From assembly GCA_965263355.1 (NCBI GenBank), contig CBDHHL010000032.1:2752001-2816000 (forward strand): a DNA stretch of 64,000 bases, given 5' to 3'. Source of the DNA: Leptolyngbyaceae cyanobacterium. GTDB taxonomy: Bacteria > Cyanobacteriota > Cyanobacteriia > Phormidesmidales > Phormidesmidaceae. The translations under genes and the position numbers were made by a program. The notes under the pieces were generated by a model. That model saw only the letters and a list, made by a program, of their open reading frames with translations, was not told the origin of the DNA and ran no database searches. Below are positions 1 through 64,000 of this stretch, in pieces (within the stretch, counting starts at the first letter, position 1; the number at the start of each line of letters is the position of its first letter).

Positions 1-312
1 GAAGCCAATTTGTTTAACAGGGGTACGTCTGCTACCTACTTGAAGAGCGAAAAGATTATGGAAGCGATTGAATCCCCTTCCCTGAGAGTTCGTTTAAGAC
101 AAGTAGGACAAAGACCAGAGGCGAGGCGATATGTTAGTAGTCATTGACTGACGTGCGTTGGATAGTCGTCCTCTAGTCCTAGCAGACAAGCCCCATTTTT
201 TGACTTTACGCTTTTCTTGACAGTTGGGATGAGTGAAGATGAGGAGCGATGCGATATGTTAGTAGACATGCAGGCTGTCGCTCGTTGCATAGTCGTCTCC
301 TCGGTTCGTCCC

Positions 313-396
313 CCATAACTGCGTCGGTGCGGACGGAACCAAAGTTATTGCTGAGGATTTAAGGTTATCTGCCGCCGCACAACTTCATCGTTAGCC
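313..396 (+). other. attC-like integron recombination site #1
   Basis: R'' CCATAAC (313-319); arm GTCGGTGCGGACGG pairs imperfectly with CCGCCGCACAAC, with bulged bases; R' GTTAGCC (390-396); 45 bp before the hsdM start. Confidence 0.7.
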
Positions 397-440
397 CAAT
401 AACCTGAAAAGCAGCTTCACCAGGGAAAAAAGACGCATTA

Positions 441-2015
441 ATGGCGAAGAAAACGAAATCAACAAAACAGCAAAAATCCTTTGAGCAAAATCTTTGGGAC
501 ACCGCCGATAAGCTGCGCGGCACGGTGGAATCTTCTGAGTACAAGCATGTGGTCCTCAGTCTGATCTTCCTGAAATTCGTCAGCGATAAATTCGAGACCC
601 AGCGCCAGAAGCTCAAGGACGAGGGCATGGGCGACCACCTAGACATGGTCGAGTTCTACGCCAAGGATAATGTCTTCTACCTACCCGAGGCGGCCCGCTG
701 GTCTACGATCCAAGCGCAATCGAAGCAGGATGATATCGCCCTGCGCATTGATACTGCCCTACATACGGTGGAAAAGACGAATAAGGCGCTGCGCGGTGCG
801 TTGCCGGATAACTATTTCTCCCGTTTGGGCCTGGATACGGCGAAGCTGGCTTCGTTGATCGATTCCATCAGCGATATCGACACGGTGGCGGACAAAGAAG
901 AAGACGTGGTGGGCCGGGTCTACGAATATTTTCTCGGCAAGTTCGCGGCGACGGAGGGCAAGGGCGGCGGCGAGTTTTATACCCCTAAGTGTGTGGTTAA
1001 TCTGAACGCGGAGATGATTGAACCTTACCGGGGCAAGATCTACGACCCCTGTTGTGGTTCGGGCGGTATGTTTGTGCAGTCGGTTAAGTTTGTGCAGAGC
1101 CATCATGGCAACCAGAAGGATATTTCGATTTACGGTCAGGAACAGACGGGTACGACCTACAAGCTGGCCAAGATGAACCTGGCAATTCGGGGGATTGCGG
1201 GCAATTTGGGCGAGGTGCCTGCGGATACGTTCTTCAAGGATCAGCATCCGGATCTAAAGGCGGACTTCATCATGGCGAATCCGCCGTTTAACCTGAAGCA
1301 ATGGCGGGCGGATGATGAACTTACGGATGATCCGCGCTGGGCAGGTTATGAGACGCCGCCCACGGGCAATGCCAACTATGCCTGGATTTTGCACATGGTC
1401 AGCAAGCTTTCGGAGAACGGTGTTGCTGGCTTTGTGCTGGCCAATGGTTCGATGAGTACGAACACAAAGGGGGAGGGTGAGATCCGCCAGAAGCTGATCG
1501 AGAACGATCGCGTTGATTGCATGATCGCGCTGCCGGGCCAGCTTTTTTACACGACTCAGATTCCGGTTTGCCTTTGGTTTTTGACGAAGAATAAGCGGGC
1601 GCAGACGGTCACCAGCCACAGCGAAAGTAACTATCGCGATCGCCAGGGCGAAACCCTATTCATTGATGCTCGCAATATGGGCAGCATGGTCGATCGCACC
1701 CACAAGGAACTAACGGCGGCGGATATTGCCACCATCGCCCGTACTTACCATGCTTGGCGGGGGGAGGCGAAGGATGGAGCCTATGAAGACCAGCCGGGGT
1801 TCTGCAAGGCGGCGACGTTGGCGGATATTAAGGCGAATGACTATGTGCTGACGCCGGGGCGGTATGTGGGGGCGGCGGCGCTGGAGGATGATGGGGTGCC
1901 GTTTGAGGTGAAGATGGGGGAGCTGACGCAGCGGTTGTATGGGCAGATGCGGGAAGCGGAGAAGTTGGATGGGGTGATTCGGAAGAATTTGGAGGCGTTG
2001 GGCTATGGGGAGTAG
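441..2015 (+). CDS. hsdM: Type I restriction-modification methyltransferase subunit M
   Basis: GEFYTP, DPCCGSGGM (SAM binding) and NPPF (N6-adenine MTase) motifs; 524 aa. Confidence 0.95.
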   Translation: MAKKTKSTKQQKSFEQNLWDTADKLRGTVESSEYKHVVLSLIFLKFVSDKFETQRQKLKDEGMGDHLDMVEFYAKDNVFYLPEAARWSTIQAQSKQDDIALRIDTALHTVEKTNKALRGALPDNYFSRLGLDTAKLASLIDSISDIDTVADKEEDVVGRVYEYFLGKFAATEGKGGGEFYTPKCVVNLNAEMIEPYRGKIYDPCCGSGGMFVQSVKFVQSHHGNQKDISIYGQEQTGTTYKLAKMNLAIRGIAGNLGEVPADTFFKDQHPDLKADFIMANPPFNLKQWRADDELTDDPRWAGYETPPTGNANYAWILHMVSKLSENGVAGFVLANGSMSTNTKGEGEIRQKLIENDRVDCMIALPGQLFYTTQIPVCLWFLTKNKRAQTVTSHSESNYRDRQGETLFIDARNMGSMVDRTHKELTAADIATIARTYHAWRGEAKDGAYEDQPGFCKAATLADIKANDYVLTPGRYVGAAALEDDGVPFEVKMGELTQRLYGQMREAEKLDGVIRKNLEALGYGE

Positions 2016-3087
2016 GAAAAGCTCAAAGCTCCAAAAGGGTCAAGGCGCAGACTTACCTGAAACCTCACAACTGGTGCAGGATATCAGACAACTCATTGAT
2101 GGAACCCGTGCGGGGGTAGCAGCTACAGTGAATGCGGGCTTGACCCTGCTGTATTGGCGTGTTGGCGAACGGATTCGCTGTGAAGTGCTCTTGGAAGAAC
2201 GCGCTGAATACGGCCAGAAGATTTTGCCGACACTGTCTGCAAAATTAACGAAGGATTACGGAAGAGGATGGAGTGAGCGTAATCTGGCCTATATGGTTCG
2301 TTTTGTTGAAGTATTTCCACAGATTGAGATTTTGCAGACGCTATGTGCAAATTTGAGCTGGAGCCATTTCAAAGACATTATCTACATTGATGACCCACTG
2401 AAGCGTGAGTTCTATGCGGAGATGTGCCGGGTCGAAGGTTGGAGTGTCCGAACGTTACGGCAAAAAATTGATGGGATGCTCTATGAGCGCACGGCGATCT
2501 CAAAGCAACCTGATGAGGTGATTCAGCATGAGCTAAAGGAACTGAAGGAGGCTGACAAGCTTTCTCCGAATCTGGTCTTTCGTGATCCTTACTTTCTGGA
2601 TTTTCTGGGGCTGAAGGATCGCTACCTAGAGAAGGATTTGGAAGATGCGATTTTGCGAGAGCTGGAAAGCTTTCTGCTGGAGCTGGGCAGTGGGTTTGCG
2701 TTTCTGGCGCGGCAACGGCGTATTCAACTGGATAATGATGACTACTATATCGACCTGCTGTTTTATCATCGCCGCTTAAATCGGCTGATTGCCATCGATC
2801 TGAAGCTGGGGGATTTTAAGGCGGAATATAAGGGGCAGATGGAGCTGTATCTGCGTTGGCTGAGTAAGTATGAAAAGCAAGCGGGGGAGAATGAACCGCT
2901 GGGGCTGATTCTCTGTGCGGGTAAAAAGCAGGAGCTGGTGGAACTGCTGGAGCTAGACCAAGCGGGTATTCATGTGGCGGAGTATTTCACGGAGTTGCCG
3001 CCGAGAAAGTTGCTGGAGGATAAGCTGCATCAAGCCATTGAGAATGCTAGGGAGCGGATTGAAAATAGGGGGAGTGAAGATGAATAA
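2005..3087 (+). CDS. YhcG/DUF1016 PD-(D/E)XK nuclease-domain protein
   Basis: LSWSH, RDPYFLDFL, GFAFLARQ, IDLLFYHRRL...IDLK, GQMELYL motifs. Confidence 0.9.
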   Translation: MGSRKSSKLQKGQGADLPETSQLVQDIRQLIDGTRAGVAATVNAGLTLLYWRVGERIRCEVLLEERAEYGQKILPTLSAKLTKDYGRGWSERNLAYMVRFVEVFPQIEILQTLCANLSWSHFKDIIYIDDPLKREFYAEMCRVEGWSVRTLRQKIDGMLYERTAISKQPDEVIQHELKELKEADKLSPNLVFRDPYFLDFLGLKDRYLEKDLEDAILRELESFLLELGSGFAFLARQRRIQLDNDDYYIDLLFYHRRLNRLIAIDLKLGDFKAEYKGQMELYLRWLSKYEKQAGENEPLGLILCAGKKQELVELLELDQAGIHVAEYFTELPPRKLLEDKLHQAIENARERIENRGSEDE

Positions 3088-3094
3088 GCGGTTA

Positions 3095-3190
3095 GAACTG
3101 ACCCAGACGCTGTATCGGCAGAGGTTGGAGTCGGAGCGGTTGGATGGGGTGATTAAGGAGAGTTTGGAGGGGTTGGGTTATGGAAGGTAA
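3095..3190 (+). repeat. Diverged duplicate of the hsdM 3' end (1920-2015)
   Basis: ELTQTLYRQRLESERLDGVIKESLEGLGYGR* vs ELTQRLYGQMREAEKLDGVIRKNLEALGYGE*. Confidence 0.85.
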
Positions 3191-4094
3191 TTGGCACCAA
3201 AGCACTCTCGGAAACATCGCCAGCCGAGAAGGTAATGGCCTGGTTGATGGTCCTTTCGGCTCAAATCTTCCTGCATCTTCCTACACAGAAACTGGAGTGC
3301 CAGTTATCAGGGGCAGCAACCTGACTCTAGGGTTAGGTCGTTTCAATGCAGAGTCATTTGTTTTCGTCTCAGAAGAAACCTCTCAAAGACTATCTCGAAG
3401 TTTGTGCAAACCACAGGACATTGTTTTCACTAAAAAGGGAACTCTTGGGCAAACTGGATTGATTCCTGAGAATGGCTATGCGCAGTACTTGATTTCTTCA
3501 AATCAAATGAAATTGAGAGTAGACAAGGCCTTAGCCGATCCTCTTTATGTCTATTATTATGTTTCTTCTCCTCAAAGCGTTCAAAAAATATTACGTGACT
3601 CAGAAGCTACTGGTGTTCCTAAAACGAACCTCGCCTACCTGAAAGACTTTCCAATTCAACTACCATCCCTTTCTAAACAAAAAGCGATCGCCCACATCCT
3701 CGGCTCCCTAGACGACAAAATCGAACTCAACCGCCAGATGAACGAAACCCTAGAGGCCATGGCCCAGGCATTGTTCAAGAGTTGGTTTGTGGACTTTGAC
3801 CCGGTGATTGACAACGCCCTGGCCGCAGGCAACCCCATCCCCGAAGCGCTCCAGGCTAAGGCAGCAGCACGGCAGGCCCTGGGCGACAAGCGCAAGCCCC
3901 TGCCCGAGGCGATTCAGCAGCAGTTTCCCAGTGCGTTTGAGTATAGCGATGAGCTGAGCTGGATTCCAAAGGGTTGGAAAGTTTTACCTTTCGCTAGCCT
4001 TGCGCACTTAAACCCAGAATCATGGACAAAAAAGAATGCTCCAGATAAGGTCTTTTATGTTGATTTATCCAACACTAAGAATGGAAAAAAATAA
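3180..4094 (+). pseudogene. hsdS: Type I R-M specificity subunit, truncated early in the second TRD at the IS boundary
   Basis: DGPFGS TRD start and conserved LP..Q..IA.IL.SLDDKIELNRQMN...ALFKSWFVDF spacer; ORF stops immediately before the ISL3 terminal repeat. Confidence 0.85.
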
Positions 4095-5379
4095 GGCTCT
4101 ACCGGATTAATTATGCAGCCACAGTAGGAAAATGCCAACAAATCAGACAACGTAGTCTGAACCGCTCGAAATTTCTGAAGCCATAGCCAGAGCGTTTTAT
4201 CAGCTTCAGGCGATTGTTGATGCCTTCGACGACCCCACTGGTGGTTCTATTCTCAAAGTATTGAATGATCTCGCCAAACCACCGGCTCATGGTTGCAACT
4301 GCTGCCGGGAAAAGGGCCTGAGCATCTGCCATCCAGTCCAAAAAACCGAGCGTTGCTTGGGCACAATTGCCATTGCTAAACAAGGCTCTGAACGCCTCCT
4401 TGTGTTGATGCATCAGCGCCAGTTTAGGCGAAACCGCTTTTACCTCGGCCAGTTTATCTATCTGGAGCTCACTGAGGTTTTCCTCTGGCTTGAGCAAAGC
4501 ATACTTGCTGTTCTTAAGAGCGGCTTTGGCATCCTCAGGAGTGACCCCTTCCGGCAGCCCCTCGGGGGCTCGAATGAAGGCATTACGAGCCTGGTTGAGT
4601 TCTTGATTGACCAACTTCATCACATGAAATCTATCGGCCACAATCTCAGCTTGAGGCATCAGCCGACGCACCAAGCCTCGGTAATTGCCAGACAGGTCAA
4701 TGCTGACCTCCACGATGTTCGATAAGACCTCCTCTCCCCAGGGCTCTAGCACCGCTTTGATGTCGCGATGAGTGCGTGAAGGCGCCATGCCAATCAGTTG
4801 GTGGCTATCGAGGTCACTTAGAACCACCGCAAAGTCCTTGTGACCTTTTCGCACAGCGATTTCGTCGATGCCCAAACGCCGCAGGCCGCTCAGGTCGATG
4901 CGGACTTTTTTTCGCTCATATACTCCACCATTGACCACACCAAGTCTTCACTGAGTCCATGATGACGGGCTACATTGGCTATGTCACTATGAATCACTTG
5001 CCCGACAATCACCTGCGCATATCGGTCAGTGTAACGACGACGCGCACCGACAAAATCAAGCACCTCACTGAAGGGTTTACCGCAGGTCGCACATTTGAAC
5101 TGACGGCGGTTGACTCGCAGCCAAGTCTTGCGATAGTGGCTGATCGGCAGGTCTCTCACCAAATACCCATGATTCTGATGCAGATGGTGGCTCACGCTCC
5201 CACAGCGAGGGCACATGGCAGACTCCTCGTGGGCTTCCACACTCAGAATCAGACCTTCCTCGGTTTCTTCATAGGACTCGACATCAATGTCCGCTAAGCC
5301 CAATAACTCAGTCAGTAGGGGAACCATTGCTGAAACGGTATAGTAATGACTACATCAGCATACTAATTCCTGAAGAGCC
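4095..5379 (-). mobile_element. ISL3-family insertion sequence
   Basis: Imperfect terminal IRs GGCTCTACCGGATTAATTATGC / GCATACTAATTCCTGAAGAGCC enclosing a transposase; no target duplication seen. Confidence 0.9.
4111..5327 (-). CDS. ISL3 transposase split by a frameshift (4890-5327 and 4111-4938)
   Basis: Zn finger CPRC...CATC, GIDE, ADRFHV and EGINNRLKLIKRSGYGFRN motifs; frame changes at an A-run near 4906-4912. Confidence 0.85.
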
Positions 5380-5587
5380 GAACGTATTCAAATAAGAATG
5401 TCTTTTATGCTGGCTGCTTGACACAAGTGCCTCAAACGTAGAATATCTGTAATGAAAATTCGAGATTTTCAGGCGATGTGTCAAGCAATCAGCGTCTTTT
5501 ATGACCTGTAATCTATTGCCTAGTGTGTGTGTTCTGGAAAAATCATCTGAGATATCTAGAATGTTGTATGGTAACTGGGTGTAGGGG

Positions 5588-7305
5588 ATGACGAACAAAG
5601 ATTTATTAGATATACAATCTATTTTGGGAAAGGGGGGTGGTGTGGTTGCTGCACAAGCTATTGCTTCGAATACCGTAATTGAAATTGCTCCTGTTGCTCC
5701 TTTTCCAGCGACAGAGCGTGTGAGTATTGATGCAACCCATCTTGGCAAGTATTATTTTGTTCAGCCAGAAGCTTATCAATATGGAAAAAACGTTGACGGA
5801 TATTTGGTTTTTGAGCAGCCCAAGGAAAAAAGCATCCAATGGTTACCTGATAGCTATGTTGTTGCGGTGACGGGAATTTCAACGAACCATTTTTCTAATC
5901 CTGGCAGTCGTTGCCACTGTTTTTCCAGCTCATCCATAGCACTCGCCGACAAGCTAACCCCGGTCTCGTATATCTGAGTGATCAATTTCACCACCGGGTG
6001 ATTGCCCTTAAAAGTTAACGTGGCCGCAAAGTTCAGTACCGTCTCAACGCTGTCTAGCAGATCCCCATTCCAATGTTGTTCTAACCAACCAAAGGTGCGC
6101 TCAACGGGATTGTATTTACTGTGATAGGGGGGATAATAGGCTAACTGCAAGGGAATGTGTTCTCGATTCACCCACTGCACCAATCGAAACATAAATTGAG
6201 TGCGTCGTGACTGGTTTTCGGGACCGTTGTCGAGATTAATCACCCACTTTTGAATCTGGGGAAACTCAACTTTAATGTCGTTCCACCACTGTTCAAGTAG
6301 GTCAACGAGGCAGTCTGCGGTGACCTTGGAGGTCACAAAGAACAAAGATAAACGGTCGTATTGAGGCAAATAAATCCCCACAGGTGTCAGCGTCTGAGTG
6401 GGCTTAAAATCATGGTCTGCTGCCAGGGTGGGAACCCGATTTTTTTCCCCCTCGGTCATAGTCGCCGATATTAATGGTCGCCTTAGCATCGATGGAAATG
6501 CGCAAGGTCGATTCATCGGCATCCGCCTCCGCATTGACCCGACCCACTTGGTCAAAAATGGCGTCAGTTTCGGGAATTTTCTTTTGGGGTTTGGCTTTGA
6601 TCACTCGTCTTAAACAATAGTTCATCTCATTGAGCCGTTGACGAATCACTTCTGAGGTCGGTAACTCGTCGTCACGATACCCCGTTTGCTCGATCAATTG
6701 ACGACGTACCTCGGGGGCACTGATACGGGTATACAACCGCTCACTGCGTAAACTCGGATCTGCTTGGGTGAAGGGATCGACTATTGCACGAATATCGTCT
6801 TGTAACTTGGGCAACCTCGACTCAACTCGTTTACGTCCTCGACGGCCAAAGGCATCTTCAATCGGAGTCCCACTGGTTAACTCCTGCATCCCTTTACGAA
6901 TCGTGCCACGGTTCCATCCCAACGTCTGTTCGGCACGGGTTTGGCCTCCTATCCCCAACTCCTTGACCACCTTGGCCATAAACTGACGACGATGGGTGCC
7001 CTTTAGCTGGTTGGCGGTTTCTATAAATAGGGCTTTGAGAGAATCAGTTAATTCAAGAGACGTGGATGCCACAGAGCTGATTTAGAAATAGTCGACTGCT
7101 CTGACTATTATAGGATGATTTATTTATTTGGTAGCTCTTTGGCCTTGCTTCGCTATGCAATCATGCCAGCATACCGAATGCAAAAGTTGATTGGGTAACC
7201 AATGAAATTGGCTTGTGGGCCCATCTGACCAGCATTAAAGATATTGCAGCAGGTGAAGAGGTAACTCTCTATTACACCAATATCGATGAGTACCAATTCT
7301 CGTAA
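5588..7305 (+). pseudogene. SET-domain methyltransferase (129 aa when restored) interrupted by IS
   Basis: Joining 5588-5812 to 7141-7305 gives GKGGGVVA...GYLVF|GLASLCNHAS.PNA...DIAAGEEVTLYY, the SET signature motifs. Confidence 0.85.
5813..7137 (-). mobile_element. ISAzo13-like insertion sequence (transposase in two frames, 6410-7072 and 5854-6555)
   Basis: IRs GAGCAGCCCAAGGAAAAAAGCATCC / GGATGATTTATTTATTTGGTAGCTC; TTT target duplication (5810-5812, 7138-7140); ISIDAK, LDNGPEN and YPPYHSKYNPVE motifs. Confidence 0.9.
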
Positions 7306-7344
7306 AAGTACTGTGTAAGTAACTCAAAGTTCAGGGCAGTGTAG

Positions 7345-8244
7345 ATGCAGAAAACAGATTTTTATTTGCTCACTGATGCAAGTATTTTGTGCAGTTACCT
7401 AACCAACCGTTGGTTGGCAAGATTGGGGGAGCATCCTGGATTTTGCGGTGTTGTGGTAAGAGAAAAACGTCCAGATGAATCTGTCTTACAACACCGTCAT
7501 GCATTCCATGCTCAGTACGCAGGAAAACATGAACTATCTGTAGACCAATGGAAGGAACTGATAGCACTGTATCCAACAATTAGTGAGGCAGAGCAAGCCA
7601 CCATAGAGGCTATGGTAAACGCCTATGGGCTTTGTCCGTATGCAGTCAGCGATCACCCAAATACGATCTTCCTTGATCACGATGTAAATAGTGAAGCTGC
7701 TCAAAAATGGCTGCAGTCAATTACTCAAACCACTTCATTGCCTTGGCTATTTAGTTGTATCGGACAAATTTTCAAACCACTTTGGATAGAAACACTGCCT
7801 GGGCGTTTGGTCAATAGCCACACTGCTGTATTGCCTTACGCAAGAGGAATTTACACTATTGAAAATATAGCTGCTACACAAGATATCTCAGCATTGCGAC
7901 AATCTACAGGTTTTACCATTCATTACATAGATGCACAAGTTGATACGGGAGCAATTATTCGCACCGAACGTGTTGTTGATCCCTTTAGATTTGATACTTT
8001 ATGGGATTTGAAAGCGTACATTTACATGAGCAGTTTCGATTGTTACATTAGTACAGCTGAAGCAATAGTTAACTGCTCTGAAACTGTTCCTGCTGGTATT
8101 ATTGCTGACCCGGCTTTGCAAGGGCGCAATTTCAAGAGCAAAGATTTTTCTGTAGCTAAGAAGATTGCTGCAGAAACAGGTTATGCAGCAATGAAGAGAC
8201 TGATTAAATCTAGTGCAACTAGGTTACCTAGTGCATCGAATTAG
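7345..8244 (+). CDS. Formyltransferase-family protein
   Basis: LVNSHTAVLPYARG and GFTIHYIDAQVDTGAII match the formyl-THF transferase N-x-H and H...D-x-G motifs. Confidence 0.8.
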   Translation: MQKTDFYLLTDASILCSYLTNRWLARLGEHPGFCGVVVREKRPDESVLQHRHAFHAQYAGKHELSVDQWKELIALYPTISEAEQATIEAMVNAYGLCPYAVSDHPNTIFLDHDVNSEAAQKWLQSITQTTSLPWLFSCIGQIFKPLWIETLPGRLVNSHTAVLPYARGIYTIENIAATQDISALRQSTGFTIHYIDAQVDTGAIIRTERVVDPFRFDTLWDLKAYIYMSSFDCYISTAEAIVNCSETVPAGIIADPALQGRNFKSKDFSVAKKIAAETGYAAMKRLIKSSATRLPSASN

Positions 8245-8543
8245 AACCTTGAGACTCGATAGTAATAAGTCTTCTTGAGACTCAAGTTATCAGAAGTTTT
8301 ATAGTAAACTACATTCGTTTCGAAGGTTGTGGTAGGTTTGAGCGATTGTTCTTTACTCTCTTCCCAGCCTAAGATTGCGTATAGTGCCTAGCCAGTAATC
8401 CCTTCAAGCAGTAAGTTTTGCTAGTTTGTCTCTATGCATTCTTGCGGCGGGACGGGAGTAGGTGTTCAGATTGGTTAACAACTCTGCAGGAGCAGACGGA
8501 TTGCAAGAATCAGGCATTTTTCACAAAATACTGACCGCCACCC

Positions 8544-8627
8544 AGCTAACATTGCGTTGCAACGGCGGAGCATAAGCAGTTGATCAAAGGCTAAAGTTAC
8601 TACCGCCGTTGAACTTCGCCGTTAGCC
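8544..8627 (+). other. attC-like site #2 (near-canonical)
   Basis: AGCTAAC-N5-GTTGCAACGGCGG ... CCGCCGTTGAAC-N6-GTTAGCC, with one extrahelical G in L''. Confidence 0.85.
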
Positions 8628-9024
8628 ACTTAACAAATACAAGCAAAGGAGATGATGCAGGTAACACAAAATATAAGGAAGATTAAAGAATAATTATTAT
8701 TACCAAACTTAACAGGAACCTCATGGGAAGCGCTACGTCATTGTACTTATGAAACATAAGGTAATCCAGAATGAGAGGACGTGTACGTTTAGACTAACTG
8801 TGTTGCCAATGCTGAATAAATCAGTCGGAAAATAAAATTTATAAACACTTCAAAACTTTAAGATTGTTTAGATCTTAGCTAATTAAGAGATTTGAACGAT
8901 TTCATCAGAAAGCTCGGGTGCACATTTTTATCCGGATCTACTAATCCACTTCAGAATGTTTGCTCAATAAGCATTTCGTGTGGAACTTTGCTTCTGTATA
9001 AGTGTAAATAATGTGGTTGACAAC

Positions 9025-9981
9025 ATGTTTTATAGGTTACCATCAGTACTCTTATTGACCGGTAGTGTTTTCTTTCTCGGTAGTTGTGGGATCAATCAGC
9101 CCACCGCCGACTCTAGCAGCAATACATCAACAGGTGATGCCATTGTTCTAACAGATGTCAGTTTTGATCCAGACTCATTGATTCCTGAGACCCAGCCTGT
9201 TGCTGATTATCTGGCCAATAATCTTAAAAAAGCAGGAATTACAAAAGGTGAAGTCCAAATTGCTCCAGATGTGGATACCGTAGCTGAGTGGATGGCATCG
9301 GGCGAAGTGAATGTCTACTTTGACAGCGTTTTCCCTGCTATGTTGGTGATGGAAAAGGCTGGAGCTACACCCATTTTACGTCGTTGGAAAGACGGTGTCC
9401 CCGAATACAATACTCTCTTTGTTGCTCGTAAAGATAGTAATATAGCTGATTTGACATCTCTGCAAGGAAAGATGATTGCTATGCAGGCTCCCAGCTCTAG
9501 CTCTGGGTTTATGTTTCCCTTGATTGAGCTGATGGATGCTGACTTTAAGCCAGTAGCCAAGACAGAAGCCAATCATCAGGTCGAGGACGATGAGATTGGC
9601 TATGTTTTCTCAGGTGAGGATGAGACAACGGTAGAATGGATTCTCAATGGTAAGGTCCAAGCTGGAGCCTTGGATAGTGAGACTTGGGCAGAAGTCTCTG
9701 ATGCCGATCGAGAAGAGTTAATGGTCATTACTGAAACGGCTAAATATCCTCGACACATGGTAGTGGTTGGTCCCAGCCTGAGCGATGAACAAATTGAGGT
9801 TGTTAAAAATGTTCTGCTGGATATGGAAGATTCAAAACAAGGTCGTGAAGCTCTTGTAGAATTTAGCGAGACCGCTGAGTTTGATGAATTCCCTGAAGGG
9901 GCGGACGAAGCTGTGCTCAAACTTCAAGATGCCTACAACCGTGTCAAAGAGCATTTAGCAGCACAGGAGATTCTCAGCTAA
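9025..9981 (+). CDS. PhnD/phosphonate-type periplasmic substrate-binding lipoprotein
   Basis: Lipobox-like FLGSC after ATG 9025; L.GK.IA....SSSG.M.P motif; ORF-track start 8980 is probably too long. Confidence 0.8.
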   Translation: MFYRLPSVLLLTGSVFFLGSCGINQPTADSSSNTSTGDAIVLTDVSFDPDSLIPETQPVADYLANNLKKAGITKGEVQIAPDVDTVAEWMASGEVNVYFDSVFPAMLVMEKAGATPILRRWKDGVPEYNTLFVARKDSNIADLTSLQGKMIAMQAPSSSSGFMFPLIELMDADFKPVAKTEANHQVEDDEIGYVFSGEDETTVEWILNGKVQAGALDSETWAEVSDADREELMVITETAKYPRHMVVVGPSLSDEQIEVVKNVLLDMEDSKQGREALVEFSETAEFDEFPEGADEAVLKLQDAYNRVKEHLAAQEILS

Positions 9982-9996
9982 AGGCTTTGATTGCCC

Positions 9997-10138
9997 TAGA
10001 CCTGTTGCGATATAAGAACCTAATAGCCTTGAAACCCTTGCTAGTCATAGGCTTCCAGTGACTTCTCGTTGCAAAGCCTGAACCTATTGGCATCAAAGGA
10101 TTTCAGCTATTCTGTTCATCTATTTCGCAACACCTCTA
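9997..10138. mobile_element. MITE-like non-coding element
   Basis: Terminal IRs TAGACCTGTTGCGATATA / TATTTCGCAACACCTCTA, inner IR (AATAGCCTTGAAACCCTTG / CAAAGGATTTCAGCTATT), TA at both ends. Confidence 0.65.
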
Positions 10139-10349
10139 CTGTTTAGTCAATAATTAGTTGGCGTAATTGAACCTCTAATCCCCATGATTGAAATCATGGG
10201 GTAGGTCTCTCTAAAAGTTTGAATGATTAGATCCAGCTTTTTACCATTACTGCTGATTCAAACGATGACTTGGTCTGTTGGTTTTGATTGAATCCAAAGT
10301 ATCCGGTTCAAACTTTCATCGAGAATCAGCAGCATCCGTTCTTTAAAGA

Positions 10350-13064
10350 GTGCTGTTAGCCATGACCCAAGTTAATACAAGACCACATCAGTTAAAAGAT
10401 AACACAGTGTTACAAACAATGATAGGTTGGCTCACAAAACGGCTAACGCCTCAGGGTAAGAGCTTGCGTGCTCAACTGCTAGTCACTATTTTACCCGTAG
10501 TTGTAGGGCCACTGCTCATTGCAAGTGCGGTGGGCTATCGAGTGGTGCAACAGCGGACAGAGGAGCGTTTACAGACTCAGTTAGCTAACCAAGCCTTATT
10601 AGCAAGCGGTGGCACCCGTGCAGTTGTGGATGAATTACTTGCTCTACCACGGGCCATTGCCAGCAGTCCTCTAGTTGTCAATGAAGCCTTAGCCGGTAGT
10701 AATGAGACGGTAAAAGCAGGCTTGGATAAGCTACCGATCGAAGCGCTGGAATCCCAATTTGCCGATAAAAAATTGGTTCGGTTTCACAGAGCGTTGAATG
10801 ATTATCTTCAAGAAACTGTTGAAACGGCTGATATTTCTGAAATCTTAGTCACTAATCGATACGGCTTTAATGTAGCTTACAGTCGTCCCACCACTGACTT
10901 TGTGCAAAGTGATGAGGAATGGTGGCAGCGAGGCAAGGAAGATGGAGTATGGATTAGTCCCCCTGACTTTGACTTTGCAGCTAAAGCTCGGACAGTAGAA
11001 TTAGTGCAGTCTATTATTAATCCTCAGGATGAAAACTTTGTAGGGGTCATTCGTGCAGTTCTGCCTGCTCGGAAGTTTAGCCTGGTAGCAGATTATCTGA
11101 AACGGACAGAAATCAGCGGCAGTCAACGAGTGCAGTTGATCGATGGTGAGACCCTGGGGATCATTGACACATTTTCTCCTCAGGGCTTTCGTAAAGAGGA
11201 GAAGGTCATTGGTGGTGAGACTCTCGAATCTGTGATCATAGCAATTGGTGATATCAAATTTTCATCAGATGCCTTATCTTCAAGTATAGACACCTATGTG
11301 AGTCAAATTGCTGATGCTTTAAGGAATACAAAACAGATTAAGCAATTATCGGTCACGCCATCAGAAAACGATACTGTTCTACTATCTTTTGTCCATGGAG
11401 ACCGATTATATAAAATTGCAACTGTTCCTAACACTCGGTGGTTTGCGATCGCTTCCATGGAAAGTCGAGAAATTGCTACGGCAGGTCAGCAGCTGTTGTT
11501 GTTATTTGTGGCCACAGCTCTCTTGCTAGGTGGGCTAACCTCAGGGTTGATTATATTTCTTGCACGGCAACTGTCGCTGCCGCTGGCCCATCTCTCAGAC
11601 TATAGCAAGCAGGTAGCTGAGGGGAATTTGGCGGTACAGGCAATTCCAGAAGGAACCCGCGAAACCCACGTATTAGCCCATACCTTTAATCAGCTGGTAG
11701 CGAGCACTGCTTCACTGCTCACCGCCCAGGAAGCCGAGACTAAGAAAGCAAACCTTTTTGCTCATATTGCCAGTGCTCCTGCTACCAGTTTAGGTTATAT
11801 TCGAACCATTATTGAAGAGACATTGCCTGATGCACAAGAGATTTTACAGGCAAACCGAATGCTCTTCTATCGCCTAAATCTGAATGGTAGTGGAAATGTT
11901 GAGGCAGAGGTAACCACCGGTACCTATCAGCGGGCAACTAACTATCCTGATCCTAAAGCCATTGTGCCTCCTCGCCTATTGGAGGAAGATACAAAAACAG
12001 CCGTGATTAACGATGTAGCCAAGGTGAATGAACATTCAACCGCCTATCACCAGTGTATGGAGCTGTTGGACGTAAAGTCCAGTTTGATTGTTCCTATGGA
12101 GGTTAATGGCGCATTATATGGTTTTTGGATTGTCCATCATTGTAAGACTATGCATCTATGGCAGCCTGTTGAAATTGCATTTGTAGAGCAATTAGCTGTA
12201 CAGTTTCAGCTTGTATTTGAGCGTTTGCATTCTCTCAATGAAGCCCGGGATGCTCGTCAGGTGAGTGAGGCACTGTCTAACAAATTGAAACAACAGCGCT
12301 CAAGTCTTCAGAAACAGGTGGCTGAGCTGACACAGCTACTTCAGACCCAAACTCCCTCAACAGATTCAGCACCCACACTATCCGAAGACGTATCCATTGA
12401 ACATATTTCTGATCTCTTTCAAGATACGTTTACTCGTCTGCTGCAGCTTGCGGCTAATGTGGAGCACATTAACAGTCAGATGAAAACATCCCTGGCCCAA
12501 ACAGAAGAAACCGCTACCCAGGTGGTTGAGCCGATGAATTGTCAAACCCAGGCGGCATTAGCAATGTTGGAAACGCTGCAACCCATTATTCATACTGTCC
12601 CTGAACTGATTGGTATGGCCAAGCAAGCACTGCAGCGCTGTCGTAGCTTTTCAGGCATTAGTAGCAATCTAGCAAAGCTACATCCCCTGGACTCAAACCA
12701 CATACCGTCTGATGGAGAAACCACTGCCGAAAATCCACAAAAACCGGTTGTATTTCTCGAGCTAGTGCAACGGGAAATGGATAAAATTAACGATACTTTG
12801 GCTAAGATTGAGCAGCAGATCGATAGTAGTTCTAACCAGGTCAAGGATGCTCAGATGCATATGGCAGCCGCATTTAAGGGAGGGCAACAGCTGGATCAGC
12901 TGCTCCAAAGCCTGGCGTTTATCAATGTTAACCAGCTACAAATGACCCAGGCGGTAGATGATTTGATTAAGCTGATGACGCTGTCTGCTGAACGTACTTC
13001 GAGTTTGACTGAGGAAATTGATAGTACCCTTGAGCAGAATACCAATATTAATGTGGTTTCTTAA
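10350..13064 (+). CDS. Membrane sensor: TM-Cache-TM-HAMP-GAF-degenerate MCP-like coiled coil
   Basis: Two TM helices, DFVQSDEEWWQ Cache motif, HAMP, GAF (VKSSLIVP...WQPVEIAFVEQLA), heptad tail without the MCP hairpin tip. Confidence 0.75.
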   Translation: MLLAMTQVNTRPHQLKDNTVLQTMIGWLTKRLTPQGKSLRAQLLVTILPVVVGPLLIASAVGYRVVQQRTEERLQTQLANQALLASGGTRAVVDELLALPRAIASSPLVVNEALAGSNETVKAGLDKLPIEALESQFADKKLVRFHRALNDYLQETVETADISEILVTNRYGFNVAYSRPTTDFVQSDEEWWQRGKEDGVWISPPDFDFAAKARTVELVQSIINPQDENFVGVIRAVLPARKFSLVADYLKRTEISGSQRVQLIDGETLGIIDTFSPQGFRKEEKVIGGETLESVIIAIGDIKFSSDALSSSIDTYVSQIADALRNTKQIKQLSVTPSENDTVLLSFVHGDRLYKIATVPNTRWFAIASMESREIATAGQQLLLLFVATALLLGGLTSGLIIFLARQLSLPLAHLSDYSKQVAEGNLAVQAIPEGTRETHVLAHTFNQLVASTASLLTAQEAETKKANLFAHIASAPATSLGYIRTIIEETLPDAQEILQANRMLFYRLNLNGSGNVEAEVTTGTYQRATNYPDPKAIVPPRLLEEDTKTAVINDVAKVNEHSTAYHQCMELLDVKSSLIVPMEVNGALYGFWIVHHCKTMHLWQPVEIAFVEQLAVQFQLVFERLHSLNEARDARQVSEALSNKLKQQRSSLQKQVAELTQLLQTQTPSTDSAPTLSEDVSIEHISDLFQDTFTRLLQLAANVEHINSQMKTSLAQTEETATQVVEPMNCQTQAALAMLETLQPIIHTVPELIGMAKQALQRCRSFSGISSNLAKLHPLDSNHIPSDGETTAENPQKPVVFLELVQREMDKINDTLAKIEQQIDSSSNQVKDAQMHMAAAFKGGQQLDQLLQSLAFINVNQLQMTQAVDDLIKLMTLSAERTSSLTEEIDSTLEQNTNINVVS

Positions 13065-13277
13065 CCGATTTTCGGTGTATCCACTTCATACGCTTGCAGT
13101 TTTTGACTGAAGGCGTTAAGCCGTTTGTGATGGTCCTCTGGACCGACTTCGCCATCGCTCGATAAATCAATCCGAAATTCAGCCACTTGTTATTTATGAC
13201 CTTAATTCACTTCGCCCGATGACATTCGTAAACAGTTAGTTAGCACAGAAGCTAAAGCTCCTGTTTCAGATGAAGAT

Positions 13278-13835
13278 ATGCAGCAAGCGGTTCGCACGCT
13301 ACTGCTAGGCTTGGGAGAAGACCCTGACCGTGAAGGGTTACGCGACACCCCAAAACGTGTGGTCAAATCCCTAAAGTTTTTAACCTCTGGGTATCATCAG
13401 TCTCTGGATGACCTGCTCAACGGAGCTGTTTTCCATGAGGACACCAATGAAATGGTGCTGGTGCGCGATATTGATTTGTTCAGTGCTTGTGAGCACCATA
13501 TCTTACCGATTTTAGGCCGTATCCATGTTGCCTATATCCCCAATGGCAAGGTAATTGGCCTATCAAAAATTGCCCGCATTTGTGAAATGTATGCGCGACG
13601 GCTACAGTCGCAAGAACGGCTGGCTCGGCAAATTGGTAACGCTCTGCAAGGACTGTTACAGCCCCAGGGGGTGGCAGTTGTTGTTGAAGCATCCCACACG
13701 TGTATAGTGATGCGCGGTGTGCAAAAGCCAGGGGCTTGGACTGTCACCAGTTCGATGCAAGGGTTGTTTGCTGAAGATTCCCGTACGCGTCAGGAATTTA
13801 TGGACCTAATTCGCCTCAACCCATCATTCCATTAA
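13278..13835 (+). CDS. folE: GTP cyclohydrolase I
   Basis: [27 protein letters not shown] and HTCIVMRG motifs. Confidence 0.95.
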
Positions 13836-14413
13836 GGCCTGATTGAAGCGAAGCGTCGAATTACTGTCGTGCAATCTCGGCACAAGTTGCTGAGTCTTGA
13901 CCACCATTGAGAATCGCTAACGGTTTGAATATTGGGTACCTCGTAAATAGTTGTACGGTTTGGTGTTTCCGAAATCTCAACTTGCTGAATCACTGCCAAG
14001 GGGTCTAAAACCTCAAATCTGTTAGCAACAAAGACTGCCATTTCTTCCGTTGTCCCTAACGGACAATCAGGCCAATCATTGACCAGTTTCGGTAACGTCT
14101 TTAACCACTGAATCAGATTATTTTCAGTTTCCACCATGTCGCATCCATACATATCAGTGGCTGACTTTGGCGATTCGCAACAGATCGTAAATATAAAATC
14201 ATGCGGGTGAGGTGTTGCCCATATCGGTGGATTGTGATGCTCAAACCGGGCAACGGTTGTCACTCGATACCGAAAAACTATCTGACGTTGATCAGTTTGT
14301 GGACCTGTAAGAATAACCTTGCGGTAGGGTGGGGTTTGAGCATATCTAAAATTGACAGGATAATGCGATCTTGCTCGTTCCACTCGGACTTCAGGATTAT
14401 TTGACAGTTGCAT
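13832..14413 (-). CDS. Divergent QueD/PTPS-like T-fold protein
   Basis: His...HPH metal-ligand pattern, GTTEEMA and VEISETP resemble 6-pyruvoyl-tetrahydropterin synthase; overlaps the folE stop. Confidence 0.55.
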
Positions 14414-14547
14414 GATTTTTGACGGGTATTCTCTGTAGAAATCTAATTCTGTCCCATCGTAGACAATAATTTGGATCCCATTTACTCTAATAAATTAAAT
14501 TGCCCAATCACCTGAAGGTAGTGCAAGTGGATCTTAGGTTTATCCGT

Positions 14548-15063
14548 CTACCGCTCCAGCAGGCGGGGCATCAACTCCACCAGGTTGCAGGGCCGGTGGC
14601 GAGCATCTAGCTGGTCGTTAATCAGAGCATTCCAGCCGGTGCGGCAAGCCCCCGATGACCCAGGCAAGCAAAAAATATAGGTACCGTTGGCCACCCCTGC
14701 CAGGGCGCGGGACTGCACCGTGGAGGTTTTAATCTCCTGGTAAGACACCATCCGAAAGATTTCGCCAAAGCCGGGGAGTTGTTTATCCAGCAGGGGGGCA
14801 ATGGCTTCAGGAGTGCCGTCCCGCCCGGTCACCCCCGTGCCCCCAGTGGTGATGATGGCCTGCACCCCAGCATCGGCAATCCAGCGGGAGACCACCGCCC
14901 ATATTTGGTAAATATCGTCAGGCACGATCATTTTTTCGGCCAGGGTGTGGCCTGCGGTTTGCAGATGCTCCACCAGCAGTTGGCCAGATTTATCCGTGGC
15001 TTCGGTGCGGCTGTCGGAGACGGTGAGAATGGCGATGGGGACGGGGATAAAGGCGGTGGTCAT
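14548..15063 (-). CDS. moaB: Molybdenum cofactor biosynthesis protein B
   Basis: [26 protein letters not shown] and CNLV motifs. Confidence 0.92.
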
Positions 15064-15272
15064 AGGGCTTTTCTCTAATCAGGGCATGAGAAATTTATAC
15101 TACAAAGTTCCACATAAAGGGGCTTTTCTGGCCAAATTAACAAATACAACCAAAGGAGGTGATGCAGACAAAAAAAAGCATAAAGAAGATTAAAGAATAA
15201 AACAAAGGCAATCATGCAAAGGTTTAAGTCGGCATGATTAAATGTTAATCATTTTGAAAAGCAAAGGAGAAA

Positions 15273-15974
15273 TTGAGTATGCAAGTTAATTCAATTGAGT
15301 TACCAACACATTCTGAACTTCAGACAGTTCTTAAAGACGTTGTGAAAGAAAAAAATGGCGGATTTAGTTTAAATATGTGGGCAACGGTAGTTGATAGAGA
15401 CGGTGTCGTAAAAGCAGTTGTATTCTCAGGTGACGATAGAGGTGACCAATGGCCTGGGAGCCGTGTTATTTCAGCGCAAAAAGCAAATACAGCAAATGCG
15501 TTCAGTCTTCCAGGTTTATCATTGTCAACGGCAAATCTGTTTTCAGCAGTTCAGCCCGGTGGCAATTTATATGGTTTGCAGCACAGTAATCCGGTTGATA
15601 CTAATGTCGCTTATGGTGGGTCATCACATGAATTCGGTACAGAAAACGACCCGATGGTTGGTAAGAAAATCGGAGGAGTGAATGTTTTTGGGGGTGGTTT
15701 AGCTTTGTATCGTGAAGATGGTACGCTGCTTGGCGCAATTGGGGTTAGTGGTGATAGCTCATGTGCGGATCATAATGTCGCATGGAAAGTTCGTCATCAA
15801 CTCAAACTGGACTACGTACCTGCGGGGGTTAGCCCAAACCAGGATGACAATATTATTAATGACATTGTTGATGGTATTAGCTCCGGTGGTTGGGGACATC
15901 CTGCATGTTCGCCCGAAGCAACTGATATAGCTGAAAGTTTTTCCAAAACATATCCAGTGCGATCTAAAAAGTAA
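15273..15974 (+). CDS. GlcG/HbpS-family heme-binding protein (putative gene cassette)
   Basis: ATVVDRDG, ISAQKANTA and FGGGLALY...GAIGVSG motifs; ends 18 bp before attC #3. Confidence 0.8.
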   Translation: MSMQVNSIELPTHSELQTVLKDVVKEKNGGFSLNMWATVVDRDGVVKAVVFSGDDRGDQWPGSRVISAQKANTANAFSLPGLSLSTANLFSAVQPGGNLYGLQHSNPVDTNVAYGGSSHEFGTENDPMVGKKIGGVNVFGGGLALYREDGTLLGAIGVSGDSSCADHNVAWKVRHQLKLDYVPAGVSPNQDDNIINDIVDGISSGGWGHPACSPEATDIAESFSKTYPVRSKK

Positions 15975-15992
15975 ATTATTTTCGACAACAGT

Positions 15993-16064
15993 GGCTAGCA
16001 AGGTGCTGCACCTGATCGCTGTTCCGCTGCACTCCCTAACGGCAGGTGAGCTTCATCGCTAGAG
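15993..16064 (+). other. attC-like site #3 with AGC/GCT core
   Basis: GGCTAGC-N5-GCTGCACCTG ... CAGGTGAGC-N6-GCTAGAG; extrahelical G present. Confidence 0.7.
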
Positions 16065-16270
16065 GACAGAAACAATACTCAGAATGCTAGCGCTTGGTTT
16101 GCCCCTATGCCATATCCTATCAATGCCACTGTTGTCAGACCGAGGCCAATACAGACTGTTGCCAGAGCGCTGACCACTGACAGCCGCTGCATCACTCCAG
16201 TTCCCAAGAGAGATTTTCAAGCCAATGTTGTCCACAAACCGCAGCTAACCCCAGGCCAGTCAACACAGTG
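16058..16270 (-). repeat. Diverged, frameshifted copy of the 3' end and downstream flank of the RcnA-like gene (~18720-18930)
   Basis: Shared CAGACTGTTGCCAGAGCGCTGACCACTGACA core; similarity extends to the GCTAG of the attC R' boxes. Confidence 0.85.
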
Positions 16271-16282
16271 GTAATTTTCTCA

Positions 16283-16687
16283 TCACTCGACCTCCCAGTC
16301 CTCAATCTGTAACCCCTCAACGCGATCAAACTCTCGCGTATTGTGAGTCACCAAAATCAGATTATTAGCCAAAGAGATCGCAGCAATCTGCAAATCATAA
16401 GACCCAATCGGATTCCCCGCACTCGCCAGCTTCGCCCGAATCTGTCCAGCTAACAAAGCCGATTCATCCTCAAACGGTAGTGAAACAAATCGAGATAAAA
16501 ATGCCTGCTGTCGCTCTAATGTCCGCTTTGGGTTGTTACTCCGAAAAGCACCATAAAATAATTCAGCCTTCACCACAGAGCAGACGGCTATTTCCTCGGC
16601 GGGCGTCGCCAACAAACGATCACGCACCGACGCAGAACGACCATTCAGATACACCACACAAACATTAGTATCCAGCAGATAACGCAT
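16283..16687 (-). CDS. vapC: VapC-family PIN toxin
   Basis: YLLDTN, ELFYGA, IGSYDLQIAA and LVTHNTREF motifs. Confidence 0.93.
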   Translation of the reverse strand: MRYLLDTNVCVVYLNGRSASVRDRLLATPAEEIAVCSVVKAELFYGAFRSNNPKRTLERQQAFLSRFVSLPFEDESALLAGQIRAKLASAGNPIGSYDLQIAAISLANNLILVTHNTREFDRVEGLQIEDWEVE

Positions 16688-16689
16688 CC

Positions 16690-16935
16690 CTACTCAAACG
16701 CTCCCGCCAAATCTTCATCTAGCACCTCTGAAATCCCCTCATCATCAATGTTGATAGGATCATCCGTGCAGATTCCATAGAGATCTTCTAAAGACAAGCC
16801 AACAGTTGTAACCACTGGAACAGGCTGATAGATCACCATTACCTCAATATCTAGATCCTTCAGGCCAACCGGAATTTCAAGATACAAAATACCATCTTGC
16901 CCCACCCGCTGACGTACCTTAATGCTTTCCATCAT
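16690..16935 (-). CDS. Putative antitoxin
   Basis: 81 aa with acidic C-terminus, 2 bp upstream of vapC; VGQDGILYLEIP beta-rich N-terminus. Confidence 0.7.
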   Translation of the reverse strand: MMESIKVRQRVGQDGILYLEIPVGLKDLDIEVMVIYQPVPVVTTVGLSLEDLYGICTDDPINIDDEGISEVLDEDLAGAFE

Positions 16936-16947
16936 GGTTGCTTCCTC

Positions 16948-18467
16948 CTAATCAACATCCTCACCCAATTCCTTCAAAATACCCCGCAACTGAGTTAAAG
17001 CAGCCTCCAACTCAGTTATAGCCTCTCGGGCCAGGGTAGCCGGTTCAGGTAAATCCCCCTGCTCCTCCTCGCGATCCCCATTCAGCCAGCTGATATCTAA
17101 ATTATCGCCACGTTCAGCAATCCAATCACGGGAAAAACATCGAAATTCTCCTTCTTCCCCCATATCTTTTCGTTTAGCAAGGCTAGTGGCACTCCCTAAC
17201 GGGTCGGTGCCAAAAGCTACTTCAAACGCCTTAAAGTAATCACGGGTCAAAGCCGTCCGCTTCCCAAACTGAGGTGCATTTGCCCGTAAATCATAGACCC
17301 AGACTGCTTTCGTATTGGCCTTTGCTTTCTTACCACGAGTAAAAAACATTACATTTGTCTTTACACCCTGAGCATAGAAAATACCCGATGGTAAACGCAA
17401 AATCGTGTGTAGATTGCATTTATCCATCAAATCGGTACGAATCTGCCGCCCTACATTGCTCTCAAACAGCACATTATCGGGAAAAATTGCCGCTGTCCGT
17501 CCCCCAGGCTTCAGTCCCAGGTAGATATGCTGCAAAAAGCAAAGCTACTTATTGCTAGTAGGAAATTCAAAATCTGGACGCTCAGGCACTCCTCCACCCT
17601 TTTTGCTACCAAAGGGTGGATTAGTTACGATAAGAGACGCCTGCGGTAAGGCTTGCCCCTCAGGAGATAGCGTATCCCCATAGCGCATACCAGCCTTTTC
17701 AGGATCAGACTCTACACCATGCAGCATCAGGTTCATGCAGCCCATCCGAAATGTGTCTGGCACAAACTCCATGCCGTAGAAGGTATTGGTTTCGTACTTC
17801 TTCTTTTGGGCTGACGTCCAATTCTTAGGATTTTCATGCTCCCGGATATAGCGATTTGCCGAGATCAGAAATCCTCCGGTTCCAGCCGCTGGATCTTGAA
17901 TCACATCCTTCAGCGTTGGGCGCATCACATGCACTATGCTGTCAATCAACGCTCGTGGTGTGAAGTACTGGCCAGCTCCAGCCTTTGCCTCCTTGGAATT
18001 TCTGTCTAACAGCCCTTCATAAATCTCACCCATGCCCTCTTGCTTGGCGTTGTACCAGTCGAGCTTGTCAATCTCAGTGACCAGGGTGTTGAGAGTGGTG
18101 TCTAACAGCCCTTCATAAATCTCACCCATTTGGCGTTTACCAGTATCAATCTCAGTGACCAGTGTTGAGATGGCATTTTTTATATCGCATCAGTAAAAAT
18201 ATTTTGGACCGTCATAGAGCCTTCGTCACATAGATGCTCTAGAAGCCTCTTATAAAACTCAAGCTGTTCGGTTCCCTCTAGAGCCTCTAAATCATCCCAC
18301 CGATATCCTTCTGGCAACTTCAGCTCAATATCAGTCTCCTTTGCCATCTTCAAGAAAAGGAGATAGGTTAGCTCAGTTACATACTGGTGATAAACGATAG
18401 CCCCATCCTTAAGGATGTTGCAAAGATTCCAGAGTTTAGCAACGATGTCATGGGTTGTATTGCTCAT
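16948..18467 (-). pseudogene. hsdM: Second type I hsdM (EcoKI-like), in three fragments
   Basis: KLWNLC, GQYFTPR, DPAAGTGGF, TNPPFG and ILRLPSGIFYAQGVK spread over three ORFs, with scrambled internal duplications at ~18000-18180. Confidence 0.88.
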
Positions 18468-18639
18468 AGCTCCGGTATTTTACCGTTGCTTGGCTTTAGT
18501 TTCAGCCACTTCATGAGTATTAGCTATAGGATGCCGCTCGTTAGGATATCCAGGTCTCTCAACTCCGTCAACTCAATTGCCTTCGATTCCCTGTCAGACC
18601 CCGGATACGATCTCCCGTCAACGACTGCCTTGAACCCCC

Positions 18640-18726
18640 AGCTAACCAGTCGCTGCACCGGAACGCTCAAACATGGTTACTTCAGTCGCGAAGGTTATCT
18701 ATGTCCGGTGAGCTTAGTCGCTAGGT
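18640..18726 (+). other. attC-like site #4
   Basis: AGCTAAC-N5-GCTGCACCGGA ... TCCGGTGAGC-N6-GCTAGGT. Confidence 0.75.
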
Positions 18727-18774
18727 GACGGGTGACAAGAGTCAGGATGGCTAGCGACTGGTTTATCCCTATCC

Positions 18775-19160
18775 TTATCCCATCACCGCCACTGTGGTCA
18801 AACCAAGGCCAATGCAGACTGTTGCCAGAGCGCTGACCACTGACAAACGCTGTATAATTCCAGTTCCCAAGGGAGATTTTTCAAGCCACTGTTGTCCATA
18901 AACGGCGGCTAACCCCAGGCTAGTGAGCACGGATGCCAGTCCAAGGCTAAAGCCGCCTATAAGCACTAACCCATAGGCGATTTGGTGTAATGCGATCGCA
19001 CTCAACAACAAGACCAACGCCGATGGACAGGGCACCAACCCACCCGAAATGCCAATGGTCCCTAGGTTGATCATCATGGTGGTGATGCGTCCCCAAAATC
19101 GATGACCATGGTGATGATCGGGGTGATGGTGATGGTGATGCCCATCCCTCAAGCGCATTG
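18775..19160 (-). pseudogene. C-terminal part of an RcnA/HoxN-type Ni/Co transporter
   Basis: His-rich loop then GLVPCPSALVLLL and FSLGLA; the N-terminal half is missing. Confidence 0.75.
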
Positions 19161-19391
19161 TCAGCACATAAGTGTGGTCTTTTGGGGAGAGGCGAGGGCG
19201 ATCGCGCAAAACCGATTGCAGGCGCTGAGGCACTCCACGGGTTGCACCCTGACGGTTGGCGGCAGCTGCCCTTGTTGCTGACATTTCAACAAACTCTGCC
19301 ACAGCAGATATCCTCCCCGCTGGCCCAGGTGCTCCCGTTGACCAGCAGCAAAGGCGCAGGAGGTGCAAACAAACAAACTGTGCTGAGACAT
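19161..19391 (-). pseudogene. DUF1636 metal-binding protein, C-terminally truncated
   Basis: LFVCTSC and VECLSACNRFC motifs; stops at the junction with the RcnA fragment. Confidence 0.75.
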
Positions 19392-19396
19392 AGGAT

Positions 19397-19654
19397 TTAC
19401 TCAGTTTGAAATAGACGACTTAAATCATCCAACTCAATGTCATCCAACGCTTTGTGGATTTTGTACTGCTGGGCTGGCTGGCTCAAAATGTTAATGACGG
19501 TTTCAATTGGCGGGCAATCGGGTTCTTTACACTGAAGTTGGCTAACCGAGATGCCAATATCCGGGTCGAGCTTCAAAAGGTCGTAAACCCAGGTTTTGAT
19601 CTGTTGCAAAGCAGCTGGATTAGGTTTAGGTCGAGACTGAGAAAAGAGATTCAT
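19397..19654 (-). CDS. Small conserved protein with C-x-E-P-x-C-P-P-x-E-T motif
   Basis: QCKEPDCPPIETVI; co-oriented in the thrS operon. Confidence 0.65.
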   Translation of the reverse strand: MNLFSQSRPKPNPAALQQIKTWVYDLLKLDPDIGISVSQLQCKEPDCPPIETVINILSQPAQQYKIHKALDDIELDDLSRLFQTE

Positions 19655-19722
19655 AATAGTACATAAAGTTAGCTGTATTGATAAGACAATATACCTGGTT
19701 GAAGCAGGAGAGAAGATGACAG

Positions 19723-21588
19723 TTAGATAGTGCTCTTTTGTGCGATCGCATCTTGTAATTTCTCGATCACGTCTGACACCGTCAGGGCTCCCAAATCACC
19801 ACTCTGACGAGTACGAACGCCTAAGGTCTGAGAATCCATTTCTCGCTGACCGATCACAGAAATAACCGGAATCTTCTCCAATTCTGCGGTGCGAATTTGC
19901 TTACCCAGACGCTCACCGCTGGTATCTACCTCTACTCGGAAACCTTCTTGTTGCAATGTCTGAGCCACCTGATTGGCATAGTCCCGCTGAGCATCGCTGA
20001 CAGGCAACAGTCGCACCTGCACCGGAGCCAGCCACAGGGGGAAAATCCCCGCATAGTTTTCCACCAGGATGCCGAAGAATCGTTCCAGGGAGCCAAAAAT
20101 GGCCCGGTGAATCATAATCGGACGCTGTCGAGAGCCATCCGCCGCAACGTAGTCCAAATCAAATCGCTCCGGCAGGTTAAAGTCCACCTGTAGTGTGGAA
20201 CACTGCCACAGCCGACCGATGGCATCCTGAATCTTAATATCGATTTTGGGACCGTAGAAAGCACCGCCCCCATCATCAATCACGTAGGCCCAGCCCTTAA
20301 GATCAAGCGCCTTTTGCAACGCCGATGTGGCCAGTTCCCAAATGTCGTCGCTGCCCACAGACTTGGCTGGACGGGTGGACAGATTCACCTCATAGTCGGT
20401 AAAGCCAAAGTCCGACAGAATCTGTTCTGTCAGGTTTAGTACTCCTAAAATCTCCTCTGTCACCTGTTCTGGCAAACAGAAAATGTGAGCATCATCCTGG
20501 GTAAAGCCCCGCACGCGCATCAGCCCATGGAGTACCCCAGATCGCTCATAGCGGTACACTGTACCCAGTTCGGCCCAGCGAATCGGCAACTCTCGGTAAG
20601 AATGGAGCTGATGCTGATAGGTAAGTACGTGGAAGGGACAGTTCATGGGTTTAAGCTGGTACTGCTGCGCTTCCACAGCCATTTGCTCAAACATGTTCTC
20701 CTGGTAAAAGTCGAGGTGCCCGGAAGTCTGCCAGAGGTCGCGATTGGCAATGTGAGGAGTGTAAAGCAGCTCATATCCCCCCTGCAGATGGGCCTGACGC
20801 CAGTAGTCTTCGATCAACAGGCGCATGCGGGCTCCTTTGGGATGCCAGAATACCAGTCCGCCCCCAGCAGCTTCTTGAATGCTAAACAGATTCAAGGTCT
20901 GCCCCAGTTTGCGATGGTCGCGGCGTTTGGCTTCCTCTTTCTGGGTCAGGTAGGCCTTTAACTGTTCTGGCGTTTCCCATGCAGTGCCGTAAATGCGCTG
21001 GAGCTGTGGTTGAGATTCGTCACGCCGCCAGTAGGCTCCGGCCACACTTTCTAAAGCAAAGGCTTTAGGATGCAGTTCGCCAGTGCGGCTCAGATGGGGA
21101 CCTGCGCACAAATCCCACCAGCAATCCGTCTTATCAGAGGGTTTAGCTGATGGCGAGTTGAAAAGCGACGGATCGGCATCGGCTGGCAACGGGTCAGGAC
21201 AGCCGATGTAGTAGCGGGTAATCGGTTCATCGACAGGAATGCCATCGAGAATTTCTAGCTTATAGGGCTCATTCAGTTGCTCAATCTCAGCGCGAATGTC
21301 ATCCCGTTCCACCGTTTCGCGAATGATCGGTAGATTTTGCCCAATGATGCGCCGCATCTTTGATGTGATCTGCTTGAGATCCTCAGGCGTAAATGGGTCA
21401 GCCCGGTCAAAGTCGTAGTAAAACCCCGTATCTATGCAGGGGCCAATGGTGACTTTCGTCTCTGGGAACAGGGTTTGCACCGCCATGGCTAATACATGGG
21501 CACAGGTATGGCGAAGCCGTGCTAGCTGCTCTACATCACCAGCTAATGGGCTGGCTTCGGCCTGCGGACGGGAGACTTGACTGACCAT
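19723..21588 (-). CDS. thrS: Threonyl-tRNA synthetase (probably the zinc-starvation paralogue)
   Basis: RHTCAH, DLCAGPH, RDHRKLG, KPMNCP, RGFTQDDAH and GAFYGPKID motifs; Zur-like box upstream. Confidence 0.95.
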   Translation of the reverse strand: MVSQVSRPQAEASPLAGDVEQLARLRHTCAHVLAMAVQTLFPETKVTIGPCIDTGFYYDFDRADPFTPEDLKQITSKMRRIIGQNLPIIRETVERDDIRAEIEQLNEPYKLEILDGIPVDEPITRYYIGCPDPLPADADPSLFNSPSAKPSDKTDCWWDLCAGPHLSRTGELHPKAFALESVAGAYWRRDESQPQLQRIYGTAWETPEQLKAYLTQKEEAKRRDHRKLGQTLNLFSIQEAAGGGLVFWHPKGARMRLLIEDYWRQAHLQGGYELLYTPHIANRDLWQTSGHLDFYQENMFEQMAVEAQQYQLKPMNCPFHVLTYQHQLHSYRELPIRWAELGTVYRYERSGVLHGLMRVRGFTQDDAHIFCLPEQVTEEILGVLNLTEQILSDFGFTDYEVNLSTRPAKSVGSDDIWELATSALQKALDLKGWAYVIDDGGGAFYGPKIDIKIQDAIGRLWQCSTLQVDFNLPERFDLDYVAADGSRQRPIMIHRAIFGSLERFFGILVENYAGIFPLWLAPVQVRLLPVSDAQRDYANQVAQTLQQEGFRVEVDTSGERLGKQIRTAELEKIPVISVIGQREMDSQTLGVRTRQSGDLGALTVSDVIEKLQDAIAQKSTI

Positions 21589-21602
21589 GAAAAATCAAAA
21601 CT

Positions 21603-21621
21603 AGAATGATTATCATTCTCA
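21603..21621 (-). promoter_or_regulatory. Putative Zur (Fur-family) box
   Basis: Palindrome AGAATGATTATCATTCT; minus strand reads TGAGAATGATAATCA vs consensus TGATAATNATTATCA; ~15 bp from the thrS start. Confidence 0.7.
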
Positions 21622-21753
21622 ATCTATCACAGCGATTAAGCATTGACTGCTTTCGCAATGGGTCTGGTTTCTCACCTTTCACCTACGGCTAGAGCAGTTT
21701 CCCATCCAGGGGATTCTCTGGTTTCGAAATCGATTTGAAATAGTCATCCCCAG

Positions 21754-21881
21754 GGCGAAAGCACACCTCATCGGATTTCTAGATAGAATTCCCCGTGATG
21801 AGAATGGGGAGGTGGCTGGCGAAAGCACACCTCATCGGATTTCTAGATAGAATTCCCCGTGATGAGAATGGGGAGGTGGCT
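21754..21881 (+). repeat. Exact 64-bp tandem duplication
   Basis: GGCGAAAGCACACC...GAGGTGGCT at 21754-21817 and 21818-21881. Confidence 0.95.
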
Positions 21882-22046
21882 AACGTGTTTCCTGCTGCGC
21901 CAGATTGGACAATTGAAATTTTGTCTCTGGATCAAAGTCAAACAAAGGTAACGAAGAATAGTTTGCACTGTCTGCGGCATTGGACTGCAGTGGGTTGGTT
22001 AATTGATTCAGGTGCGCAAACAGTGTTTGTTTATCGTTCTAAGTAG
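21845..22046 (+). pseudogene. Uma2-family endonuclease fragment
   Basis: RIPRDENGEVANVF..APDWTIEILS...GWLID; truncated at both ends. Confidence 0.8.
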
Positions 22047-22201
22047 GTAGGCAAAATAACTTAAACAAGAACTTTTCAAGGATGACACTTTTGAAAAGGC
22101 CCCCAACCCCCAATTCTGGGGGCTTCGGAACTCTAAATCCCCCAATTCTGGGGGATTTAGGGGGCTTCCAGGATTTTGAAATAATTGTGCTCATCTACTT
22201 A
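22040..22201. mobile_element. MITE-like element with internal CCCCCAATTCTGGGGG palindromes
   Basis: TAAGTAGGTAGGCAAAATAA ... ATAATTGTGCTCATCTACTTA terminal IRs with TA ends; two internal GC hairpins. Confidence 0.65.
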
Positions 22202-22706
22202 GCGTTGATCGGGGAGTGATTGTCTAGGATAAATGAGGAAGACAATCATACGACCACGTCGTTCCCAGTGTTTGCGATTGATCGGCATGCTGCGGATAGC
22301 CTCAGCTTCTGATTCTAAGAGGAACTGAATTTCACCGGCTTCGGGTTCGAGGATACAATCGATAGCCTTAAAAGAGCGATTAATGCCAGCGGCCTGCTCG
22401 GCGGCAAATTTAGTTAATCCTTGGGCGCAGACAATTTTACCGCGATGTTCTAGGCAAGCACGTTGCCAAGTGCCTGAGTATTTTTGGCCTTGAGCTATTG
22501 GTACCAAAACAGGTGGTTTGGAAAAACTTGGGTTTCTGGGAATTGCCATGATTGAAGCCGAGGAAGACGGTCATAACTCAGAATTGGCCAATGATATCTT
22601 GGGCGATGAGAACATTTTTCTCATGTCTCATAAACTCTCGCCAGACAGCATTATCCTGACAAGGAACAGGCACTTGATTTTCTAGAATGTATCGTTGAGC
22701 CTGCAT
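22199..22706 (-). pseudogene. Hypothetical gene broken by an in-frame TGA and a frameshift
   Basis: YILENQVPVPC...GQF*VMTVFLGFNH...FQTTCFG, then shifts into the KYSGTWQRACLEH frame. Confidence 0.55.
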
Positions 22707-22755
22707 GAGATCTACGATAAATAGCTTTGGAGATGACTTGGAGATTCTGTAAGCA

Positions 22756-22777
22756 GTGCGTTCGCAACGCACCCTAC
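22756..22777 (-). repeat. GTAG-type REP-like hairpin (similar copies at 23787-23810 and 38861-38891)
   Basis: GTAGGGTGCGTT-loop-AACGCAC on the minus strand. Confidence 0.6.
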
Positions 22778-22811
22778 CCTAGCTTGCTTATAAGTAGGGT
22801 ACATTTCTAGA

Positions 22812-23761
22812 AGTAATCATCCTGATTCTCCTCAACTTCCTCTGATTACTGAAGAAGCCTCAGGTATTATTCCTGAATCTGACAGAATTCCTAACGGACT
22901 TTATGTTGGTTATGATTCTATCCAACAAACTTGGCAGACAATTTGGCATAACCCTAGCTCGACTAGATTAGATGTCTTCTTAGAAACTGCTACCACATTA
23001 GGAGAATTAACACCCATTGGCTTTACACCCCCTGATCTTTCCACAGTTAATGGTGTTTCACCTACTTTACTAACTTACGATCAGGACTTAGAAAATATAT
23101 TGATTCAACTCAAATCGAAGGAATTGAAGAGTCCCTGCCTGTCCAGTCAGTTATTGCCGGTGACTTTGATAATGATATGGATCTAGATCTTTATCTGATC
23201 TCTACCTTTGATCATTCGGCGCTAAAGGCTGTCTTATTGGAAAATCAGGGGGATGGTACTTTTATATCCGTAGCTGATGCAGCAGGTGCTCAAATCACGG
23301 CTTCCGGCCCCTGTGTTACGTTTGACCGGATGGGCTTGCAAGGTGCCAGTGCTGACTATGATTTAGATGGAGATATTGATATCTTTATTGGTAATTCTGG
23401 TTTAGTCAGCATGGACGAAACCTACCTGGGGACACCTTATTATCTGTTTCAAAATCAGGGTAATAGCTATCACTGGCTTGAACTTGATCTACAAGGGGTT
23501 GAATCTACGAGAAATCCTATTGGAGCGAAGGTTTTCATTACCGCAGGCGGTAAGACGCAAGTTCAAGAACAATCCAGTGGTCAACATTATTATGGGCAAA
23601 ATTTCTCAAGATTACATTTTGGCTTAAAAGATAATAATGTTATAGATTCTTTGAGGATTGAATGGCCCGCAGGCAGCGTTCAAAATTTTTATGATATTGA
23701 GGCTAATCAAATCCTCAAGGTAGTCGAACTTGAGGAAGAATATCAAATTATTCAAAACTAA
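22812..23761 (+). pseudogene. C-terminal fragment of an FG-GAP/ASPIC-UnbV (CRTAC1-like) protein
   Basis: GDFDNDMDLDL, ADYDLDGDIDIF and RLHFGL...IEWP motifs; frameshift near 23095; no start. Confidence 0.8.
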
Positions 23762-23806
23762 AAAATCTTGCCAGCAGTTCTTGATCGGTGCGTTAATAAC
23801 AGCACC

Positions 23807-24631
23807 CTACGAGGGGCGGGGATTGCGGGCAATGATGCTGTCAAAGTAGCGATTTAATAATGGTGCAATGACGCTATGCAATCGGGTTAAGACACTGATT
23901 TCAGTACCGGGTGACAATTCAAATTTACCCTGCTCAATGCCTTCCAAAATTACCTTGGCCACATCATCGGCTGTCCATAGCTTGGCGGTGGCGTTAATCT
24001 CTTTTGTGGCGGGTGGTTTTGTTTTATTCTCTTCTTCTAGCTGGGGGGTATCCGTATCCGGTGGATAGGAAATAGAGACTTTAATACCGACGGGCTTGAG
24101 TTCAGCTCGTAGCGTTTCTGCCAGACCACGTACGGCAAACTTGCTGGGACCATAGGCGCTGTAGCCATAGATGCCGACGAGCGCGGCACCAGACGAGATC
24201 AGATGAATATTGCCTACCTGTTGTTGTTCCATAGCGGGTAGGGCAGCCTGAATGCAATAGAGGGTACCAAAGTAATTCACCCGCATGGTTTCTTCAAAAA
24301 TTTCTGGGGGCAGTTCCTGGAAATAACCTGGAATGGCGATGCCTGCCGAGGTAATTAGCCAGTGGGGGGGACCGAGGGATGCGATCGCATCCCCAACCGC
24401 ACCCATTGCTTGCTCTCGTTCTCCCACATCCGCCACAAGCGTCAGCACCTGCTGGTCAGGATGAGAGCGAACCTGCTCAATCTCCGTTTTAGCCAATTGC
24501 AACCGTTCCTGACCACGGGCAATGAGCGACACATTCGCCCCCTGGCGTGCCAACCTGAGGGCAATGGCCTTACCAATACCGCTCGAACCGCCTGTGATAA
24601 TCGCATGGGGAATAGTAGTATCTTGATGCAT
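23807..24631 (-). CDS. SDR oxidoreductase, 3-ketodihydrosphingosine reductase (KDSR)-like
   Basis: TGGSSGIG, YGPSK and PPDTDTPQLEEENKTKP motifs. Confidence 0.8.
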   Translation of the reverse strand: MHQDTTIPHAIITGGSSGIGKAIALRLARQGANVSLIARGQERLQLAKTEIEQVRSHPDQQVLTLVADVGEREQAMGAVGDAIASLGPPHWLITSAGIAIPGYFQELPPEIFEETMRVNYFGTLYCIQAALPAMEQQQVGNIHLISSGAALVGIYGYSAYGPSKFAVRGLAETLRAELKPVGIKVSISYPPDTDTPQLEEENKTKPPATKEINATAKLWTADDVAKVILEGIEQGKFELSPGTEISVLTRLHSVIAPLLNRYFDSIIARNPRPS

Positions 24632-24678
24632 TGCCCTTTCATATCTTACAAACGTCAGAGAGTATAACGCTTACTCTC

Positions 24679-24709
24679 AAAATTCTTCTCCCTGAGGGAG
24701 AAGAATTTT
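24679..24709. terminator. Strong hairpin between the SRPBCC and SDR genes
   Basis: AAAATTCTTCTCCCT-G-AGGGAGAAGAATTTT. Confidence 0.5.
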
Positions 24710-24723
24710 AGATGAGGGATCCT

Positions 24724-25389
24724 TTATCTACCTGCCCGCCGTTCAGCTTCTGCTTTAGTAGCACTGAGGGAGTTGGTCAAAATATTGCGATAGGTGTTAA
24801 AAAATATCCCTCGGGTTGAGCTTTGACCAGGGTCAACATACACCTGATGGGTTAGCAACACATGCTCTCGCCCTGCATAATATACCGAATCAAAATACCA
24901 AACACCCTGGAGTGCTTGGAGATCACCCTCCACTAAGGCAAAGTCAATTTGCTGTGGATAACTTTCCAGCGATTCGATCACAATGCGGCTGCGGTTGGTA
25001 ACCAGCGGCAATACCTGTACAACATTGACCTGTTCAAACACATTACGATTACCCGCACTTTCCAACCAACGACTGTTTTCAATATTGGGTAAAAACTGCT
25101 CAAAATTGTCATAGTCGGTCAACACCTGCCAGGTTTCAGCCATAGATGCATCGATCAATACTCGACCAGTAAACTGACCATTGGCTCCCGACATCATCAC
25201 TTGACCATTTTTAAGCGCCGTACGTTCTTGACTGGGCAACGAATTAAGCACATTTTTAGCCTCTGGACTGGGTAGCGCTAGGGCTGTGCCAAAGGGCAAG
25301 ATTAACAACGCAGCCAGGGCTACTTTTTTGCCCCAGGACTGAGCATATTTGGAAAAATAATAGGAAAACATAAGCGTTATTAACCTCAT
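24724..25389 (-). CDS. SRPBCC/polyketide cyclase-dehydrase (START fold) protein with N-terminal hydrophobic segment
   Basis: WQVLTDYDNFEQFLPNI and F.LVEGDL..LQGVW motifs. Confidence 0.8.
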   Translation of the reverse strand: MRLITLMFSYYFSKYAQSWGKKVALAALLILPFGTALALPSPEAKNVLNSLPSQERTALKNGQVMMSGANGQFTGRVLIDASMAETWQVLTDYDNFEQFLPNIENSRWLESAGNRNVFEQVNVVQVLPLVTNRSRIVIESLESYPQQIDFALVEGDLQALQGVWYFDSVYYAGREHVLLTHQVYVDPGQSSTRGIFFNTYRNILTNSLSATKAEAERRAGR

Positions 25390-25469
25390 ACTAATTTCTA
25401 TTAGTATTTATATTTCTGAACGACTATAGGTTGAACGTCAATAGTCGATGGGCGTCGATGGGCTCAACT

Positions 25470-27332
25470 CTATGGCTTGAGTCCGTAATATTCCCGCTGA
25501 AAGGGATACATTGGCAACACCTGTTTGCGATGGGCATTAGCAGCATAGATTGATTGCCAGTCAACTGTTTCACCCTGAATATATTGTTGTGCCTGAGATC
25601 TTAGCGAGTCAGACACTGTATCGTTTTTTACCTCTGAATTGGTATCTGAGACGCCATGACTTTGCCAGTAGTTGGGATGGGGACGGCCCGCTAAAAAAGC
25701 GATCAAAATTTGCCGCAGTTCAGTAATGGAATTAGCCACAATCGCCAACCGATGGGCAAAATGGTTTCGTCCAATGCTGGCAGTAAAACACACATCGGCT
25801 AAGGCCAGGGTAGGGTGGGCGGCCAGGTGCTGCGCATAGCGGGCAGCCAGCTGATTGAGGGTCGGTCCTGTGCGGGCAGATAGGGGCAACAGGGCGGGTT
25901 CAGAATTTGAGGGACTGGGAGCCTGATGAGGCATAGACGGTGGTTCCTGCACAATCACATGGGCATTGGTACCGTTAAAGCCAAAGGCACTGATACCGGC
26001 AATGCGGGGGCTTTCGAGCCAGGGCATCGCTGCTGTCGGTAATGTGAAGGGTAGGTTTTGCCAGTCGATATGTGGGTTCGGGCTATTGAGGTGTAAATTA
26101 GCCGGAATTTGCTGGTGTTCCAGGGCTAAAACTGCCTTGATCAACCCAGCAATGCCTGCGGCGGCTTCGCCATGGCCAATATTGGTTTTGACCGCTCCTA
26201 ACACCAGCGGTTGCTGTCGCGGTTCGGGGTTGTTGCCAAAGATATCTCCAAGGGCTCCCACTTCGATGGGATCGCCCAATGCAGTACCTGTGCCATGGGT
26301 TTCCACATAGCTAATCTGATCAGCCGTAATCCGACTTGCTTTGAGAGCCTGACGAATGACGGCCTGCTGGGCGGTTTTGCTGGGAGCCGTCAATCCGTTG
26401 GTGCGACCATTGTGGTTGGTGGCCGACCCCAGGATGATGGCGTGGATGCGATCGCACCCCAATTCCGCATCACTCAGTCGCTTGAGCACGACCATGCCGC
26501 CCCCTTCAGCCCGGCCAAACCCAGTCGCCGCTGCGTCAAACGTACGGCAACGACCATCGGCAGACAGCATCTGCGCCTTAGAGAAATTGATGCTGGCAGC
26601 TGGGGTAATAATGCGATTCACCCCTCCGACTAAAGCCATATCACATTCCCGCTGCCGTAGGCTTTGGCAGGCTAAATGTACAGCCACTAGAGAAGATGAA
26701 CAGGCCGTATCCACCGCCATACTTGGGCCGGTCAACCCCAACAAAAACGATAGCCGCCCTGCGGCCACACTGTGGGTATTCCCCGTGGCCAGGTAGGCAT
26801 CAATAGTGTCAGGAGAGCGAGCTAACATCTGTTGCCAGTGGTCAATACTACTCAGCCCTAGAAACACACCCACCTGCTGGTCAGCCAGCGCCTCAGGCGC
26901 AATCCCCCCCTGTTCTAACGCTTCCCATCCCAGTTCTAACGCCAGCCGCTGTTGCGGATCAAGGGTAAGGGCTTCACGGGGTGCGACCCGAAAAAACGAA
27001 GCGTCAAAGTCGTAAAGATGAGGCACAAATCCACCATAACGAGACACCATTTTTCCAGGTGTTTCTGCCTCGGCATCATAGTAAGCGTCAATCGACCAGC
27101 GGTCATCCGGCACCTCAGAAATTGCATCAGTTTTACCTTGTAACAATTTCCAAAACGTTTCCGGTGTATTGACTCCCCCCGGCAGCCGACAACTCATACC
27201 CACAATGGCAATGGGCTCAAATTTTTCCCGTTCCATATCGGCGATCTGGGCCTGCAGCCGTTCGATCACCCGCAAGGCTCGCTTAGTGGCCGACAATTTA
27301 GCATCAGCATTAGAGACATTAGGGTTAGTCAT
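25470..27332 (-). CDS. Stand-alone ketosynthase (docking-KS-linker, no AT or ACP)
   Basis: EPIAIVG, DTACSSSL, HGTGT and KTNIGH intact; goes straight to LPMYPFQR without a GHSxG. Confidence 0.9.
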   Translation of the reverse strand: MTNPNVSNADAKLSATKRALRVIERLQAQIADMEREKFEPIAIVGMSCRLPGGVNTPETFWKLLQGKTDAISEVPDDRWSIDAYYDAEAETPGKMVSRYGGFVPHLYDFDASFFRVAPREALTLDPQQRLALELGWEALEQGGIAPEALADQQVGVFLGLSSIDHWQQMLARSPDTIDAYLATGNTHSVAAGRLSFLLGLTGPSMAVDTACSSSLVAVHLACQSLRQRECDMALVGGVNRIITPAASINFSKAQMLSADGRCRTFDAAATGFGRAEGGGMVVLKRLSDAELGCDRIHAIILGSATNHNGRTNGLTAPSKTAQQAVIRQALKASRITADQISYVETHGTGTALGDPIEVGALGDIFGNNPEPRQQPLVLGAVKTNIGHGEAAAGIAGLIKAVLALEHQQIPANLHLNSPNPHIDWQNLPFTLPTAAMPWLESPRIAGISAFGFNGTNAHVIVQEPPSMPHQAPSPSNSEPALLPLSARTGPTLNQLAARYAQHLAAHPTLALADVCFTASIGRNHFAHRLAIVANSITELRQILIAFLAGRPHPNYWQSHGVSDTNSEVKNDTVSDSLRSQAQQYIQGETVDWQSIYAANAHRKQVLPMYPFQREYYGLKP

Positions 27333-27402
27333 AAGTCTGCGCTGTTGATGGGGCTATATTCTCCAATCCCTTTAATCTCCAGATGATATCTCTTCATCTC
27401 CC

Positions 27403-30400
27403 TCACCCCTCCAATTGCTCTAGCTTTTCTAATAACAAAGCTTCAGCTTCAGCTTCTGAGATTGCCTCCCAGTCTTGAGGTAGAGAATCCATTGATTGAG
27501 AAGAGTCTGTTAATTCCCTAGTCCTCTCATTTTCAGCAGAGTCTTTATCATAAACCAACATCTGCATTAGATAATCTTGCAACTTACCCAGCGTAGGATA
27601 GTCATAAATTAACGTCACAGGCAAGGGACAGTTCAGCCCCGTTTGCAATCGATTACGTAACTCTACAGCCGTCAAAGAATCTAAACCAAGTTCAGTAAAA
27701 CTGGCACTGACATCCTGCAATGAGTTGCTATCCAGCCCCAGAATAATAGAGACTTGCGCACGTAGATAGCGAGATAACAGAATAAGTCTCTCATTGGCTG
27801 CTGCTGCCTGAATTTGCCTTTGAATGCTGATAGACGAAGGGGAAATGCTTGAGGCTGTCACCACGTCTGGGTCGATGCCTGTCCACTGTTTTAGCGTTCC
27901 AGGTAACACGGCTATTTGAGGTGTGTTTTGGGCATTAGGAGAGGTGATAATTTGTCGTAAAACTTTGAGACCTACATCTGGGGCGATCATCGGTATGCCA
28001 GACCGATTTAACTTTTGTTGGACGGTAGCATTCACAGCTAACCCACTACCGGACCAGGCCCCCCAGTTGATGCTAATGGCAGGCAGATTTAGCTGGTGAC
28101 GGAACTGTGCGATCGCATCCAAAAATCCATTGGCAGCGGCATAATTGGCCTGTCCCGCCGATCCGACCAAAGACGCTGCTGACGAAAACATCACAAAATG
28201 GTCTAAGGCCAACTCATGAGTTAATTCATGTAAATGCCAGGTGCCATCGACCTTAGCAGCCATTACACGCTCAAAATCAGCCCAGGTTTGTTGTTGTAGG
28301 GTGGCATCCTGAATGCATCCTGCCAGGTGAAACACCCCCTTGAGGGGGACATCAGCAGAGGGTTGCAACATCGACTGCAGAGCGATAGTTAAGCTGGATA
28401 AATCAGCCACATCAACTGGAATAGTGTTGACCTTAACGCCCGCTTTGGATAGCGCTGTTATCACCTGTTGAGCCTCGTCGGATGGGGAATGTCGCCCTAA
28501 CAATGTCAGATGTTGTGCGCCCTGATTAGCTAATTCCTGGACTACCTGCAGACCCAAAGCCCCTAGTCCTCCAGTCATTAAATAGGTGGCATCCGGTCGA
28601 ATACCTGATACCTGTTTAGACCCAGGGGCAGTCACCACAACTTTGCCTATATGTTTAGCCTGCTGCATAAAGCGAAATGCATCGATGGCTTTCTGAGGGT
28701 CAAACGCTTTGACCGGCAGAGAATGGAGAACTTTTTGCTGCAGCCAGTCAGTCAGCGTCTGCAGCATGGTCTGAATTAGCTGCGGCTGTTTAACGGTGAT
28801 ATCTACCAAATCAATGATCTGATAATCCACATCAGGGCGCTGTTGGGACATCTGTTCTAGAGACCAAATGCCAGCTTTACCAATTTCTAAAAAACGTCCG
28901 CCTGCAGTTAACACCGCTAGACTGCTAGGAATCATATCGCCGGAGAGAGAATTCAGCACCAGATTGACCCCTTCTCCCTGGGTTTGTTGTAAAATCTCAT
29001 CGGCAAACGCTAGGGTGCGAGAATTAAAAATATGCTGAATCCCCTGGCGACGGAGAAAGCCCCATTTACCAGGGGAGGCGGTGGCAAAAATCTCTGCGCC
29101 CAGGTGTTGGGCAATTTGTACAGCGGCTTGCCCGACACCGCCTGCTGCTGAGTGGATCAGTACCCGTTGAACTGTGTCGCTTTGCTGCAGCTGCCCCATC
29201 TGGCAAAGGGCGTAATAGGCGGTGAGAAATGCGGTTGGAATCGTGGCCGCCTCTACTGCACTGAGATGGTCGGGTTTAAGGCTAACTAAATTAGCCGATA
29301 CGGTGACAAACTGACTAAAACTGGCTGGCGCGATCGCAATCACCCCATCACCCAGCTGCAATGTTGTCACCCCCTCGCCCACAGCCACAATCTCGCCCAC
29401 ACATTCCAGACCTAACGCGCCTGCATCCCCTGGATACATGTTCAGAGCATTGAGCACATCACGGAAATTTAACCCCGTTGCCTGTATCTGAATCTCTACC
29501 TCACCCGCCTGAGGTTGTTGTCGGTGGATCGTTTGCCACTGCAGCTGTTCTAACGAGCCCCGGTTCTGAATCGTCAGGGTAAGATTGTCGCCCAATCTCT
29601 CTTTGACCAAGTGAGCACCATAGCGAACGCCTTGGCGATAGGCAATGTGTGATTCGCTGGTCTGGCCGGTCTGAACTTTCTTCTGAGAAAGACGCTGCTG
29701 GAGAGTGAGTTCAGCTATTAAATCATCGAGTCTTGTCTGACTATCGCCATCGAGATCGACACAGACGCAGCCCCATTCAGGATGTTCTAAAGCAATGGTT
29801 TTGGCCATACTCCACAGGGGAGCCTGGGCAATGTCTAGAGATTCACAGTCTAGAACGGATTGAGTGGCACAGGTGACGATCCAGAGGTTGGGGGGTCTAG
29901 TGTGGGTAACTGGAGAATTAGCCAATGCCTGCGCTAGATGTAGTGCTCTCTGACATGTTTTTTGAATGGTGTCCTTAAGGCTCGCCCGATCTGCAGGTAG
30001 TTTATGGCATGTGCCAGGGACACTCACCAGGGGACTCGCGGCATAAATGACACCTTGCCAGCCGCTGGGTTCTGGGGGCGTATCCAATAATTGGGTCAAT
30101 GCCTGAGCCTCTGACCGTAATGTTTTGACGCAGATCTGGTGTTGAGTTGTGAGCCGATCTGCGATCGCATCTAAACTCGCCCCATCATGCCCCACAATCA
30201 GCCAAGCTCCCGAGGAACTTAGGGAAGATGTCTCCTGTACCGGTGGTAGGGGCTGCCAGGTCGGCTGATACAACCAATTCCGCCATGATTCAGTGGGCGG
30301 AGTGTAGCGTTTTGCGGCCAGCCCTGAGACTAAAGCGATCAGCTGCCCGGTAGAGTCAAAGATGCGGACATCTGCGATCGCAACCGTGTTCTCTCTATCC

Positions 30401-33400
30401 GGACGACGTTGCAGCGTTACCTCACTCCAAAGAGGTTGCTCAGTGGCCCCGGTGCGATAGTAACTAAAAGACTCTATACCAATTGGCACATAGGCTATCG
30501 AAAGTGATTCTTGCGGCAGTGCGGCCAAGACACATTGAAAACAAGCATCCAACACTGCAGGATGCAAATGATAGGTAGACTGATCTATTGTGCTCGGATC
30601 AGCCAGGTGAATCTGCCCTACGGCCCTACCATCGGTGCGCCAAAGGGCCTGAATACTACAAAAGAGCCCCCCATAGTTCAGACCTAATTGCTCACAAATT
30701 GCATAATGCTCGGCGGGCGATTGGACTTTATCTAGGCCCTGCTTTAATGAATGGATGGCTATGGGATCTTCTAGAGCTGATGTCGCTGGAGTGATTGTTC
30801 CTTCACAGTGCAATACCCAGTGGGATGCTTCAGATTCTGTTGACGCTGTCGACAGGGGCTGACTATACACTGCGAAGTGATAGGACTGAGGGTTTGTTCC
30901 TTGAGATACAGGGTTAAGAATCGTTTGGAGAGTTAAGGGTTCCTCTGATAAGACACACGCTTGAGGAATTGCTACTGAACTAAGCTGCAATGACGATGTT
31001 TTCAAAGCTTGGGAACCAGCGGCTAAACCCAGTTCTAAATAAGCAGCACCGGGCAAGATTACCTGGCTATGAACCTGATGGTCTTGCAAAAAAGCAGGCT
31101 GATTAACCGTTAGCGTTTGCTGAAAGAGTGTCTGTTTAAGTGGTGTGGAAATGAGTTGCCCCAGGAGAGGATGGCTTTCGGTTGGCTTGAGGTGATTGGG
31201 GGGTAGATTGTTGTGATGTGATACAGGCGAACGTTTCGATGGCCCATGGTCCATCCAGTGACGCTGACGTTGAAATGGGTAGGTAGGCAACGGTATCCGA
31301 CGGCCACAGCTATGTTGATAAAACTGTTGCCAGTCAATGGTGTGCCCCTGTCTATAGAGGGTGGCCAAACTGGATAACAGTTGCCAGCGATCAGAGTGTT
31401 TAGGATGTAGGCTAGGTAGCCATTGATGGGCCTGGTCCGTTAACACTGTCTGCCCTAACGTCAATAAGACAGGGCGGGGACCACATTCTAGAAATGTATC
31501 GTATCCCTGGTTTTGCAAAGTATTGAACCCGTCGGCAAATCGTACAGGCTGACGCACATGATTGACCCAATAATCAGGGGTGGTAATATCCTCGACCTGG
31601 GCAATTTCTCCCGTCAGATTAGACACGATATCGATGATGGGTGCTTGATAGGAAATTGACTCGGCCACTTTACGAAAGTCTGCCAGAATTGTCTCCATCA
31701 GCGGTGAATGGAAGCCATGGGAGACTTTTAACGACTTATATTGAACTCCTTGTTGTTCGAGCGTTTTGATAATAGTTTGTAATGTTTTTACTGGACCAGA
31801 GAGAACTGTATTTTGGGGCGTGTTGATGGCTGCGATCGCAACCCCCTCATGGGGTTTCAAGAGAGTTTTGCACTCTGCCATACTCGCCATTACCGAGACC
31901 ATCGCTCCATTGGCAGGTAACTCCTGCATCAGCCGACCGCGTTCAGCCACAAGCGTTAGCCCATCCTCCAGGCTAAACACATCGGCTATGCATGCGGCGA
32001 CATATTCTCCCAGACTATGACCCATAACCGCTGCAGGCTGAATCCCCCAAGACAGCCATAGTTGAGCTAAGGCATATTCAAAGGCAAACAGCACCGGTTG
32101 GGTGTAGATCGTATCGTCAATGCCAGGGTCTCCTACCGCATCACCATAAAGCAGCTCTAATAAAGGAATATTCCAGGCCTGAAGGATCTCAGCACAGCGG
32201 TTCAGGGTTTCCCTAAAAACAGGTTGAGTCTCATACAGTTCCCGCCCCATACCAACAGATTGAGATCCCTGCCCAGTAAAAAGAAAGACAATATCAGGTG
32301 GATGGGGGAATGTTTTTGTTAACCGTAGGTTGGGTAGAGGCACGAAACCCAACTGCTCAGCAGACAACAAAGAAGAACCAATAGATTGATATTGTAGCCA
32401 CGTTTGCAGCTGTTGTTGAAGATGATCAATAGAATCCACAACCAGACATAAACGGTGCGCAAAGTGTGCCCTACCAACACCTGTTGTAAAAGAGATATCA
32501 ACTAAAGATAGATGAGAGTTTTCGGTTAGAAATATTTGATATCGTTTTGCTAAGTCACGGAGAGTGTTTTCTGTTTTTGCAGAGAGGGTAAACAGCTGCG
32601 TGAGATTGGCGGTAGGTTGGCTGAGTTGTTGATTTGTGGCCTCTTCTAACACCATATGAACATTGGTGCCACCAATGCCGAGGGAATTAACGCTGGCCCG
32701 TCGAGGATGGTCGCGCTGGGGCCAGTCGACTAGGTGGGTATTGACATAAAAAGGGCTATGGGCAAAGTCGATTTGGGGATTGGGCTTTTCAAAGTGTAGG
32801 CTAGGGGGGATTTTGCCATGGTGAACGGCCAGGGCGGTTTTGATAAAACCCACCACTCCAGAAGCAATGTTGAGATGGCCCACGTTGGTTTTAACGGACC
32901 CGATGGGGCAAAACTGCTGGGCCTGGGTACTGAGGCGAAAGGCCTGGGTGAGGCCAGCAATTTCAATCGGGTCACCGAGCTGGGTCCCCGTGCCGTGGGC
33001 CTCTACATACCCCAGGGTATCGGCAGGAATATTTGCGATCGCTAATGCCGCTGCCGCCACCCTGGCTTGACCCTCACTCAGGGGCGCGAGATAGCCCACC
33101 TTCTGGCCCCCGTCATTGCCCATGGCTGACCCCTTGATCACCCCATAGATAAAGTCGTTATCGGCTCGGGCCTCTGCTAATCGCTTTAGCACCACCAAAC
33201 CCACACCGCTGCCAAATAGGGTGCCTTGGGAGTTGGTATCAAACGCACGGCAATGGCCATCCGCCGACAAAATCATCCCTTCTCGATAAAAATAACCGAC
33301 TGTCTGGGGGGTTTCCACCGATACGCCCCCCGCCAGGGCCAGATCGCATTCCCCCTGCTGCAAACTTTGCGCTGCCAGGTGAATCGCTACTAGAGACGTG

Positions 33401-36033
33401 GAGCAAGCAGTTTGCACGTTGACACTGGGGCCACGCAGATTCAACTTATAGGAAACACGGGTGGTCAGATAGTCTTTATCATTGGCCACCGTCATCTGGA
33501 AGCCCGCCATGGAACTGAGGTTAAACACGTCCAGGGGATCTTGGGGGTCGAGGGTGTGGCGCTGGGGATAAACGTGGTTGAGTAAATAGGTATTCATCGA
33601 GGCCCCAGCATAGAGGCCGATGGAACCGTCATAGGTCAGGGAGTTATAGCCAGCATTCTCCAGACTTTCCCAAGCACACTCCAGTAAAAGACGCTGCTGC
33701 GGATCCATCAGTTCTGCTTCTTTGGGGCTATAGCCAAAAAAGTCAGCGTCGAAGCAATCTACCTCGTCCAAGGTTGGGCTGGCCTTGACATAGTCCGGAT
33801 GCTGGATAAAGGCCGGGTCCACCCCTGCCGCTAGAAGTTCCTCATCGGTAAAGAAGGTGATGGATTCTACGCCGTCCTGCAGATTTTGCCAAAATTCGTC
33901 TAGGTTTTGCGCCCCTGGGAAGCGACCGGCCATGCCAATAACGGCAATGTCAGTGGATTGTGGGGACTGCGATCGCACCCGCAGCCTTGGCAGCTCTATC
34001 TGTTGCCCTGGTAGCTGATCCGTTGGCGTTGCTGTTTGCTTTAAGTAAGCCGCCAGGGAAGCAATGGTCGGATATTGAAATAAGGTGGCCGCCTTGAGGG
34101 TAGGGTCCAGCTGATTTTGCAAATGGCCCAGCACCTGCATCAACCGTAGCGATGTCCCACCCAACTCAAAAAAATTATCGTCTTTGTTGACGGTATCCAC
34201 TGGCAAGACAGACTGCCAGATTTGGGAAATCGACCGGATCAAACGAGACAACGAGCGTCGGCTGGCCTGACCTGTCGCGGCCAACGCCTGAATAATCTGC
34301 TCACATTGAGACTCAAATGCCCCGGCTGTAAATTGCTGACTGAGTTGGCTGCGCTGAATCTTGCCAATGCTTGTTTTAGGAATCTCATGTTTAGCCAGGG
34401 GCACAACATAAGTAGGCGATATGCCAAGCTGCTCGATTATCTGGGACCGGATCTGTCGGATCAGAGGAATGGTAGCTTTGACCCCCTGCTCTAGTGACAT
34501 GCCAGCTGAGGGATGGAAAAAAATTGCCAGTTGCTCACTGGTATCGTCAGCCGTCTTGACGCTACAGGCTGCCGTAAAGGAAACTTCGACCCCATCTAAC
34601 GCTTCGACAATAGCCTCAATCCCATGGCTGTAGTAATTCACGCCATTGAGAATGATCATGTCTTTCTGGCGTCCTGTAATAGTGAGACAGCCCTGGTTTA
34701 ATCGGCCTAAGTCGCCAGTATTAAACCAATGATCAGCGGTAAATACCTCCGCAGTTAAGTCTGGTCGCTGATAATAGCCACCCATGACAGTTAAGCCTTT
34801 GACCTGTAGCCGACCAATCGTTCCTTCTGGCACCACCTGGTCAGCCTGATCCACAATTCGCACAGAAACCCCCGGAATCGGGTTGCCTAACTCTACAAAA
34901 TCATCGTCATCATCGGTGGAGTCTAAAGAAAAAGTCCTGGAATGCACAATGCCAGAGCAGGTTTCTGACATGCCATAACCGGGGCTGACCGCATTGGGTG
35001 CCAAGCCATGGGGACTGAGGAGTTGCAAAAATTGCCGGGCCGTTTTACCCACCACTGCTTCGGCTCCATTCCCCATCCATCGCAGCGAGGATAAGTCCCA
35101 TTGCCGCTGCGCAATAGTAGCCGCTTGGTCATTTATCAGACCATAGGCAAAGTTAGGCGCCCAAGTGGCGGTAACCTGATAACGCTCTAGCAAATCGAGC
35201 CAGGTCAATGGACTTTTGAGCACCAACTCCCGTGCTACATGAATTTGACAACAGCCTAGATAGACCTCGGTCAGGTGAAACATTACCAGACTGGCAACAT
35301 GTTCCAGAGGCATCCAGTTGAGCGTGACATCGGCGGCGGTCAGACCATTGACAGTGGCCATGCCATAAGCACTCACACGCAAATTACGATGGCTCAACAT
35401 CACCCCTTTGGGTGTACCTGTACTGCCCGATGTCAACAACAAAAGTGCCAGGGCATCCGGTTGCGGCACAACAGGTTCAGGGCTATCGATATTTTTTTTA
35501 TTGATTGATGGTTGAGTTTTGTCTATACGCAACGCTTCAATCGCCAGCTGTTTCACACTGAGGCCAGAGGTCTCCAGCTGATGAGAGAGAGCTTGCATCA
35601 GGGTTTGATCGGTCAGAATAATTGGTTGTTTCAACAACTGAACAGCTCCCAGCAAGGGTGAAACTGTGTCAGTCGTTTGAGCCATCTGGGGAGAAACAGG
35701 CACCGGGATACACCCCAACCAAATACAGGCCCAGAAAGCAGCTAATAAATCTGGACTATTGGCTAGCTGGAGAACAATAAAATCGCCAGCTGTGATTCCC
35801 TGGGACTGCATGGCAGCCGCTAACTGGATGGCATCGTCTCGCAGCTCAGCGTATAACTGTACTACTTCACTGCCATTAACATCAAGGTATCGAATGCATG
35901 CGTCGGTTTGCGCTGCTTGCAGCAGGGCCTCAATTAATGTGTGAGGCATTGTCACTGAGTCAGGAAAAGAGGGGCCGTTTGCGATTGATAAACCTGCGTC
36001 TTGACGCTCAAACTCCGGTTGTCCCAAGGTCAT
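27403..36033 (-). CDS. Hybrid loading/PKS megasynthase A-PCP-KS-AT-DH-ER-KR-ACP
   Basis: TSGSTG and GYGMSET (A); LGGTSL (carrier); TACSTS/HGTGT/NVGH (KS); GHSLG/HGFH (AT); H...LPGAAY (DH); LNFRD/HSAAGGVG (ER); TGGLGALG/YAAAN (KR); LGLDSL (ACP). Confidence 0.95.
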   Translation of the reverse strand: MTLGQPEFERQDAGLSIANGPSFPDSVTMPHTLIEALLQAAQTDACIRYLDVNGSEVVQLYAELRDDAIQLAAAMQSQGITAGDFIVLQLANSPDLLAAFWACIWLGCIPVPVSPQMAQTTDTVSPLLGAVQLLKQPIILTDQTLMQALSHQLETSGLSVKQLAIEALRIDKTQPSINKKNIDSPEPVVPQPDALALLLLTSGSTGTPKGVMLSHRNLRVSAYGMATVNGLTAADVTLNWMPLEHVASLVMFHLTEVYLGCCQIHVARELVLKSPLTWLDLLERYQVTATWAPNFAYGLINDQAATIAQRQWDLSSLRWMGNGAEAVVGKTARQFLQLLSPHGLAPNAVSPGYGMSETCSGIVHSRTFSLDSTDDDDDFVELGNPIPGVSVRIVDQADQVVPEGTIGRLQVKGLTVMGGYYQRPDLTAEVFTADHWFNTGDLGRLNQGCLTITGRQKDMIILNGVNYYSHGIEAIVEALDGVEVSFTAACSVKTADDTSEQLAIFFHPSAGMSLEQGVKATIPLIRQIRSQIIEQLGISPTYVVPLAKHEIPKTSIGKIQRSQLSQQFTAGAFESQCEQIIQALAATGQASRRSLSRLIRSISQIWQSVLPVDTVNKDDNFFELGGTSLRLMQVLGHLQNQLDPTLKAATLFQYPTIASLAAYLKQTATPTDQLPGQQIELPRLRVRSQSPQSTDIAVIGMAGRFPGAQNLDEFWQNLQDGVESITFFTDEELLAAGVDPAFIQHPDYVKASPTLDEVDCFDADFFGYSPKEAELMDPQQRLLLECAWESLENAGYNSLTYDGSIGLYAGASMNTYLLNHVYPQRHTLDPQDPLDVFNLSSMAGFQMTVANDKDYLTTRVSYKLNLRGPSVNVQTACSTSLVAIHLAAQSLQQGECDLALAGGVSVETPQTVGYFYREGMILSADGHCRAFDTNSQGTLFGSGVGLVVLKRLAEARADNDFIYGVIKGSAMGNDGGQKVGYLAPLSEGQARVAAAALAIANIPADTLGYVEAHGTGTQLGDPIEIAGLTQAFRLSTQAQQFCPIGSVKTNVGHLNIASGVVGFIKTALAVHHGKIPPSLHFEKPNPQIDFAHSPFYVNTHLVDWPQRDHPRRASVNSLGIGGTNVHMVLEEATNQQLSQPTANLTQLFTLSAKTENTLRDLAKRYQIFLTENSHLSLVDISFTTGVGRAHFAHRLCLVVDSIDHLQQQLQTWLQYQSIGSSLLSAEQLGFVPLPNLRLTKTFPHPPDIVFLFTGQGSQSVGMGRELYETQPVFRETLNRCAEILQAWNIPLLELLYGDAVGDPGIDDTIYTQPVLFAFEYALAQLWLSWGIQPAAVMGHSLGEYVAACIADVFSLEDGLTLVAERGRLMQELPANGAMVSVMASMAECKTLLKPHEGVAIAAINTPQNTVLSGPVKTLQTIIKTLEQQGVQYKSLKVSHGFHSPLMETILADFRKVAESISYQAPIIDIVSNLTGEIAQVEDITTPDYWVNHVRQPVRFADGFNTLQNQGYDTFLECGPRPVLLTLGQTVLTDQAHQWLPSLHPKHSDRWQLLSSLATLYRQGHTIDWQQFYQHSCGRRIPLPTYPFQRQRHWMDHGPSKRSPVSHHNNLPPNHLKPTESHPLLGQLISTPLKQTLFQQTLTVNQPAFLQDHQVHSQVILPGAAYLELGLAAGSQALKTSSLQLSSVAIPQACVLSEEPLTLQTILNPVSQGTNPQSYHFAVYSQPLSTASTESEASHWVLHCEGTITPATSALEDPIAIHSLKQGLDKVQSPAEHYAICEQLGLNYGGLFCSIQALWRTDGRAVGQIHLADPSTIDQSTYHLHPAVLDACFQCVLAALPQESLSIAYVPIGIESFSYYRTGATEQPLWSEVTLQRRPDRENTVAIADVRIFDSTGQLIALVSGLAAKRYTPPTESWRNWLYQPTWQPLPPVQETSSLSSSGAWLIVGHDGASLDAIADRLTTQHQICVKTLRSEAQALTQLLDTPPEPSGWQGVIYAASPLVSVPGTCHKLPADRASLKDTIQKTCQRALHLAQALANSPVTHTRPPNLWIVTCATQSVLDCESLDIAQAPLWSMAKTIALEHPEWGCVCVDLDGDSQTRLDDLIAELTLQQRLSQKKVQTGQTSESHIAYRQGVRYGAHLVKERLGDNLTLTIQNRGSLEQLQWQTIHRQQPQAGEVEIQIQATGLNFRDVLNALNMYPGDAGALGLECVGEIVAVGEGVTTLQLGDGVIAIAPASFSQFVTVSANLVSLKPDHLSAVEAATIPTAFLTAYYALCQMGQLQQSDTVQRVLIHSAAGGVGQAAVQIAQHLGAEIFATASPGKWGFLRRQGIQHIFNSRTLAFADEILQQTQGEGVNLVLNSLSGDMIPSSLAVLTAGGRFLEIGKAGIWSLEQMSQQRPDVDYQIIDLVDITVKQPQLIQTMLQTLTDWLQQKVLHSLPVKAFDPQKAIDAFRFMQQAKHIGKVVVTAPGSKQVSGIRPDATYLMTGGLGALGLQVVQELANQGAQHLTLLGRHSPSDEAQQVITALSKAGVKVNTIPVDVADLSSLTIALQSMLQPSADVPLKGVFHLAGCIQDATLQQQTWADFERVMAAKVDGTWHLHELTHELALDHFVMFSSAASLVGSAGQANYAAANGFLDAIAQFRHQLNLPAISINWGAWSGSGLAVNATVQQKLNRSGIPMIAPDVGLKVLRQIITSPNAQNTPQIAVLPGTLKQWTGIDPDVVTASSISPSSISIQRQIQAAAANERLILLSRYLRAQVSIILGLDSNSLQDVSASFTELGLDSLTAVELRNRLQTGLNCPLPVTLIYDYPTLGKLQDYLMQMLVYDKDSAENERTRELTDSSQSMDSLPQDWEAISEAEAEALLLEKLEQLEG
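32325..32353 (+). repeat. GTAG-type REP element inside the PKS coding sequence
   Basis: GTAGGTTGGGTAGAGGCACGAAACCCAAC hairpin, translated as LGFVPLPNLR in the KS-AT linker. Confidence 0.7.
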
Positions 36034-36193
36034 TCCTCACCCTCTGACGGATTGAATGAATATGTGCTTCTGAAGCAGCAGGATAACGGGTTACAGGCAT
36101 CTTGTAAAGATGATCGGGGCAACATATGAGATGATAATGGCTGCTAGTAAGTAGAATTTCAGGGTTACCTGTGATCTGTGACTATTCGCCCCT

Positions 36194-37387
36194 TTGTTTG
36201 AATGGATGGAGACGCTCAACCTAATAATTTCCGATGAAACACTCCGAGAGGGAGAACAGCAGGTCGGGTTGTTTTTTGATGATAAGGCCGCACTTGCTCA
36301 ATTGATTTCCCAAACTGGCGTCCATCAGATTGCGCTGATGCCAGCCACCCATACCGCCGAGGCACAATTGGTTAAAAACCTGGCCAAACAGGGGCTACAA
36401 CAACAACTCGTTGCCTCTACCATGATGCGGCGATCAGCGATAGAGCATTCTAAAGATTGTGGTGTACGGCAAATAATTCTCTTTCATGCTGTCTCTGATC
36501 GACTCTTGTTTTTACGAGATCCAGCAGTTGCCGCTGATCCAAATCTGCATAGCAAAACAATTGATGAGGCGATCCCAGCGGCTGTTGTGCACCGCATTCG
36601 GCAGTCAATGTTAGCCAATGCCCTGGAACATGTGCGCTACGCTACTGATAAAGGATTGAGGGTTTGCTTTGCGGCTGAAGATGCTAGTCGAGCAGATTTT
36701 CACTTTTTGGTGGATTGTATTAATGCCTTAGGTCCCTATATTGACCAGTTTTTACTTTGCGATACGGTAGGCATTTTGACCCCTGAAAAAGCCTTTGTGT
36801 GGATTAGGGATTTACTGGAGTACACTCAATCGGTCCCCCTCTCAGTTCATTTTCACAATGATATGGGGCTGGCGTTGGAGAATACTATTCAAGCGGTACG
36901 GGCAGGGGCCATCGGTATTTCCGGGACGATGGGTGGGATTGGTGAACGGGCTGGCAATGCTCCATTGGATCAGGTACTGGGCGGTCTGCGGATGCGCTTT
37001 GGCTGGGAAGTGGCTGGCATTGATTACGATGCGGTTGATCGGGTGGTTGCTTATTTACACGATCAAGGTCACCGCCCCCATGCGCCCTATTCGCCTCAGG
37101 CCCAGCGCCATGAGTCGGGGATCCATGTGAGTTCATTGCTGCGCGATCGCAAAAGCTACACTGCCTTTCCCCACAGTCACCCTGATATTTGGTTTGGCAA
37201 ATGCAGCGGTGCCAGCAATTTGCAGTACCTGTTTGAGCATCACCTCAAGCAATCGCTCCAGCGCTCCCAGTATGAAAAGTTACGTTCAGCGATCAAAGCA
37301 ATTTCTATGCAAGAAAAACGCTCCTTTTCCGTCAACGAGGTGCTGGCCCTGATCGATGATCAGAACCTCCTCAGCAATCAAACATGA
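36194..37387 (+). CDS. LeuA/homocitrate synthase-family (HphA-like) keto-acid elongation synthase
   Basis: DETLREGEQ, CDTVG, HFHND, GIGERAGN and HESGIH motifs; no LeuA regulatory domain. Confidence 0.85.
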   Translation: MFEWMETLNLIISDETLREGEQQVGLFFDDKAALAQLISQTGVHQIALMPATHTAEAQLVKNLAKQGLQQQLVASTMMRRSAIEHSKDCGVRQIILFHAVSDRLLFLRDPAVAADPNLHSKTIDEAIPAAVVHRIRQSMLANALEHVRYATDKGLRVCFAAEDASRADFHFLVDCINALGPYIDQFLLCDTVGILTPEKAFVWIRDLLEYTQSVPLSVHFHNDMGLALENTIQAVRAGAIGISGTMGGIGERAGNAPLDQVLGGLRMRFGWEVAGIDYDAVDRVVAYLHDQGHRPHAPYSPQAQRHESGIHVSSLLRDRKSYTAFPHSHPDIWFGKCSGASNLQYLFEHHLKQSLQRSQYEKLRSAIKAISMQEKRSFSVNEVLALIDDQNLLSNQT

Positions 37388-37400
37388 ATCATTATGCCTT

Positions 37401-37548
37401 CTACAACAAATCGATGCACAGACATAGTGGTCTTTTCAAAGGCAATGCGTTCCAAGGGGAAAAATAAGCATGAAAGTTTTCTGTAGCGTGGAATACATTC
37501 TATGCTTGCTGTCATGCTTTGCAGTCTGTCAAATACTGGTTGTTAGCA
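37401..37548 (+). other. Degenerate attC-like site #5
   Basis: CTACAAC-N5-GATGCACAGAC ... GTCTGTCAAA-N5-GTTGTTA; L boxes pair imperfectly. Confidence 0.4.
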
Positions 37549-37551
37549 CGC

Positions 37552-37863
37552 CTAATTATTATGCTTAGATTTTCGATTTAGTTCCAAAGCATTACAAAAG
37601 CTATTAAGACTATTCAGCAGCGAATTGTAATAAGCATAGGCATCATCCCGTTCATGCTGAAGACGCTCATATAGAGATAGCTCTGGCTCTGGCAGCAAAT
37701 CCTCCTTGGGAAAGTCTAAGCCCGCTGTAGCTAGGCGTGTTGAAGCAATAGTAATCAACAGTGCCCCAATTGAATCTCTTTTACCAGTCTGTAAATCTTC
37801 AACTCCAGGCAGAATCAACTCTGCCCCTGGCAAATCCTTTAGTCTCATCAGACGTTCCTTCAC
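37552..37863 (-). CDS. Small helical partner of the DUF6036 protein
   Basis: 103 aa, 4-bp overlap with the upstream gene. Confidence 0.7.
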   Translation of the reverse strand: MKERLMRLKDLPGAELILPGVEDLQTGKRDSIGALLITIASTRLATAGLDFPKEDLLPEPELSLYERLQHERDDAYAYYNSLLNSLNSFCNALELNRKSKHNN

Positions 37864-38399
37864 TGACTTTTATCTCTCATCTGTTTAATAAAAGTCTCAA
37901 TCCTGTCTTTGAGGATTTCAGGATCAATAGAAGGAAACCGAATTAGGTCAGGTTCAATCGCCTTGAAACAATTGTCCAGATTTTCTAACGAAAATAATTG
38001 TTGTGCATACATGGCTTGAACATCGCTAATATCACGTTCATAACCCCTGGAAAGTTTAGAGAGTGCCTGGGCCGTAAAATCATAGTGATAGAAGGAAACT
38101 TGGCCTTGTTTACCAATGAACACACTCCTATCCTTCCACCCTGGTAGTGGTGGTAAAAAATCTTGAGGAGATGCGAGTTCGATATTGATATTTAACTCTC
38201 GTTTGATTTTTGCAATAGCTTGAAAGACCCCTGAAGGTTCAGGATCCAATCGAATATCGATATCAACCGTTGAACTACGCCATCCAATCAATAGCGCACT
38301 GGCACCTCCAGTAAAATAAACACAGCCTGCACCAAGGGCTTCTCTGCCTAAGATATTCATCAGCTGCTTTATTTTTTTAGGATCAACCGTTGAACGCAT
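37860..38399 (-). CDS. DUF6036-like nucleotidyltransferase
   Basis: YFTGGASA...R.STVDID and ALSKLSRG..RD..D motifs; probable start at ATG 38399. Confidence 0.75.
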   Translation of the reverse strand: MRSTVDPKKIKQLMNILGREALGAGCVYFTGGASALLIGWRSSTVDIDIRLDPEPSGVFQAIAKIKRELNINIELASPQDFLPPLPGWKDRSVFIGKQGQVSFYHYDFTAQALSKLSRGYERDISDVQAMYAQQLFSLENLDNCFKAIEPDLIRFPSIDPEILKDRIETFIKQMRDKSQ

Positions 38400-38589
38400 A
38401 CTTATAAAAAGTCTAAGGGGACAGTCATGTAAATCTATGGCCCATAATCGCCTATATTTTAAGGCTAGTTCATTAGCAAGGAGCAACCCCTTATTCTCTC
38501 ATTCTTATGATGCGATTTCATCCTGCGTTCTAATGCGCATTAATCATCATAAGGCTAGTTTCTGTCATAGAGGGTAGAATACGGCGCTG

Positions 38590-38852
38590 CATGTGAGTGC
38601 CTTACTACGCGATCGCAAAAGCTACACCGCCTTTCCCCACAGTCACCCTGATATTTGGTTTGGCAAATGCAGCGGTGCCAGCAATTTGCAGTAACTGTTT
38701 GAGCATCACCTCAAGCAATCGCTCCAGCGCTCCCAGTATGAAAAGTTGCGTTCAGCGATAAAGCAATTTCTATGCAAGAAAAACGCTCCTTTGCCGTCAA
38801 CGAGGTGCTCGCCTTGATCGATGACCAGAACCTCCGCAGCAATCAAACATAA
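38590..38852 (+). repeat. Decayed duplicate of the hphA-like 3' end (37124-37387)
   Basis: ~260 bp near-identical copy with TAC->TAA and a 1-nt deletion. Confidence 0.95.
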
Positions 38853-38928
38853 GCCATACCGCAGGGTGCGTTGGTCTGAGCCCAATGCACCGCTGATATT
38901 CTTTAAAGGACGGTGCGTTTGCTTTGCT

Positions 38929-40635
38929 TTAATCAGGTAACCGATCGCTAATTGCCCCACAGACAGCTGAAATTGCCACTGTACGCGGTGAAGCCAAATA
39001 GTTAGACGCCGATGGAGCACCACTGCGACCCTTAAAATTACGGTTGGTGGCATAGATACCCACTTCCTTTTGGCCCAGCACCCCTTGCCCCGCATTAATG
39101 CAAGCACCACAGCCCGACTTTAAAACCTGTGCTCCAGCCTTTTCCAACTGTTCCACATAGCCCAGCTCCTCAGCCTGCCGCCGCACTTCTTGGGACGCTG
39201 GCACCACAAATAAACTAACCGTCGGGGCGATTTGTTGGCCCTTTAGCACAGCTGCTGCCTCAGCTAAATCGTGTAGCTTACCCCCAGTACAAGAGCCAAT
39301 AAAGGCTCGCGTAATCGGTACATGGCCCAGCTGACTGATGGAGACCACCTGATCCGGTTTGGGTGGATTGGCCACCTGCGGTTCCAGGTCAGTCAAGTCA
39401 AACCGATGGCTTTGTTCATAATCAGCATCTGGATCAGAGGTGACCTCATTAAAGGGAATAGACGTGCGAGTCTCTAAATATTGCCGAGTAATGTCATCTA
39501 CGGGAATCAGACCACAGATAGCACCACATTCAATGGCCATATTGGCCAGGGTCATACGTTCGTCCATGGGCAACTGTTCAATCACGGTGCCGCAAAATTC
39601 AATCACGTTTCCCGTGGCTCCATCACACCCGAGCTTACCTAAGAGCAACAACATAATGTCTTTGGCGCTAATGTGAGGCGGCAATATGCCAGCCAGTTCA
39701 ATTTTGATCGTGGCCGGCACCCGAACCCACACATCGCCCATGGCAAAAATGTTAGCCATATCTGTGGTACCAACACCCATGGAAAAACAACCAAATGCAC
39801 CATAGGTACAGCTATGGGAATCCGTGCCCGCAATGACCATACCAGGACGGATAAAGCCCTGTTCCGGCAACAATACATGACAAATACCGGCAGCTTCGCC
39901 CGGAGAGATCACATCAAATAAATGGCAGCCTTGTTGTTGGGCAAAGTCCACCATTTGTTGATGCATCAAAACGGCCCCATTATCCGGTCGGATATCGTTA
40001 ATTTGGATAAAATGATCGGCAACAAAAACAACTTTATCAGGATCCCAAACCGATGCATTATCACCAAAGTGTTGATGGAAAAGTTGACCGACGGGACCTG
40101 CGATCGCATCGTGGGACATCGCTAAATCAACATTAGCAAAGACAACCTCCCCCGGCTGCACATATCGATTGCCTGACGCCTGGGCCAACAACTTTTCAGT
40201 CATCGTCATGGGGCGTTCTCGAGTCAGGCTAGAAAGCGTTGAGATTTCACCCTGACGACGTTTCTGATTGTAGGCGATCAGACCACCCGCCCGAATAATA
40301 TCGTCTACTGCAGCCGTTGGGTGAGACGACTCTATAAACTCAAGGAATAGACCAATATTAATACTGTTACGATAAAAAATTTCAGCAAAGGACTTCGCCT
40401 TAACAGTTTGAATCCCAGCCGCCTTAATCGCAATCGGCGCAAACTCACGACTGGAACCACAACCAAAATTATAGCCTGCCTCAATCATGTCATATTGGCG
40501 CAGTATCCCCGGTCCCAGTAAATGCTCAAACGCATAATAAGCTAGATGCTCCAAGTCATCATTCGTACCCCGCTGTGCAGGAATGATATCATCAGTATTA
40601 ATATCATCCCCTAAATAAAGAATAGAGTTAGGCAT
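38929..40635 (-). CDS. Fused small+large subunit isopropylmalate dehydratase/aconitase-like protein (HphCD-like)
   Basis: N-terminal INTDDIIP/NFGCGSSRE (LeuD-like), then DSHSCTYG, GSCTGG, GCGAC and TNRNF (LeuC-like). Confidence 0.9.
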   Translation of the reverse strand: MPNSILYLGDDINTDDIIPAQRGTNDDLEHLAYYAFEHLLGPGILRQYDMIEAGYNFGCGSSREFAPIAIKAAGIQTVKAKSFAEIFYRNSINIGLFLEFIESSHPTAAVDDIIRAGGLIAYNQKRRQGEISTLSSLTRERPMTMTEKLLAQASGNRYVQPGEVVFANVDLAMSHDAIAGPVGQLFHQHFGDNASVWDPDKVVFVADHFIQINDIRPDNGAVLMHQQMVDFAQQQGCHLFDVISPGEAAGICHVLLPEQGFIRPGMVIAGTDSHSCTYGAFGCFSMGVGTTDMANIFAMGDVWVRVPATIKIELAGILPPHISAKDIMLLLLGKLGCDGATGNVIEFCGTVIEQLPMDERMTLANMAIECGAICGLIPVDDITRQYLETRTSIPFNEVTSDPDADYEQSHRFDLTDLEPQVANPPKPDQVVSISQLGHVPITRAFIGSCTGGKLHDLAEAAAVLKGQQIAPTVSLFVVPASQEVRRQAEELGYVEQLEKAGAQVLKSGCGACINAGQGVLGQKEVGIYATNRNFKGRSGAPSASNYLASPRTVAISAVCGAISDRLPD

Positions 40636-40880
40636 ACCAACTGTAGAGATTAAGGACGTTTCCTAAATTCTTTCACAAAGCAGAAAAATAAGCAGCCTTT
40701 ACTATTAGCTAATAGTTAAACAGGCTGCACGGAAATTCTCTCCCTTTCAGAAAAACTATAGGAAGAACTGTATTGTTTCCGGAAAGGGAACACGGAGGGA
40801 CCCCAAGCAACATCTTTAAACTCTACACCAACCCCCCACTAAAACCTTAATCAGAAATACTCTTTACTTGTTAGCACCAC

Positions 40881-41324
40881 TCACAGACAAGGTCGAATCT
40901 TATGCAATTCCAATAAATCATCATTGGCTTGACTAAGCAACCGCGTGCGAGAACACTGATTAGTTCGCAAACTTCCCCCACGCTCTTGCCCATAAACCAA
41001 ATATGACTGCCCCACATCAAACATATAACCACAAGCAGCCATTGAAATCGGCGTTTGCACAACCACTGTATTCTCCAGATCACCTTTCCATATCTCGTCG
41101 ATGGCAAAAGTAACATTAAGTCTACCTTCACTGGTCTCTATCCCAGTCACCTCACCAGCAAAAACAACACTGGCCTCCATCAAAGCCTGCTCTGGAGGAA
41201 ATGGTGGTGCACAAGAGCATGAATAGGCCGGTTGGTTTGCCAGCACAATCAGACCTGTAGTCAATGTCAATCCGATTAGCAGAAAGAATTTGGCAGTTTT
41301 AGCGGGTATGAACTTGAGCATCAT
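40881..41324 (-). CDS. Secreted TIMP-like (NTR-fold) protein
   Basis: Signal peptide ending AYS followed by CSCAPP; VVFAGEV, TPISMAACGY, YLVYG and QCSR match the N-TIMP pattern. Confidence 0.75.
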   Translation of the reverse strand: MMLKFIPAKTAKFFLLIGLTLTTGLIVLANQPAYSCSCAPPFPPEQALMEASVVFAGEVTGIETSEGRLNVTFAIDEIWKGDLENTVVVQTPISMAACGYMFDVGQSYLVYGQERGGSLRTNQCSRTRLLSQANDDLLELHKIRPCL

Positions 41325-41398
41325 GATTGAAATAGCCTTCTCTCATCACCCATGATAACGGTTGCAAGAGAAGGACTAGAACCGATTTGACATAGACC

Positions 41399-43132
41399 TT
41401 ATGCGTAAACAAAGTCTGCAGACGCAAACACATTAGTGGTGTCTTGCACTACTGCAATCACATCATCCTGGAAGGATATTACGGTATCAGTTGCACTGGT
41501 ACCAGCCCCTAGGCCAGTCCATTGTGTCACTTCTAAAGAATAATCGCTCAGCGTACCACTATCATAAACCTGGAATTTATCACCTTCTGCCCAATAGAAG
41601 TCAGTGATAATGGCATATCCAGCATCACCATCACCAGTGTAGTAGGCTCCTAAAGAATTTCCTAAAACAAACGTATCAGCACCGTCATTGGTGTCTTCAT
41701 CACCAGGTTGTGAGTAACCAAACTCTCCCGTTAAAGTATCAATCTCTCCTAAGGTACCGCCATAACCATTCAAGAAATCATCGCCACTTTCACCGATTAA
41801 TCTGTCTGACCCTGCCCCACCCAGGAGCGTATCATTGCCAGTCCAGCCAAGCAACGTATCCTCACCATTACCGCCAGACATCAAATCATCGCCAGTCCAG
41901 CCATCGATAAAATCGTTGCCTGATTCTCCATACAATGAATCATTCCCAGCACCACCATCGATAAAGTCGTTACCAAAATAGCCCAAGATAGTATCATCAC
42001 CATCTTTACCATAAAGGTCATCATCCCCAGACCAACCGTCGATGAGGTTGTTCGCAGCATTACCCGTAATCACATCATCACCAGCACCACCAATGGCATT
42101 TTCAATCACTACACCATTAGCAATGGTAAAGCCACCATAAATCCCTTCCACTGACGAGAGATAACCACCCGCATTCGGGCCAACGAGTGGAGCCTCATTC
42201 AGATTAATCGTAGCATCTCCCGTAGTGCTGTAGCCAACAGTGATAGTATCGACACCGCCTGCATCCCAGATACTGGAATAGAAAGTACCACTGGCATTAA
42301 CAGTTGGTAGCTCGTAGGTATCATTGCCGGTGTTGTAACTCATGTTAGCACCGTAAAGGGCCTGAATCGCTGCGATGTCAAGCGCCATAGGTGTGCCTTG
42401 ATAACCATAGCTGCTACCAACGGGCAAACCATCTGCAACGTTCCCATCGTTGTAGGTCATGGTTGTCCACAGACCCTGATTAAGTCCAAAATCGCCTGTA
42501 TCCCAGGGACTAGATACTCCTGGAAAAACAGAAGAGCCACCGCCTGCGTCATGGGGATGGGCAAGACCTAATCCATGGCCAATTTCATGGATCATCGTGA
42601 TAAAACCAAAGCCACCCTGCTGCAAGCCAGCAAAGTTCCAACCAAGACCTTGCCAGTTGAAATAGCCGATACCCATCCCTAAAGTGCCAGGAGGTTTCAT
42701 CATACCCAAGGCACCCAGCTGATTATCTGTAAGATACAGACCTAACGTGGCCTCTGCATCATTATCTGTAGACTCCACAAAGGTAATATTGGCGACGTTA
42801 CTCCAGGTTTCAAGCGCAGCTTCCATAGCTGCTTTTTCATAGTCAAACCAGTCATACGCTGTCGTTGCGTAGTTGCCATAGAAATCATCAAATGACTCTG
42901 ATCCATTTCCCCAAAAGGAATATTCGATCACGCCATCAGCCCCAACATCCCATTTATTACCGCCCCACAAAATGCTGTCGACATAGGTGTTACCGGTAAT
43001 CGGTGCATTGGTAGCAGGTAGAATTTTAGCTTCGCTGTTTTCAAGTACGCTACTTACTAGATCCTGATCGAGAAGACCATGTTTACAGCCAGAACCGCAA
43101 CCAGGGCCGCAAATGTGGTGATTATGAGGCAT
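41399..43132 (-). CDS. M10 (serralysin/matrixin-like) metalloprotease with RTX repeats
   Basis: HEIGHGLGLAH, Met-turn TMTY, PMALDIAAIQALYG, IENAIGG and GGxGxD repeats. Confidence 0.93.
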   Translation of the reverse strand: MPHNHHICGPGCGSGCKHGLLDQDLVSSVLENSEAKILPATNAPITGNTYVDSILWGGNKWDVGADGVIEYSFWGNGSESFDDFYGNYATTAYDWFDYEKAAMEAALETWSNVANITFVESTDNDAEATLGLYLTDNQLGALGMMKPPGTLGMGIGYFNWQGLGWNFAGLQQGGFGFITMIHEIGHGLGLAHPHDAGGGSSVFPGVSSPWDTGDFGLNQGLWTTMTYNDGNVADGLPVGSSYGYQGTPMALDIAAIQALYGANMSYNTGNDTYELPTVNASGTFYSSIWDAGGVDTITVGYSTTGDATINLNEAPLVGPNAGGYLSSVEGIYGGFTIANGVVIENAIGGAGDDVITGNAANNLIDGWSGDDDLYGKDGDDTILGYFGNDFIDGGAGNDSLYGESGNDFIDGWTGDDLMSGGNGEDTLLGWTGNDTLLGGAGSDRLIGESGDDFLNGYGGTLGEIDTLTGEFGYSQPGDEDTNDGADTFVLGNSLGAYYTGDGDAGYAIITDFYWAEGDKFQVYDSGTLSDYSLEVTQWTGLGAGTSATDTVISFQDDVIAVVQDTTNVFASADFVYA

Positions 43133-43539
43133 GACTTTTTAGCTCTCGTTAAATGCGTTGTTGATTATTTGGGCAAACTGATACTCACCCCTGATTGACT
43201 CCAGAGTAAGAAATATCTGTTGTAAAAACCTTGGTTCTTTGTGTCTGATTACCAACAGCTTTTGGAGAACGATCTTTCCGAAAAGTGCAATCTACATTTG
43301 AGCAGACATGACAGCCCCTAAAACTACCCGAGTGGGTACCTGCAATATCTCAATTCAAAGCCTACAATGGCTCGCCATGGGATCCACTAAGATTGGGTAT
43401 ACAAATTACAATGGAAGTGCTGGAGTTAGCAGATGGAGAGGGTAATGGCTAAGACTGCACTAAAGCTATGCCCCAAGGAATGGAAACACTGAATGGAAAC
43501 ACTACTCGACCACGCCTTACACCAGAGCCCGATGTAAGG

Positions 43540-43880
43540 ACGCATGGCAAAAGCAATTGACAGTAGCTGTCCATCTGATAGGAATTGGCACCAATTCCTA
43601 CTTGAGCAAATGGCAGCTGAGATTCCAGGAAAACGACCTGCTGTTAATGCCTCTTGCGTAGAACAGTAGCTGTCCATCTGATAGGAATTGGCACCAATTC
43701 CTACGCAAATGGCAGCTGAGATTCCAGGAAAACGACCTGCTGTTATAGAGCAGAGTATTAATGCTCTAAGCCTCTTGCGTAGAACGCGATATGTCACACG
43801 TCATATATACCCATTCAAAGTAGATGATTCGCGTATACAACAAGCTATTCAACAAATTAGATACTTGTTTAAGTTGTTTT
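43540..43880 (+). pseudogene. HepT-like HEPN toxin remnant with internal duplication
   Basis: P..RNWHQFLLEQMAAEIPGKRPAVI...RRTRYVTRHIY; ~85-bp repeat at 43561-43646 and 43664-43746. Confidence 0.6.
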
Positions 43881-44540
43881 CTAGCCCAAACGCCAGCGTT
43901 GGGCGTATTTCCGTAAGTAGGTGCCGATGGCCTGCACCGACAAGAAAAGATGAGTAAACGTTGGTAGCATTGCAGAAATGCCAACAACAATACCAAAGTA
44001 AATATTCTTCAGATTGCGCTTATTAGTGGGATCAGTAACTGCTGCCATCACCCGCGATTCATACACTTCAGCGCGCGTTGTCAAGGATTCTGGTGAGTGT
44101 TGAACGAAACTAATTAACCAGCCCGAGAACGAAAAGACAAATAAAACCCACCATGTGGCAACAATGGCAATCACAATATCCACACTCAGGTGAGCGATAT
44201 AACTAGCCAGCGATGTTGTTTTTAATGCCCGCTTCGCAATCCAGACGGTGATAAAAAATGACAGGCTGTCGAATAATGCGCCTAAAATGCCTACAGGAAA
44301 CTGGAGCAGAAAATAATGCATGCGTTCATCACCAAACGCCTCTTCCGGATAAGCCGTCAACAACGCTAGCCAGTAGCAGCTCATGTTCAACAGCGTGAAA
44401 AATATAAAGAGCTTAGGAAAAAACGAGACTAAGCTACCGCGATGCGTTTCATAGTAATTTAATAACCGCGCTAAGGATCGCTTCCAAATAGCCATAATCG
44501 GGCGTACGCGCAGTTTACGTAAAGCGGTAGGAATTTTCAT
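43881..44540 (-). CDS. Hypothetical membrane protein (~4 TM)
   Basis: 219-aa ORF with hydrophobic segments. Confidence 0.7.
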   Translation of the reverse strand: MKIPTALRKLRVRPIMAIWKRSLARLLNYYETHRGSLVSFFPKLFIFFTLLNMSCYWLALLTAYPEEAFGDERMHYFLLQFPVGILGALFDSLSFFITVWIAKRALKTTSLASYIAHLSVDIVIAIVATWWVLFVFSFSGWLISFVQHSPESLTTRAEVYESRVMAAVTDPTNKRNLKNIYFGIVVGISAMLPTFTHLFLSVQAIGTYLRKYAQRWRLG

Positions 44541-44748
44541 AATATGAGCTTAATTAGTCGACGAGTGAAGTCGTTTTTGATTTTTAGTTATTTTGCTTAA
44601 CATAACTGAAAAATTTTCAAACGTGTACCGTACTCTTTCTGGAAACTCGGTATTTATACATAGTGACGTACGCAAATATGAGTTGAGCGAGATCGCACCT
44701 CCCACACATGCGTAAAGAAAATCCATGATAAAAATCACAGTGAGATGT

Positions 44749-45456
44749 TTAAATCTCATTCGGGTCCACGCCCAATTCTCGAAGCTTGGCCACAAGTTGC
44801 TGATTTCGTTGCCGTTCTGCTTTAGCTGATTCCTCAGGCGTTGGGACTATCTGCCCATCAGCATCAAAGAAGCGTAGCTGCTCTTGATAAACGCCTAGAT
44901 ACAATCCTAACTGTTGACTCCAGCGCCACCCCTCTGCAGTGGGTTCAATCGGCTGGTAGGTGCCATCCACCAGATGAAAGCCTTCAAACTCAAAGCTATG
45001 GGGATCAAACCAGAAATAGTCTGGAGTACGGAAAATAGTCTGATAAATTTCTTTCTTCAAACCCCGATCCGTTTTTGCTGTAGAGTCTGACAGCAATTCC
45101 ACAATCACATTGGGATATTTACCATCTTCCTCCCACACAGTCCAACTCTTGCGGGGACGTTTTTCTGTCCCCAACACCACAAAAAAATCCGGCCCACGAA
45201 AATCTTCTGACTTTAACTTACGAGCACTGTAGTAGACCGTCAGGTTACCGGCAGCAAAGTAATCTTGACGGTCTTGCCACAACCAGTCTAAGCACTTCAT
45301 TAGAAGAAAAAGTTGTTGCAAATGCTGATAACTTTCCAATGGAGGTTCATCACTGTATAGGCCACAGGGAGGCAAGACAACTTCGTCAGCGCTACTTGAC
45401 TGCGTTGGTGAAACTTCCGTAGTTGAAGCGGACATAGGCAAAGTCGTCCAATACAC
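44749..45456 (-). CDS. Uma2-family endonuclease
   Basis: SDEPPLES, GPDFFVV, PNVIVELLS and YFWFDP motifs. Confidence 0.9.
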   Translation of the reverse strand: MYWTTLPMSASTTEVSPTQSSSADEVVLPPCGLYSDEPPLESYQHLQQLFLLMKCLDWLWQDRQDYFAAGNLTVYYSARKLKSEDFRGPDFFVVLGTEKRPRKSWTVWEEDGKYPNVIVELLSDSTAKTDRGLKKEIYQTIFRTPDYFWFDPHSFEFEGFHLVDGTYQPIEPTAEGWRWSQQLGLYLGVYQEQLRFFDADGQIVPTPEESAKAERQRNQQLVAKLRELGVDPNEI

Positions 45457-45479
45457 TAGTATTAGTGTAGCAATTTTTT

Positions 45480-48400
45480 CTACAGTGGTTGCCAGTTACC
45501 AGTGAGAATAAATGCTGCCCAATAGTAAGGATGACTGTAGGGTCCTTCCGAGGCAATCATCTCTAGCTGCACGTTGCGTAGCGCCTCACTACGACCTTGG
45601 CCAGCCGTCAGCTTTTCATAGTAGCGGCTCATCAGGCTCTGGGTACCGTAATCACTCACCGGCCATAGACTCATCAACTGAGCCTCAGCACCGGCCAGAG
45701 CAAAGGCTCGCCGCAGTCCATACACCCCCTCCCCGTTGGCAATATCCCCCAGGCCTGTCTCACAGGCAGACAGTACCACCAGCTGAGTGCCTAAAAGATT
45801 GAGCTGTGACGCTTCTAAGGCCGTAAAAACACCATCTTCGCGACCGCTACTACGAGGATTGAATCCTGCCAGAGCTAGGCCGGAGCGCAGCAGAGGATTT
45901 TCTACAGGCGCACTGCTGGAGAATTGAGTGGTGAAGACATTAAAACTCAGTTCAAAGGTCTCTACCTGAGGGGCCAGATAGTTTAAAGCAGGTAAGAAAA
46001 AGCTATGGGTCGCAATGTGCAGAATGCGGGGACTTTTGACTTGCTTTAGGCTATTTTCGGTAGCGTTAGTCCCAGTAAACATTTCAGCATCTGGGAGGAG
46101 GGCTGCGATCGCATCGGCTTCTGCGGCAGTTCCTGGTAACGGATCTACTCTCAGCTTGCTTAATTCAATCGAGTAATGATTATTGCCAAAATCACGATTT
46201 TCCTCTTGATCCTGCTGAGAACTCATAGATTCCTGTACTAGCTGCTCCCGTGCCTCAGCTATTTCATAATCAGGATTTGCCACAATTACAGATGGATTAA
46301 GACTGGACTCAACAACATTAAACCGAAGCAAATCACGTCCAGAATTGAGATAGCTAATTTGGTATTTCTGCACCAGATAGTCTCCCCCCGCCTCAGATTG
46401 AAGGGCCTCAAAGGGCAAACGGTTGAGCTGACCATCGGGAGAAATAAGCAGATGCTCTACACCTTGCAGATAGGAAGCCATAGGCTCGAACACTAGTTTG
46501 TGAATCGATTGAGTGGTCTTTACAACAATTTCGGACCCTACAGTTGGGAGGTTATTAGCTTGTTGTAGATTTTCATGAGTGTTCCGTAGGAATCGTGTAA
46601 ATGCCCATACGGCTGTATCAATGTCAGCTGCAGCACCCAAATCTACCGCTTCAATGCGTTTATCGGAGAATAGCAGATAAGCTGCATACCGAGGCTCCCC
46701 CATTTTCTCGGTCTCTGGATAGGAAGGCGTGTAAAGTACATACTCCAACAAAACACTATTATCTGGCAGACTAGCAACAACCGCGTCCCAATCAACCCGC
46801 TGGGTGTCGGCACAAAAAATAGCGTTATGACGAGCGAGTGCTGACTCTACCTGGGTGGCTTCCGCTGTTAGCTGATGTAGCTGTGTTCGATACTGATTTG
46901 ATGAGAAATGGTTGGGTGGATTAAACATCAACGCCGACAACTGTCGGCGGATTTGATTTAGCTGAGCTAGCAGTGCCTGAGCTTCTGGATTTAGGTTGTT
47001 TAGTAAACGCTGTTGGTTACCACTCAACATATCGAGGATAAACCCTTTACGTTGCAAAACTGTATTCAATGCGGTGCGTCTGGCTCGTTCATCTTGTGGC
47101 AGATGTTGAAGATTGAGTGAGATAATACTATCGTCCGTTCCTGCCATGGATTGAAGATAAGCTTGCTGTGTCTCCTCAGGTTGGCTGGCTAGGTTATAGC
47201 GAAGATACTCATCCAGAATCTGGAGACTTTGTTCCTCATAGTCAAGGGCCTGATAGTAATCGCCTTGAACCTTATATAAAAAAGCCAGATTGAACAAAGA
47301 CTGGGCATTGTTTATCGTTATTGAATTGTCATGAATCGCAATTGCTCGTTTGTAAAGGTTTTCGGCTTCTGGATATCGACGCATTGAACGATAGAGCAAG
47401 GCTAGGTTGTTAAGGCTTATGGCAGTGGAGGGGTGCTTCGAGCCTAATTTTTCTTCTAAAATATCTAGTGCACGAGTTAAAACATGTTCTGCATCTTGAT
47501 AACGCTTTGTCTCACGATACATCACCCCTAGGCTGTTCAGACTGGTGGCCGTAGATGGATGATTTGCGCCTAACTGTTCTTCTTTTAACTTCAAAACTTT
47601 GCTATAAAGAGATTCAGCTTGCTCATATTGCTGCGTTTCAACATACAGTGAGCCTAAATTATTCAGCGTCTTGACATCTTCTCGAATATTGAGAGCCTTT
47701 AAGTAAAGGGATTCGGCTTTTTTGTATTGACCTGTGGCTGAATAAATCAGCGCCAGGTTATTTAGACTGATCGCAATGTCTGGGTGATGAGGCTGGAATC
47801 TCGTTTCTCGGATTTCTAATGCTCTGATTAGTGAGTCTTCAGCTTCAGTAGAACGCCCCATGTCTTTATAAAGTAAACCAAGATTGCTCAGGCTAGTGGC
47901 AATACCAGGATGGTCCCCCTCCAACACCTGTTTTTGCATTGAGAGCACTTGCTTGTGGAGACGTTCTGACTCTTCGTACCGTCCCGTGACTTGATGTAGG
48001 TGAGCTAAGGAGGCAAGGCTGGTCAGCGTGTTAGGATGATCCTCTCCTAATATCTGCCGGTGGATATCGAGTGCTTGAGAGAACAGGTCATGGGCGTCTT
48101 CATAACGCCCCATTGCATCATAGACCTGGCCAAGATTTCGCAGACTTGTAGCAGTATCAGAATTAAAGTCTCCAAAGGCTGCTTTTTGACTTGCCACAAC
48201 TTGCAGAAATATTGCCTCCGCTTCTTGGTAGCGCTCCATTTTTTGATACAGAGAGGCTAAATTATTGAGGGCAATCACTGTATTAGGATGATTGTTGCCT
48301 AAACGCTGCTCAAGAATTTTCAGAGAACGCTGATTTAACGATAGGGCTTTTTCATAGCGCCCCATCAAATTGTACAAGCTGGCCAAATTATCCAAGCTAA

Positions 48401-49259
48401 TGGCTGTCTCAGGGTGATCTTCACCTAATTGTTCTACTTGAGCTGTTAAAACTCCGTAGTATGCACGCTTGGCTTGATCGTAACGTCCTGTCTCCTGGTA
48501 TAGACTAGCCAGATTACTCAGGCTGAGTAAGGTATGGAAATTATCAGCCCCTAATTGCTGTTCAAAAATGAGTAATGCTTTTTCATTGAAAGCCAGGGCC
48601 TGCTCATAGTTCCCTTTCATCTGATAAAGCAGTGCCAGATTATCAATGGTAATAGCTGTATCAGGATGATCAGTGCCCAGCTGCTGCTCCTGAATACTCA
48701 AGGCCTGTTGATAAACAAGCTCAGCCTTATCATAGGCTCCCATGCGCCGATGGAGCAGTCCCAGGGTATTCAAAATTTGGGCTACCTCTAGGTGGTTTTC
48801 ACCCAATTCAGCCTCACGGATGACAAGTAATCGTTGATAAAGGGATTTTGACTTAGTGTACTTACCAGCTTCTAAATAAACGCTCGCCAAGCTCTTAAGG
48901 GTGTCAATCGTTTCAGCATGATCACTACCGAGTTGTTCCTCTCTGATGGAGAAGGCTTGCTGATACAACGTCTCTGCTTTGTCAAAATTTCCCGATGCCT
49001 GATGTAGTCGACCTAACTTATTCAGACTGAACGCAGTGTAGCGATGTTGAGGGCCATACTGTGCTTGGTCGATGGCCAGAGCTTCCTCGGCCAGGGGAAT
49101 CGCTTCATCATAGCGTTCTGCTTGATAAAGTTCAGACACTCTCTCATATAGATACTTCACTCGCTGCAATGGATCTGCTGACTCTAGAGAAAGCTCTGAA
49201 TTGAAGCTCGGCATTGTCTGACTTCCTTGGCAAGCATCGGCTAGGAAATATGTCTCCAC
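45480..49259 (-). CDS. TPR-repeat CHAT-domain protein
   Basis: Many SLNNLA.LY TPRs; LHIATH, VVLSACETG and HPYYWAAF motifs. Confidence 0.92.
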   Translation of the reverse strand: METYFLADACQGSQTMPSFNSELSLESADPLQRVKYLYERVSELYQAERYDEAIPLAEEALAIDQAQYGPQHRYTAFSLNKLGRLHQASGNFDKAETLYQQAFSIREEQLGSDHAETIDTLKSLASVYLEAGKYTKSKSLYQRLLVIREAELGENHLEVAQILNTLGLLHRRMGAYDKAELVYQQALSIQEQQLGTDHPDTAITIDNLALLYQMKGNYEQALAFNEKALLIFEQQLGADNFHTLLSLSNLASLYQETGRYDQAKRAYYGVLTAQVEQLGEDHPETAISLDNLASLYNLMGRYEKALSLNQRSLKILEQRLGNNHPNTVIALNNLASLYQKMERYQEAEAIFLQVVASQKAAFGDFNSDTATSLRNLGQVYDAMGRYEDAHDLFSQALDIHRQILGEDHPNTLTSLASLAHLHQVTGRYEESERLHKQVLSMQKQVLEGDHPGIATSLSNLGLLYKDMGRSTEAEDSLIRALEIRETRFQPHHPDIAISLNNLALIYSATGQYKKAESLYLKALNIREDVKTLNNLGSLYVETQQYEQAESLYSKVLKLKEEQLGANHPSTATSLNSLGVMYRETKRYQDAEHVLTRALDILEEKLGSKHPSTAISLNNLALLYRSMRRYPEAENLYKRAIAIHDNSITINNAQSLFNLAFLYKVQGDYYQALDYEEQSLQILDEYLRYNLASQPEETQQAYLQSMAGTDDSIISLNLQHLPQDERARRTALNTVLQRKGFILDMLSGNQQRLLNNLNPEAQALLAQLNQIRRQLSALMFNPPNHFSSNQYRTQLHQLTAEATQVESALARHNAIFCADTQRVDWDAVVASLPDNSVLLEYVLYTPSYPETEKMGEPRYAAYLLFSDKRIEAVDLGAAADIDTAVWAFTRFLRNTHENLQQANNLPTVGSEIVVKTTQSIHKLVFEPMASYLQGVEHLLISPDGQLNRLPFEALQSEAGGDYLVQKYQISYLNSGRDLLRFNVVESSLNPSVIVANPDYEIAEAREQLVQESMSSQQDQEENRDFGNNHYSIELSKLRVDPLPGTAAEADAIAALLPDAEMFTGTNATENSLKQVKSPRILHIATHSFFLPALNYLAPQVETFELSFNVFTTQFSSSAPVENPLLRSGLALAGFNPRSSGREDGVFTALEASQLNLLGTQLVVLSACETGLGDIANGEGVYGLRRAFALAGAEAQLMSLWPVSDYGTQSLMSRYYEKLTAGQGRSEALRNVQLEMIASEGPYSHPYYWAAFILTGNWQPL

Positions 49260-49328
49260 AGGTCAAGGAGTTATTCAAGTCAGGAGCATTTATCTGCCGT
49301 AGCCTCACCGTCTCAAGAGCCCAGTATT

Positions 49329-51089
49329 CTACATGCGCTCTAACACCGAAATCCCAAGTAGGGAAAGGCCTAACTTGAGCGTGCGTGCGGTTAAATCACA
49401 TAGCATCAGCCGTGAGGTCCGCTGAGGTTCATCTGCCTGCAGCACTGAGCAACGGTCGTAGAACTGGTTAAACTTTTGGCTGAGTTCAAACAGATATTGA
49501 CACAGGCGATTAGGATATAAATCCCGTGCTACTTCCATCACAGTAGTATCCAATTCTAATAAATGCTTTGCCAGGGTCAATTCTGCATCATTCTCTAACA
49601 GAATAGGGGCATCCCCTAGCTGAGTAAAGTCAATGTCACCCTTGCGGCTAATGCCCTGCACCCGCACATAGGCATACAGCATGTAAGGGGCTGTATTGCC
49701 TTGCAGAGCGAGCATTTTATCGAAGCTAAAAATATAATCACTGGTGCGATTTTGGCTCAAGTCGGCATATTTAACAGCACCCATGCCCACTGCCGTTGAA
49801 ACAGCCTGGATAAACTCTTGCGATTCATCTCGATTCTCATCCGTAATCCGCTGTTGCAAATCCTTTTCGGCACGATCTATAGCTTCATCTAACAAGTCCT
49901 TTAGTTTAATCGTCTCACCAGAACGTGTCTTGAGCTTTTTACCATCTTCTCCTTTGACAAGACCAAAGGGAACATGGACCAGTTCCACCCCATCGGGCAC
50001 CCAATGGGCTCGATTCGCCACCTGAAATACTTGGGCAAAGTGGTTAGCCTGCCCCGCATCAGTAATATAGATCACTCGCTTAGCCTTTTCATCAATGGTG
50101 CGCTGACGGATGGCAGCGAGATCAGTGGTGGCATAGTTAAAGCCGCCGTCAGATTTTTGTACAATCAATGGCTGCGGATCGCCATCTTTGTTAGTAAATC
50201 CTTCTAGGAAAACAACTTGAGCACCCTGATCTTCTTCTAATAACTCTAGCGTTTTGAGATCGTTGACAACAGCTTCTAAAAGAGGATTATAAAAAGATTC
50301 TCCCCGTTCTTCGATGGTAATATCCAACCGATCATAGATTTTCTGAAATTCTTGACGAGATTGGTTACAGAGCACTTGCCACGCAAGACGGGCCGTCTCT
50401 TCGCCTGACTGTAGGTCAACAACGGCTTCACGGGATGTGGTTTTGAAGTCTTCGTCCTCGTCAAACCGTTTTTTGGCCTGTTTGTAAAAGGTAACCAGAT
50501 CACCAATATCCACCGTTGATGCCTCGGTCATGGCCTCAGGACAGACATCTCGCAAATGGGTAATCAGCATGCCAAACTGGGTACCCCAATCACCGACGTG
50601 GTTTAACCGTAGTACGTCATGGCCCAAAAACTCTAGGGTGCGGGCAATGGACTCACCAATAATGGTGGAACGCAGGTGCCCCACATGCATTTCTTTGGCG
50701 ATGTTGGGACTGGAAAAATCGACGATGGTACGCTGGGTCGGATTAGCCACAGGAACTCCCAGCCGTTCATCGGCATAAACGGCTTTGAGCTGGGCTTGCA
50801 GATAGTCGGTTTTGAATTTGAGGTTGATAAAGCCAGGGCCAGCGATTTGGGGTGCTTCGCAGAGGTCTTCGATGGTCAGGTTTTCGACGATTTTGGTTGC
50901 GATCGCCCTTGGCTTATCCTTCAGTTGCTTAGCCAACGACATCGCTACATTCGCCTGATAGTCGCCAAACTTAGGATTATTCGTTGGCACCAATACCGGG
51001 TCTGTGCCCTCCAAATCAGGGCCAAATGCATTTACAAGGGCCGTTTGCAGGCGCTGTTTTAGATCATCGAGGGTGGATAACATGGACAC
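49329..51089 (-). CDS. argS: Arginyl-tRNA synthetase
   Basis: [34 protein letters not shown] and C-terminal ERM. Confidence 0.97.
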
Positions 51090-51255
51090 CGACTCACAAT
51101 AAGCAACCTATAGCCTATCAAGTCCTCTTACAGATTGCGCTACATCGTTTGCCAGTAGGCACAAAAAACTGTGGCCTATGGCTCATTGTTAGGTTTGGGT
51201 ATATGGCCTTCCCTAAAATATAGGAGGTCATTGCCTGAAAAGCGCACATGTCCCC

Positions 51256-52689
51256 ATGCCCCAATCAATTTTCAGTGAGTTCCCCATGGCTATGTTTTCT
51301 GGTTTTCCCTATTTAGCTCGCTTAGGTGTGAGTACCCTGACAGCCAGCACGCTGACTGTGACCAGTTGGCTCTCAATCGCCGCTATCGATATTTGTGGAT
51401 CGATGGCTCTGGCAAATTCTGGCATCCTGATCAGCCGTGATCATGAGCGATTTGGTCGGGATGGTCGCGACGGTCGGGATGGAGGCATTGGTCGAGATGG
51501 TCAAGATGGCGCTAACCAAACCATTCAGGCAACGGGGCAATCTATCCAGCTGAACCTGTCCGGTACCGATGGCGAAGATGGTGACTCCGGTGAAGATGCG
51601 GAATGGTTTCGCTGTCGCCGCCAGCCCTACGATGTTCGTCATGATTTAGACGCAGCAGATGGGGGTGATGGGGGTGACGGGGGAAATGGCGGTGACGGGG
51701 GGAATGGGGGTACCTTGACGATTCATTACACCAATCCCAGTGATCTGCGACAAATTTTAGTCTCTGCTACAGGCGGTCAGGGGGGGCGTGGAGGGCGTGG
51801 GGGTAAAGGAGTCGATGGCTGTGAATGCGATGATCGCCGTTGGACAGTCGAGGTCTGCAGAGATGGTACCTGTCGTCTGGAAGAATACGAATGTGACGAT
51901 GGGGACGATGGGGACGATGGCAGTAATGGTCGCAATGGCACACCAGGCAGCCTTGGCAAATTAGTGCTAATTAATCAACTGGAACCCTTGCCATCAGAAG
52001 CTCCTAGCCAGTCACGTTCAGTCGCCAGTTTGGCGGATGAAACCATTATGCTGTCACGGAACCTGTGGGAGACCCGCAGTGGTGCAACGGGGTTACTCGC
52101 CCCTGGGTCCACCATTGATAATAGCTATCAAGCCTACACTGGACATATTGAAAGGCAATTTACCCTTGATTGGCAGGCTCCCCAAGCGGCCCAGGAATTC
52201 ACGGACTTAATTGCCTTAGAACTGCAGCCCAATCGTCAAATTAGTATCAATTTCCCTGAAACCTATTGGTTATTAGGAGAAACGGTAGAACAAGATGCCC
52301 TGACCACCTATCGAGTAGATGGCATTGTGCCAGTAGCGGAAGTGACTCAGCTGGCGGTGGGGCGTGTGGATGGTCGCAGTCGTACGTTTGAAGTAAATGT
52401 GGTCGATCTGGCGCAGCGCTCAGATGTGATTGATACTCGATTTGAAGTACGCTACAGCACATCCAGTGATGATGGCCGCCGTCGTCGCTATGATTTGGAA
52501 TATGAGGGACCTATTCCAACTGATTTAATTCAACAAGATCATGATCGGTTTACGTTATCTCTCGGACGGTTACCAATTCGCTCACAGTTGCTCAGCGGGG
52601 GTACTCAGGCCCAAGTTGAGCTGAAAATTATCCGTTCCTATGGCCATAATTCAGCGGAACAAACATTAACCTGGCAAGGAGAAATCTAA
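51256..52689 (+). CDS. Collagen-like (Gly-X-Y) repeat protein with Cys-rich insert
   Basis: GRDGRDGRDG, GGDGGDGGN and GDDGDDG blocks; CECDD...C...C...C. Confidence 0.8.
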   Translation: MPQSIFSEFPMAMFSGFPYLARLGVSTLTASTLTVTSWLSIAAIDICGSMALANSGILISRDHERFGRDGRDGRDGGIGRDGQDGANQTIQATGQSIQLNLSGTDGEDGDSGEDAEWFRCRRQPYDVRHDLDAADGGDGGDGGNGGDGGNGGTLTIHYTNPSDLRQILVSATGGQGGRGGRGGKGVDGCECDDRRWTVEVCRDGTCRLEEYECDDGDDGDDGSNGRNGTPGSLGKLVLINQLEPLPSEAPSQSRSVASLADETIMLSRNLWETRSGATGLLAPGSTIDNSYQAYTGHIERQFTLDWQAPQAAQEFTDLIALELQPNRQISINFPETYWLLGETVEQDALTTYRVDGIVPVAEVTQLAVGRVDGRSRTFEVNVVDLAQRSDVIDTRFEVRYSTSSDDGRRRRYDLEYEGPIPTDLIQQDHDRFTLSLGRLPIRSQLLSGGTQAQVELKIIRSYGHNSAEQTLTWQGEI

Positions 52690-52740
52690 ATAACCGGGAT
52701 AGCTCAATCTCTTGGAATAGTAGATTCAGAACCATAGGAA

Positions 52741-52770
52741 AGCGATGCAGAAGGAAGCTACTGCATCGCT
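52741..52770. terminator. Hairpin between convergent genes
   Basis: AGCGATGCAG-N10-CTGCATCGCT. Confidence 0.5.
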
Positions 52771-52900
52771 GAAAAATTTAACAAAGAGAAAACACAAATT
52801 TGTCCCTATATTCTCCTTACTAAAGTTCAGTTCAGTTAGTTCAATGGAAGCAACAAGATTTACCTCCATTAAACTGAACCATTGATAGAGAACAGAAAAC

Positions 52901-55900
52901 CTACCCAGCTACCTGGAAGTAAACATCCACCATGTCAATGGTGCTACCATGGCGCTTCGCAGTACTATGCTCACCGTGGACGTTGCCCTGAGCGTCAGCA
53001 CTAAATACGTTGGTGTAGTCAGTGCTCAGGTCAGTGATACCAGCGGATGTGAGGCTAGTTAGCTCACCTTCGTCAGTGAAGCCGTTCTCGTTAGAGTCTT
53101 GCCATAGACGAATCTCAGTAAACATGTCATCGGCTTCGTTGACCAGACCATCGCCATTGGAGTCAAAGGACTCAAGCTTAGCGAAACCAGCCCCGACAGT
53201 AGCACCACCGAACAGTTCAGCGCGGGAGGAGATGAGCCCATCACCATTGTTGTCAATGGCGAGGAATGCATCTTCACCGGAGAGCCATCCAGTATTGATA
53301 GCTGTGCCAGTGTTGCGCATGTCAAACATAACGCCTTCATCAATACTCAGGGTTTGAATGCCATCCCCATTAAGGTCGAAAGCTATGGGAGTTAGAGCGG
53401 TACCAATGGTGTTATTAATTTCACCTGCGTTTAGATTGAAAACACCGGTGCGCTGAGCAACTTTGGTACTAGTGCCCGAAATGATATCGGAATCTCTAGC
53501 ATCATCAGTGCCAGCATTGAACACGCTGGTAAAGGACCACCCTCTTTGTCCCGCAACTCCTGAAAATTGAGCGGTTCCATCTAATCGAGCCTTAGTGGTC
53601 AGATTAGTGGAGGCATCAAATTCAACATAGTAGGAGCCAGCCTTAACATTATCAAAGTTATAGAATCCAGATGTCCCAGTCAGAGTAGAATCCATTAGCT
53701 CACCACTTTGGGTGAAGAGGTTAACTAAGACATTAGAGAACCCCCCGGCTTCATAGTTGAGGTCGGCAGTATTTTGGATGCCATCATTACGATGACGGTC
53801 ATGCCACACTTGACCACCGACAGTCCCTAGCTTTTCAACAATTCCAGCGTCAATGGTAGAGTTGTGCTCACCAGGCTGTAGTGTAACAATCTGGCTCATA
53901 CCATTAGTAAGATTGGCATCAGAGTCAAGGGCATCGTTACCAATATTCTGTTGAGTAAACTCAAATGTAGATTCGGTCTCTACATCAAATTCAATACCGA
54001 ACTGATAATCCCGCTTGAGATGGGTCAACGTCCTGTAACCGGCTCTAGGAGAAGAGCCAATTTCAACTCCGCCAGCATGGTGCGCGTGCCATCCACCGGA
54101 GTACCAAATCTCATCGCCGCCATAGGTGAATCTAATGGCAGAATGCTGACTACCGGAGCCATCAGCATTGGCATCGATAAAGCCAATGGCCAATTTTTGA
54201 CCCGCCTCAAGGGTGACAGAAGGTGTACGACCATCAGCAAAGGCGAAGCTGTTCTGGCCTAACTGGTAGTTGGTCCGAGTAGTCCCTACTTCAAGGACAG
54301 TAAAGTCATTGTCGCCATTGACCAGAGCCACAAAGGGAGTGACAGGAGCCCCTGTTTTGCCAGCATTGAAATTGAAAGAGCTGAGGTCAATGGTCTGAGT
54401 TAAACCGGACTGGTTGGTATAGATATCGGCTTCGTTGACCACCATGTTGGACCGCCATCCATCAGTAACCCCACCACCTTTGAGTTCATTGCCCACTTGC
54501 CTCTGAGTGGGATGTTCATGGGAGTCACAGGTAACTAGTTGAACGTCATCAAGGAACGCCCCTAGACCATCAGAACGTCCAGCACCCCGAAATTCTAATC
54601 CAGTGGTAGCTTGATCACTACCTTCTACTTCGTAAGTGTAGGTTTTCCAACGGCTTTCGCGATGGCCAATGCCACTCTCTGAAATAGTATCAATGAGTTC
54701 ACCATTCCAGTACACTTCAATGGTGTTAGACCCAGCGCTTACCCCAGGACGACCCGCATAGGCAAAGGACAATTCGTAGGTTTGGCCAGTTTGAGTATCA
54801 ATCTCCTGACGGATGCCTGTATTTTCATAGCCATCCATTTCAACCCAAGATTGTCCTTCATCACCAGCACCAAAGTACTGATAAAGTTCTTGAACTTCGA
54901 TTCCTCGTCCCTGGGTAACTTGCCAGCCATCGAGACCAGACTCCACACGCCAGCGGTTCTGAGCTGTGTTATTTCGTTCGAAGCTACCATTCTGCACCAG
55001 GTTAGTAATTCCTTTGGCTTGAGGTAGACCGAAAGTGACTTTATATTCTTCGCCAGGATTAAGCTCATCGAAGCGGTAGTTGCCATTGGCATCGGTGATA
55101 GTTTCAGTAGTGGTGTCATCGTTACCAGTACCGATCACACCATCTGCACCACCGCCAGTTAGGGTAACCTTGACGCCTTCGACGCCCTGCTCACCAGTAT
55201 CTTGAATACCATCACCGTCAGTGTCATACCAGACACGATCGCCCAGGCTAGCGATCGCAGACTTAAAGAAGCCAGCATCCAACCGATCGTCAAAGTCCCC
55301 AGGCGCTAGGGTAATCACATTAGACATCAAACCAGCCCCTGCATCAGAATCGAAAGAGCTATCGAAACCGGCCTGAAAGGGGCTCACACCGTCAAACCCA
55401 TCGGGCTGAGTAAACATCACCCGGTAGTCGCCTTGAGTCAACCCAGTGAACTCATAGAAGCCATTTCCATCAGTGGTTGTGGTGTCCAACACATCATCAA
55501 CTTGACCATCGTTGTCAGTGTCGGCCAGCAGTTTCACCTCGACACCGGCAATTCCTTGCTCACCTGCATCTTGAATACCGTCAGCGTTGGTATCTTCAAA
55601 GACAAAGTTACCCAACCCAGCGGGTCTTACAATGCCTGCATCGAGAGTATCGTTGAAGTCGCCATCCTGGATAAAGACAGTTTGCGTGATCCCGTTTCGA
55701 CCCGCGTCAGAATCCAGCGCATCATCGCCACCTGCATTGGCTGTTGTAAAGACAAACCCCTCAGGGGCAACAAACATCACCTGATACTCACCGGGAGTGA
55801 GGTTAAAGAATGCGTAAGCACCCTGATTATCAGTGGTGGTTGTGATGGGGTTACCGTCATTATCAAGGGCAGCAGACCCATCAGGATTTAGCAATTTAAC

Positions 55901-57376
55901 AACAACGCCTTCTACACCTGCTTCATCAGCATCTTGAATACCATTGGCGTTATCGTCAAAGAAGACAAAATCACCTAAACCAGGGGTTCTTTGGTAGAAA
56001 CCAGCATCCAGCCGCTCGTCAAAGTCTCCTGGCGCTAAGGTGACCACATTAGACACTAGATTGTTGTCAGGATTTGCATCCGAATCTAGAGAGTTATCAA
56101 AGCCTGCCTGGAAGGGACTGACACTGTCAAACCCATCGGGCTGAGTAAACATCACTCGATAGTCACCTTGGGTTAAGCCAGTGAACTCATAGAAACCATC
56201 GGCATCTGTGGTGGTGGTCTTAACGACATCATCAACTTGACCGTCATTATCAGTGTCGGCCAGAAGCTTTACTTCAACACCTGCAATTCCCTGTTCGCCA
56301 GCATCTTGTTCTCCATTGGCATTGGTATCTTCAAAGACAAAGTTACCCAAGCCAGCCGATCTCACCAAACCTGCATCCAGGGTGCCATTAAATACATCAT
56401 CAGCTGCCATGACGATGGTTTGAGTCATCCCATTAAAAGGGTTAGCATCGGAATCTAGGGTGTCATCATTACCCACATTGGCATTGGTGAAGGTAAATCC
56501 TGCCGGTGGGATGAACATGACCTTATATTCACCAGCGGGCACTGTGAAGGAGTAAGCTCCGTTACCATCAGTGGTAGTAGTAATGGGGTTACCATTGCCA
56601 TCAACCACAGCAGAGCCGTCAGCATTCAACAATTTAACAACGACATCGCCTGCACCAAACTCATCGGCATCTTGCACACCGTTAGCATTGCTATCGTAGA
56701 AGACATAGTCACCCAAGCCTTTAAGATCCACAGCCGCAAACTGGATCTGGGCATCGGGGGCACCGTCACCATCGTTGTCAGGAACAATGATTACACCAAC
56801 TTTCTGACCATAGGTGGGGACAAAGCCTTCACCATTGGCACGGGCAGCCGCGACAATCTCATCTACCCGTTCTTGTTCCCAATATTGTCCTTCTTCACCA
56901 ACGCCACCAGCGGTCGAGTTTTCATCATCAATCAATGTCCAAATGGCTCTTTGGATATCGGCCCAAGTATAGTTACCACCACTGGGAGACGTTTGAAAGG
57001 TAAAATCTTGATTGATAATCCAGTTAAGTAAATCCAGGTTTTCTGGCTTTTCAATCAGACCTTGACCAACTAATTCATCCGGTAGGGGATCGTAGCTAGA
57101 ATAAACCTTGGCAGTGTAGCTGCCCCCTACTTCGTTGGTATTGGCATCAATTTGGCCGTTGAAGTTTTCATCTACACCAAAATCAATGGCTCGATCTGAG
57201 TCGATGCAAAAGCCATCAAAGGTACCATTTAACACGCCACCATCTTCGATCACCAGATCAACATAGCTAGTATCATTCGGATCATTCGGATCGCTGTAGT
57301 GATTATGAATACGATTAACAGCTTTCAATGTTAACTGTTGTGGCAAAGCCGCACTTAGAGATTTGATAGGATCCAT
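52901..57376 (-). CDS. Large surface protein: putative thioester domain, SdrD-B repeats, DUF642-like domain, FrpC-like self-processing module
   Basis: FCID...IQRAIW; repeated LGDFVF.D.N.NG.QD...DAG; NLVQNGSFE; C-terminal PIAFDLNGDG...ELFG...WQD.N..G. Confidence 0.85.
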   Translation of the reverse strand: MDPIKSLSAALPQQLTLKAVNRIHNHYSDPNDPNDTSYVDLVIEDGGVLNGTFDGFCIDSDRAIDFGVDENFNGQIDANTNEVGGSYTAKVYSSYDPLPDELVGQGLIEKPENLDLLNWIINQDFTFQTSPSGGNYTWADIQRAIWTLIDDENSTAGGVGEEGQYWEQERVDEIVAAARANGEGFVPTYGQKVGVIIVPDNDGDGAPDAQIQFAAVDLKGLGDYVFYDSNANGVQDADEFGAGDVVVKLLNADGSAVVDGNGNPITTTTDGNGAYSFTVPAGEYKVMFIPPAGFTFTNANVGNDDTLDSDANPFNGMTQTIVMAADDVFNGTLDAGLVRSAGLGNFVFEDTNANGEQDAGEQGIAGVEVKLLADTDNDGQVDDVVKTTTTDADGFYEFTGLTQGDYRVMFTQPDGFDSVSPFQAGFDNSLDSDANPDNNLVSNVVTLAPGDFDERLDAGFYQRTPGLGDFVFFDDNANGIQDADEAGVEGVVVKLLNPDGSAALDNDGNPITTTTDNQGAYAFFNLTPGEYQVMFVAPEGFVFTTANAGGDDALDSDAGRNGITQTVFIQDGDFNDTLDAGIVRPAGLGNFVFEDTNADGIQDAGEQGIAGVEVKLLADTDNDGQVDDVLDTTTTDGNGFYEFTGLTQGDYRVMFTQPDGFDGVSPFQAGFDSSFDSDAGAGLMSNVITLAPGDFDDRLDAGFFKSAIASLGDRVWYDTDGDGIQDTGEQGVEGVKVTLTGGGADGVIGTGNDDTTTETITDANGNYRFDELNPGEEYKVTFGLPQAKGITNLVQNGSFERNNTAQNRWRVESGLDGWQVTQGRGIEVQELYQYFGAGDEGQSWVEMDGYENTGIRQEIDTQTGQTYELSFAYAGRPGVSAGSNTIEVYWNGELIDTISESGIGHRESRWKTYTYEVEGSDQATTGLEFRGAGRSDGLGAFLDDVQLVTCDSHEHPTQRQVGNELKGGGVTDGWRSNMVVNEADIYTNQSGLTQTIDLSSFNFNAGKTGAPVTPFVALVNGDNDFTVLEVGTTRTNYQLGQNSFAFADGRTPSVTLEAGQKLAIGFIDANADGSGSQHSAIRFTYGGDEIWYSGGWHAHHAGGVEIGSSPRAGYRTLTHLKRDYQFGIEFDVETESTFEFTQQNIGNDALDSDANLTNGMSQIVTLQPGEHNSTIDAGIVEKLGTVGGQVWHDRHRNDGIQNTADLNYEAGGFSNVLVNLFTQSGELMDSTLTGTSGFYNFDNVKAGSYYVEFDASTNLTTKARLDGTAQFSGVAGQRGWSFTSVFNAGTDDARDSDIISGTSTKVAQRTGVFNLNAGEINNTIGTALTPIAFDLNGDGIQTLSIDEGVMFDMRNTGTAINTGWLSGEDAFLAIDNNGDGLISSRAELFGGATVGAGFAKLESFDSNGDGLVNEADDMFTEIRLWQDSNENGFTDEGELTSLTSAGITDLSTDYTNVFSADAQGNVHGEHSTAKRHGSTIDMVDVYFQVAG

Positions 57377-58298
57377 CGAAAATTGTGTTCCTTAGTGTGT
57401 TGAATCTAGTAAAAAGTGGTGAGCGGCATAACATTTTGGCAGGCAGTATCAACAACTGACTAATCAGTCAAAGGTGGATGCTCTGATTACAATGAATTCG
57501 ATGCAACCTACAAGGAGATGTGCCCAAGGAAATCAAACAGGCTGTAAGGGCTGAAGCCTAGTTGATTGCTTATAGTCTCTAGGCTCACTTAGAAACTGTT
57601 TTGGGAAATGACTACTGGTTATTCAGCAAGAAACAAGAACTGTACATTTGATATTGGAGTCCTGTACATGAGGAGCCTAAATTCAAGGAATAAATTGTTG
57701 ACATCCACTTCTTGCTTTTGTTGATACGCACTCAAAGTTACGTAGATATACCGCATTCACATTCTCAATATAGCTGTTGTGCGGATTCAAAACCATAAAT
57801 GAATTACAAAGTATAAGTGGTTCTTCTGTAAAACTAACAACTTAACTTGTTTTAGTCTGGTTAATTAGACGATCTATGCAATGGATGCTTTTCATACAAG
57901 GTTAAATCGTTGCTAAATAAGGCTTTTCACTGGCTCGGCAAGTTGTCAATTCAAATTAAAAAAAGATATTTAATGTTGTTGTATAAAAGTTGTCTTAGTA
58001 TTCTTAAGCAAAGTACCTGATAGGTTTAAGTATTTTTTGGGAGGACCCTACTGAAAACTTTCAATGTGTTGCTTCAGAGTGCGTAAAAAAACTAAGCTTA
58101 TTTGCGGAACATCCTAGATATTAAGAGCCAAGGGACTCACAGCTAAAGCAAGGGCCACCGATGAGCCTTTTCCCTTCTAATCCGAGGATCTGGTGTTTGG
58201 GCAGAACTCCCAATGCTTTGCTAAAGGATCCTTAAGAAGTATCCGACAGCAGTCTATTCTAAAAAGTCAAGGTTACCGAATACCATACCTTGAGGATA

Positions 58299-59534
58299 TC
58301 AGGCTTTCATGCCTTGCCCTGCTAGCCACCCCGTTGTCCAGGCACTCTGAAAGTTAAACCCTCCTGTAATGCCATCAATGTCAAGGATTTCCCCAGCAAA
58401 AAATACTCCCTTACATAAACGGCTCTCCATGGTTTTGAAGTTGATGTCTTTGAGGTGGACACCTCCACAGGTAACGAACTCATCTTTAAAGACACCTTTA
58501 CCTTGTAGTAAATAGTCTCCCTGACAGAGTTGTTGTGTAAGTTTATTGATGGATTTATTAGAAATTGTTGTCCATTGCGTTTGGGGTGCGATGTGAGATT
58601 GTTGTATAAAGTAAGTCCAGAGCCGTTTTGGAATGGGGGTAGGATTGTGATTTGAGATCGCTCGCTTACCGCCCTCCTCCCTTGCGCGTTGCAACATGGC
58701 CCTAACATCATCCTGACTCAGCTGCGGCAACCAATTAATAATTAACTGTCCTTGATACCCCTGTTCATAAAGACTACGAGCCCCCCAAGCTGAAAGCTTC
58801 AAAACGGCAGGACCGCTCAGCCCCCAGTGGGTTATTAAGACCGGTCCAGTTTGAGTGAGCGGTTTCTTTTGCCCTGACAGTTTGAGTTTTATCTCCACTG
58901 GATTCATGGACAGACCGCTACGTTGTCTCAAGGCCGCATCTTTAATAGTGAAGGTAAACAGGGAAGGCACCGGGGGCTCAATCCGATGGCCCAGGCTTTT
59001 GGCAATCCGGTGGCCTTGGGGGCTACTACCGGTAGCGAGGAGAATGCGATCGCACCCCACATCTCCATCTTTTAAACCAATGATGAACTCTGAGTCGGTT
59101 TTGCTCACATGCCTAACAGGAGACCGTGTTTTGATCGTCACCCCTGCTTTCACTGCAGTTTTCATCAGACAGTCCACAATGGTGGCAGAGTCATCGGTGA
59201 CGGGAAACATGCGTCCATCGGCTTCAACCTTAAGTTTGACACCGCGCTGCTGATACCAGGTAATCGTATCCTGGGGCTGAAATCGGGAAAACGCGCCCCG
59301 CAGTGCCTTGCCTCCACGGGGATAGTGTTGCACTAGCTGGGCCGGATCAAAACAATGGTGGGTGACATTGCAACGACCACCGCCGGAGATACGAACTTTG
59401 GCCAGACATTCGGGACCGGCTTCGTAGAGGGTTACAGTGGTTTGGGGGGTGGCAGCCGCGATCGCACCAAAAAAACCTGCTGCACCGCCGCCGATGACGA
59501 CTATTCGCCGATGGGTGGGGGAGTGAACGATCAA
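58299..59534 (-). CDS. HI0933/YhiN-family flavoprotein
   Basis: GGGAAG, KVRISGGGRCNVT, THWGLSGP and DGITGGFNFQ motifs. Confidence 0.92.
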   Translation of the reverse strand: MIVHSPTHRRIVVIGGGAAGFFGAIAAATPQTTVTLYEAGPECLAKVRISGGGRCNVTHHCFDPAQLVQHYPRGGKALRGAFSRFQPQDTITWYQQRGVKLKVEADGRMFPVTDDSATIVDCLMKTAVKAGVTIKTRSPVRHVSKTDSEFIIGLKDGDVGCDRILLATGSSPQGHRIAKSLGHRIEPPVPSLFTFTIKDAALRQRSGLSMNPVEIKLKLSGQKKPLTQTGPVLITHWGLSGPAVLKLSAWGARSLYEQGYQGQLIINWLPQLSQDDVRAMLQRAREEGGKRAISNHNPTPIPKRLWTYFIQQSHIAPQTQWTTISNKSINKLTQQLCQGDYLLQGKGVFKDEFVTCGGVHLKDINFKTMESRLCKGVFFAGEILDIDGITGGFNFQSAWTTGWLAGQGMKA

Positions 59535-60049
59535 AATTGATTCCTTTGAACGATGGTATGGCCAGAATGGAGGTTACGGCCATAGTGGGCCATTTTCAGG
59601 TATTGTCAGTAGCTTAAAGGAGATGAGTGTTGCCTCTCTTAAGTTAATGAGGCTCGAATGACTGGAGGATAACCATCAAAATTATTCCAGCTCACAAGAA
59701 AATTAATATTTTGTACTTTTATTAGCTTATATTAATGAATGTGAAGGCATCTAAGGTTTCTTTAGTAGAAGTCATTGATGCTAAATAGTGATGATTGCCT
59801 CGGCTGTCTAGGACTTTGAAGGTTCTGGGCAGCCAATTTCTTTGCCCAGGTATCGTTACAAAGATTTCTAATTATTGAGAAAGGTTACAAGTCTAGGGTC
59901 TGCGTACCTTCCGACTGCGCTCAAAGAAAATCAGGTTTTGCTCCAGATGCATCAGTCTTTACTCAAACTAAACTGGTCTGCGCTGTTATCCTGTTGGCTG
60001 AGCAAAGCCGAATATTGGCTAAGCAAAGCCGAAGTCAACCTTCTGCCCT

Positions 60050-61111
60050 ATGGCCAATCCCCTGTCGCCCGATAATTATCGCCTGTTTTTGCAATCCCTA
60101 AAGGATCGCATTCGTTCGGCTCAAGTTAAGGCTGCTTTGGCCGTAAATCAGGAGCTAATCCTACTCTATTGGCAACTTGGCCGTGAAATTCTTGATCGTC
60201 AGCAGCAAGAGGGTTGGGGCTCCAAGGTCATTGATCGATTGGCCAAAGACCTCAAACGCGATTTTCCTGACATGACTGGCTTTTCAGCCCGCAATCTCAA
60301 GTATATGCGGGCCTTTGCCAATGCTTATCCCGATGCGCAGCAGGTGCAGCAGGTATTCTCGCAAATTCCCTGGGGACATAACGTACGCCTGCTAGATGCA
60401 CTTAAAGATCCGACAGAACGTCTATGGTATGCTCGCCAGACTATTGAGCACGGTTGGAGCCGAAATGTGATGCTCATGCAAATTGAGCAGGGTTTGCACA
60501 ACCAACAAAGTGCTGCAATCACCAATTTTGAGCGGACATTACCCCCCGATCAATCGGATCTAGCAAAAAATCTGATCAAAGATCCCTATAACTTTGATTT
60601 TCTAACCCTGGCAGCCGATGCCCAGGAGCGAGATCTGGAACAGTCTTTGTTATGCCACATTCGAGATTTTTTACTAGAGCTAGGGGTGGGCTTTGCTTTT
60701 GTGGGCAGCCAGTATCCCATTCAAGTGGGGAATAAGGAATATGCCATTGATTTACTGTTCTATCACCTGAAATTGCGCTGCTTTGTGGTGATTGACTTGA
60801 AATTGGGAGAATTTGAACCTGAATTTTCTGGCAAAATGAATTTCTTTGTCTCCGCCGTGGATGATCTGCTTCGTCATGCCGATGATCACCCCACCATTGG
60901 CATGATTTTGTGTAAGTCCAACGATGCAACAGTCGCAGAGTACTCCCTACGAGATGTCAATAAACCTATTGGTGTAGCCACTCATCGCCTGGGACGGGAA
61001 CTACCGGCGGATTTAAAGGGAACCTTGCCAACAGTTGAGGAATTAGAACAGCAGTTAGAAAACGCTCAGTTACCTGCAAAAACATCAGAGACCGCAGTTG
61101 AGCAACTGTAG
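60050..61111 (+). CDS. YhcG/DUF1016 nuclease-domain protein (second paralogue)
   Basis: GFSARNLKYMR, PWGH, KDPYNFDFL and IDLLFYHLKLRC motifs. Confidence 0.92.
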   Translation: MANPLSPDNYRLFLQSLKDRIRSAQVKAALAVNQELILLYWQLGREILDRQQQEGWGSKVIDRLAKDLKRDFPDMTGFSARNLKYMRAFANAYPDAQQVQQVFSQIPWGHNVRLLDALKDPTERLWYARQTIEHGWSRNVMLMQIEQGLHNQQSAAITNFERTLPPDQSDLAKNLIKDPYNFDFLTLAADAQERDLEQSLLCHIRDFLLELGVGFAFVGSQYPIQVGNKEYAIDLLFYHLKLRCFVVIDLKLGEFEPEFSGKMNFFVSAVDDLLRHADDHPTIGMILCKSNDATVAEYSLRDVNKPIGVATHRLGRELPADLKGTLPTVEELEQQLENAQLPAKTSETAVEQL

Positions 61112-61566
61112 TTTTCCAACAGGTATGAGCAATTTATAGCTGCTTTACAACCACTCCAAAAAGTTACTAATACACAGGGGTTGATAGTTAGGATGAATAC
61201 GGTTCAATGGTATCTGGGAATGGAGGATATCACCATAGATAAGATATGTCAGCATTATCCCTGCAAAAAATAGTTCATTTGCACTAGAAAAAATAATTCA
61301 TTTGTACTATTATTTGATTAATAGTACTTCTTGCTTCTAATTCTGGAACAGGACTTTCTTTGTTAAAGACAAACCGTTGAGTTAACTGTGGATTATTCCA
61401 TTTAAAGTTAGCTCGAATTCAACCCATCAACTTGATAAATCGTAATTATCAAGCCATGGCAGCGTTGCCGACTATTGGGAATTCCTAGGCAAACATGGGT
61501 TTCCTGAAGAGTTTAGGTGAGTATGTATGAAGAAAGCGTAAGTCTCTAGTCCCAGAGGAAGTCTAG

Positions 61567-62067
61567 ATGTTGCCATTTCCAGAATCCATTAGCATTGATG
61601 AACTTAGGAATATGCTTGAAACTTTACGCAAACAAGGTGATTACGACAATAGAGAAAGCTGTCAGGAGAAACTAACATCCATTCGTGAAGCAATGGAAAA
61701 AGAAACTCTTCAGATCGCTGAAGGGTTTCGCCTTTATGGTGAAACCCTTCACGAGTACTACTCTAAGTTTCCTCCCTTTCAAGGGAAAACCTTCGCACTT
61801 GATCTAGAAGACTTTATCGAGTTAATCGGCCATTCAGTTGTGATCGGCAACTACTTCTTAATTAGTCAATGGGGCGTTGACTATCCCCTACTAAGCAAAC
61901 AAACCGTACTCGCCCATGGAGATGATAGACTACCAAATTACATTAGCGCCTTTAAAAAAGCGATTAATGAAGATTGGGAAAAACATCAAAATGAAGACGA
62001 TTGGCCGAAGGAGTGCAAACAATACTGGGAGTATTTAATCAAGGAGTGGGAAGATAAACTCTCATAA
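61567..62067 (+). CDS. Hypothetical protein, possible phycobiliprotein/globin-like fold
   Basis: DLEDFIELIGHSVVIGN...QWG and ECKQYWEYLI echo allophycocyanin helices. Confidence 0.5.
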   Translation: MLPFPESISIDELRNMLETLRKQGDYDNRESCQEKLTSIREAMEKETLQIAEGFRLYGETLHEYYSKFPPFQGKTFALDLEDFIELIGHSVVIGNYFLISQWGVDYPLLSKQTVLAHGDDRLPNYISAFKKAINEDWEKHQNEDDWPKECKQYWEYLIKEWEDKLS

Positions 62068-62073
62068 CTCCCC

Positions 62074-62748
62074 TTAAGCTAACGTATCTGAGGAAATCGG
62101 CTCCGACTCTCTATTTTCGTCTAAATCTGTCTCAGAAAAACCATCTGCCATAGATGCCGCAGCCGATTTTTTAGTTTTAATCATCTGACCACCGCTCTTA
62201 ACCCGCTGGACTGCACTGTTAAACTCTCGCTTTTTAACACGTATATATTGACCAAGCTCTATCAGTTGATTTCGAGTGTTGTCTTCCTGGGTGTGCTTTT
62301 CTACAGTAGATAACTCATTTTCAATATGGTCCAAATAAGATCGGGCGCTTGTTATAGTATCGACCAGGCTTTTTTGAGATGCATTCACTTGCTCTACTAA
62401 AGTAGCTTTACTACCCTGTAGGCTCTCAATTTCGTCATCTCTTGCTTGAAGCTGATTTGTAGCTCTCTGACTGTCCTTAGTTTGTTTGGGAAGTACTGAA
62501 AAGGCTAGCCATAGTAAACTTACAGAAGTGGCAACAAATAATAAGACTTTGATGCCATCAGACAGCTTTGCAAATAGAAGCAGAATTAAAAAGGCAATAT
62601 AGATTAGTACTAAAGTAATCAATTGCGGACGTTGTTCTTCAGGAACTAAACTGGCTAAATTGCCAGTTGCGTTGAGCCATCCGCTAATACCCTCTTTTGT
62701 CTTTGGTGTATCGCTGGATTGATCCGACATAGATTTGGTCATGCACAT
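62074..62748 (-). CDS. Hypothetical two-TM plus coiled-coil protein
   Basis: Two hydrophobic helices followed by a heptad-rich tail. Confidence 0.65.
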   Translation of the reverse strand: MCMTKSMSDQSSDTPKTKEGISGWLNATGNLASLVPEEQRPQLITLVLIYIAFLILLLFAKLSDGIKVLLFVATSVSLLWLAFSVLPKQTKDSQRATNQLQARDDEIESLQGSKATLVEQVNASQKSLVDTITSARSYLDHIENELSTVEKHTQEDNTRNQLIELGQYIRVKKREFNSAVQRVKSGGQMIKTKKSAAASMADGFSETDLDENRESEPISSDTLA

Positions 62749-63159
62749 TATGGCTCTAATATATCATCGTTATTTAGTGTGAGAATGGAGCATCTGCATT
62801 AAACCGATTAAATATGAATGAGTAGCATAAGGTGTAACAAGGATTAGCGATGCCATTGCAGATACTGCATACCTATCAATAATTTTTCATCAACTCCTGT
62901 GAAGCTTTAGCACGTACCACAACTTGATATTACTGGCCCTTGTATTTATTGGCCCTTGTGTATAGTTAGAGAATTTTTGGTCGCTAAGCCTATAACCCTT
63001 ATAAATCAATAGACTGCAGGAATAAGCATAAATGCTAAGCAGTCAGGTGTTTCAGATTCGCTGAAAGACTGAAACCATTGAATTTTTCTATGCCCTCAAC
63101 TTAAAATCGCCCTTAGCGACCCAAATTTCTACATGTCTTAATAAAGGCTTTAGTACGAG

Positions 63160-63537
63160 TTACCCATTGATAGCTTCATCTAGGCTGATAGCACCAGCAC
63201 CGGTATAAATCACCATAAGCAGGCCACCGATCAGACCCAAATTTTTCAAAAAGGCATTGAGCTGTTCACCATCGGCTAAAAAGTTATGAAAAATCAGCGT
63301 TGCTGGCAGCAAAAAAATAATTAGCAGAAGCGCACCAATTTTGATTTTGTACCCCAGTAGTAGGGAAAGACCACCGGCTAGTTGAAATAGAATTGTGCCT
63401 GCAGCTAATAGACCACCCAGGAAAAGCCGTTGGCCAAGCATACCAGCAAATCCACCAAAGCCCATCAGGTGAGTAATACCAGCTTTGAGAAAAATGAGGG
63501 CTAAACAGATACGGGCAGCAAGGGGTAGATACTTCAT
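63160..63537 (-). CDS. DoxX-family membrane protein
   Basis: RICLALIFL, FH.F, FLKNLGLIGGLL and GAGAISLD motifs. Confidence 0.88.
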   Translation of the reverse strand: MKYLPLAARICLALIFLKAGITHLMGFGGFAGMLGQRLFLGGLLAAGTILFQLAGGLSLLLGYKIKIGALLLIIFLLPATLIFHNFLADGEQLNAFLKNLGLIGGLLMVIYTGAGAISLDEAING

Positions 63538-63755
63538 AGGTCAGACTGAGTAGCGTCGTATTCTTTGGGAACTAAATATAAAAACAGGTACCACCACACC
63601 AAAATCACGAATGTAGCGGGTGTGGTAATCCACCAGCGATGTAGCCATATCCAGCTCACAGTAGGAACAGCCATCCCAGTTAAAACAATGGACCATGGCT
63701 GACACCACCAAGGTTTTAAGTCCCACATAGATTGTGATTGCTTGGATGGTTCCAT
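63534..63755 (-). CDS. Small cyanobacterial membrane protein (DUF6737-like)
   Basis: W..KPWWCQPWSI.LTG motif. Confidence 0.75.
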   Translation of the reverse strand: MEPSKQSQSMWDLKPWWCQPWSIVLTGMAVPTVSWIWLHRWWITTPATFVILVWWYLFLYLVPKEYDATQSDL

Positions 63756-64000
63756 GAATAGATCGCCTTAATACATCACCTATGCTTAGGGTAGCTTGCG
63801 CCGTTTACATCCATAAAAAAAAAGCGGTTGAAGCAACTACTGCTGCCTCGCCCGCTCCTTGTTAACCCACCCCAGGAGCTGCTCACTAAACGTAAACAGC
63901 CCCGGTTCTGAAATTGCCAGCATCAACAGACACTAGCAAAGCCTAAGGAGTTCATCGGCAAGCAACTTAGCAATGTGATGATGTGCTTAGAAACTGCCCT

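Follow-up and report, generated by a model that had tools for sequence, protein, structure and literature searches.

The window, the whole 64-kb stretch of DNA that we analysed, carries four attC sites (s1 to s4) dispersed among restriction-modification (R-M), transposase, housekeeping and heme-binding genes, as follows:

313–396, + strand: attC s1 (84 bp; crossover G at 390; covariance-model score 51.6 bits)
441–4094, + strand: type I R-M genes hsdM (441–2015), yhcG (2005–3087) and hsdS (3180–4094) (Pfam, PADLOC)
4111–5327, − strand: ISL3-family transposase, two ORFs (Pfam DDE_Tnp_ISL3)
5588–8244, + strand: SET-domain gene and formyltransferase (7345–8244) (Pfam)
8473 to about 8545, + strand: fifth attC, truncated to its left arm and centre; abuts s2 (covariance-model local search)
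8544–8627, + strand: attC s2 (84 bp; canonical GTT; crossover G at 8621; 51.7 bits)
8622–8702, + strand: remnant of the start of an HbpS-type cassette, core site and leader (alignment to L084, L081 and L083)
8980–15063, no strand assigned: chromosomal block (Pfam)
15137–15974, + strand: HbpS/GlcG heme-binding cassette, leader and ORF 15273–15974 (PF03928)
15993–16064, + strand: attC s3 (72 bp; GCT crossover, G at 16058; 30.5 bits)
16059–16266, − strand: conserved landing flank and rcnA 3'-end remnant (156 nt), 83% identical to 18707–18930
16283–18524, − strand: vapC, antitoxin-like ORF and broken second hsdM, antisense to the attC direction (Pfam)
18640–18726, + strand: attC s4 (87 bp; GCT crossover, G at 18720; 46.9 bits)
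18721–19368, − strand: second landing-flank copy and rcnA-like Ni/Co transporter, stop at 18775 (PF03824 and PF13386, L081 orthologue)

The attC sites and their surroundings

An original prediction from the letters alone had placed four co-oriented palindromes on the + strand, and we recovered them at exactly these positions and spacings (gaps of 8148 bp for s1–s2, 7366 bp for s2–s3, and 2576 bp for s3–s4), with pairwise identities of 50–65%. Of the predicted R''-N5-L'' layout with an extra G, the extra G stood in all four, but the N5 spacer did not in s1, where it is shortened to 3 nt; a homologue of s1 in genome G392 has the short spacer too, along with the same left flank, and the similarity ends just past the GTT. 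The crossover triplet is GTT in s1 and s2 and the variant GCT in s3 and s4. Published attC criteria comprise R'' RYYYAAC and R' GTTRRRY cores and a length of 57–141 bp (PMC3053210), a range that includes all four sites (72–87 bp); the same source reports that IntI1 can excise T-N6-C type attC.

A loose geometry scanner returned five window matches versus one to six per simulated window (n = 20), and a strict one returned two (s2 and s3) versus none in 20 simulated windows, while s1 was missed by the scanner. Because the loose scanner did no better than chance, we used a covariance model, R1, trained on 12 attC sites of other genomes, with all window sites left out. Across the 64 kb, R1 matched s1–s4 at E values of 3e-11 to 1e-5 (rough calibration), its next-best match reaching 9.8 bits versus 30.5–51.7 for the four sites; an Rfam search gave no matches. 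In constrained bottom-strand folding, all four formed 10/10 R-box/L-box pairs with an extrahelical C (the top-strand G), whereas the first extrahelical T was clear in s1 and s4 and less so in s2 and s3; the probability of the recombinogenic fold was 0.03, 0.16, 0.72, and 0.012 for s1 to s4, respectively. Homologues of these sites show flank exchange at the crossover, which bears only indirectly on recombination by IntI. Judged by model score and fold, all four palindromes are genuine attC sites, as had been proposed. The truncated fifth site scored 12.1 bits (E 0.004 in a 316-nt local search) and resembles an attC of G193. Copies of s2 at 88–91% identity occur in several genomes of the host's family, and sites 72–80% identical to s4 occur elsewhere in many of them.

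A six-frame search of the window detected neither IntI nor an IntI remnant, in agreement with the predicted lack of a nearby integrase, and s1 lies 312 bp from the left end; having no intI, the window contains no complete integron, which is defined by intI and attI in cis. The cyanobacterial assignment of the host, which looks like a marine Leptolyngbya/Phormidesmis-type organism, was likewise upheld, and the best match of a ThrS comparison, among the matches listed, reached 70–72%, with no close relative among them. Within the host's family, IntI scored above the cut-off in 65 of 172 genomes versus 0 of 14 controls. The family intI genes are diverse (mostly 67–75% nucleotide identity) and patchy, and a complete integron in G203 holds five attC spread across 10.5 kb that also contain IS insertions. 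In five genomes of the family searched with the covariance model, we found 11–40 dispersed attC per genome (1.8–6.4 per Mb), about half to two-thirds of them singletons under a 4-kb rule. Neighbouring attC sites, counted on 150 of 153 listed matches, lay on the same strand in 40/40 pairs closer than 4 kb, 22/26 pairs at 4–20 kb, and 28/72 pairs beyond 20 kb; this last figure reveals no long-range bias, which speaks against replication-strand bias as the source of co-orientation.

With scattered singletons so common in the five relatives, s1–s4 could be four independent single insertions (SALINs), brought close by chance in an attC-rich, insertion-tolerant region. At 2–7 sites per Mb, however, three further sites would fall within 18.4 kb with a Poisson probability of 8e-6 to 3e-4; the flanks of s3 and s4 are homologous, and HbpS cassette ends tie s2 to s3 (both below). 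This reading, very improbable overall, is contradicted for s2–s4 and may hold for s1. Genome-wide scattering unrelated to breakpoints in gene content had been named as an outcome that would speak against the original proposal; the scattering is real in relatives, yet the sites do mark content breakpoints between strains, as foreseen.

Short-read contigs of runs X1 and X3 match most of 296–18844 nearly letter-for-letter and may be the window's own source; their agreement argues that the site layout is no assembly artefact. Contig-derived depth in X1 steps from 7.9 to 21.7 across 8620, a figure that is no copy-number measure.

The intervals and the HbpS cassette

The four sites had been read as one active CALIN, whose intervals of 8.2, 7.4, and 2.7 kb would be cassettes served by an IntI elsewhere in the genome. 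IntegronFinder calls a CALIN from attC within 4 kb of each other (accessible text of PMC4889954); among the four, only s3 and s4 lie that close, the other gaps being 8.1 and 7.4 kb, although s2 also does so with the truncated fifth attC. A recombinogenic fold is possible for all four sites, and IntI1 is reported, in the accessible part of PMC2811028, to tolerate a GCT second-position variant, both of which are in keeping with activity. The ends of the s2–s3 unit are complementary at 9/10 positions, but those of s1–s2 and s3–s4 at only 6/10 and 5/10, respectively, and the intervals contain IS elements as well as antisense and housekeeping genes whose homologues lack attC.

In the s1–s2 interval, hsdS is interrupted by ISL3 and the SET-domain gene by ISAzo13 (at about 5854–7130). 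A homologue of the type I R-M system in G405 (90–92% identity) has no neighbouring attC, and the SET/formyltransferase pair, whose top-scoring named homologues are cyanobacterial, is intact in G447 and G431, again without attC. The 8980–15063 block of chromosomal genes, which makes up most of the s2–s3 interval, encodes a phosphonate-type binding protein, a Cache/HAMP/GAF sensor, folE, a queD-like gene and moaB; no attC lies inside it or by its homologues in relatives. The vapC–hsdM block recurs in G392, G405, and G288, with no nearby attC in G392 or G405. Altogether, attC was detected in 0 of the 15 SET/formyltransferase, hsdM, and vapC–hsdM loci searched. These comparisons thus lend no support to cassette status for the genes that separate the sites (R-M, SET/formyltransferase, vapC–hsdM, and housekeeping).

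The HbpS heme-binding gene is, on the evidence of its relatives' boundaries, the only proven cassette in the region. A complete HbpS cassette in L084 spans 916 bp with 10/10 complementary ends, and L087 has another as part of an array. In the window copy the core site is gone and the leader is kept, and s3 is its own attC. The R'' of s3 carries an AGC that matches its GCT, and the site is 85% identical to those 3' of hbpS in L081 and L082. Among the 12 most similar hbpS loci that we inspected, seven had no attC 3' of the gene, and a plasmid search returned two weak hbpS matches and nothing else.

A second HbpS-type start lies directly 3' of s2, where 8622–8702 can be aligned, beginning at the crossover, with the first part of the L084, L081, and L083 cassettes; the similarity is clear over ~80 bp only, and 9/10 letters at 8622 are complementary to the R'' of s3. 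Because this remnant directly follows s2, s2 and s3 are probably former neighbours; s2 probably once immediately preceded an HbpS cassette, and ~6.5 kb of chromosomal genes would later have separated the two.

A contig of run X1 starts at 8620, one base short of the s2 crossover, which weakly favours an active unit, the alternative neighbour being unseen; the 15 joints listed, of 25 in the X1 and X3 contigs, which drop rare forms, include no attC–attC crossover link. Further, cassettes of at least 1.5 kb with a poorly folding site may excise less often (accessible text of PMC5371416). We consider one active CALIN improbable; as judged from gene content and interval ends, the region is more probably a decaying mosaic whose intervals are no cassettes.

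A recurrent position downstream of rcnA

The right-hand part of the region belongs to a hotspot with the gene order thrS, rcnA-like, moaB. The rcnA-like gene is frameshifted, probably through a window error, and the X1 and X3 contigs show indels at 19058–19104. The flank and rcnA ends that s3 and s4 have in common make them alternative alleles of a single position, ~55 bp beyond the stop codon of rcnA; upstream of s4, the cassette ORF is gone. An assembly artefact was ruled out as the source of this duplication by the 83% identity of the copies together with the contig support.

We assembled 14 junction copies from 10 genomes or records plus L081 and the window. They comprise 10 attC types with between-type identities of 45–63% (shuffled mean 48, maximum 60), whereas identity over the 45 nt to the right of the crossover is 55–97% (13 of the 14 rows); the crossover triplet is GTT in eight, GCT in four, and otherwise in two. 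The close relatives G280 and G419 have 100% identical attC and left flanks of 97% identity but right flanks of only 75% identity, and carry cassettes at the rcnA locus, yet neither has an IntI match. Empty alleles, with moaB directly 3' of rcnA, occur in G421, G415, G416, and G509. Two or three rcnA 3' ends (remnants of 69–236 nt), with TA modules lying between, are present at 10 of the 27 loci of relatives, and G413 also carries two attC+flank+rcnA-end units 6.4 kb apart; many remnants have common joints, so independent events are far fewer than copies. In a hand tally of covariance-model matches (E ≤ 0.01) at rcnA loci, 28 of 32 had the window's polarity; nine of the 32 were training sequences of the model, found by two-strand scan.

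An exact degenerate flank pattern matched seven times in 5 of 172 genomes, six times adjoining an rcnA end, and the flank was accordingly rejected as a dispersed repeat; the seventh match (G533) adjoins a neighbour gene of the region in a short locus without an rcnA match. The published attG motif CRGM at +6 to +9 is, by eye, absent from the rcnA flank, and the GCT alleles s3 and s4 break the GWT rule of attG hotspots. We also rejected the flank as the right half of an attI, since it has no match longer than 14 nt in 30 intI loci.

That last comparison bears on an ancestral complete integron, with the rcnA flank as its fixed right end, that decayed by excisions followed by intI loss. Such a decayed sedentary integron would equally produce diverse terminal attC on one flank with uniform polarity; the family's true integrons are loosely spaced, as in G203, and fixed-position CALINs of Xanthomonas are read, in the accessible text of 10.1101/2025.06.18.660453, as ancestral integron activity. 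Besides the flank result, however, no IntI was matched on rcnA contigs or in fetched rcnA loci (coordinates compared; many contigs short), empty alleles exist, identical cassettes sit on divergent flanks, and the duplicated flank+rcnA units are left unexplained. We therefore regard this origin as unlikely.

A proposed history and comparison with known systems

We favour, at a probability of about 0.68, a reading in which the sites are attC remnants in a chromosomal insertion hotspot, whose mosaic would have been built by (i) IntI-type cassette placement and (ii) homology-anchored stacking. In the first step, recombination by IntI would, time and again, have inserted or exchanged cassettes at this single position ~55 bp beyond the rcnA stop codon, so that each lineage has its own gene+attC units, linked to one flank at the G|TT crossover. 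This pattern is observed, and from its exact crossover position we infer IntI as the agent. Later cassettes would have joined at attC already present, which would explain the local co-orientation. In the second step, locus pieces from related strains may have entered with rcnA or hbpS as homologous anchor and an illegitimate joint at the opposite side, each entry leaving a gene remnant and shifting older attC farther apart; such entries would account for s3 and s4 as two alleles of one position. Consistent with this, the tandem rcnA 3'-end remnants suggest alleles stacked by homology-anchored recombination. In homology-facilitated illegitimate recombination, one end of the incoming DNA pairs with a homologous anchor and the other is joined illegitimately at a variable point, which would yield variable-length 3'-end remnants such as these; what sets our case apart is the putative link to an integron landing site. 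Site s1 would be a further orphan cassette end, at most a putative part of the rcnA locus. Several observations weigh against the favoured reading: the listed contig joints show no recombination event, the flank does not carry the CRGM motif, s3 and s4 have GCT at the crossover, many rcnA remnants have common joints, the similarity 3' of s2 is short, and seven of the 12 hbpS loci have no attC. A site-specific element targeting rcnA is also compatible with the data.

A bolder extension, which we consider rather unlikely, makes the rcnA site a clade-wide two-step landing pad: strains with IntI would load it, and natural transformation would exchange and stack alleles via the rcnA 3' end in strains with or without IntI, with joints possibly favoured near HIP1, and the 6.5 kb of host genes would lie inside matching HbpS-cassette ends as an excisable 7.4-kb unit (8622–16058). 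If this were true, cassettes could spread without an integrase, and host genes could be captured as cassette cargo.

The following comparisons refer to the accessible text of each source. Like a CALIN (PMC4889954), which has at least two co-oriented attC without a close intI, s3 and s4 formally qualify at 2.6 kb; unlike one, s1 and s2 are 7–8 kb away from their next neighbours, and the s3–s4 interval, flanked by two copies of one chromosomal position, is a block of antisense, non-cassette genes. A formal CALIN call can thus be two alleles of one site and no array. The SALIN/attG system (Loot et al., 10.1101/2022.09.11.507474) likewise consists of isolated cassette–chromosome joins at the crossover, which the HbpS cassette fits, but here one target is re-used clade-wide by at least 9–10 cassette types and is itself duplicated, and two alleles are GCT, not GWT. 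The Xanthomonas CALINs beside lamG/secF (10.1101/2025.06.18.660453) are similar attC clusters at fixed loci, distant from intI, across species, whereas here intI is diverse and patchy and the anchor-gene 3' end is tandemly duplicated with attC. Finally, Ghaly et al. 2021 (PMC8352920) provide a Cyanobacteria-specific attC model, so that attC in the phylum were already known, but treat clustered sites (≤4 kb) only, leaving dispersed sites and the rcnA locus undescribed.

The elements are known, and the lineage-wide landing site, as delineated by these comparisons, is previously unreported; our literature search, which most subscription papers lay outside, returned no paper on integrons of the host's family. 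In a cyanobacterial family with common IntI and genome-wide scattered attC, the locus offers a natural comparative case of cassettes gathering at a fixed chromosomal site other than attI and later travelling with an anchor gene. Members of this family may figure in the genome lists of the SALIN, Cury, and Ghaly papers.

Four attC sites and the genes between them

The four palindromes, found at the coordinates of the original prediction, are real attC sites:

313-396, + strand, attC site s1, with a spacer of 3 nt that deviates from the usual form
8544-8627, + strand, attC site s2, adjoined by a fifth, truncated attC
15993-16064, + strand, attC site s3, crossover GCT
18640-18726, + strand, attC site s4, crossover GCT

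A covariance model trained on 12 attC from other genomes, with the covariation of the training set examined, returned exactly four matches over the 64 kb (s1, 51.6; s2, 51.7; s3, 30.5; s4, 46.9 bits), the best score elsewhere being 9.8 bits. The R and L boxes of all four bottom strands can pair fully around an extrahelical C (fold probabilities of 0.03, 0.16, 0.72, and 0.012 for s1 to s4, respectively). Loosely set, a geometry scanner did not discriminate the sites from background (5 matches versus 1-6 in 20 simulations); strictly set, it identified s2 and s3 only, with none in 20 simulations. No IntI remnant was found anywhere in the window. Four attC within 18 kb are not a chance occurrence (Poisson, 8e-6 to 3e-4).

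The R'' box of s3 (15993-15999) carries AGC, where two homologous metagenome loci (L081 and L082) carry AAC; since AGC pairs Watson-Crick with the GCT crossover (16058-16064), it is possibly a compensatory change. Immediately left of s1 lies a degenerate direct repeat (121-170/246-297, 81%), with a GTTAG core in each copy.

The proposed mechanism of cassette traffic is right only in part. The intervals contain:

s1-s2: type I hsdM, yhcG, hsdS cut by ISL3, a SET gene cut by ISAzo13, and a formyltransferase gene
s2-s3: binding protein, Cache/HAMP/GAF sensor, folE, queD-like gene, moaB, and hbpS
s3-s4, opposite strand: rcnA remnant, vapC, an antitoxin-like ORF, and a broken hsdM

Unlike a gene cassette array, the set fails the array test: the interval ends are complementary at 6/10, 9/10, and 5/10 positions, respectively, and the model found no attC near homologues of the interval blocks in 15 loci. 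As a whole, it also falls outside the 4-kb rule for CALINs.

Among the interval genes, the only proven cassette is hbpS. Its named matches within the best 120 include no cyanobacteria (77-86% identity, e.g., Desulfosarcina and Microbulbifer), although L081 and L082, its two nearest metagenome loci, represent the same cyanobacterial locus as the window. Of the 12 closest metagenome loci inspected, 5 have an attC-like sequence after hbpS; L084 contains a 916-bp hbpS unit with 10/10 complementary ends, hbpS in L087 lies upstream of two further attC, and L081 has a decayed attC (21 bits) immediately upstream of hbpS. In the window, ∼80 bp of the HbpS cassette start follows s2 from the crossover onward, and the intact hbpS at 15137, which has lost its core site, is joined to DNA upstream of moaB.

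The rcnA flank as a landing position

Next to s4 lies a Ni/Co transporter gene (Pfam NicO), here labeled rcnA-like. The segment 16045-16266 repeats 18707-18930 (83% identity), comprising the attC right end, a 55-bp flank, and the rcnA-like 3' end; by this sequence comparison, s3 and s4 occupy one and the same position, duplicated. Relatives carry other attC sites ahead of this flank, together with other genes: two distinct alpha/beta hydrolases, pairs of the PIN-domain and Gp49 types, and unnamed ORFs. Fourteen junction copies represent 10 attC types (9 if a weak match in genome G432 is left out), which resemble one another no more than shuffled sequences do; the flank itself is conserved. The attC is identical between genomes G280 and G419, on flanks 75% alike. 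Empty alleles, with moaB immediately after rcnA, occur in G421, G415, G416, and G509, and a low-depth contig of sequencing run X1 similarly joins 15056 to 18783. Of the 32 model matches around rcnA, 28 have the window polarity; the other four lie 15-20 kb upstream of this gene.

The signature of IntI is a switch of partners located precisely at the crossover (cleavage position, PMC2811028), and the G392 homologue of s1 likewise changes its partner directly past GTT.

The attC sites themselves are a known element, and earlier reports describe CALINs (PMC4889954), SALIN/attG (10.1101/2022.09.11.507474), fixed-locus CALINs (10.1101/2025.06.18.660453), and cyanobacterial attC (PMC8352920). Literature listings on integrons in Leptolyngbya and other cyanobacteria, on homology-facilitated recombination in cyanobacteria, and on cassette genesis included no account of the locus or of an anchor gene duplicated together with attC. 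Known parts are thus newly arranged here: the landing site extends across the clade, and the alleles loaded there appear to have been stacked through anchor-gene recombination.

Separation of the sites

Two or three rcnA 3' ends with TA modules between them are present in 10 of 27 relative loci, and G413 has two units of attC, flank, and rcnA end. The remnants measure 69-236 nt, many having a common joint by descent. Such variation in length fits homologous integration anchored on one side only, the joint at the far end being illegitimate. In the simplest history that we infer, a short s2-hbpS-s3 array at the rcnA flank would have been the starting state, and incoming alleles would then have split it.

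Gene 3'-end duplications enclosing accessory genes number three in 64 kb, rcnA included; the others involve hsdM (1920-2008/3095-3183, 79%), enclosing yhcG, and a homocitrate-synthase-like gene (37116-37392/38582-38857, 92-94%), enclosing a DUF6036 nucleotidyltransferase pair. The rcnA 3' end has a HIP1 octamer at 218-225 nt, counted from the stop (window 18992; loci L082, L195, L261, L262, L265, L270, L273, L277, L278, and L280). Of about nine to ten joint classes of rcnA remnants, two end within this octamer and three more within ∼15 nt of it. The window's own joint (156 nt) is not at HIP1, and the homocitrate-synthase-like duplication likewise has a HIP1, 27 nt inside it. The association is suggestive only, and PMC13756078 leaves the part of HIP1 in recombination open.

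Host background and assembly

In 90% clustering, MoaB groups with proteins bearing the names Leptolyngbya and Phormidesmis, and the closest of 401 genomes by ThrS are G288, G280, G173, and G193 (90-93%). TIGR02249 scored above the cut-off in 65/172 genomes of G280's family, versus 0/14 controls. The integron integrase genes of this family (loci L231-L260) are both frequent and highly diverse; a genome has up to 5 matches, and many of the genes contain stops or sit at contig ends. Five genomes carry at least 40, 38, 25, 39, and 11 attC, which are lower bounds from 150 candidates scored per genome. Adjacent attC share a strand in 40/40 pairs below 4 kb, in 22/26 spaced by 4-20 kb, and in 28/72 spaced more widely; dispersed attC sites and loose, co-oriented groups are therefore ordinary in this family.

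The window layout is backed by contigs of runs X1 and X3, which expose two probable local errors: at 18097-18186, where they carry 23 letters instead of 88, and at 19058-19104, with several indels in rcnA. The hsdM stop at 17545 is supported by the contigs. At s2 the contig graph branches: an X1 contig begins at 8620, just one base short of the crossover, and a second stops 30 bases farther on, consistent with a different left neighbor of s2 in that sample. Exact tandem or near-tandem repeats at 21754-21881 (64 nt x2) and 43606-43745 (41 nt x2) are possibly assembly errors like that at 18097. Translations also indicate a PKS/fatty-acyl-AMP-ligase-PKS gene pair at 25470-36033 on the minus strand.

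Follow-up and report, generated by a model that had tools for sequence, protein, structure and literature searches.

How does an attC site come to carry AGC and GCT where the triplets AAC and GTT are regarded as "invariant", and is the DNA in front of it a complete cassette with a recombination specificity of its own? These questions arise from a stretch of cyanobacterial DNA of 64 kb, hereafter the window, in which the initial annotation had described a complete-looking cassette of about 930 bp with a compensated core and had offered either an integrase with relaxed core specificity or a drifted, immobilised cassette as the explanation. We consider it probable, though by no means certain, that a canonical cassette, which in relatives has a G|TTAGCCA start and the core TGGCTAAC, took its G|CT junction from the downstream DNA, later acquired a neutral A>G change and lost its left core.

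The attC sites of the window

The site in question, attC #3, lies on the forward strand at 15992..16064, with R'' GGCTAGC at 15993-15999 and R' GCTAGAG at 16058-16064, and the core letters claimed for it (GGCTAGC, and GCTAG at 16058-16062) are borne out. Its L''/L' stem has an extrahelical base, and the predicted crossover is at 16058|16059. A plain hairpin scan ranked it low among 239 candidates and missed attC #4 on the forward strand, and a covariance model built on 19 attC sites of the same family, with the window sites excluded, was used instead. This model matched attC #3 at all 92 positions (15992-16068; 54.6 bits, E 2e-12), and an Rfam search of the region returned 0 matches. The bottom strand is predicted to form an attC hairpin of the order R''-L''-L'-R', with the extrahelical base, an unpaired spacer and a core pairing probability of 0.85; its folding energy is not better than that of shuffled sequences (z 0.64). 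In place of the AAC/GTT triplets stands AGC/GCT, which is predicted to be paired. On the model match and the predicted fold, attC #3 is a real attC site. Because contigs of the two runs X1 and X2 cover 14935-16168 and 14935-16181 with zero differences from the window, the AGC is judged not to be a local assembly slip; these contigs are possibly the source of the window and hence not independent. The terminal loop (16031-16044) matches the hsdM coding region at about 17189-17202 exactly over 14 nt, probably by chance.

The covariance model finds four attC sites in the window, of which two have AAC/GTT cores: attC #1 at 312..396 on the forward strand, a degenerate site with 27.8 bits (model match 312-400), and attC #2 at 8543..8631, also forward, with 45.1 bits. 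Behind attC #2, at 8622-8693 (+), stand a canonical start TTAGCC and a leader of 70 nt of the same family, with no gene following. This start complements exactly the R'' that attC #3, 7.4 kb away, had ancestrally, and in run X2 the same start sits behind a different attC-like end. The model finds no attC between 8631 and 15992. The window holds no integrase (the best match of cyanobacterial IntI in a tblastn search has E 0.11), so that an intI beside the array, as in a complete integron, is lacking within the window; elsewhere TIGR02249 matched 2 of 5 cyanobacterial genomes, in a set of incomplete genomes, with G001 not among the two. The gene set of the window and its GCGATCGC repeats, which we take to be indicative of such a host, point to a cyanobacterium.

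The right junction and the order of the core changes

Relatives of the cassette gene were collected as the best 80 genome and the best 80 metagenome loci, and five of these share the cassette flanks. L001 (89% amino acid identity) has the start TTAGCCA, R'' GGCTAAC and R' GTTAGAT; L100 (86%) has a G|TTAGCCA start, the inverse core TGGCTAAC and a shortened attC; L003 and L099 have a G|TTATTCA start and an R'' that is cut off. L098 (91% amino acid and 93% DNA identity) combines R'' GGCTAAC with R' GCTAGAT and is followed by the same downstream DNA as the window at 90% identity, while the left end of its cassette lies beyond the contig end. The recombinase adjoining the cassette of L100 is only 23% identical to IntI, which gives no support for reading L100 as an integron. 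The initial annotation had held that AAC/GTT in all homologues, together with a recombination-dead variant site, would speak against its reading, and AAC is indeed the R'' triplet in all three homologues in which R'' is intact (L001, L098 and L100). From this comparison AAC is ancestral and AGC, whose derived G is position 15998, is private to the window lineage, and GCT preceded AGC because L098 has the same junction as AAC/GCT. The first step in the history, a cassette family with AAC/GTT cores, is shown by the homologues.

The DNA that supplies the CT of the core, 16059..16266 on the reverse strand, consists of a flank of about 50 nt and the 3' end of an rcnA-like nickel/cobalt transporter gene. 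It is a second copy of 18721..18930 (reverse strand), likewise flank and rcnA-like 3' end, with 82% identity, and is 90% identical to L098; the name rests on a weak NCBIfam match (PRK10019), below cut-off, of the frame 18775-19368. The paralogous copy is preceded by attC #4 at 18639..18726 (+), a site overlooked earlier, which is of a longer attC type, scores 61.7 bits (model match 18639-18730) and has an AAC/GCT core that is uncompensated, with a predicted pairing probability of 0.01. It is joined at G 18720 to the downstream DNA with the same G|CT as attC #3. In both attC types the sequence is that of the type itself as far as 3 nt before the G, and from the G onward the DNA is common, and the right junction at the G is common to three copies. 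Between the window and L098 the junction from cassette to downstream DNA is identical although the genes differ by 7%, and the DNA beyond the shared junction differs, being VapBC and hsdM in the window and a MazEF-like pair in L098. By these alignments the CT belongs to the downstream DNA and not to the cassette. The AGC/GCT core claimed as a compensatory pair is predicted to pair; its partners are the R'' of the cassette and foreign downstream bases, not the cassette's own two ends.

As a second step, an ordinary integrase would have recombined at the G beside the rcnA-like gene end and produced the AAC/GCT junction kept in L098 and attC #4. The junction itself can be read from the sequence, and integrase action at a G|CT secondary site is the likely cause; the pattern is as expected if it was so made, because the join would then fall at the integrase crossover point. 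The crossover has GCT and not the GWT of attG sites, and fits the looser GNT only; the CRGM motif found at +6 to +9 in E. coli hotspots is absent, and a similar CAGA stands at +9 to +12. Alternatively, the CT may descend from the TTAG start of an adjacent unit after drift, which would look alike.

No empty G|CT target was found in the 61 and 401 genomes searched. Relatives of ArgRS in 17 genomes reached at best 72% identity, with no DNA match at 1e-200, and moaB matches (19 of the 401 genomes, 64-75% DNA identity) stopped short of the upstream DNA, apart from exceptional pieces of 49 nt at 82% and 25 nt at 96%. An rcnA-like end occurred near none of 20 moaB loci within the flanks taken, and none of the 81 records matched in the plasmid collection covered 80% of the region. 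Two further candidates were rejected: the DNA behind the rcnA-like stop as half of an opposite-strand attC (AAC, 5 nt, GCT), unsupported by the model with filters off, and TTAGCTA at 18520 as the start of a 200-bp unit ending at attC #4, which is within chance (analogous heptamers occur at 1.6 per kb).

Several features of this neighbourhood were recorded in passing. The rcnA-like 3' end recurs as a fragment, in the window at 16059-16266 and 18721-18930, in L098 at 846-1166 and 1946-2136 and also in L194 at 1502-1740; the fragment pairs bracket a toxin-antitoxin pair, VapBC in the window and a MazEF-like pair in L098, and the fragments of L098 and L194 end at the same GCGATGG...CCATCGC inverted repeat. 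The region looks like an accretion hotspot. In X1 the start of moaB (window 15056) and the rcnA-like end (18783) occur together on one low-depth contig, a hint that the intervening 3.7 kb of the window was accreted. Contigs of X1 and X2 differ from the window at 18097-18186, where a duplicate hsdM chunk is skipped, and at 19058-19104 (rcnA-like indels), so that an assembly error may account for the split hsdM; an exact 64-nt tandem copy at 21754-21881 is possibly another. A perfect 11-bp inverted repeat between R''/spacer of attC #4 (18644-18654) and the downstream flank (about 18752-18762) could compete with the attC fold.

Given an AAC/GCT junction, the third step is the change A15998G, which would restore core pairing; its place in the order is read from the homologues, and its cause has to be weighed. 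Between the attC of the window and that of L098, 10 of 69 bases are different, and transitions make up 8 of these. With five outgroup sites, three changes fall on the window lineage (all A>G), five on L098 and two are not assignable; one of the three is also present in L001 and is therefore doubtful. With two to five own changes in 69 attC bases, the clear ones A>G, the window lineage has changed at 3-7% per site. At this rate the odds of the pairing-restoring change under drift would be roughly 1 in 15 to 1 in 30, for a change that was spotted only in retrospect. We regard drift as the simplest cause of the AGC; correction of the hairpin by template switching, or selection, is also possible.

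The same history with AAC converted to AGC by template switching between the hairpin arms or by selection would leave attC #3 once more usable by an ordinary integrase, either to accept new cassettes or to recombine with attC #2 7.4 kb upstream. We hold this to be unlikely; in its favour, the predicted core pairing rises from 0.07 with the homologue's base to 0.85 with that of the window, compared with 0.01-0.04 in the AAC/GCT sites (attC #4 and L098). The stem of the window attC is also better kept than that of L098. With IntI1, an unpaired GTT/ATC core recombined at 6e-6 against 2.2e-3, about 370-fold down, compared with a loss of only 2-6-fold for paired GCT (PMC2811028), and mutations that lengthen the identity shared by both arms of imperfect inverted repeats have been described in yeast (PMC3820800). 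The event is single, however, and attC #4 and L098 remain uncorrected; other R box mismatches persist in attC #3 (the last bases of GCTAGAG), and the other clear change in this site is A>G as well. Moreover, folE, moaB and further host genes would be lost if the site were excised with attC #2, and AGC/GCT appears in 0 of 163 surveyed cyanobacterial sites taken from the best 150 of 320.

The left end and the body of the cassette

At the left end, the proposed start CTGGCCAA at 15128..15135 (+) follows moaB (14548..15063, reverse strand; TIGR02667 above cut-off), which is divergent from the cassette gene and whose upstream DNA probably forms the left junction. The hexamer CTGGCC (15128-15133) is preceded by T and not by G, and four homologous starts (after attC #2, L100, L001 and L003) read TTA where the window has CTG. 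In terms of the alignment, a T replaces the preceding G and one extra base follows, and the leader behind is 80-86% conserved. A second moaB contig, found in X1 and X2 at genome-like depth, aligns to the window up to 15135 and then diverges into other DNA; the left junction is here placed by the end of a contig alignment and not letter by letter at 15120-15135. It is thus likely that CTGGCCAA is moaB upstream DNA fused to the leader at a shared GCCA, replacing the G|TTAGCC left core, and in a fourth step a join at this short motif would have deleted the G|TTA.

That CTGGCC is nonetheless the true start, mutated in step with R'', the unit being self-complementary as (G)CT/AGC before its G was lost, appears to us highly improbable. 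The hexamer does stand at the homologous start position, and TGGCTAGC and CTGGCCA agree at 6 of 7 bases, but the proposal demands three substitutions and an indel within 9 bases, next to a leader conserved at 80-86%. The alignment of the second moaB contig also runs through this stretch, CTAGCC-like hexamers with at most one mismatch number 272 on the forward strand of the 64 kb (4.25 per kb), and GCT predates AGC, as L098 indicates. Two points run the other way: L001 also lacks a G before TTAGCC, so that the missing G is not special to the window, and the CT before GGCC matches the AG of R''. The reading of CTGGCC as a cassette start is not confirmed, given the T in front of it, the TTA of the homologues and the contig that aligns through 15135.

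Nor is the idea of a complete unit supported. Where G|TTRRRY complementary to R'' and an attC or attI before it would mark the left core, the window has T|CTGGCC, with no G|TTA and no attC between 8631 and 15992. Because the left partner site has probably been lost, the 930-bp unit is predicted not to excise as a cassette.

Within the unit, the description as one open reading frame of the GlcG/HbpS type is confirmed. The gene at 15279..15974 (+) encodes 231 amino acids from an ATG at 15279 and matches the HbpS-like/GlcG haem-binding family (PF03928) with E 1.8e-13, at 51.1 bits against a gathering cut-off of 25; the protein is 91% identical to that of L098 and 89% to that of L001. As in a cassette with a single frame before R'', its stop lies at 15974 and R'' at 15993, and the gene has stayed open. 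A search of 14900-16300 for sigma-70-like sites on the forward strand, a weak test, found none. In the alignment the window gene is without the 18-codon hydrophobic N-terminal stretch of L100 and L003. The corresponding 54 nt, signal-peptide-like in these two, are missing from the three cyanobacteria-type copies (window 15279-15310), with two short TGA(G/A)TT repeats flanking the gap, and the protein may have become cytoplasmic. The leader at 15136..15278 (+) is about 80% identical to those of L100, L003, L099 and L098, and the alignment reported earlier between the start region and the DNA after R' of attC #2 is reproduced, with 86% identity over 64 nt (15137-15200 against 8630-8693).

In run X2 the depth of the contig with the cassette (window 14935-16181) is roughly double that of neighbouring contigs (56.8 against 28.7-30.9), which is not so in X1; a second copy of this block in the X2 sample is possible, depth being a poor measure. 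Of the two options first offered for this locus, that of a drifted, immobilised cassette is the one supported.

The rarity of the core and the demands on the integrase

How unusual the AGC/GCT core is was assessed with the same covariance model, which has matches in 70 of 101 cyanobacterial genomes (320 sites). For the tally of cores, the best 150 of these 320 sites and weaker neighbours in the same loci were realigned, giving 168 matches and, after removal of two reverse-strand shadows and three duplicates, 163 distinct attC sites, one truncated site among them possibly counted twice. In this set drawn from the best 150 of 320, the core is AAC/GTT in 155 sites, the others being two AAT/GTT, two with an R'' base missing and one each of AAT/ATT, AAC/GAT, AAC/GGT and AAC/GCT; in 3 of the 163, that is, AAC is kept and the middle base of R' is altered, and none has AGC/GCT. 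The tally leans canonical, since only AAC/GTT sites went into training the model and the list ends near 47 bits, a value that attC #3 would pass. The three sites with AAC and a non-GTT R' are L243 (G455:C68:1882-1958; GAT), L344 (G413:C18:31771-31847; GCT) and L266 (G385:C1:1480474-1480564; GGT); a canonical start, G|TTAGCCG, lies 1055 nt upstream of the L243 attC, which is what a cassette that ends at a secondary site should show.

Patterns of the family searched in a viral collection gave 0 stretches with AGC against 17 with AAC and 0 with GCTAG against 7 with GTTAG, and all 13 distinct sites among the 17 AAC stretches, when read through, end in GTT. The exact family pattern has five matches in 401 cyanobacterial genomes, all five AAC/GTT, and is absent from the five non-cyanobacterial genomes with the closest HbpS-like genes. 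Across these collections the AGC/GCT core is a rarity, and nothing points to a family of cassettes that share it. In the literature searched, a scope outside which most subscription journals lie, we found no description of natural AGC/GCT attC sites and no text with attC together with GCTRRRY, and among the listed papers on attC with quasi-palindromes or template switching none mentioned an attC site.

That the organism keeps up a family of AGC/GCT cassettes by means of an integrase whose core specificity is relaxed or shifted is, in our estimation, a very remote possibility. What speaks for it is the presence of GCT at R' in two of the four window attC sites against 1 of the 163 sites in other cyanobacteria (from the best 150 of 320), but both come from one duplicated downstream sequence and are not independent. 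It is further opposed by the AAC/GTT cores of attC #1 and #2, by the relatives of attC #2 in X1 and X2, which break at its borders into other flanks, by the viral and genomic pattern counts just given and by the window having no integrase in sight.

The published behaviour of IntI1 bears on the same point. It is reported to require only an identical first base in both partners, with a loss of 10^3-10^4 otherwise (PMC2811028), and the core triplet is described as not important per se (PMC5027507). In crosses with attI1, a compensated GCT attC reached 0.15 (aadA7) and 0.48 (VCRd) of wild type, and a normal attC with a GCT attI1, the double-stranded partner, 2.1 and 0.87 times wild type (PMC2811028). 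Two GCT partners reached only about 0.04 (PMC2811028), and a GCT-only system, by analogy, would work worse with IntI1. Because IntI1 tolerates GCT, we conclude by this analogy that neither the formation of the AAC/GCT junction nor the use of the AGC/GCT site calls for a special integrase. The relaxed specificity invoked by the initial annotation can thus be dispensed with, all three homologues with intact R'' being AAC and two of the four window sites AAC/GTT.

The locus can be set beside known systems. Insertion of cassettes into genomes, and single cassettes and small arrays lacking an integrase that arise in this way, are described with a site consensus of GWT (10.1101/2022.09.11.507474). 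Like those SALIN and CALIN at attG sites, the window has a gene and attC in host DNA with no nearby integrase, a right junction at the core G and downstream bases that are not cassette DNA; unlike them, it has GCT for GWT, lacks CRGM at 6-9 and shows a left junction that is not target-G plus TT, and its R'' appears to have changed since to match (10.1101/2022.09.11.507474). The engineered sites attC-aadA7-GCT and attC-VCRd-GCT have the same compensated AGC/GCT core, whereas attC #3 is natural, would have arisen in two steps via AAC/GCT and belongs to another attC family, of the L'' GCTGCACC type (PMC2811028). Secondary sites of IntI1 with GNT are described (PMC10127599), and GCT fits this minimal motif, while CTAGAT (L098) and CTAGGT (attC #4) agree with the extended GTTRRRY core in 6 of 7 positions; in contrast to the cases in that work, no integrase or empty site is seen here, and two attC types sit on paralogous copies of the target.

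As we read it, then, the locus holds a stranded cassette whose odd core is explained in two steps by published integrase tolerance, a conclusion of little consequence in itself. More speculatively, cassettes in these cyanobacteria could land recurrently at the G|CT behind the rcnA-like gene, and the mismatched attC so created could be turned, through selection or hairpin-templated correction, into an AGC/GCT site that works; we consider this doubtful indeed, but if true it would be a natural way for the "invariant" triplet of integrons to change and for an insertion off target to found a new array. The locus and its relatives provide a natural series for one cassette, from AAC/GTT (L001) through AAC/GCT (L098) to AGC/GCT (the window), from which it can be seen that compensation in an attC core does not have to imply a special integrase. 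Its members are ready substrates for asking whether secondary-site junctions remain recombinogenic, and a non-random correction, if true, would reveal how attC cores evolve.
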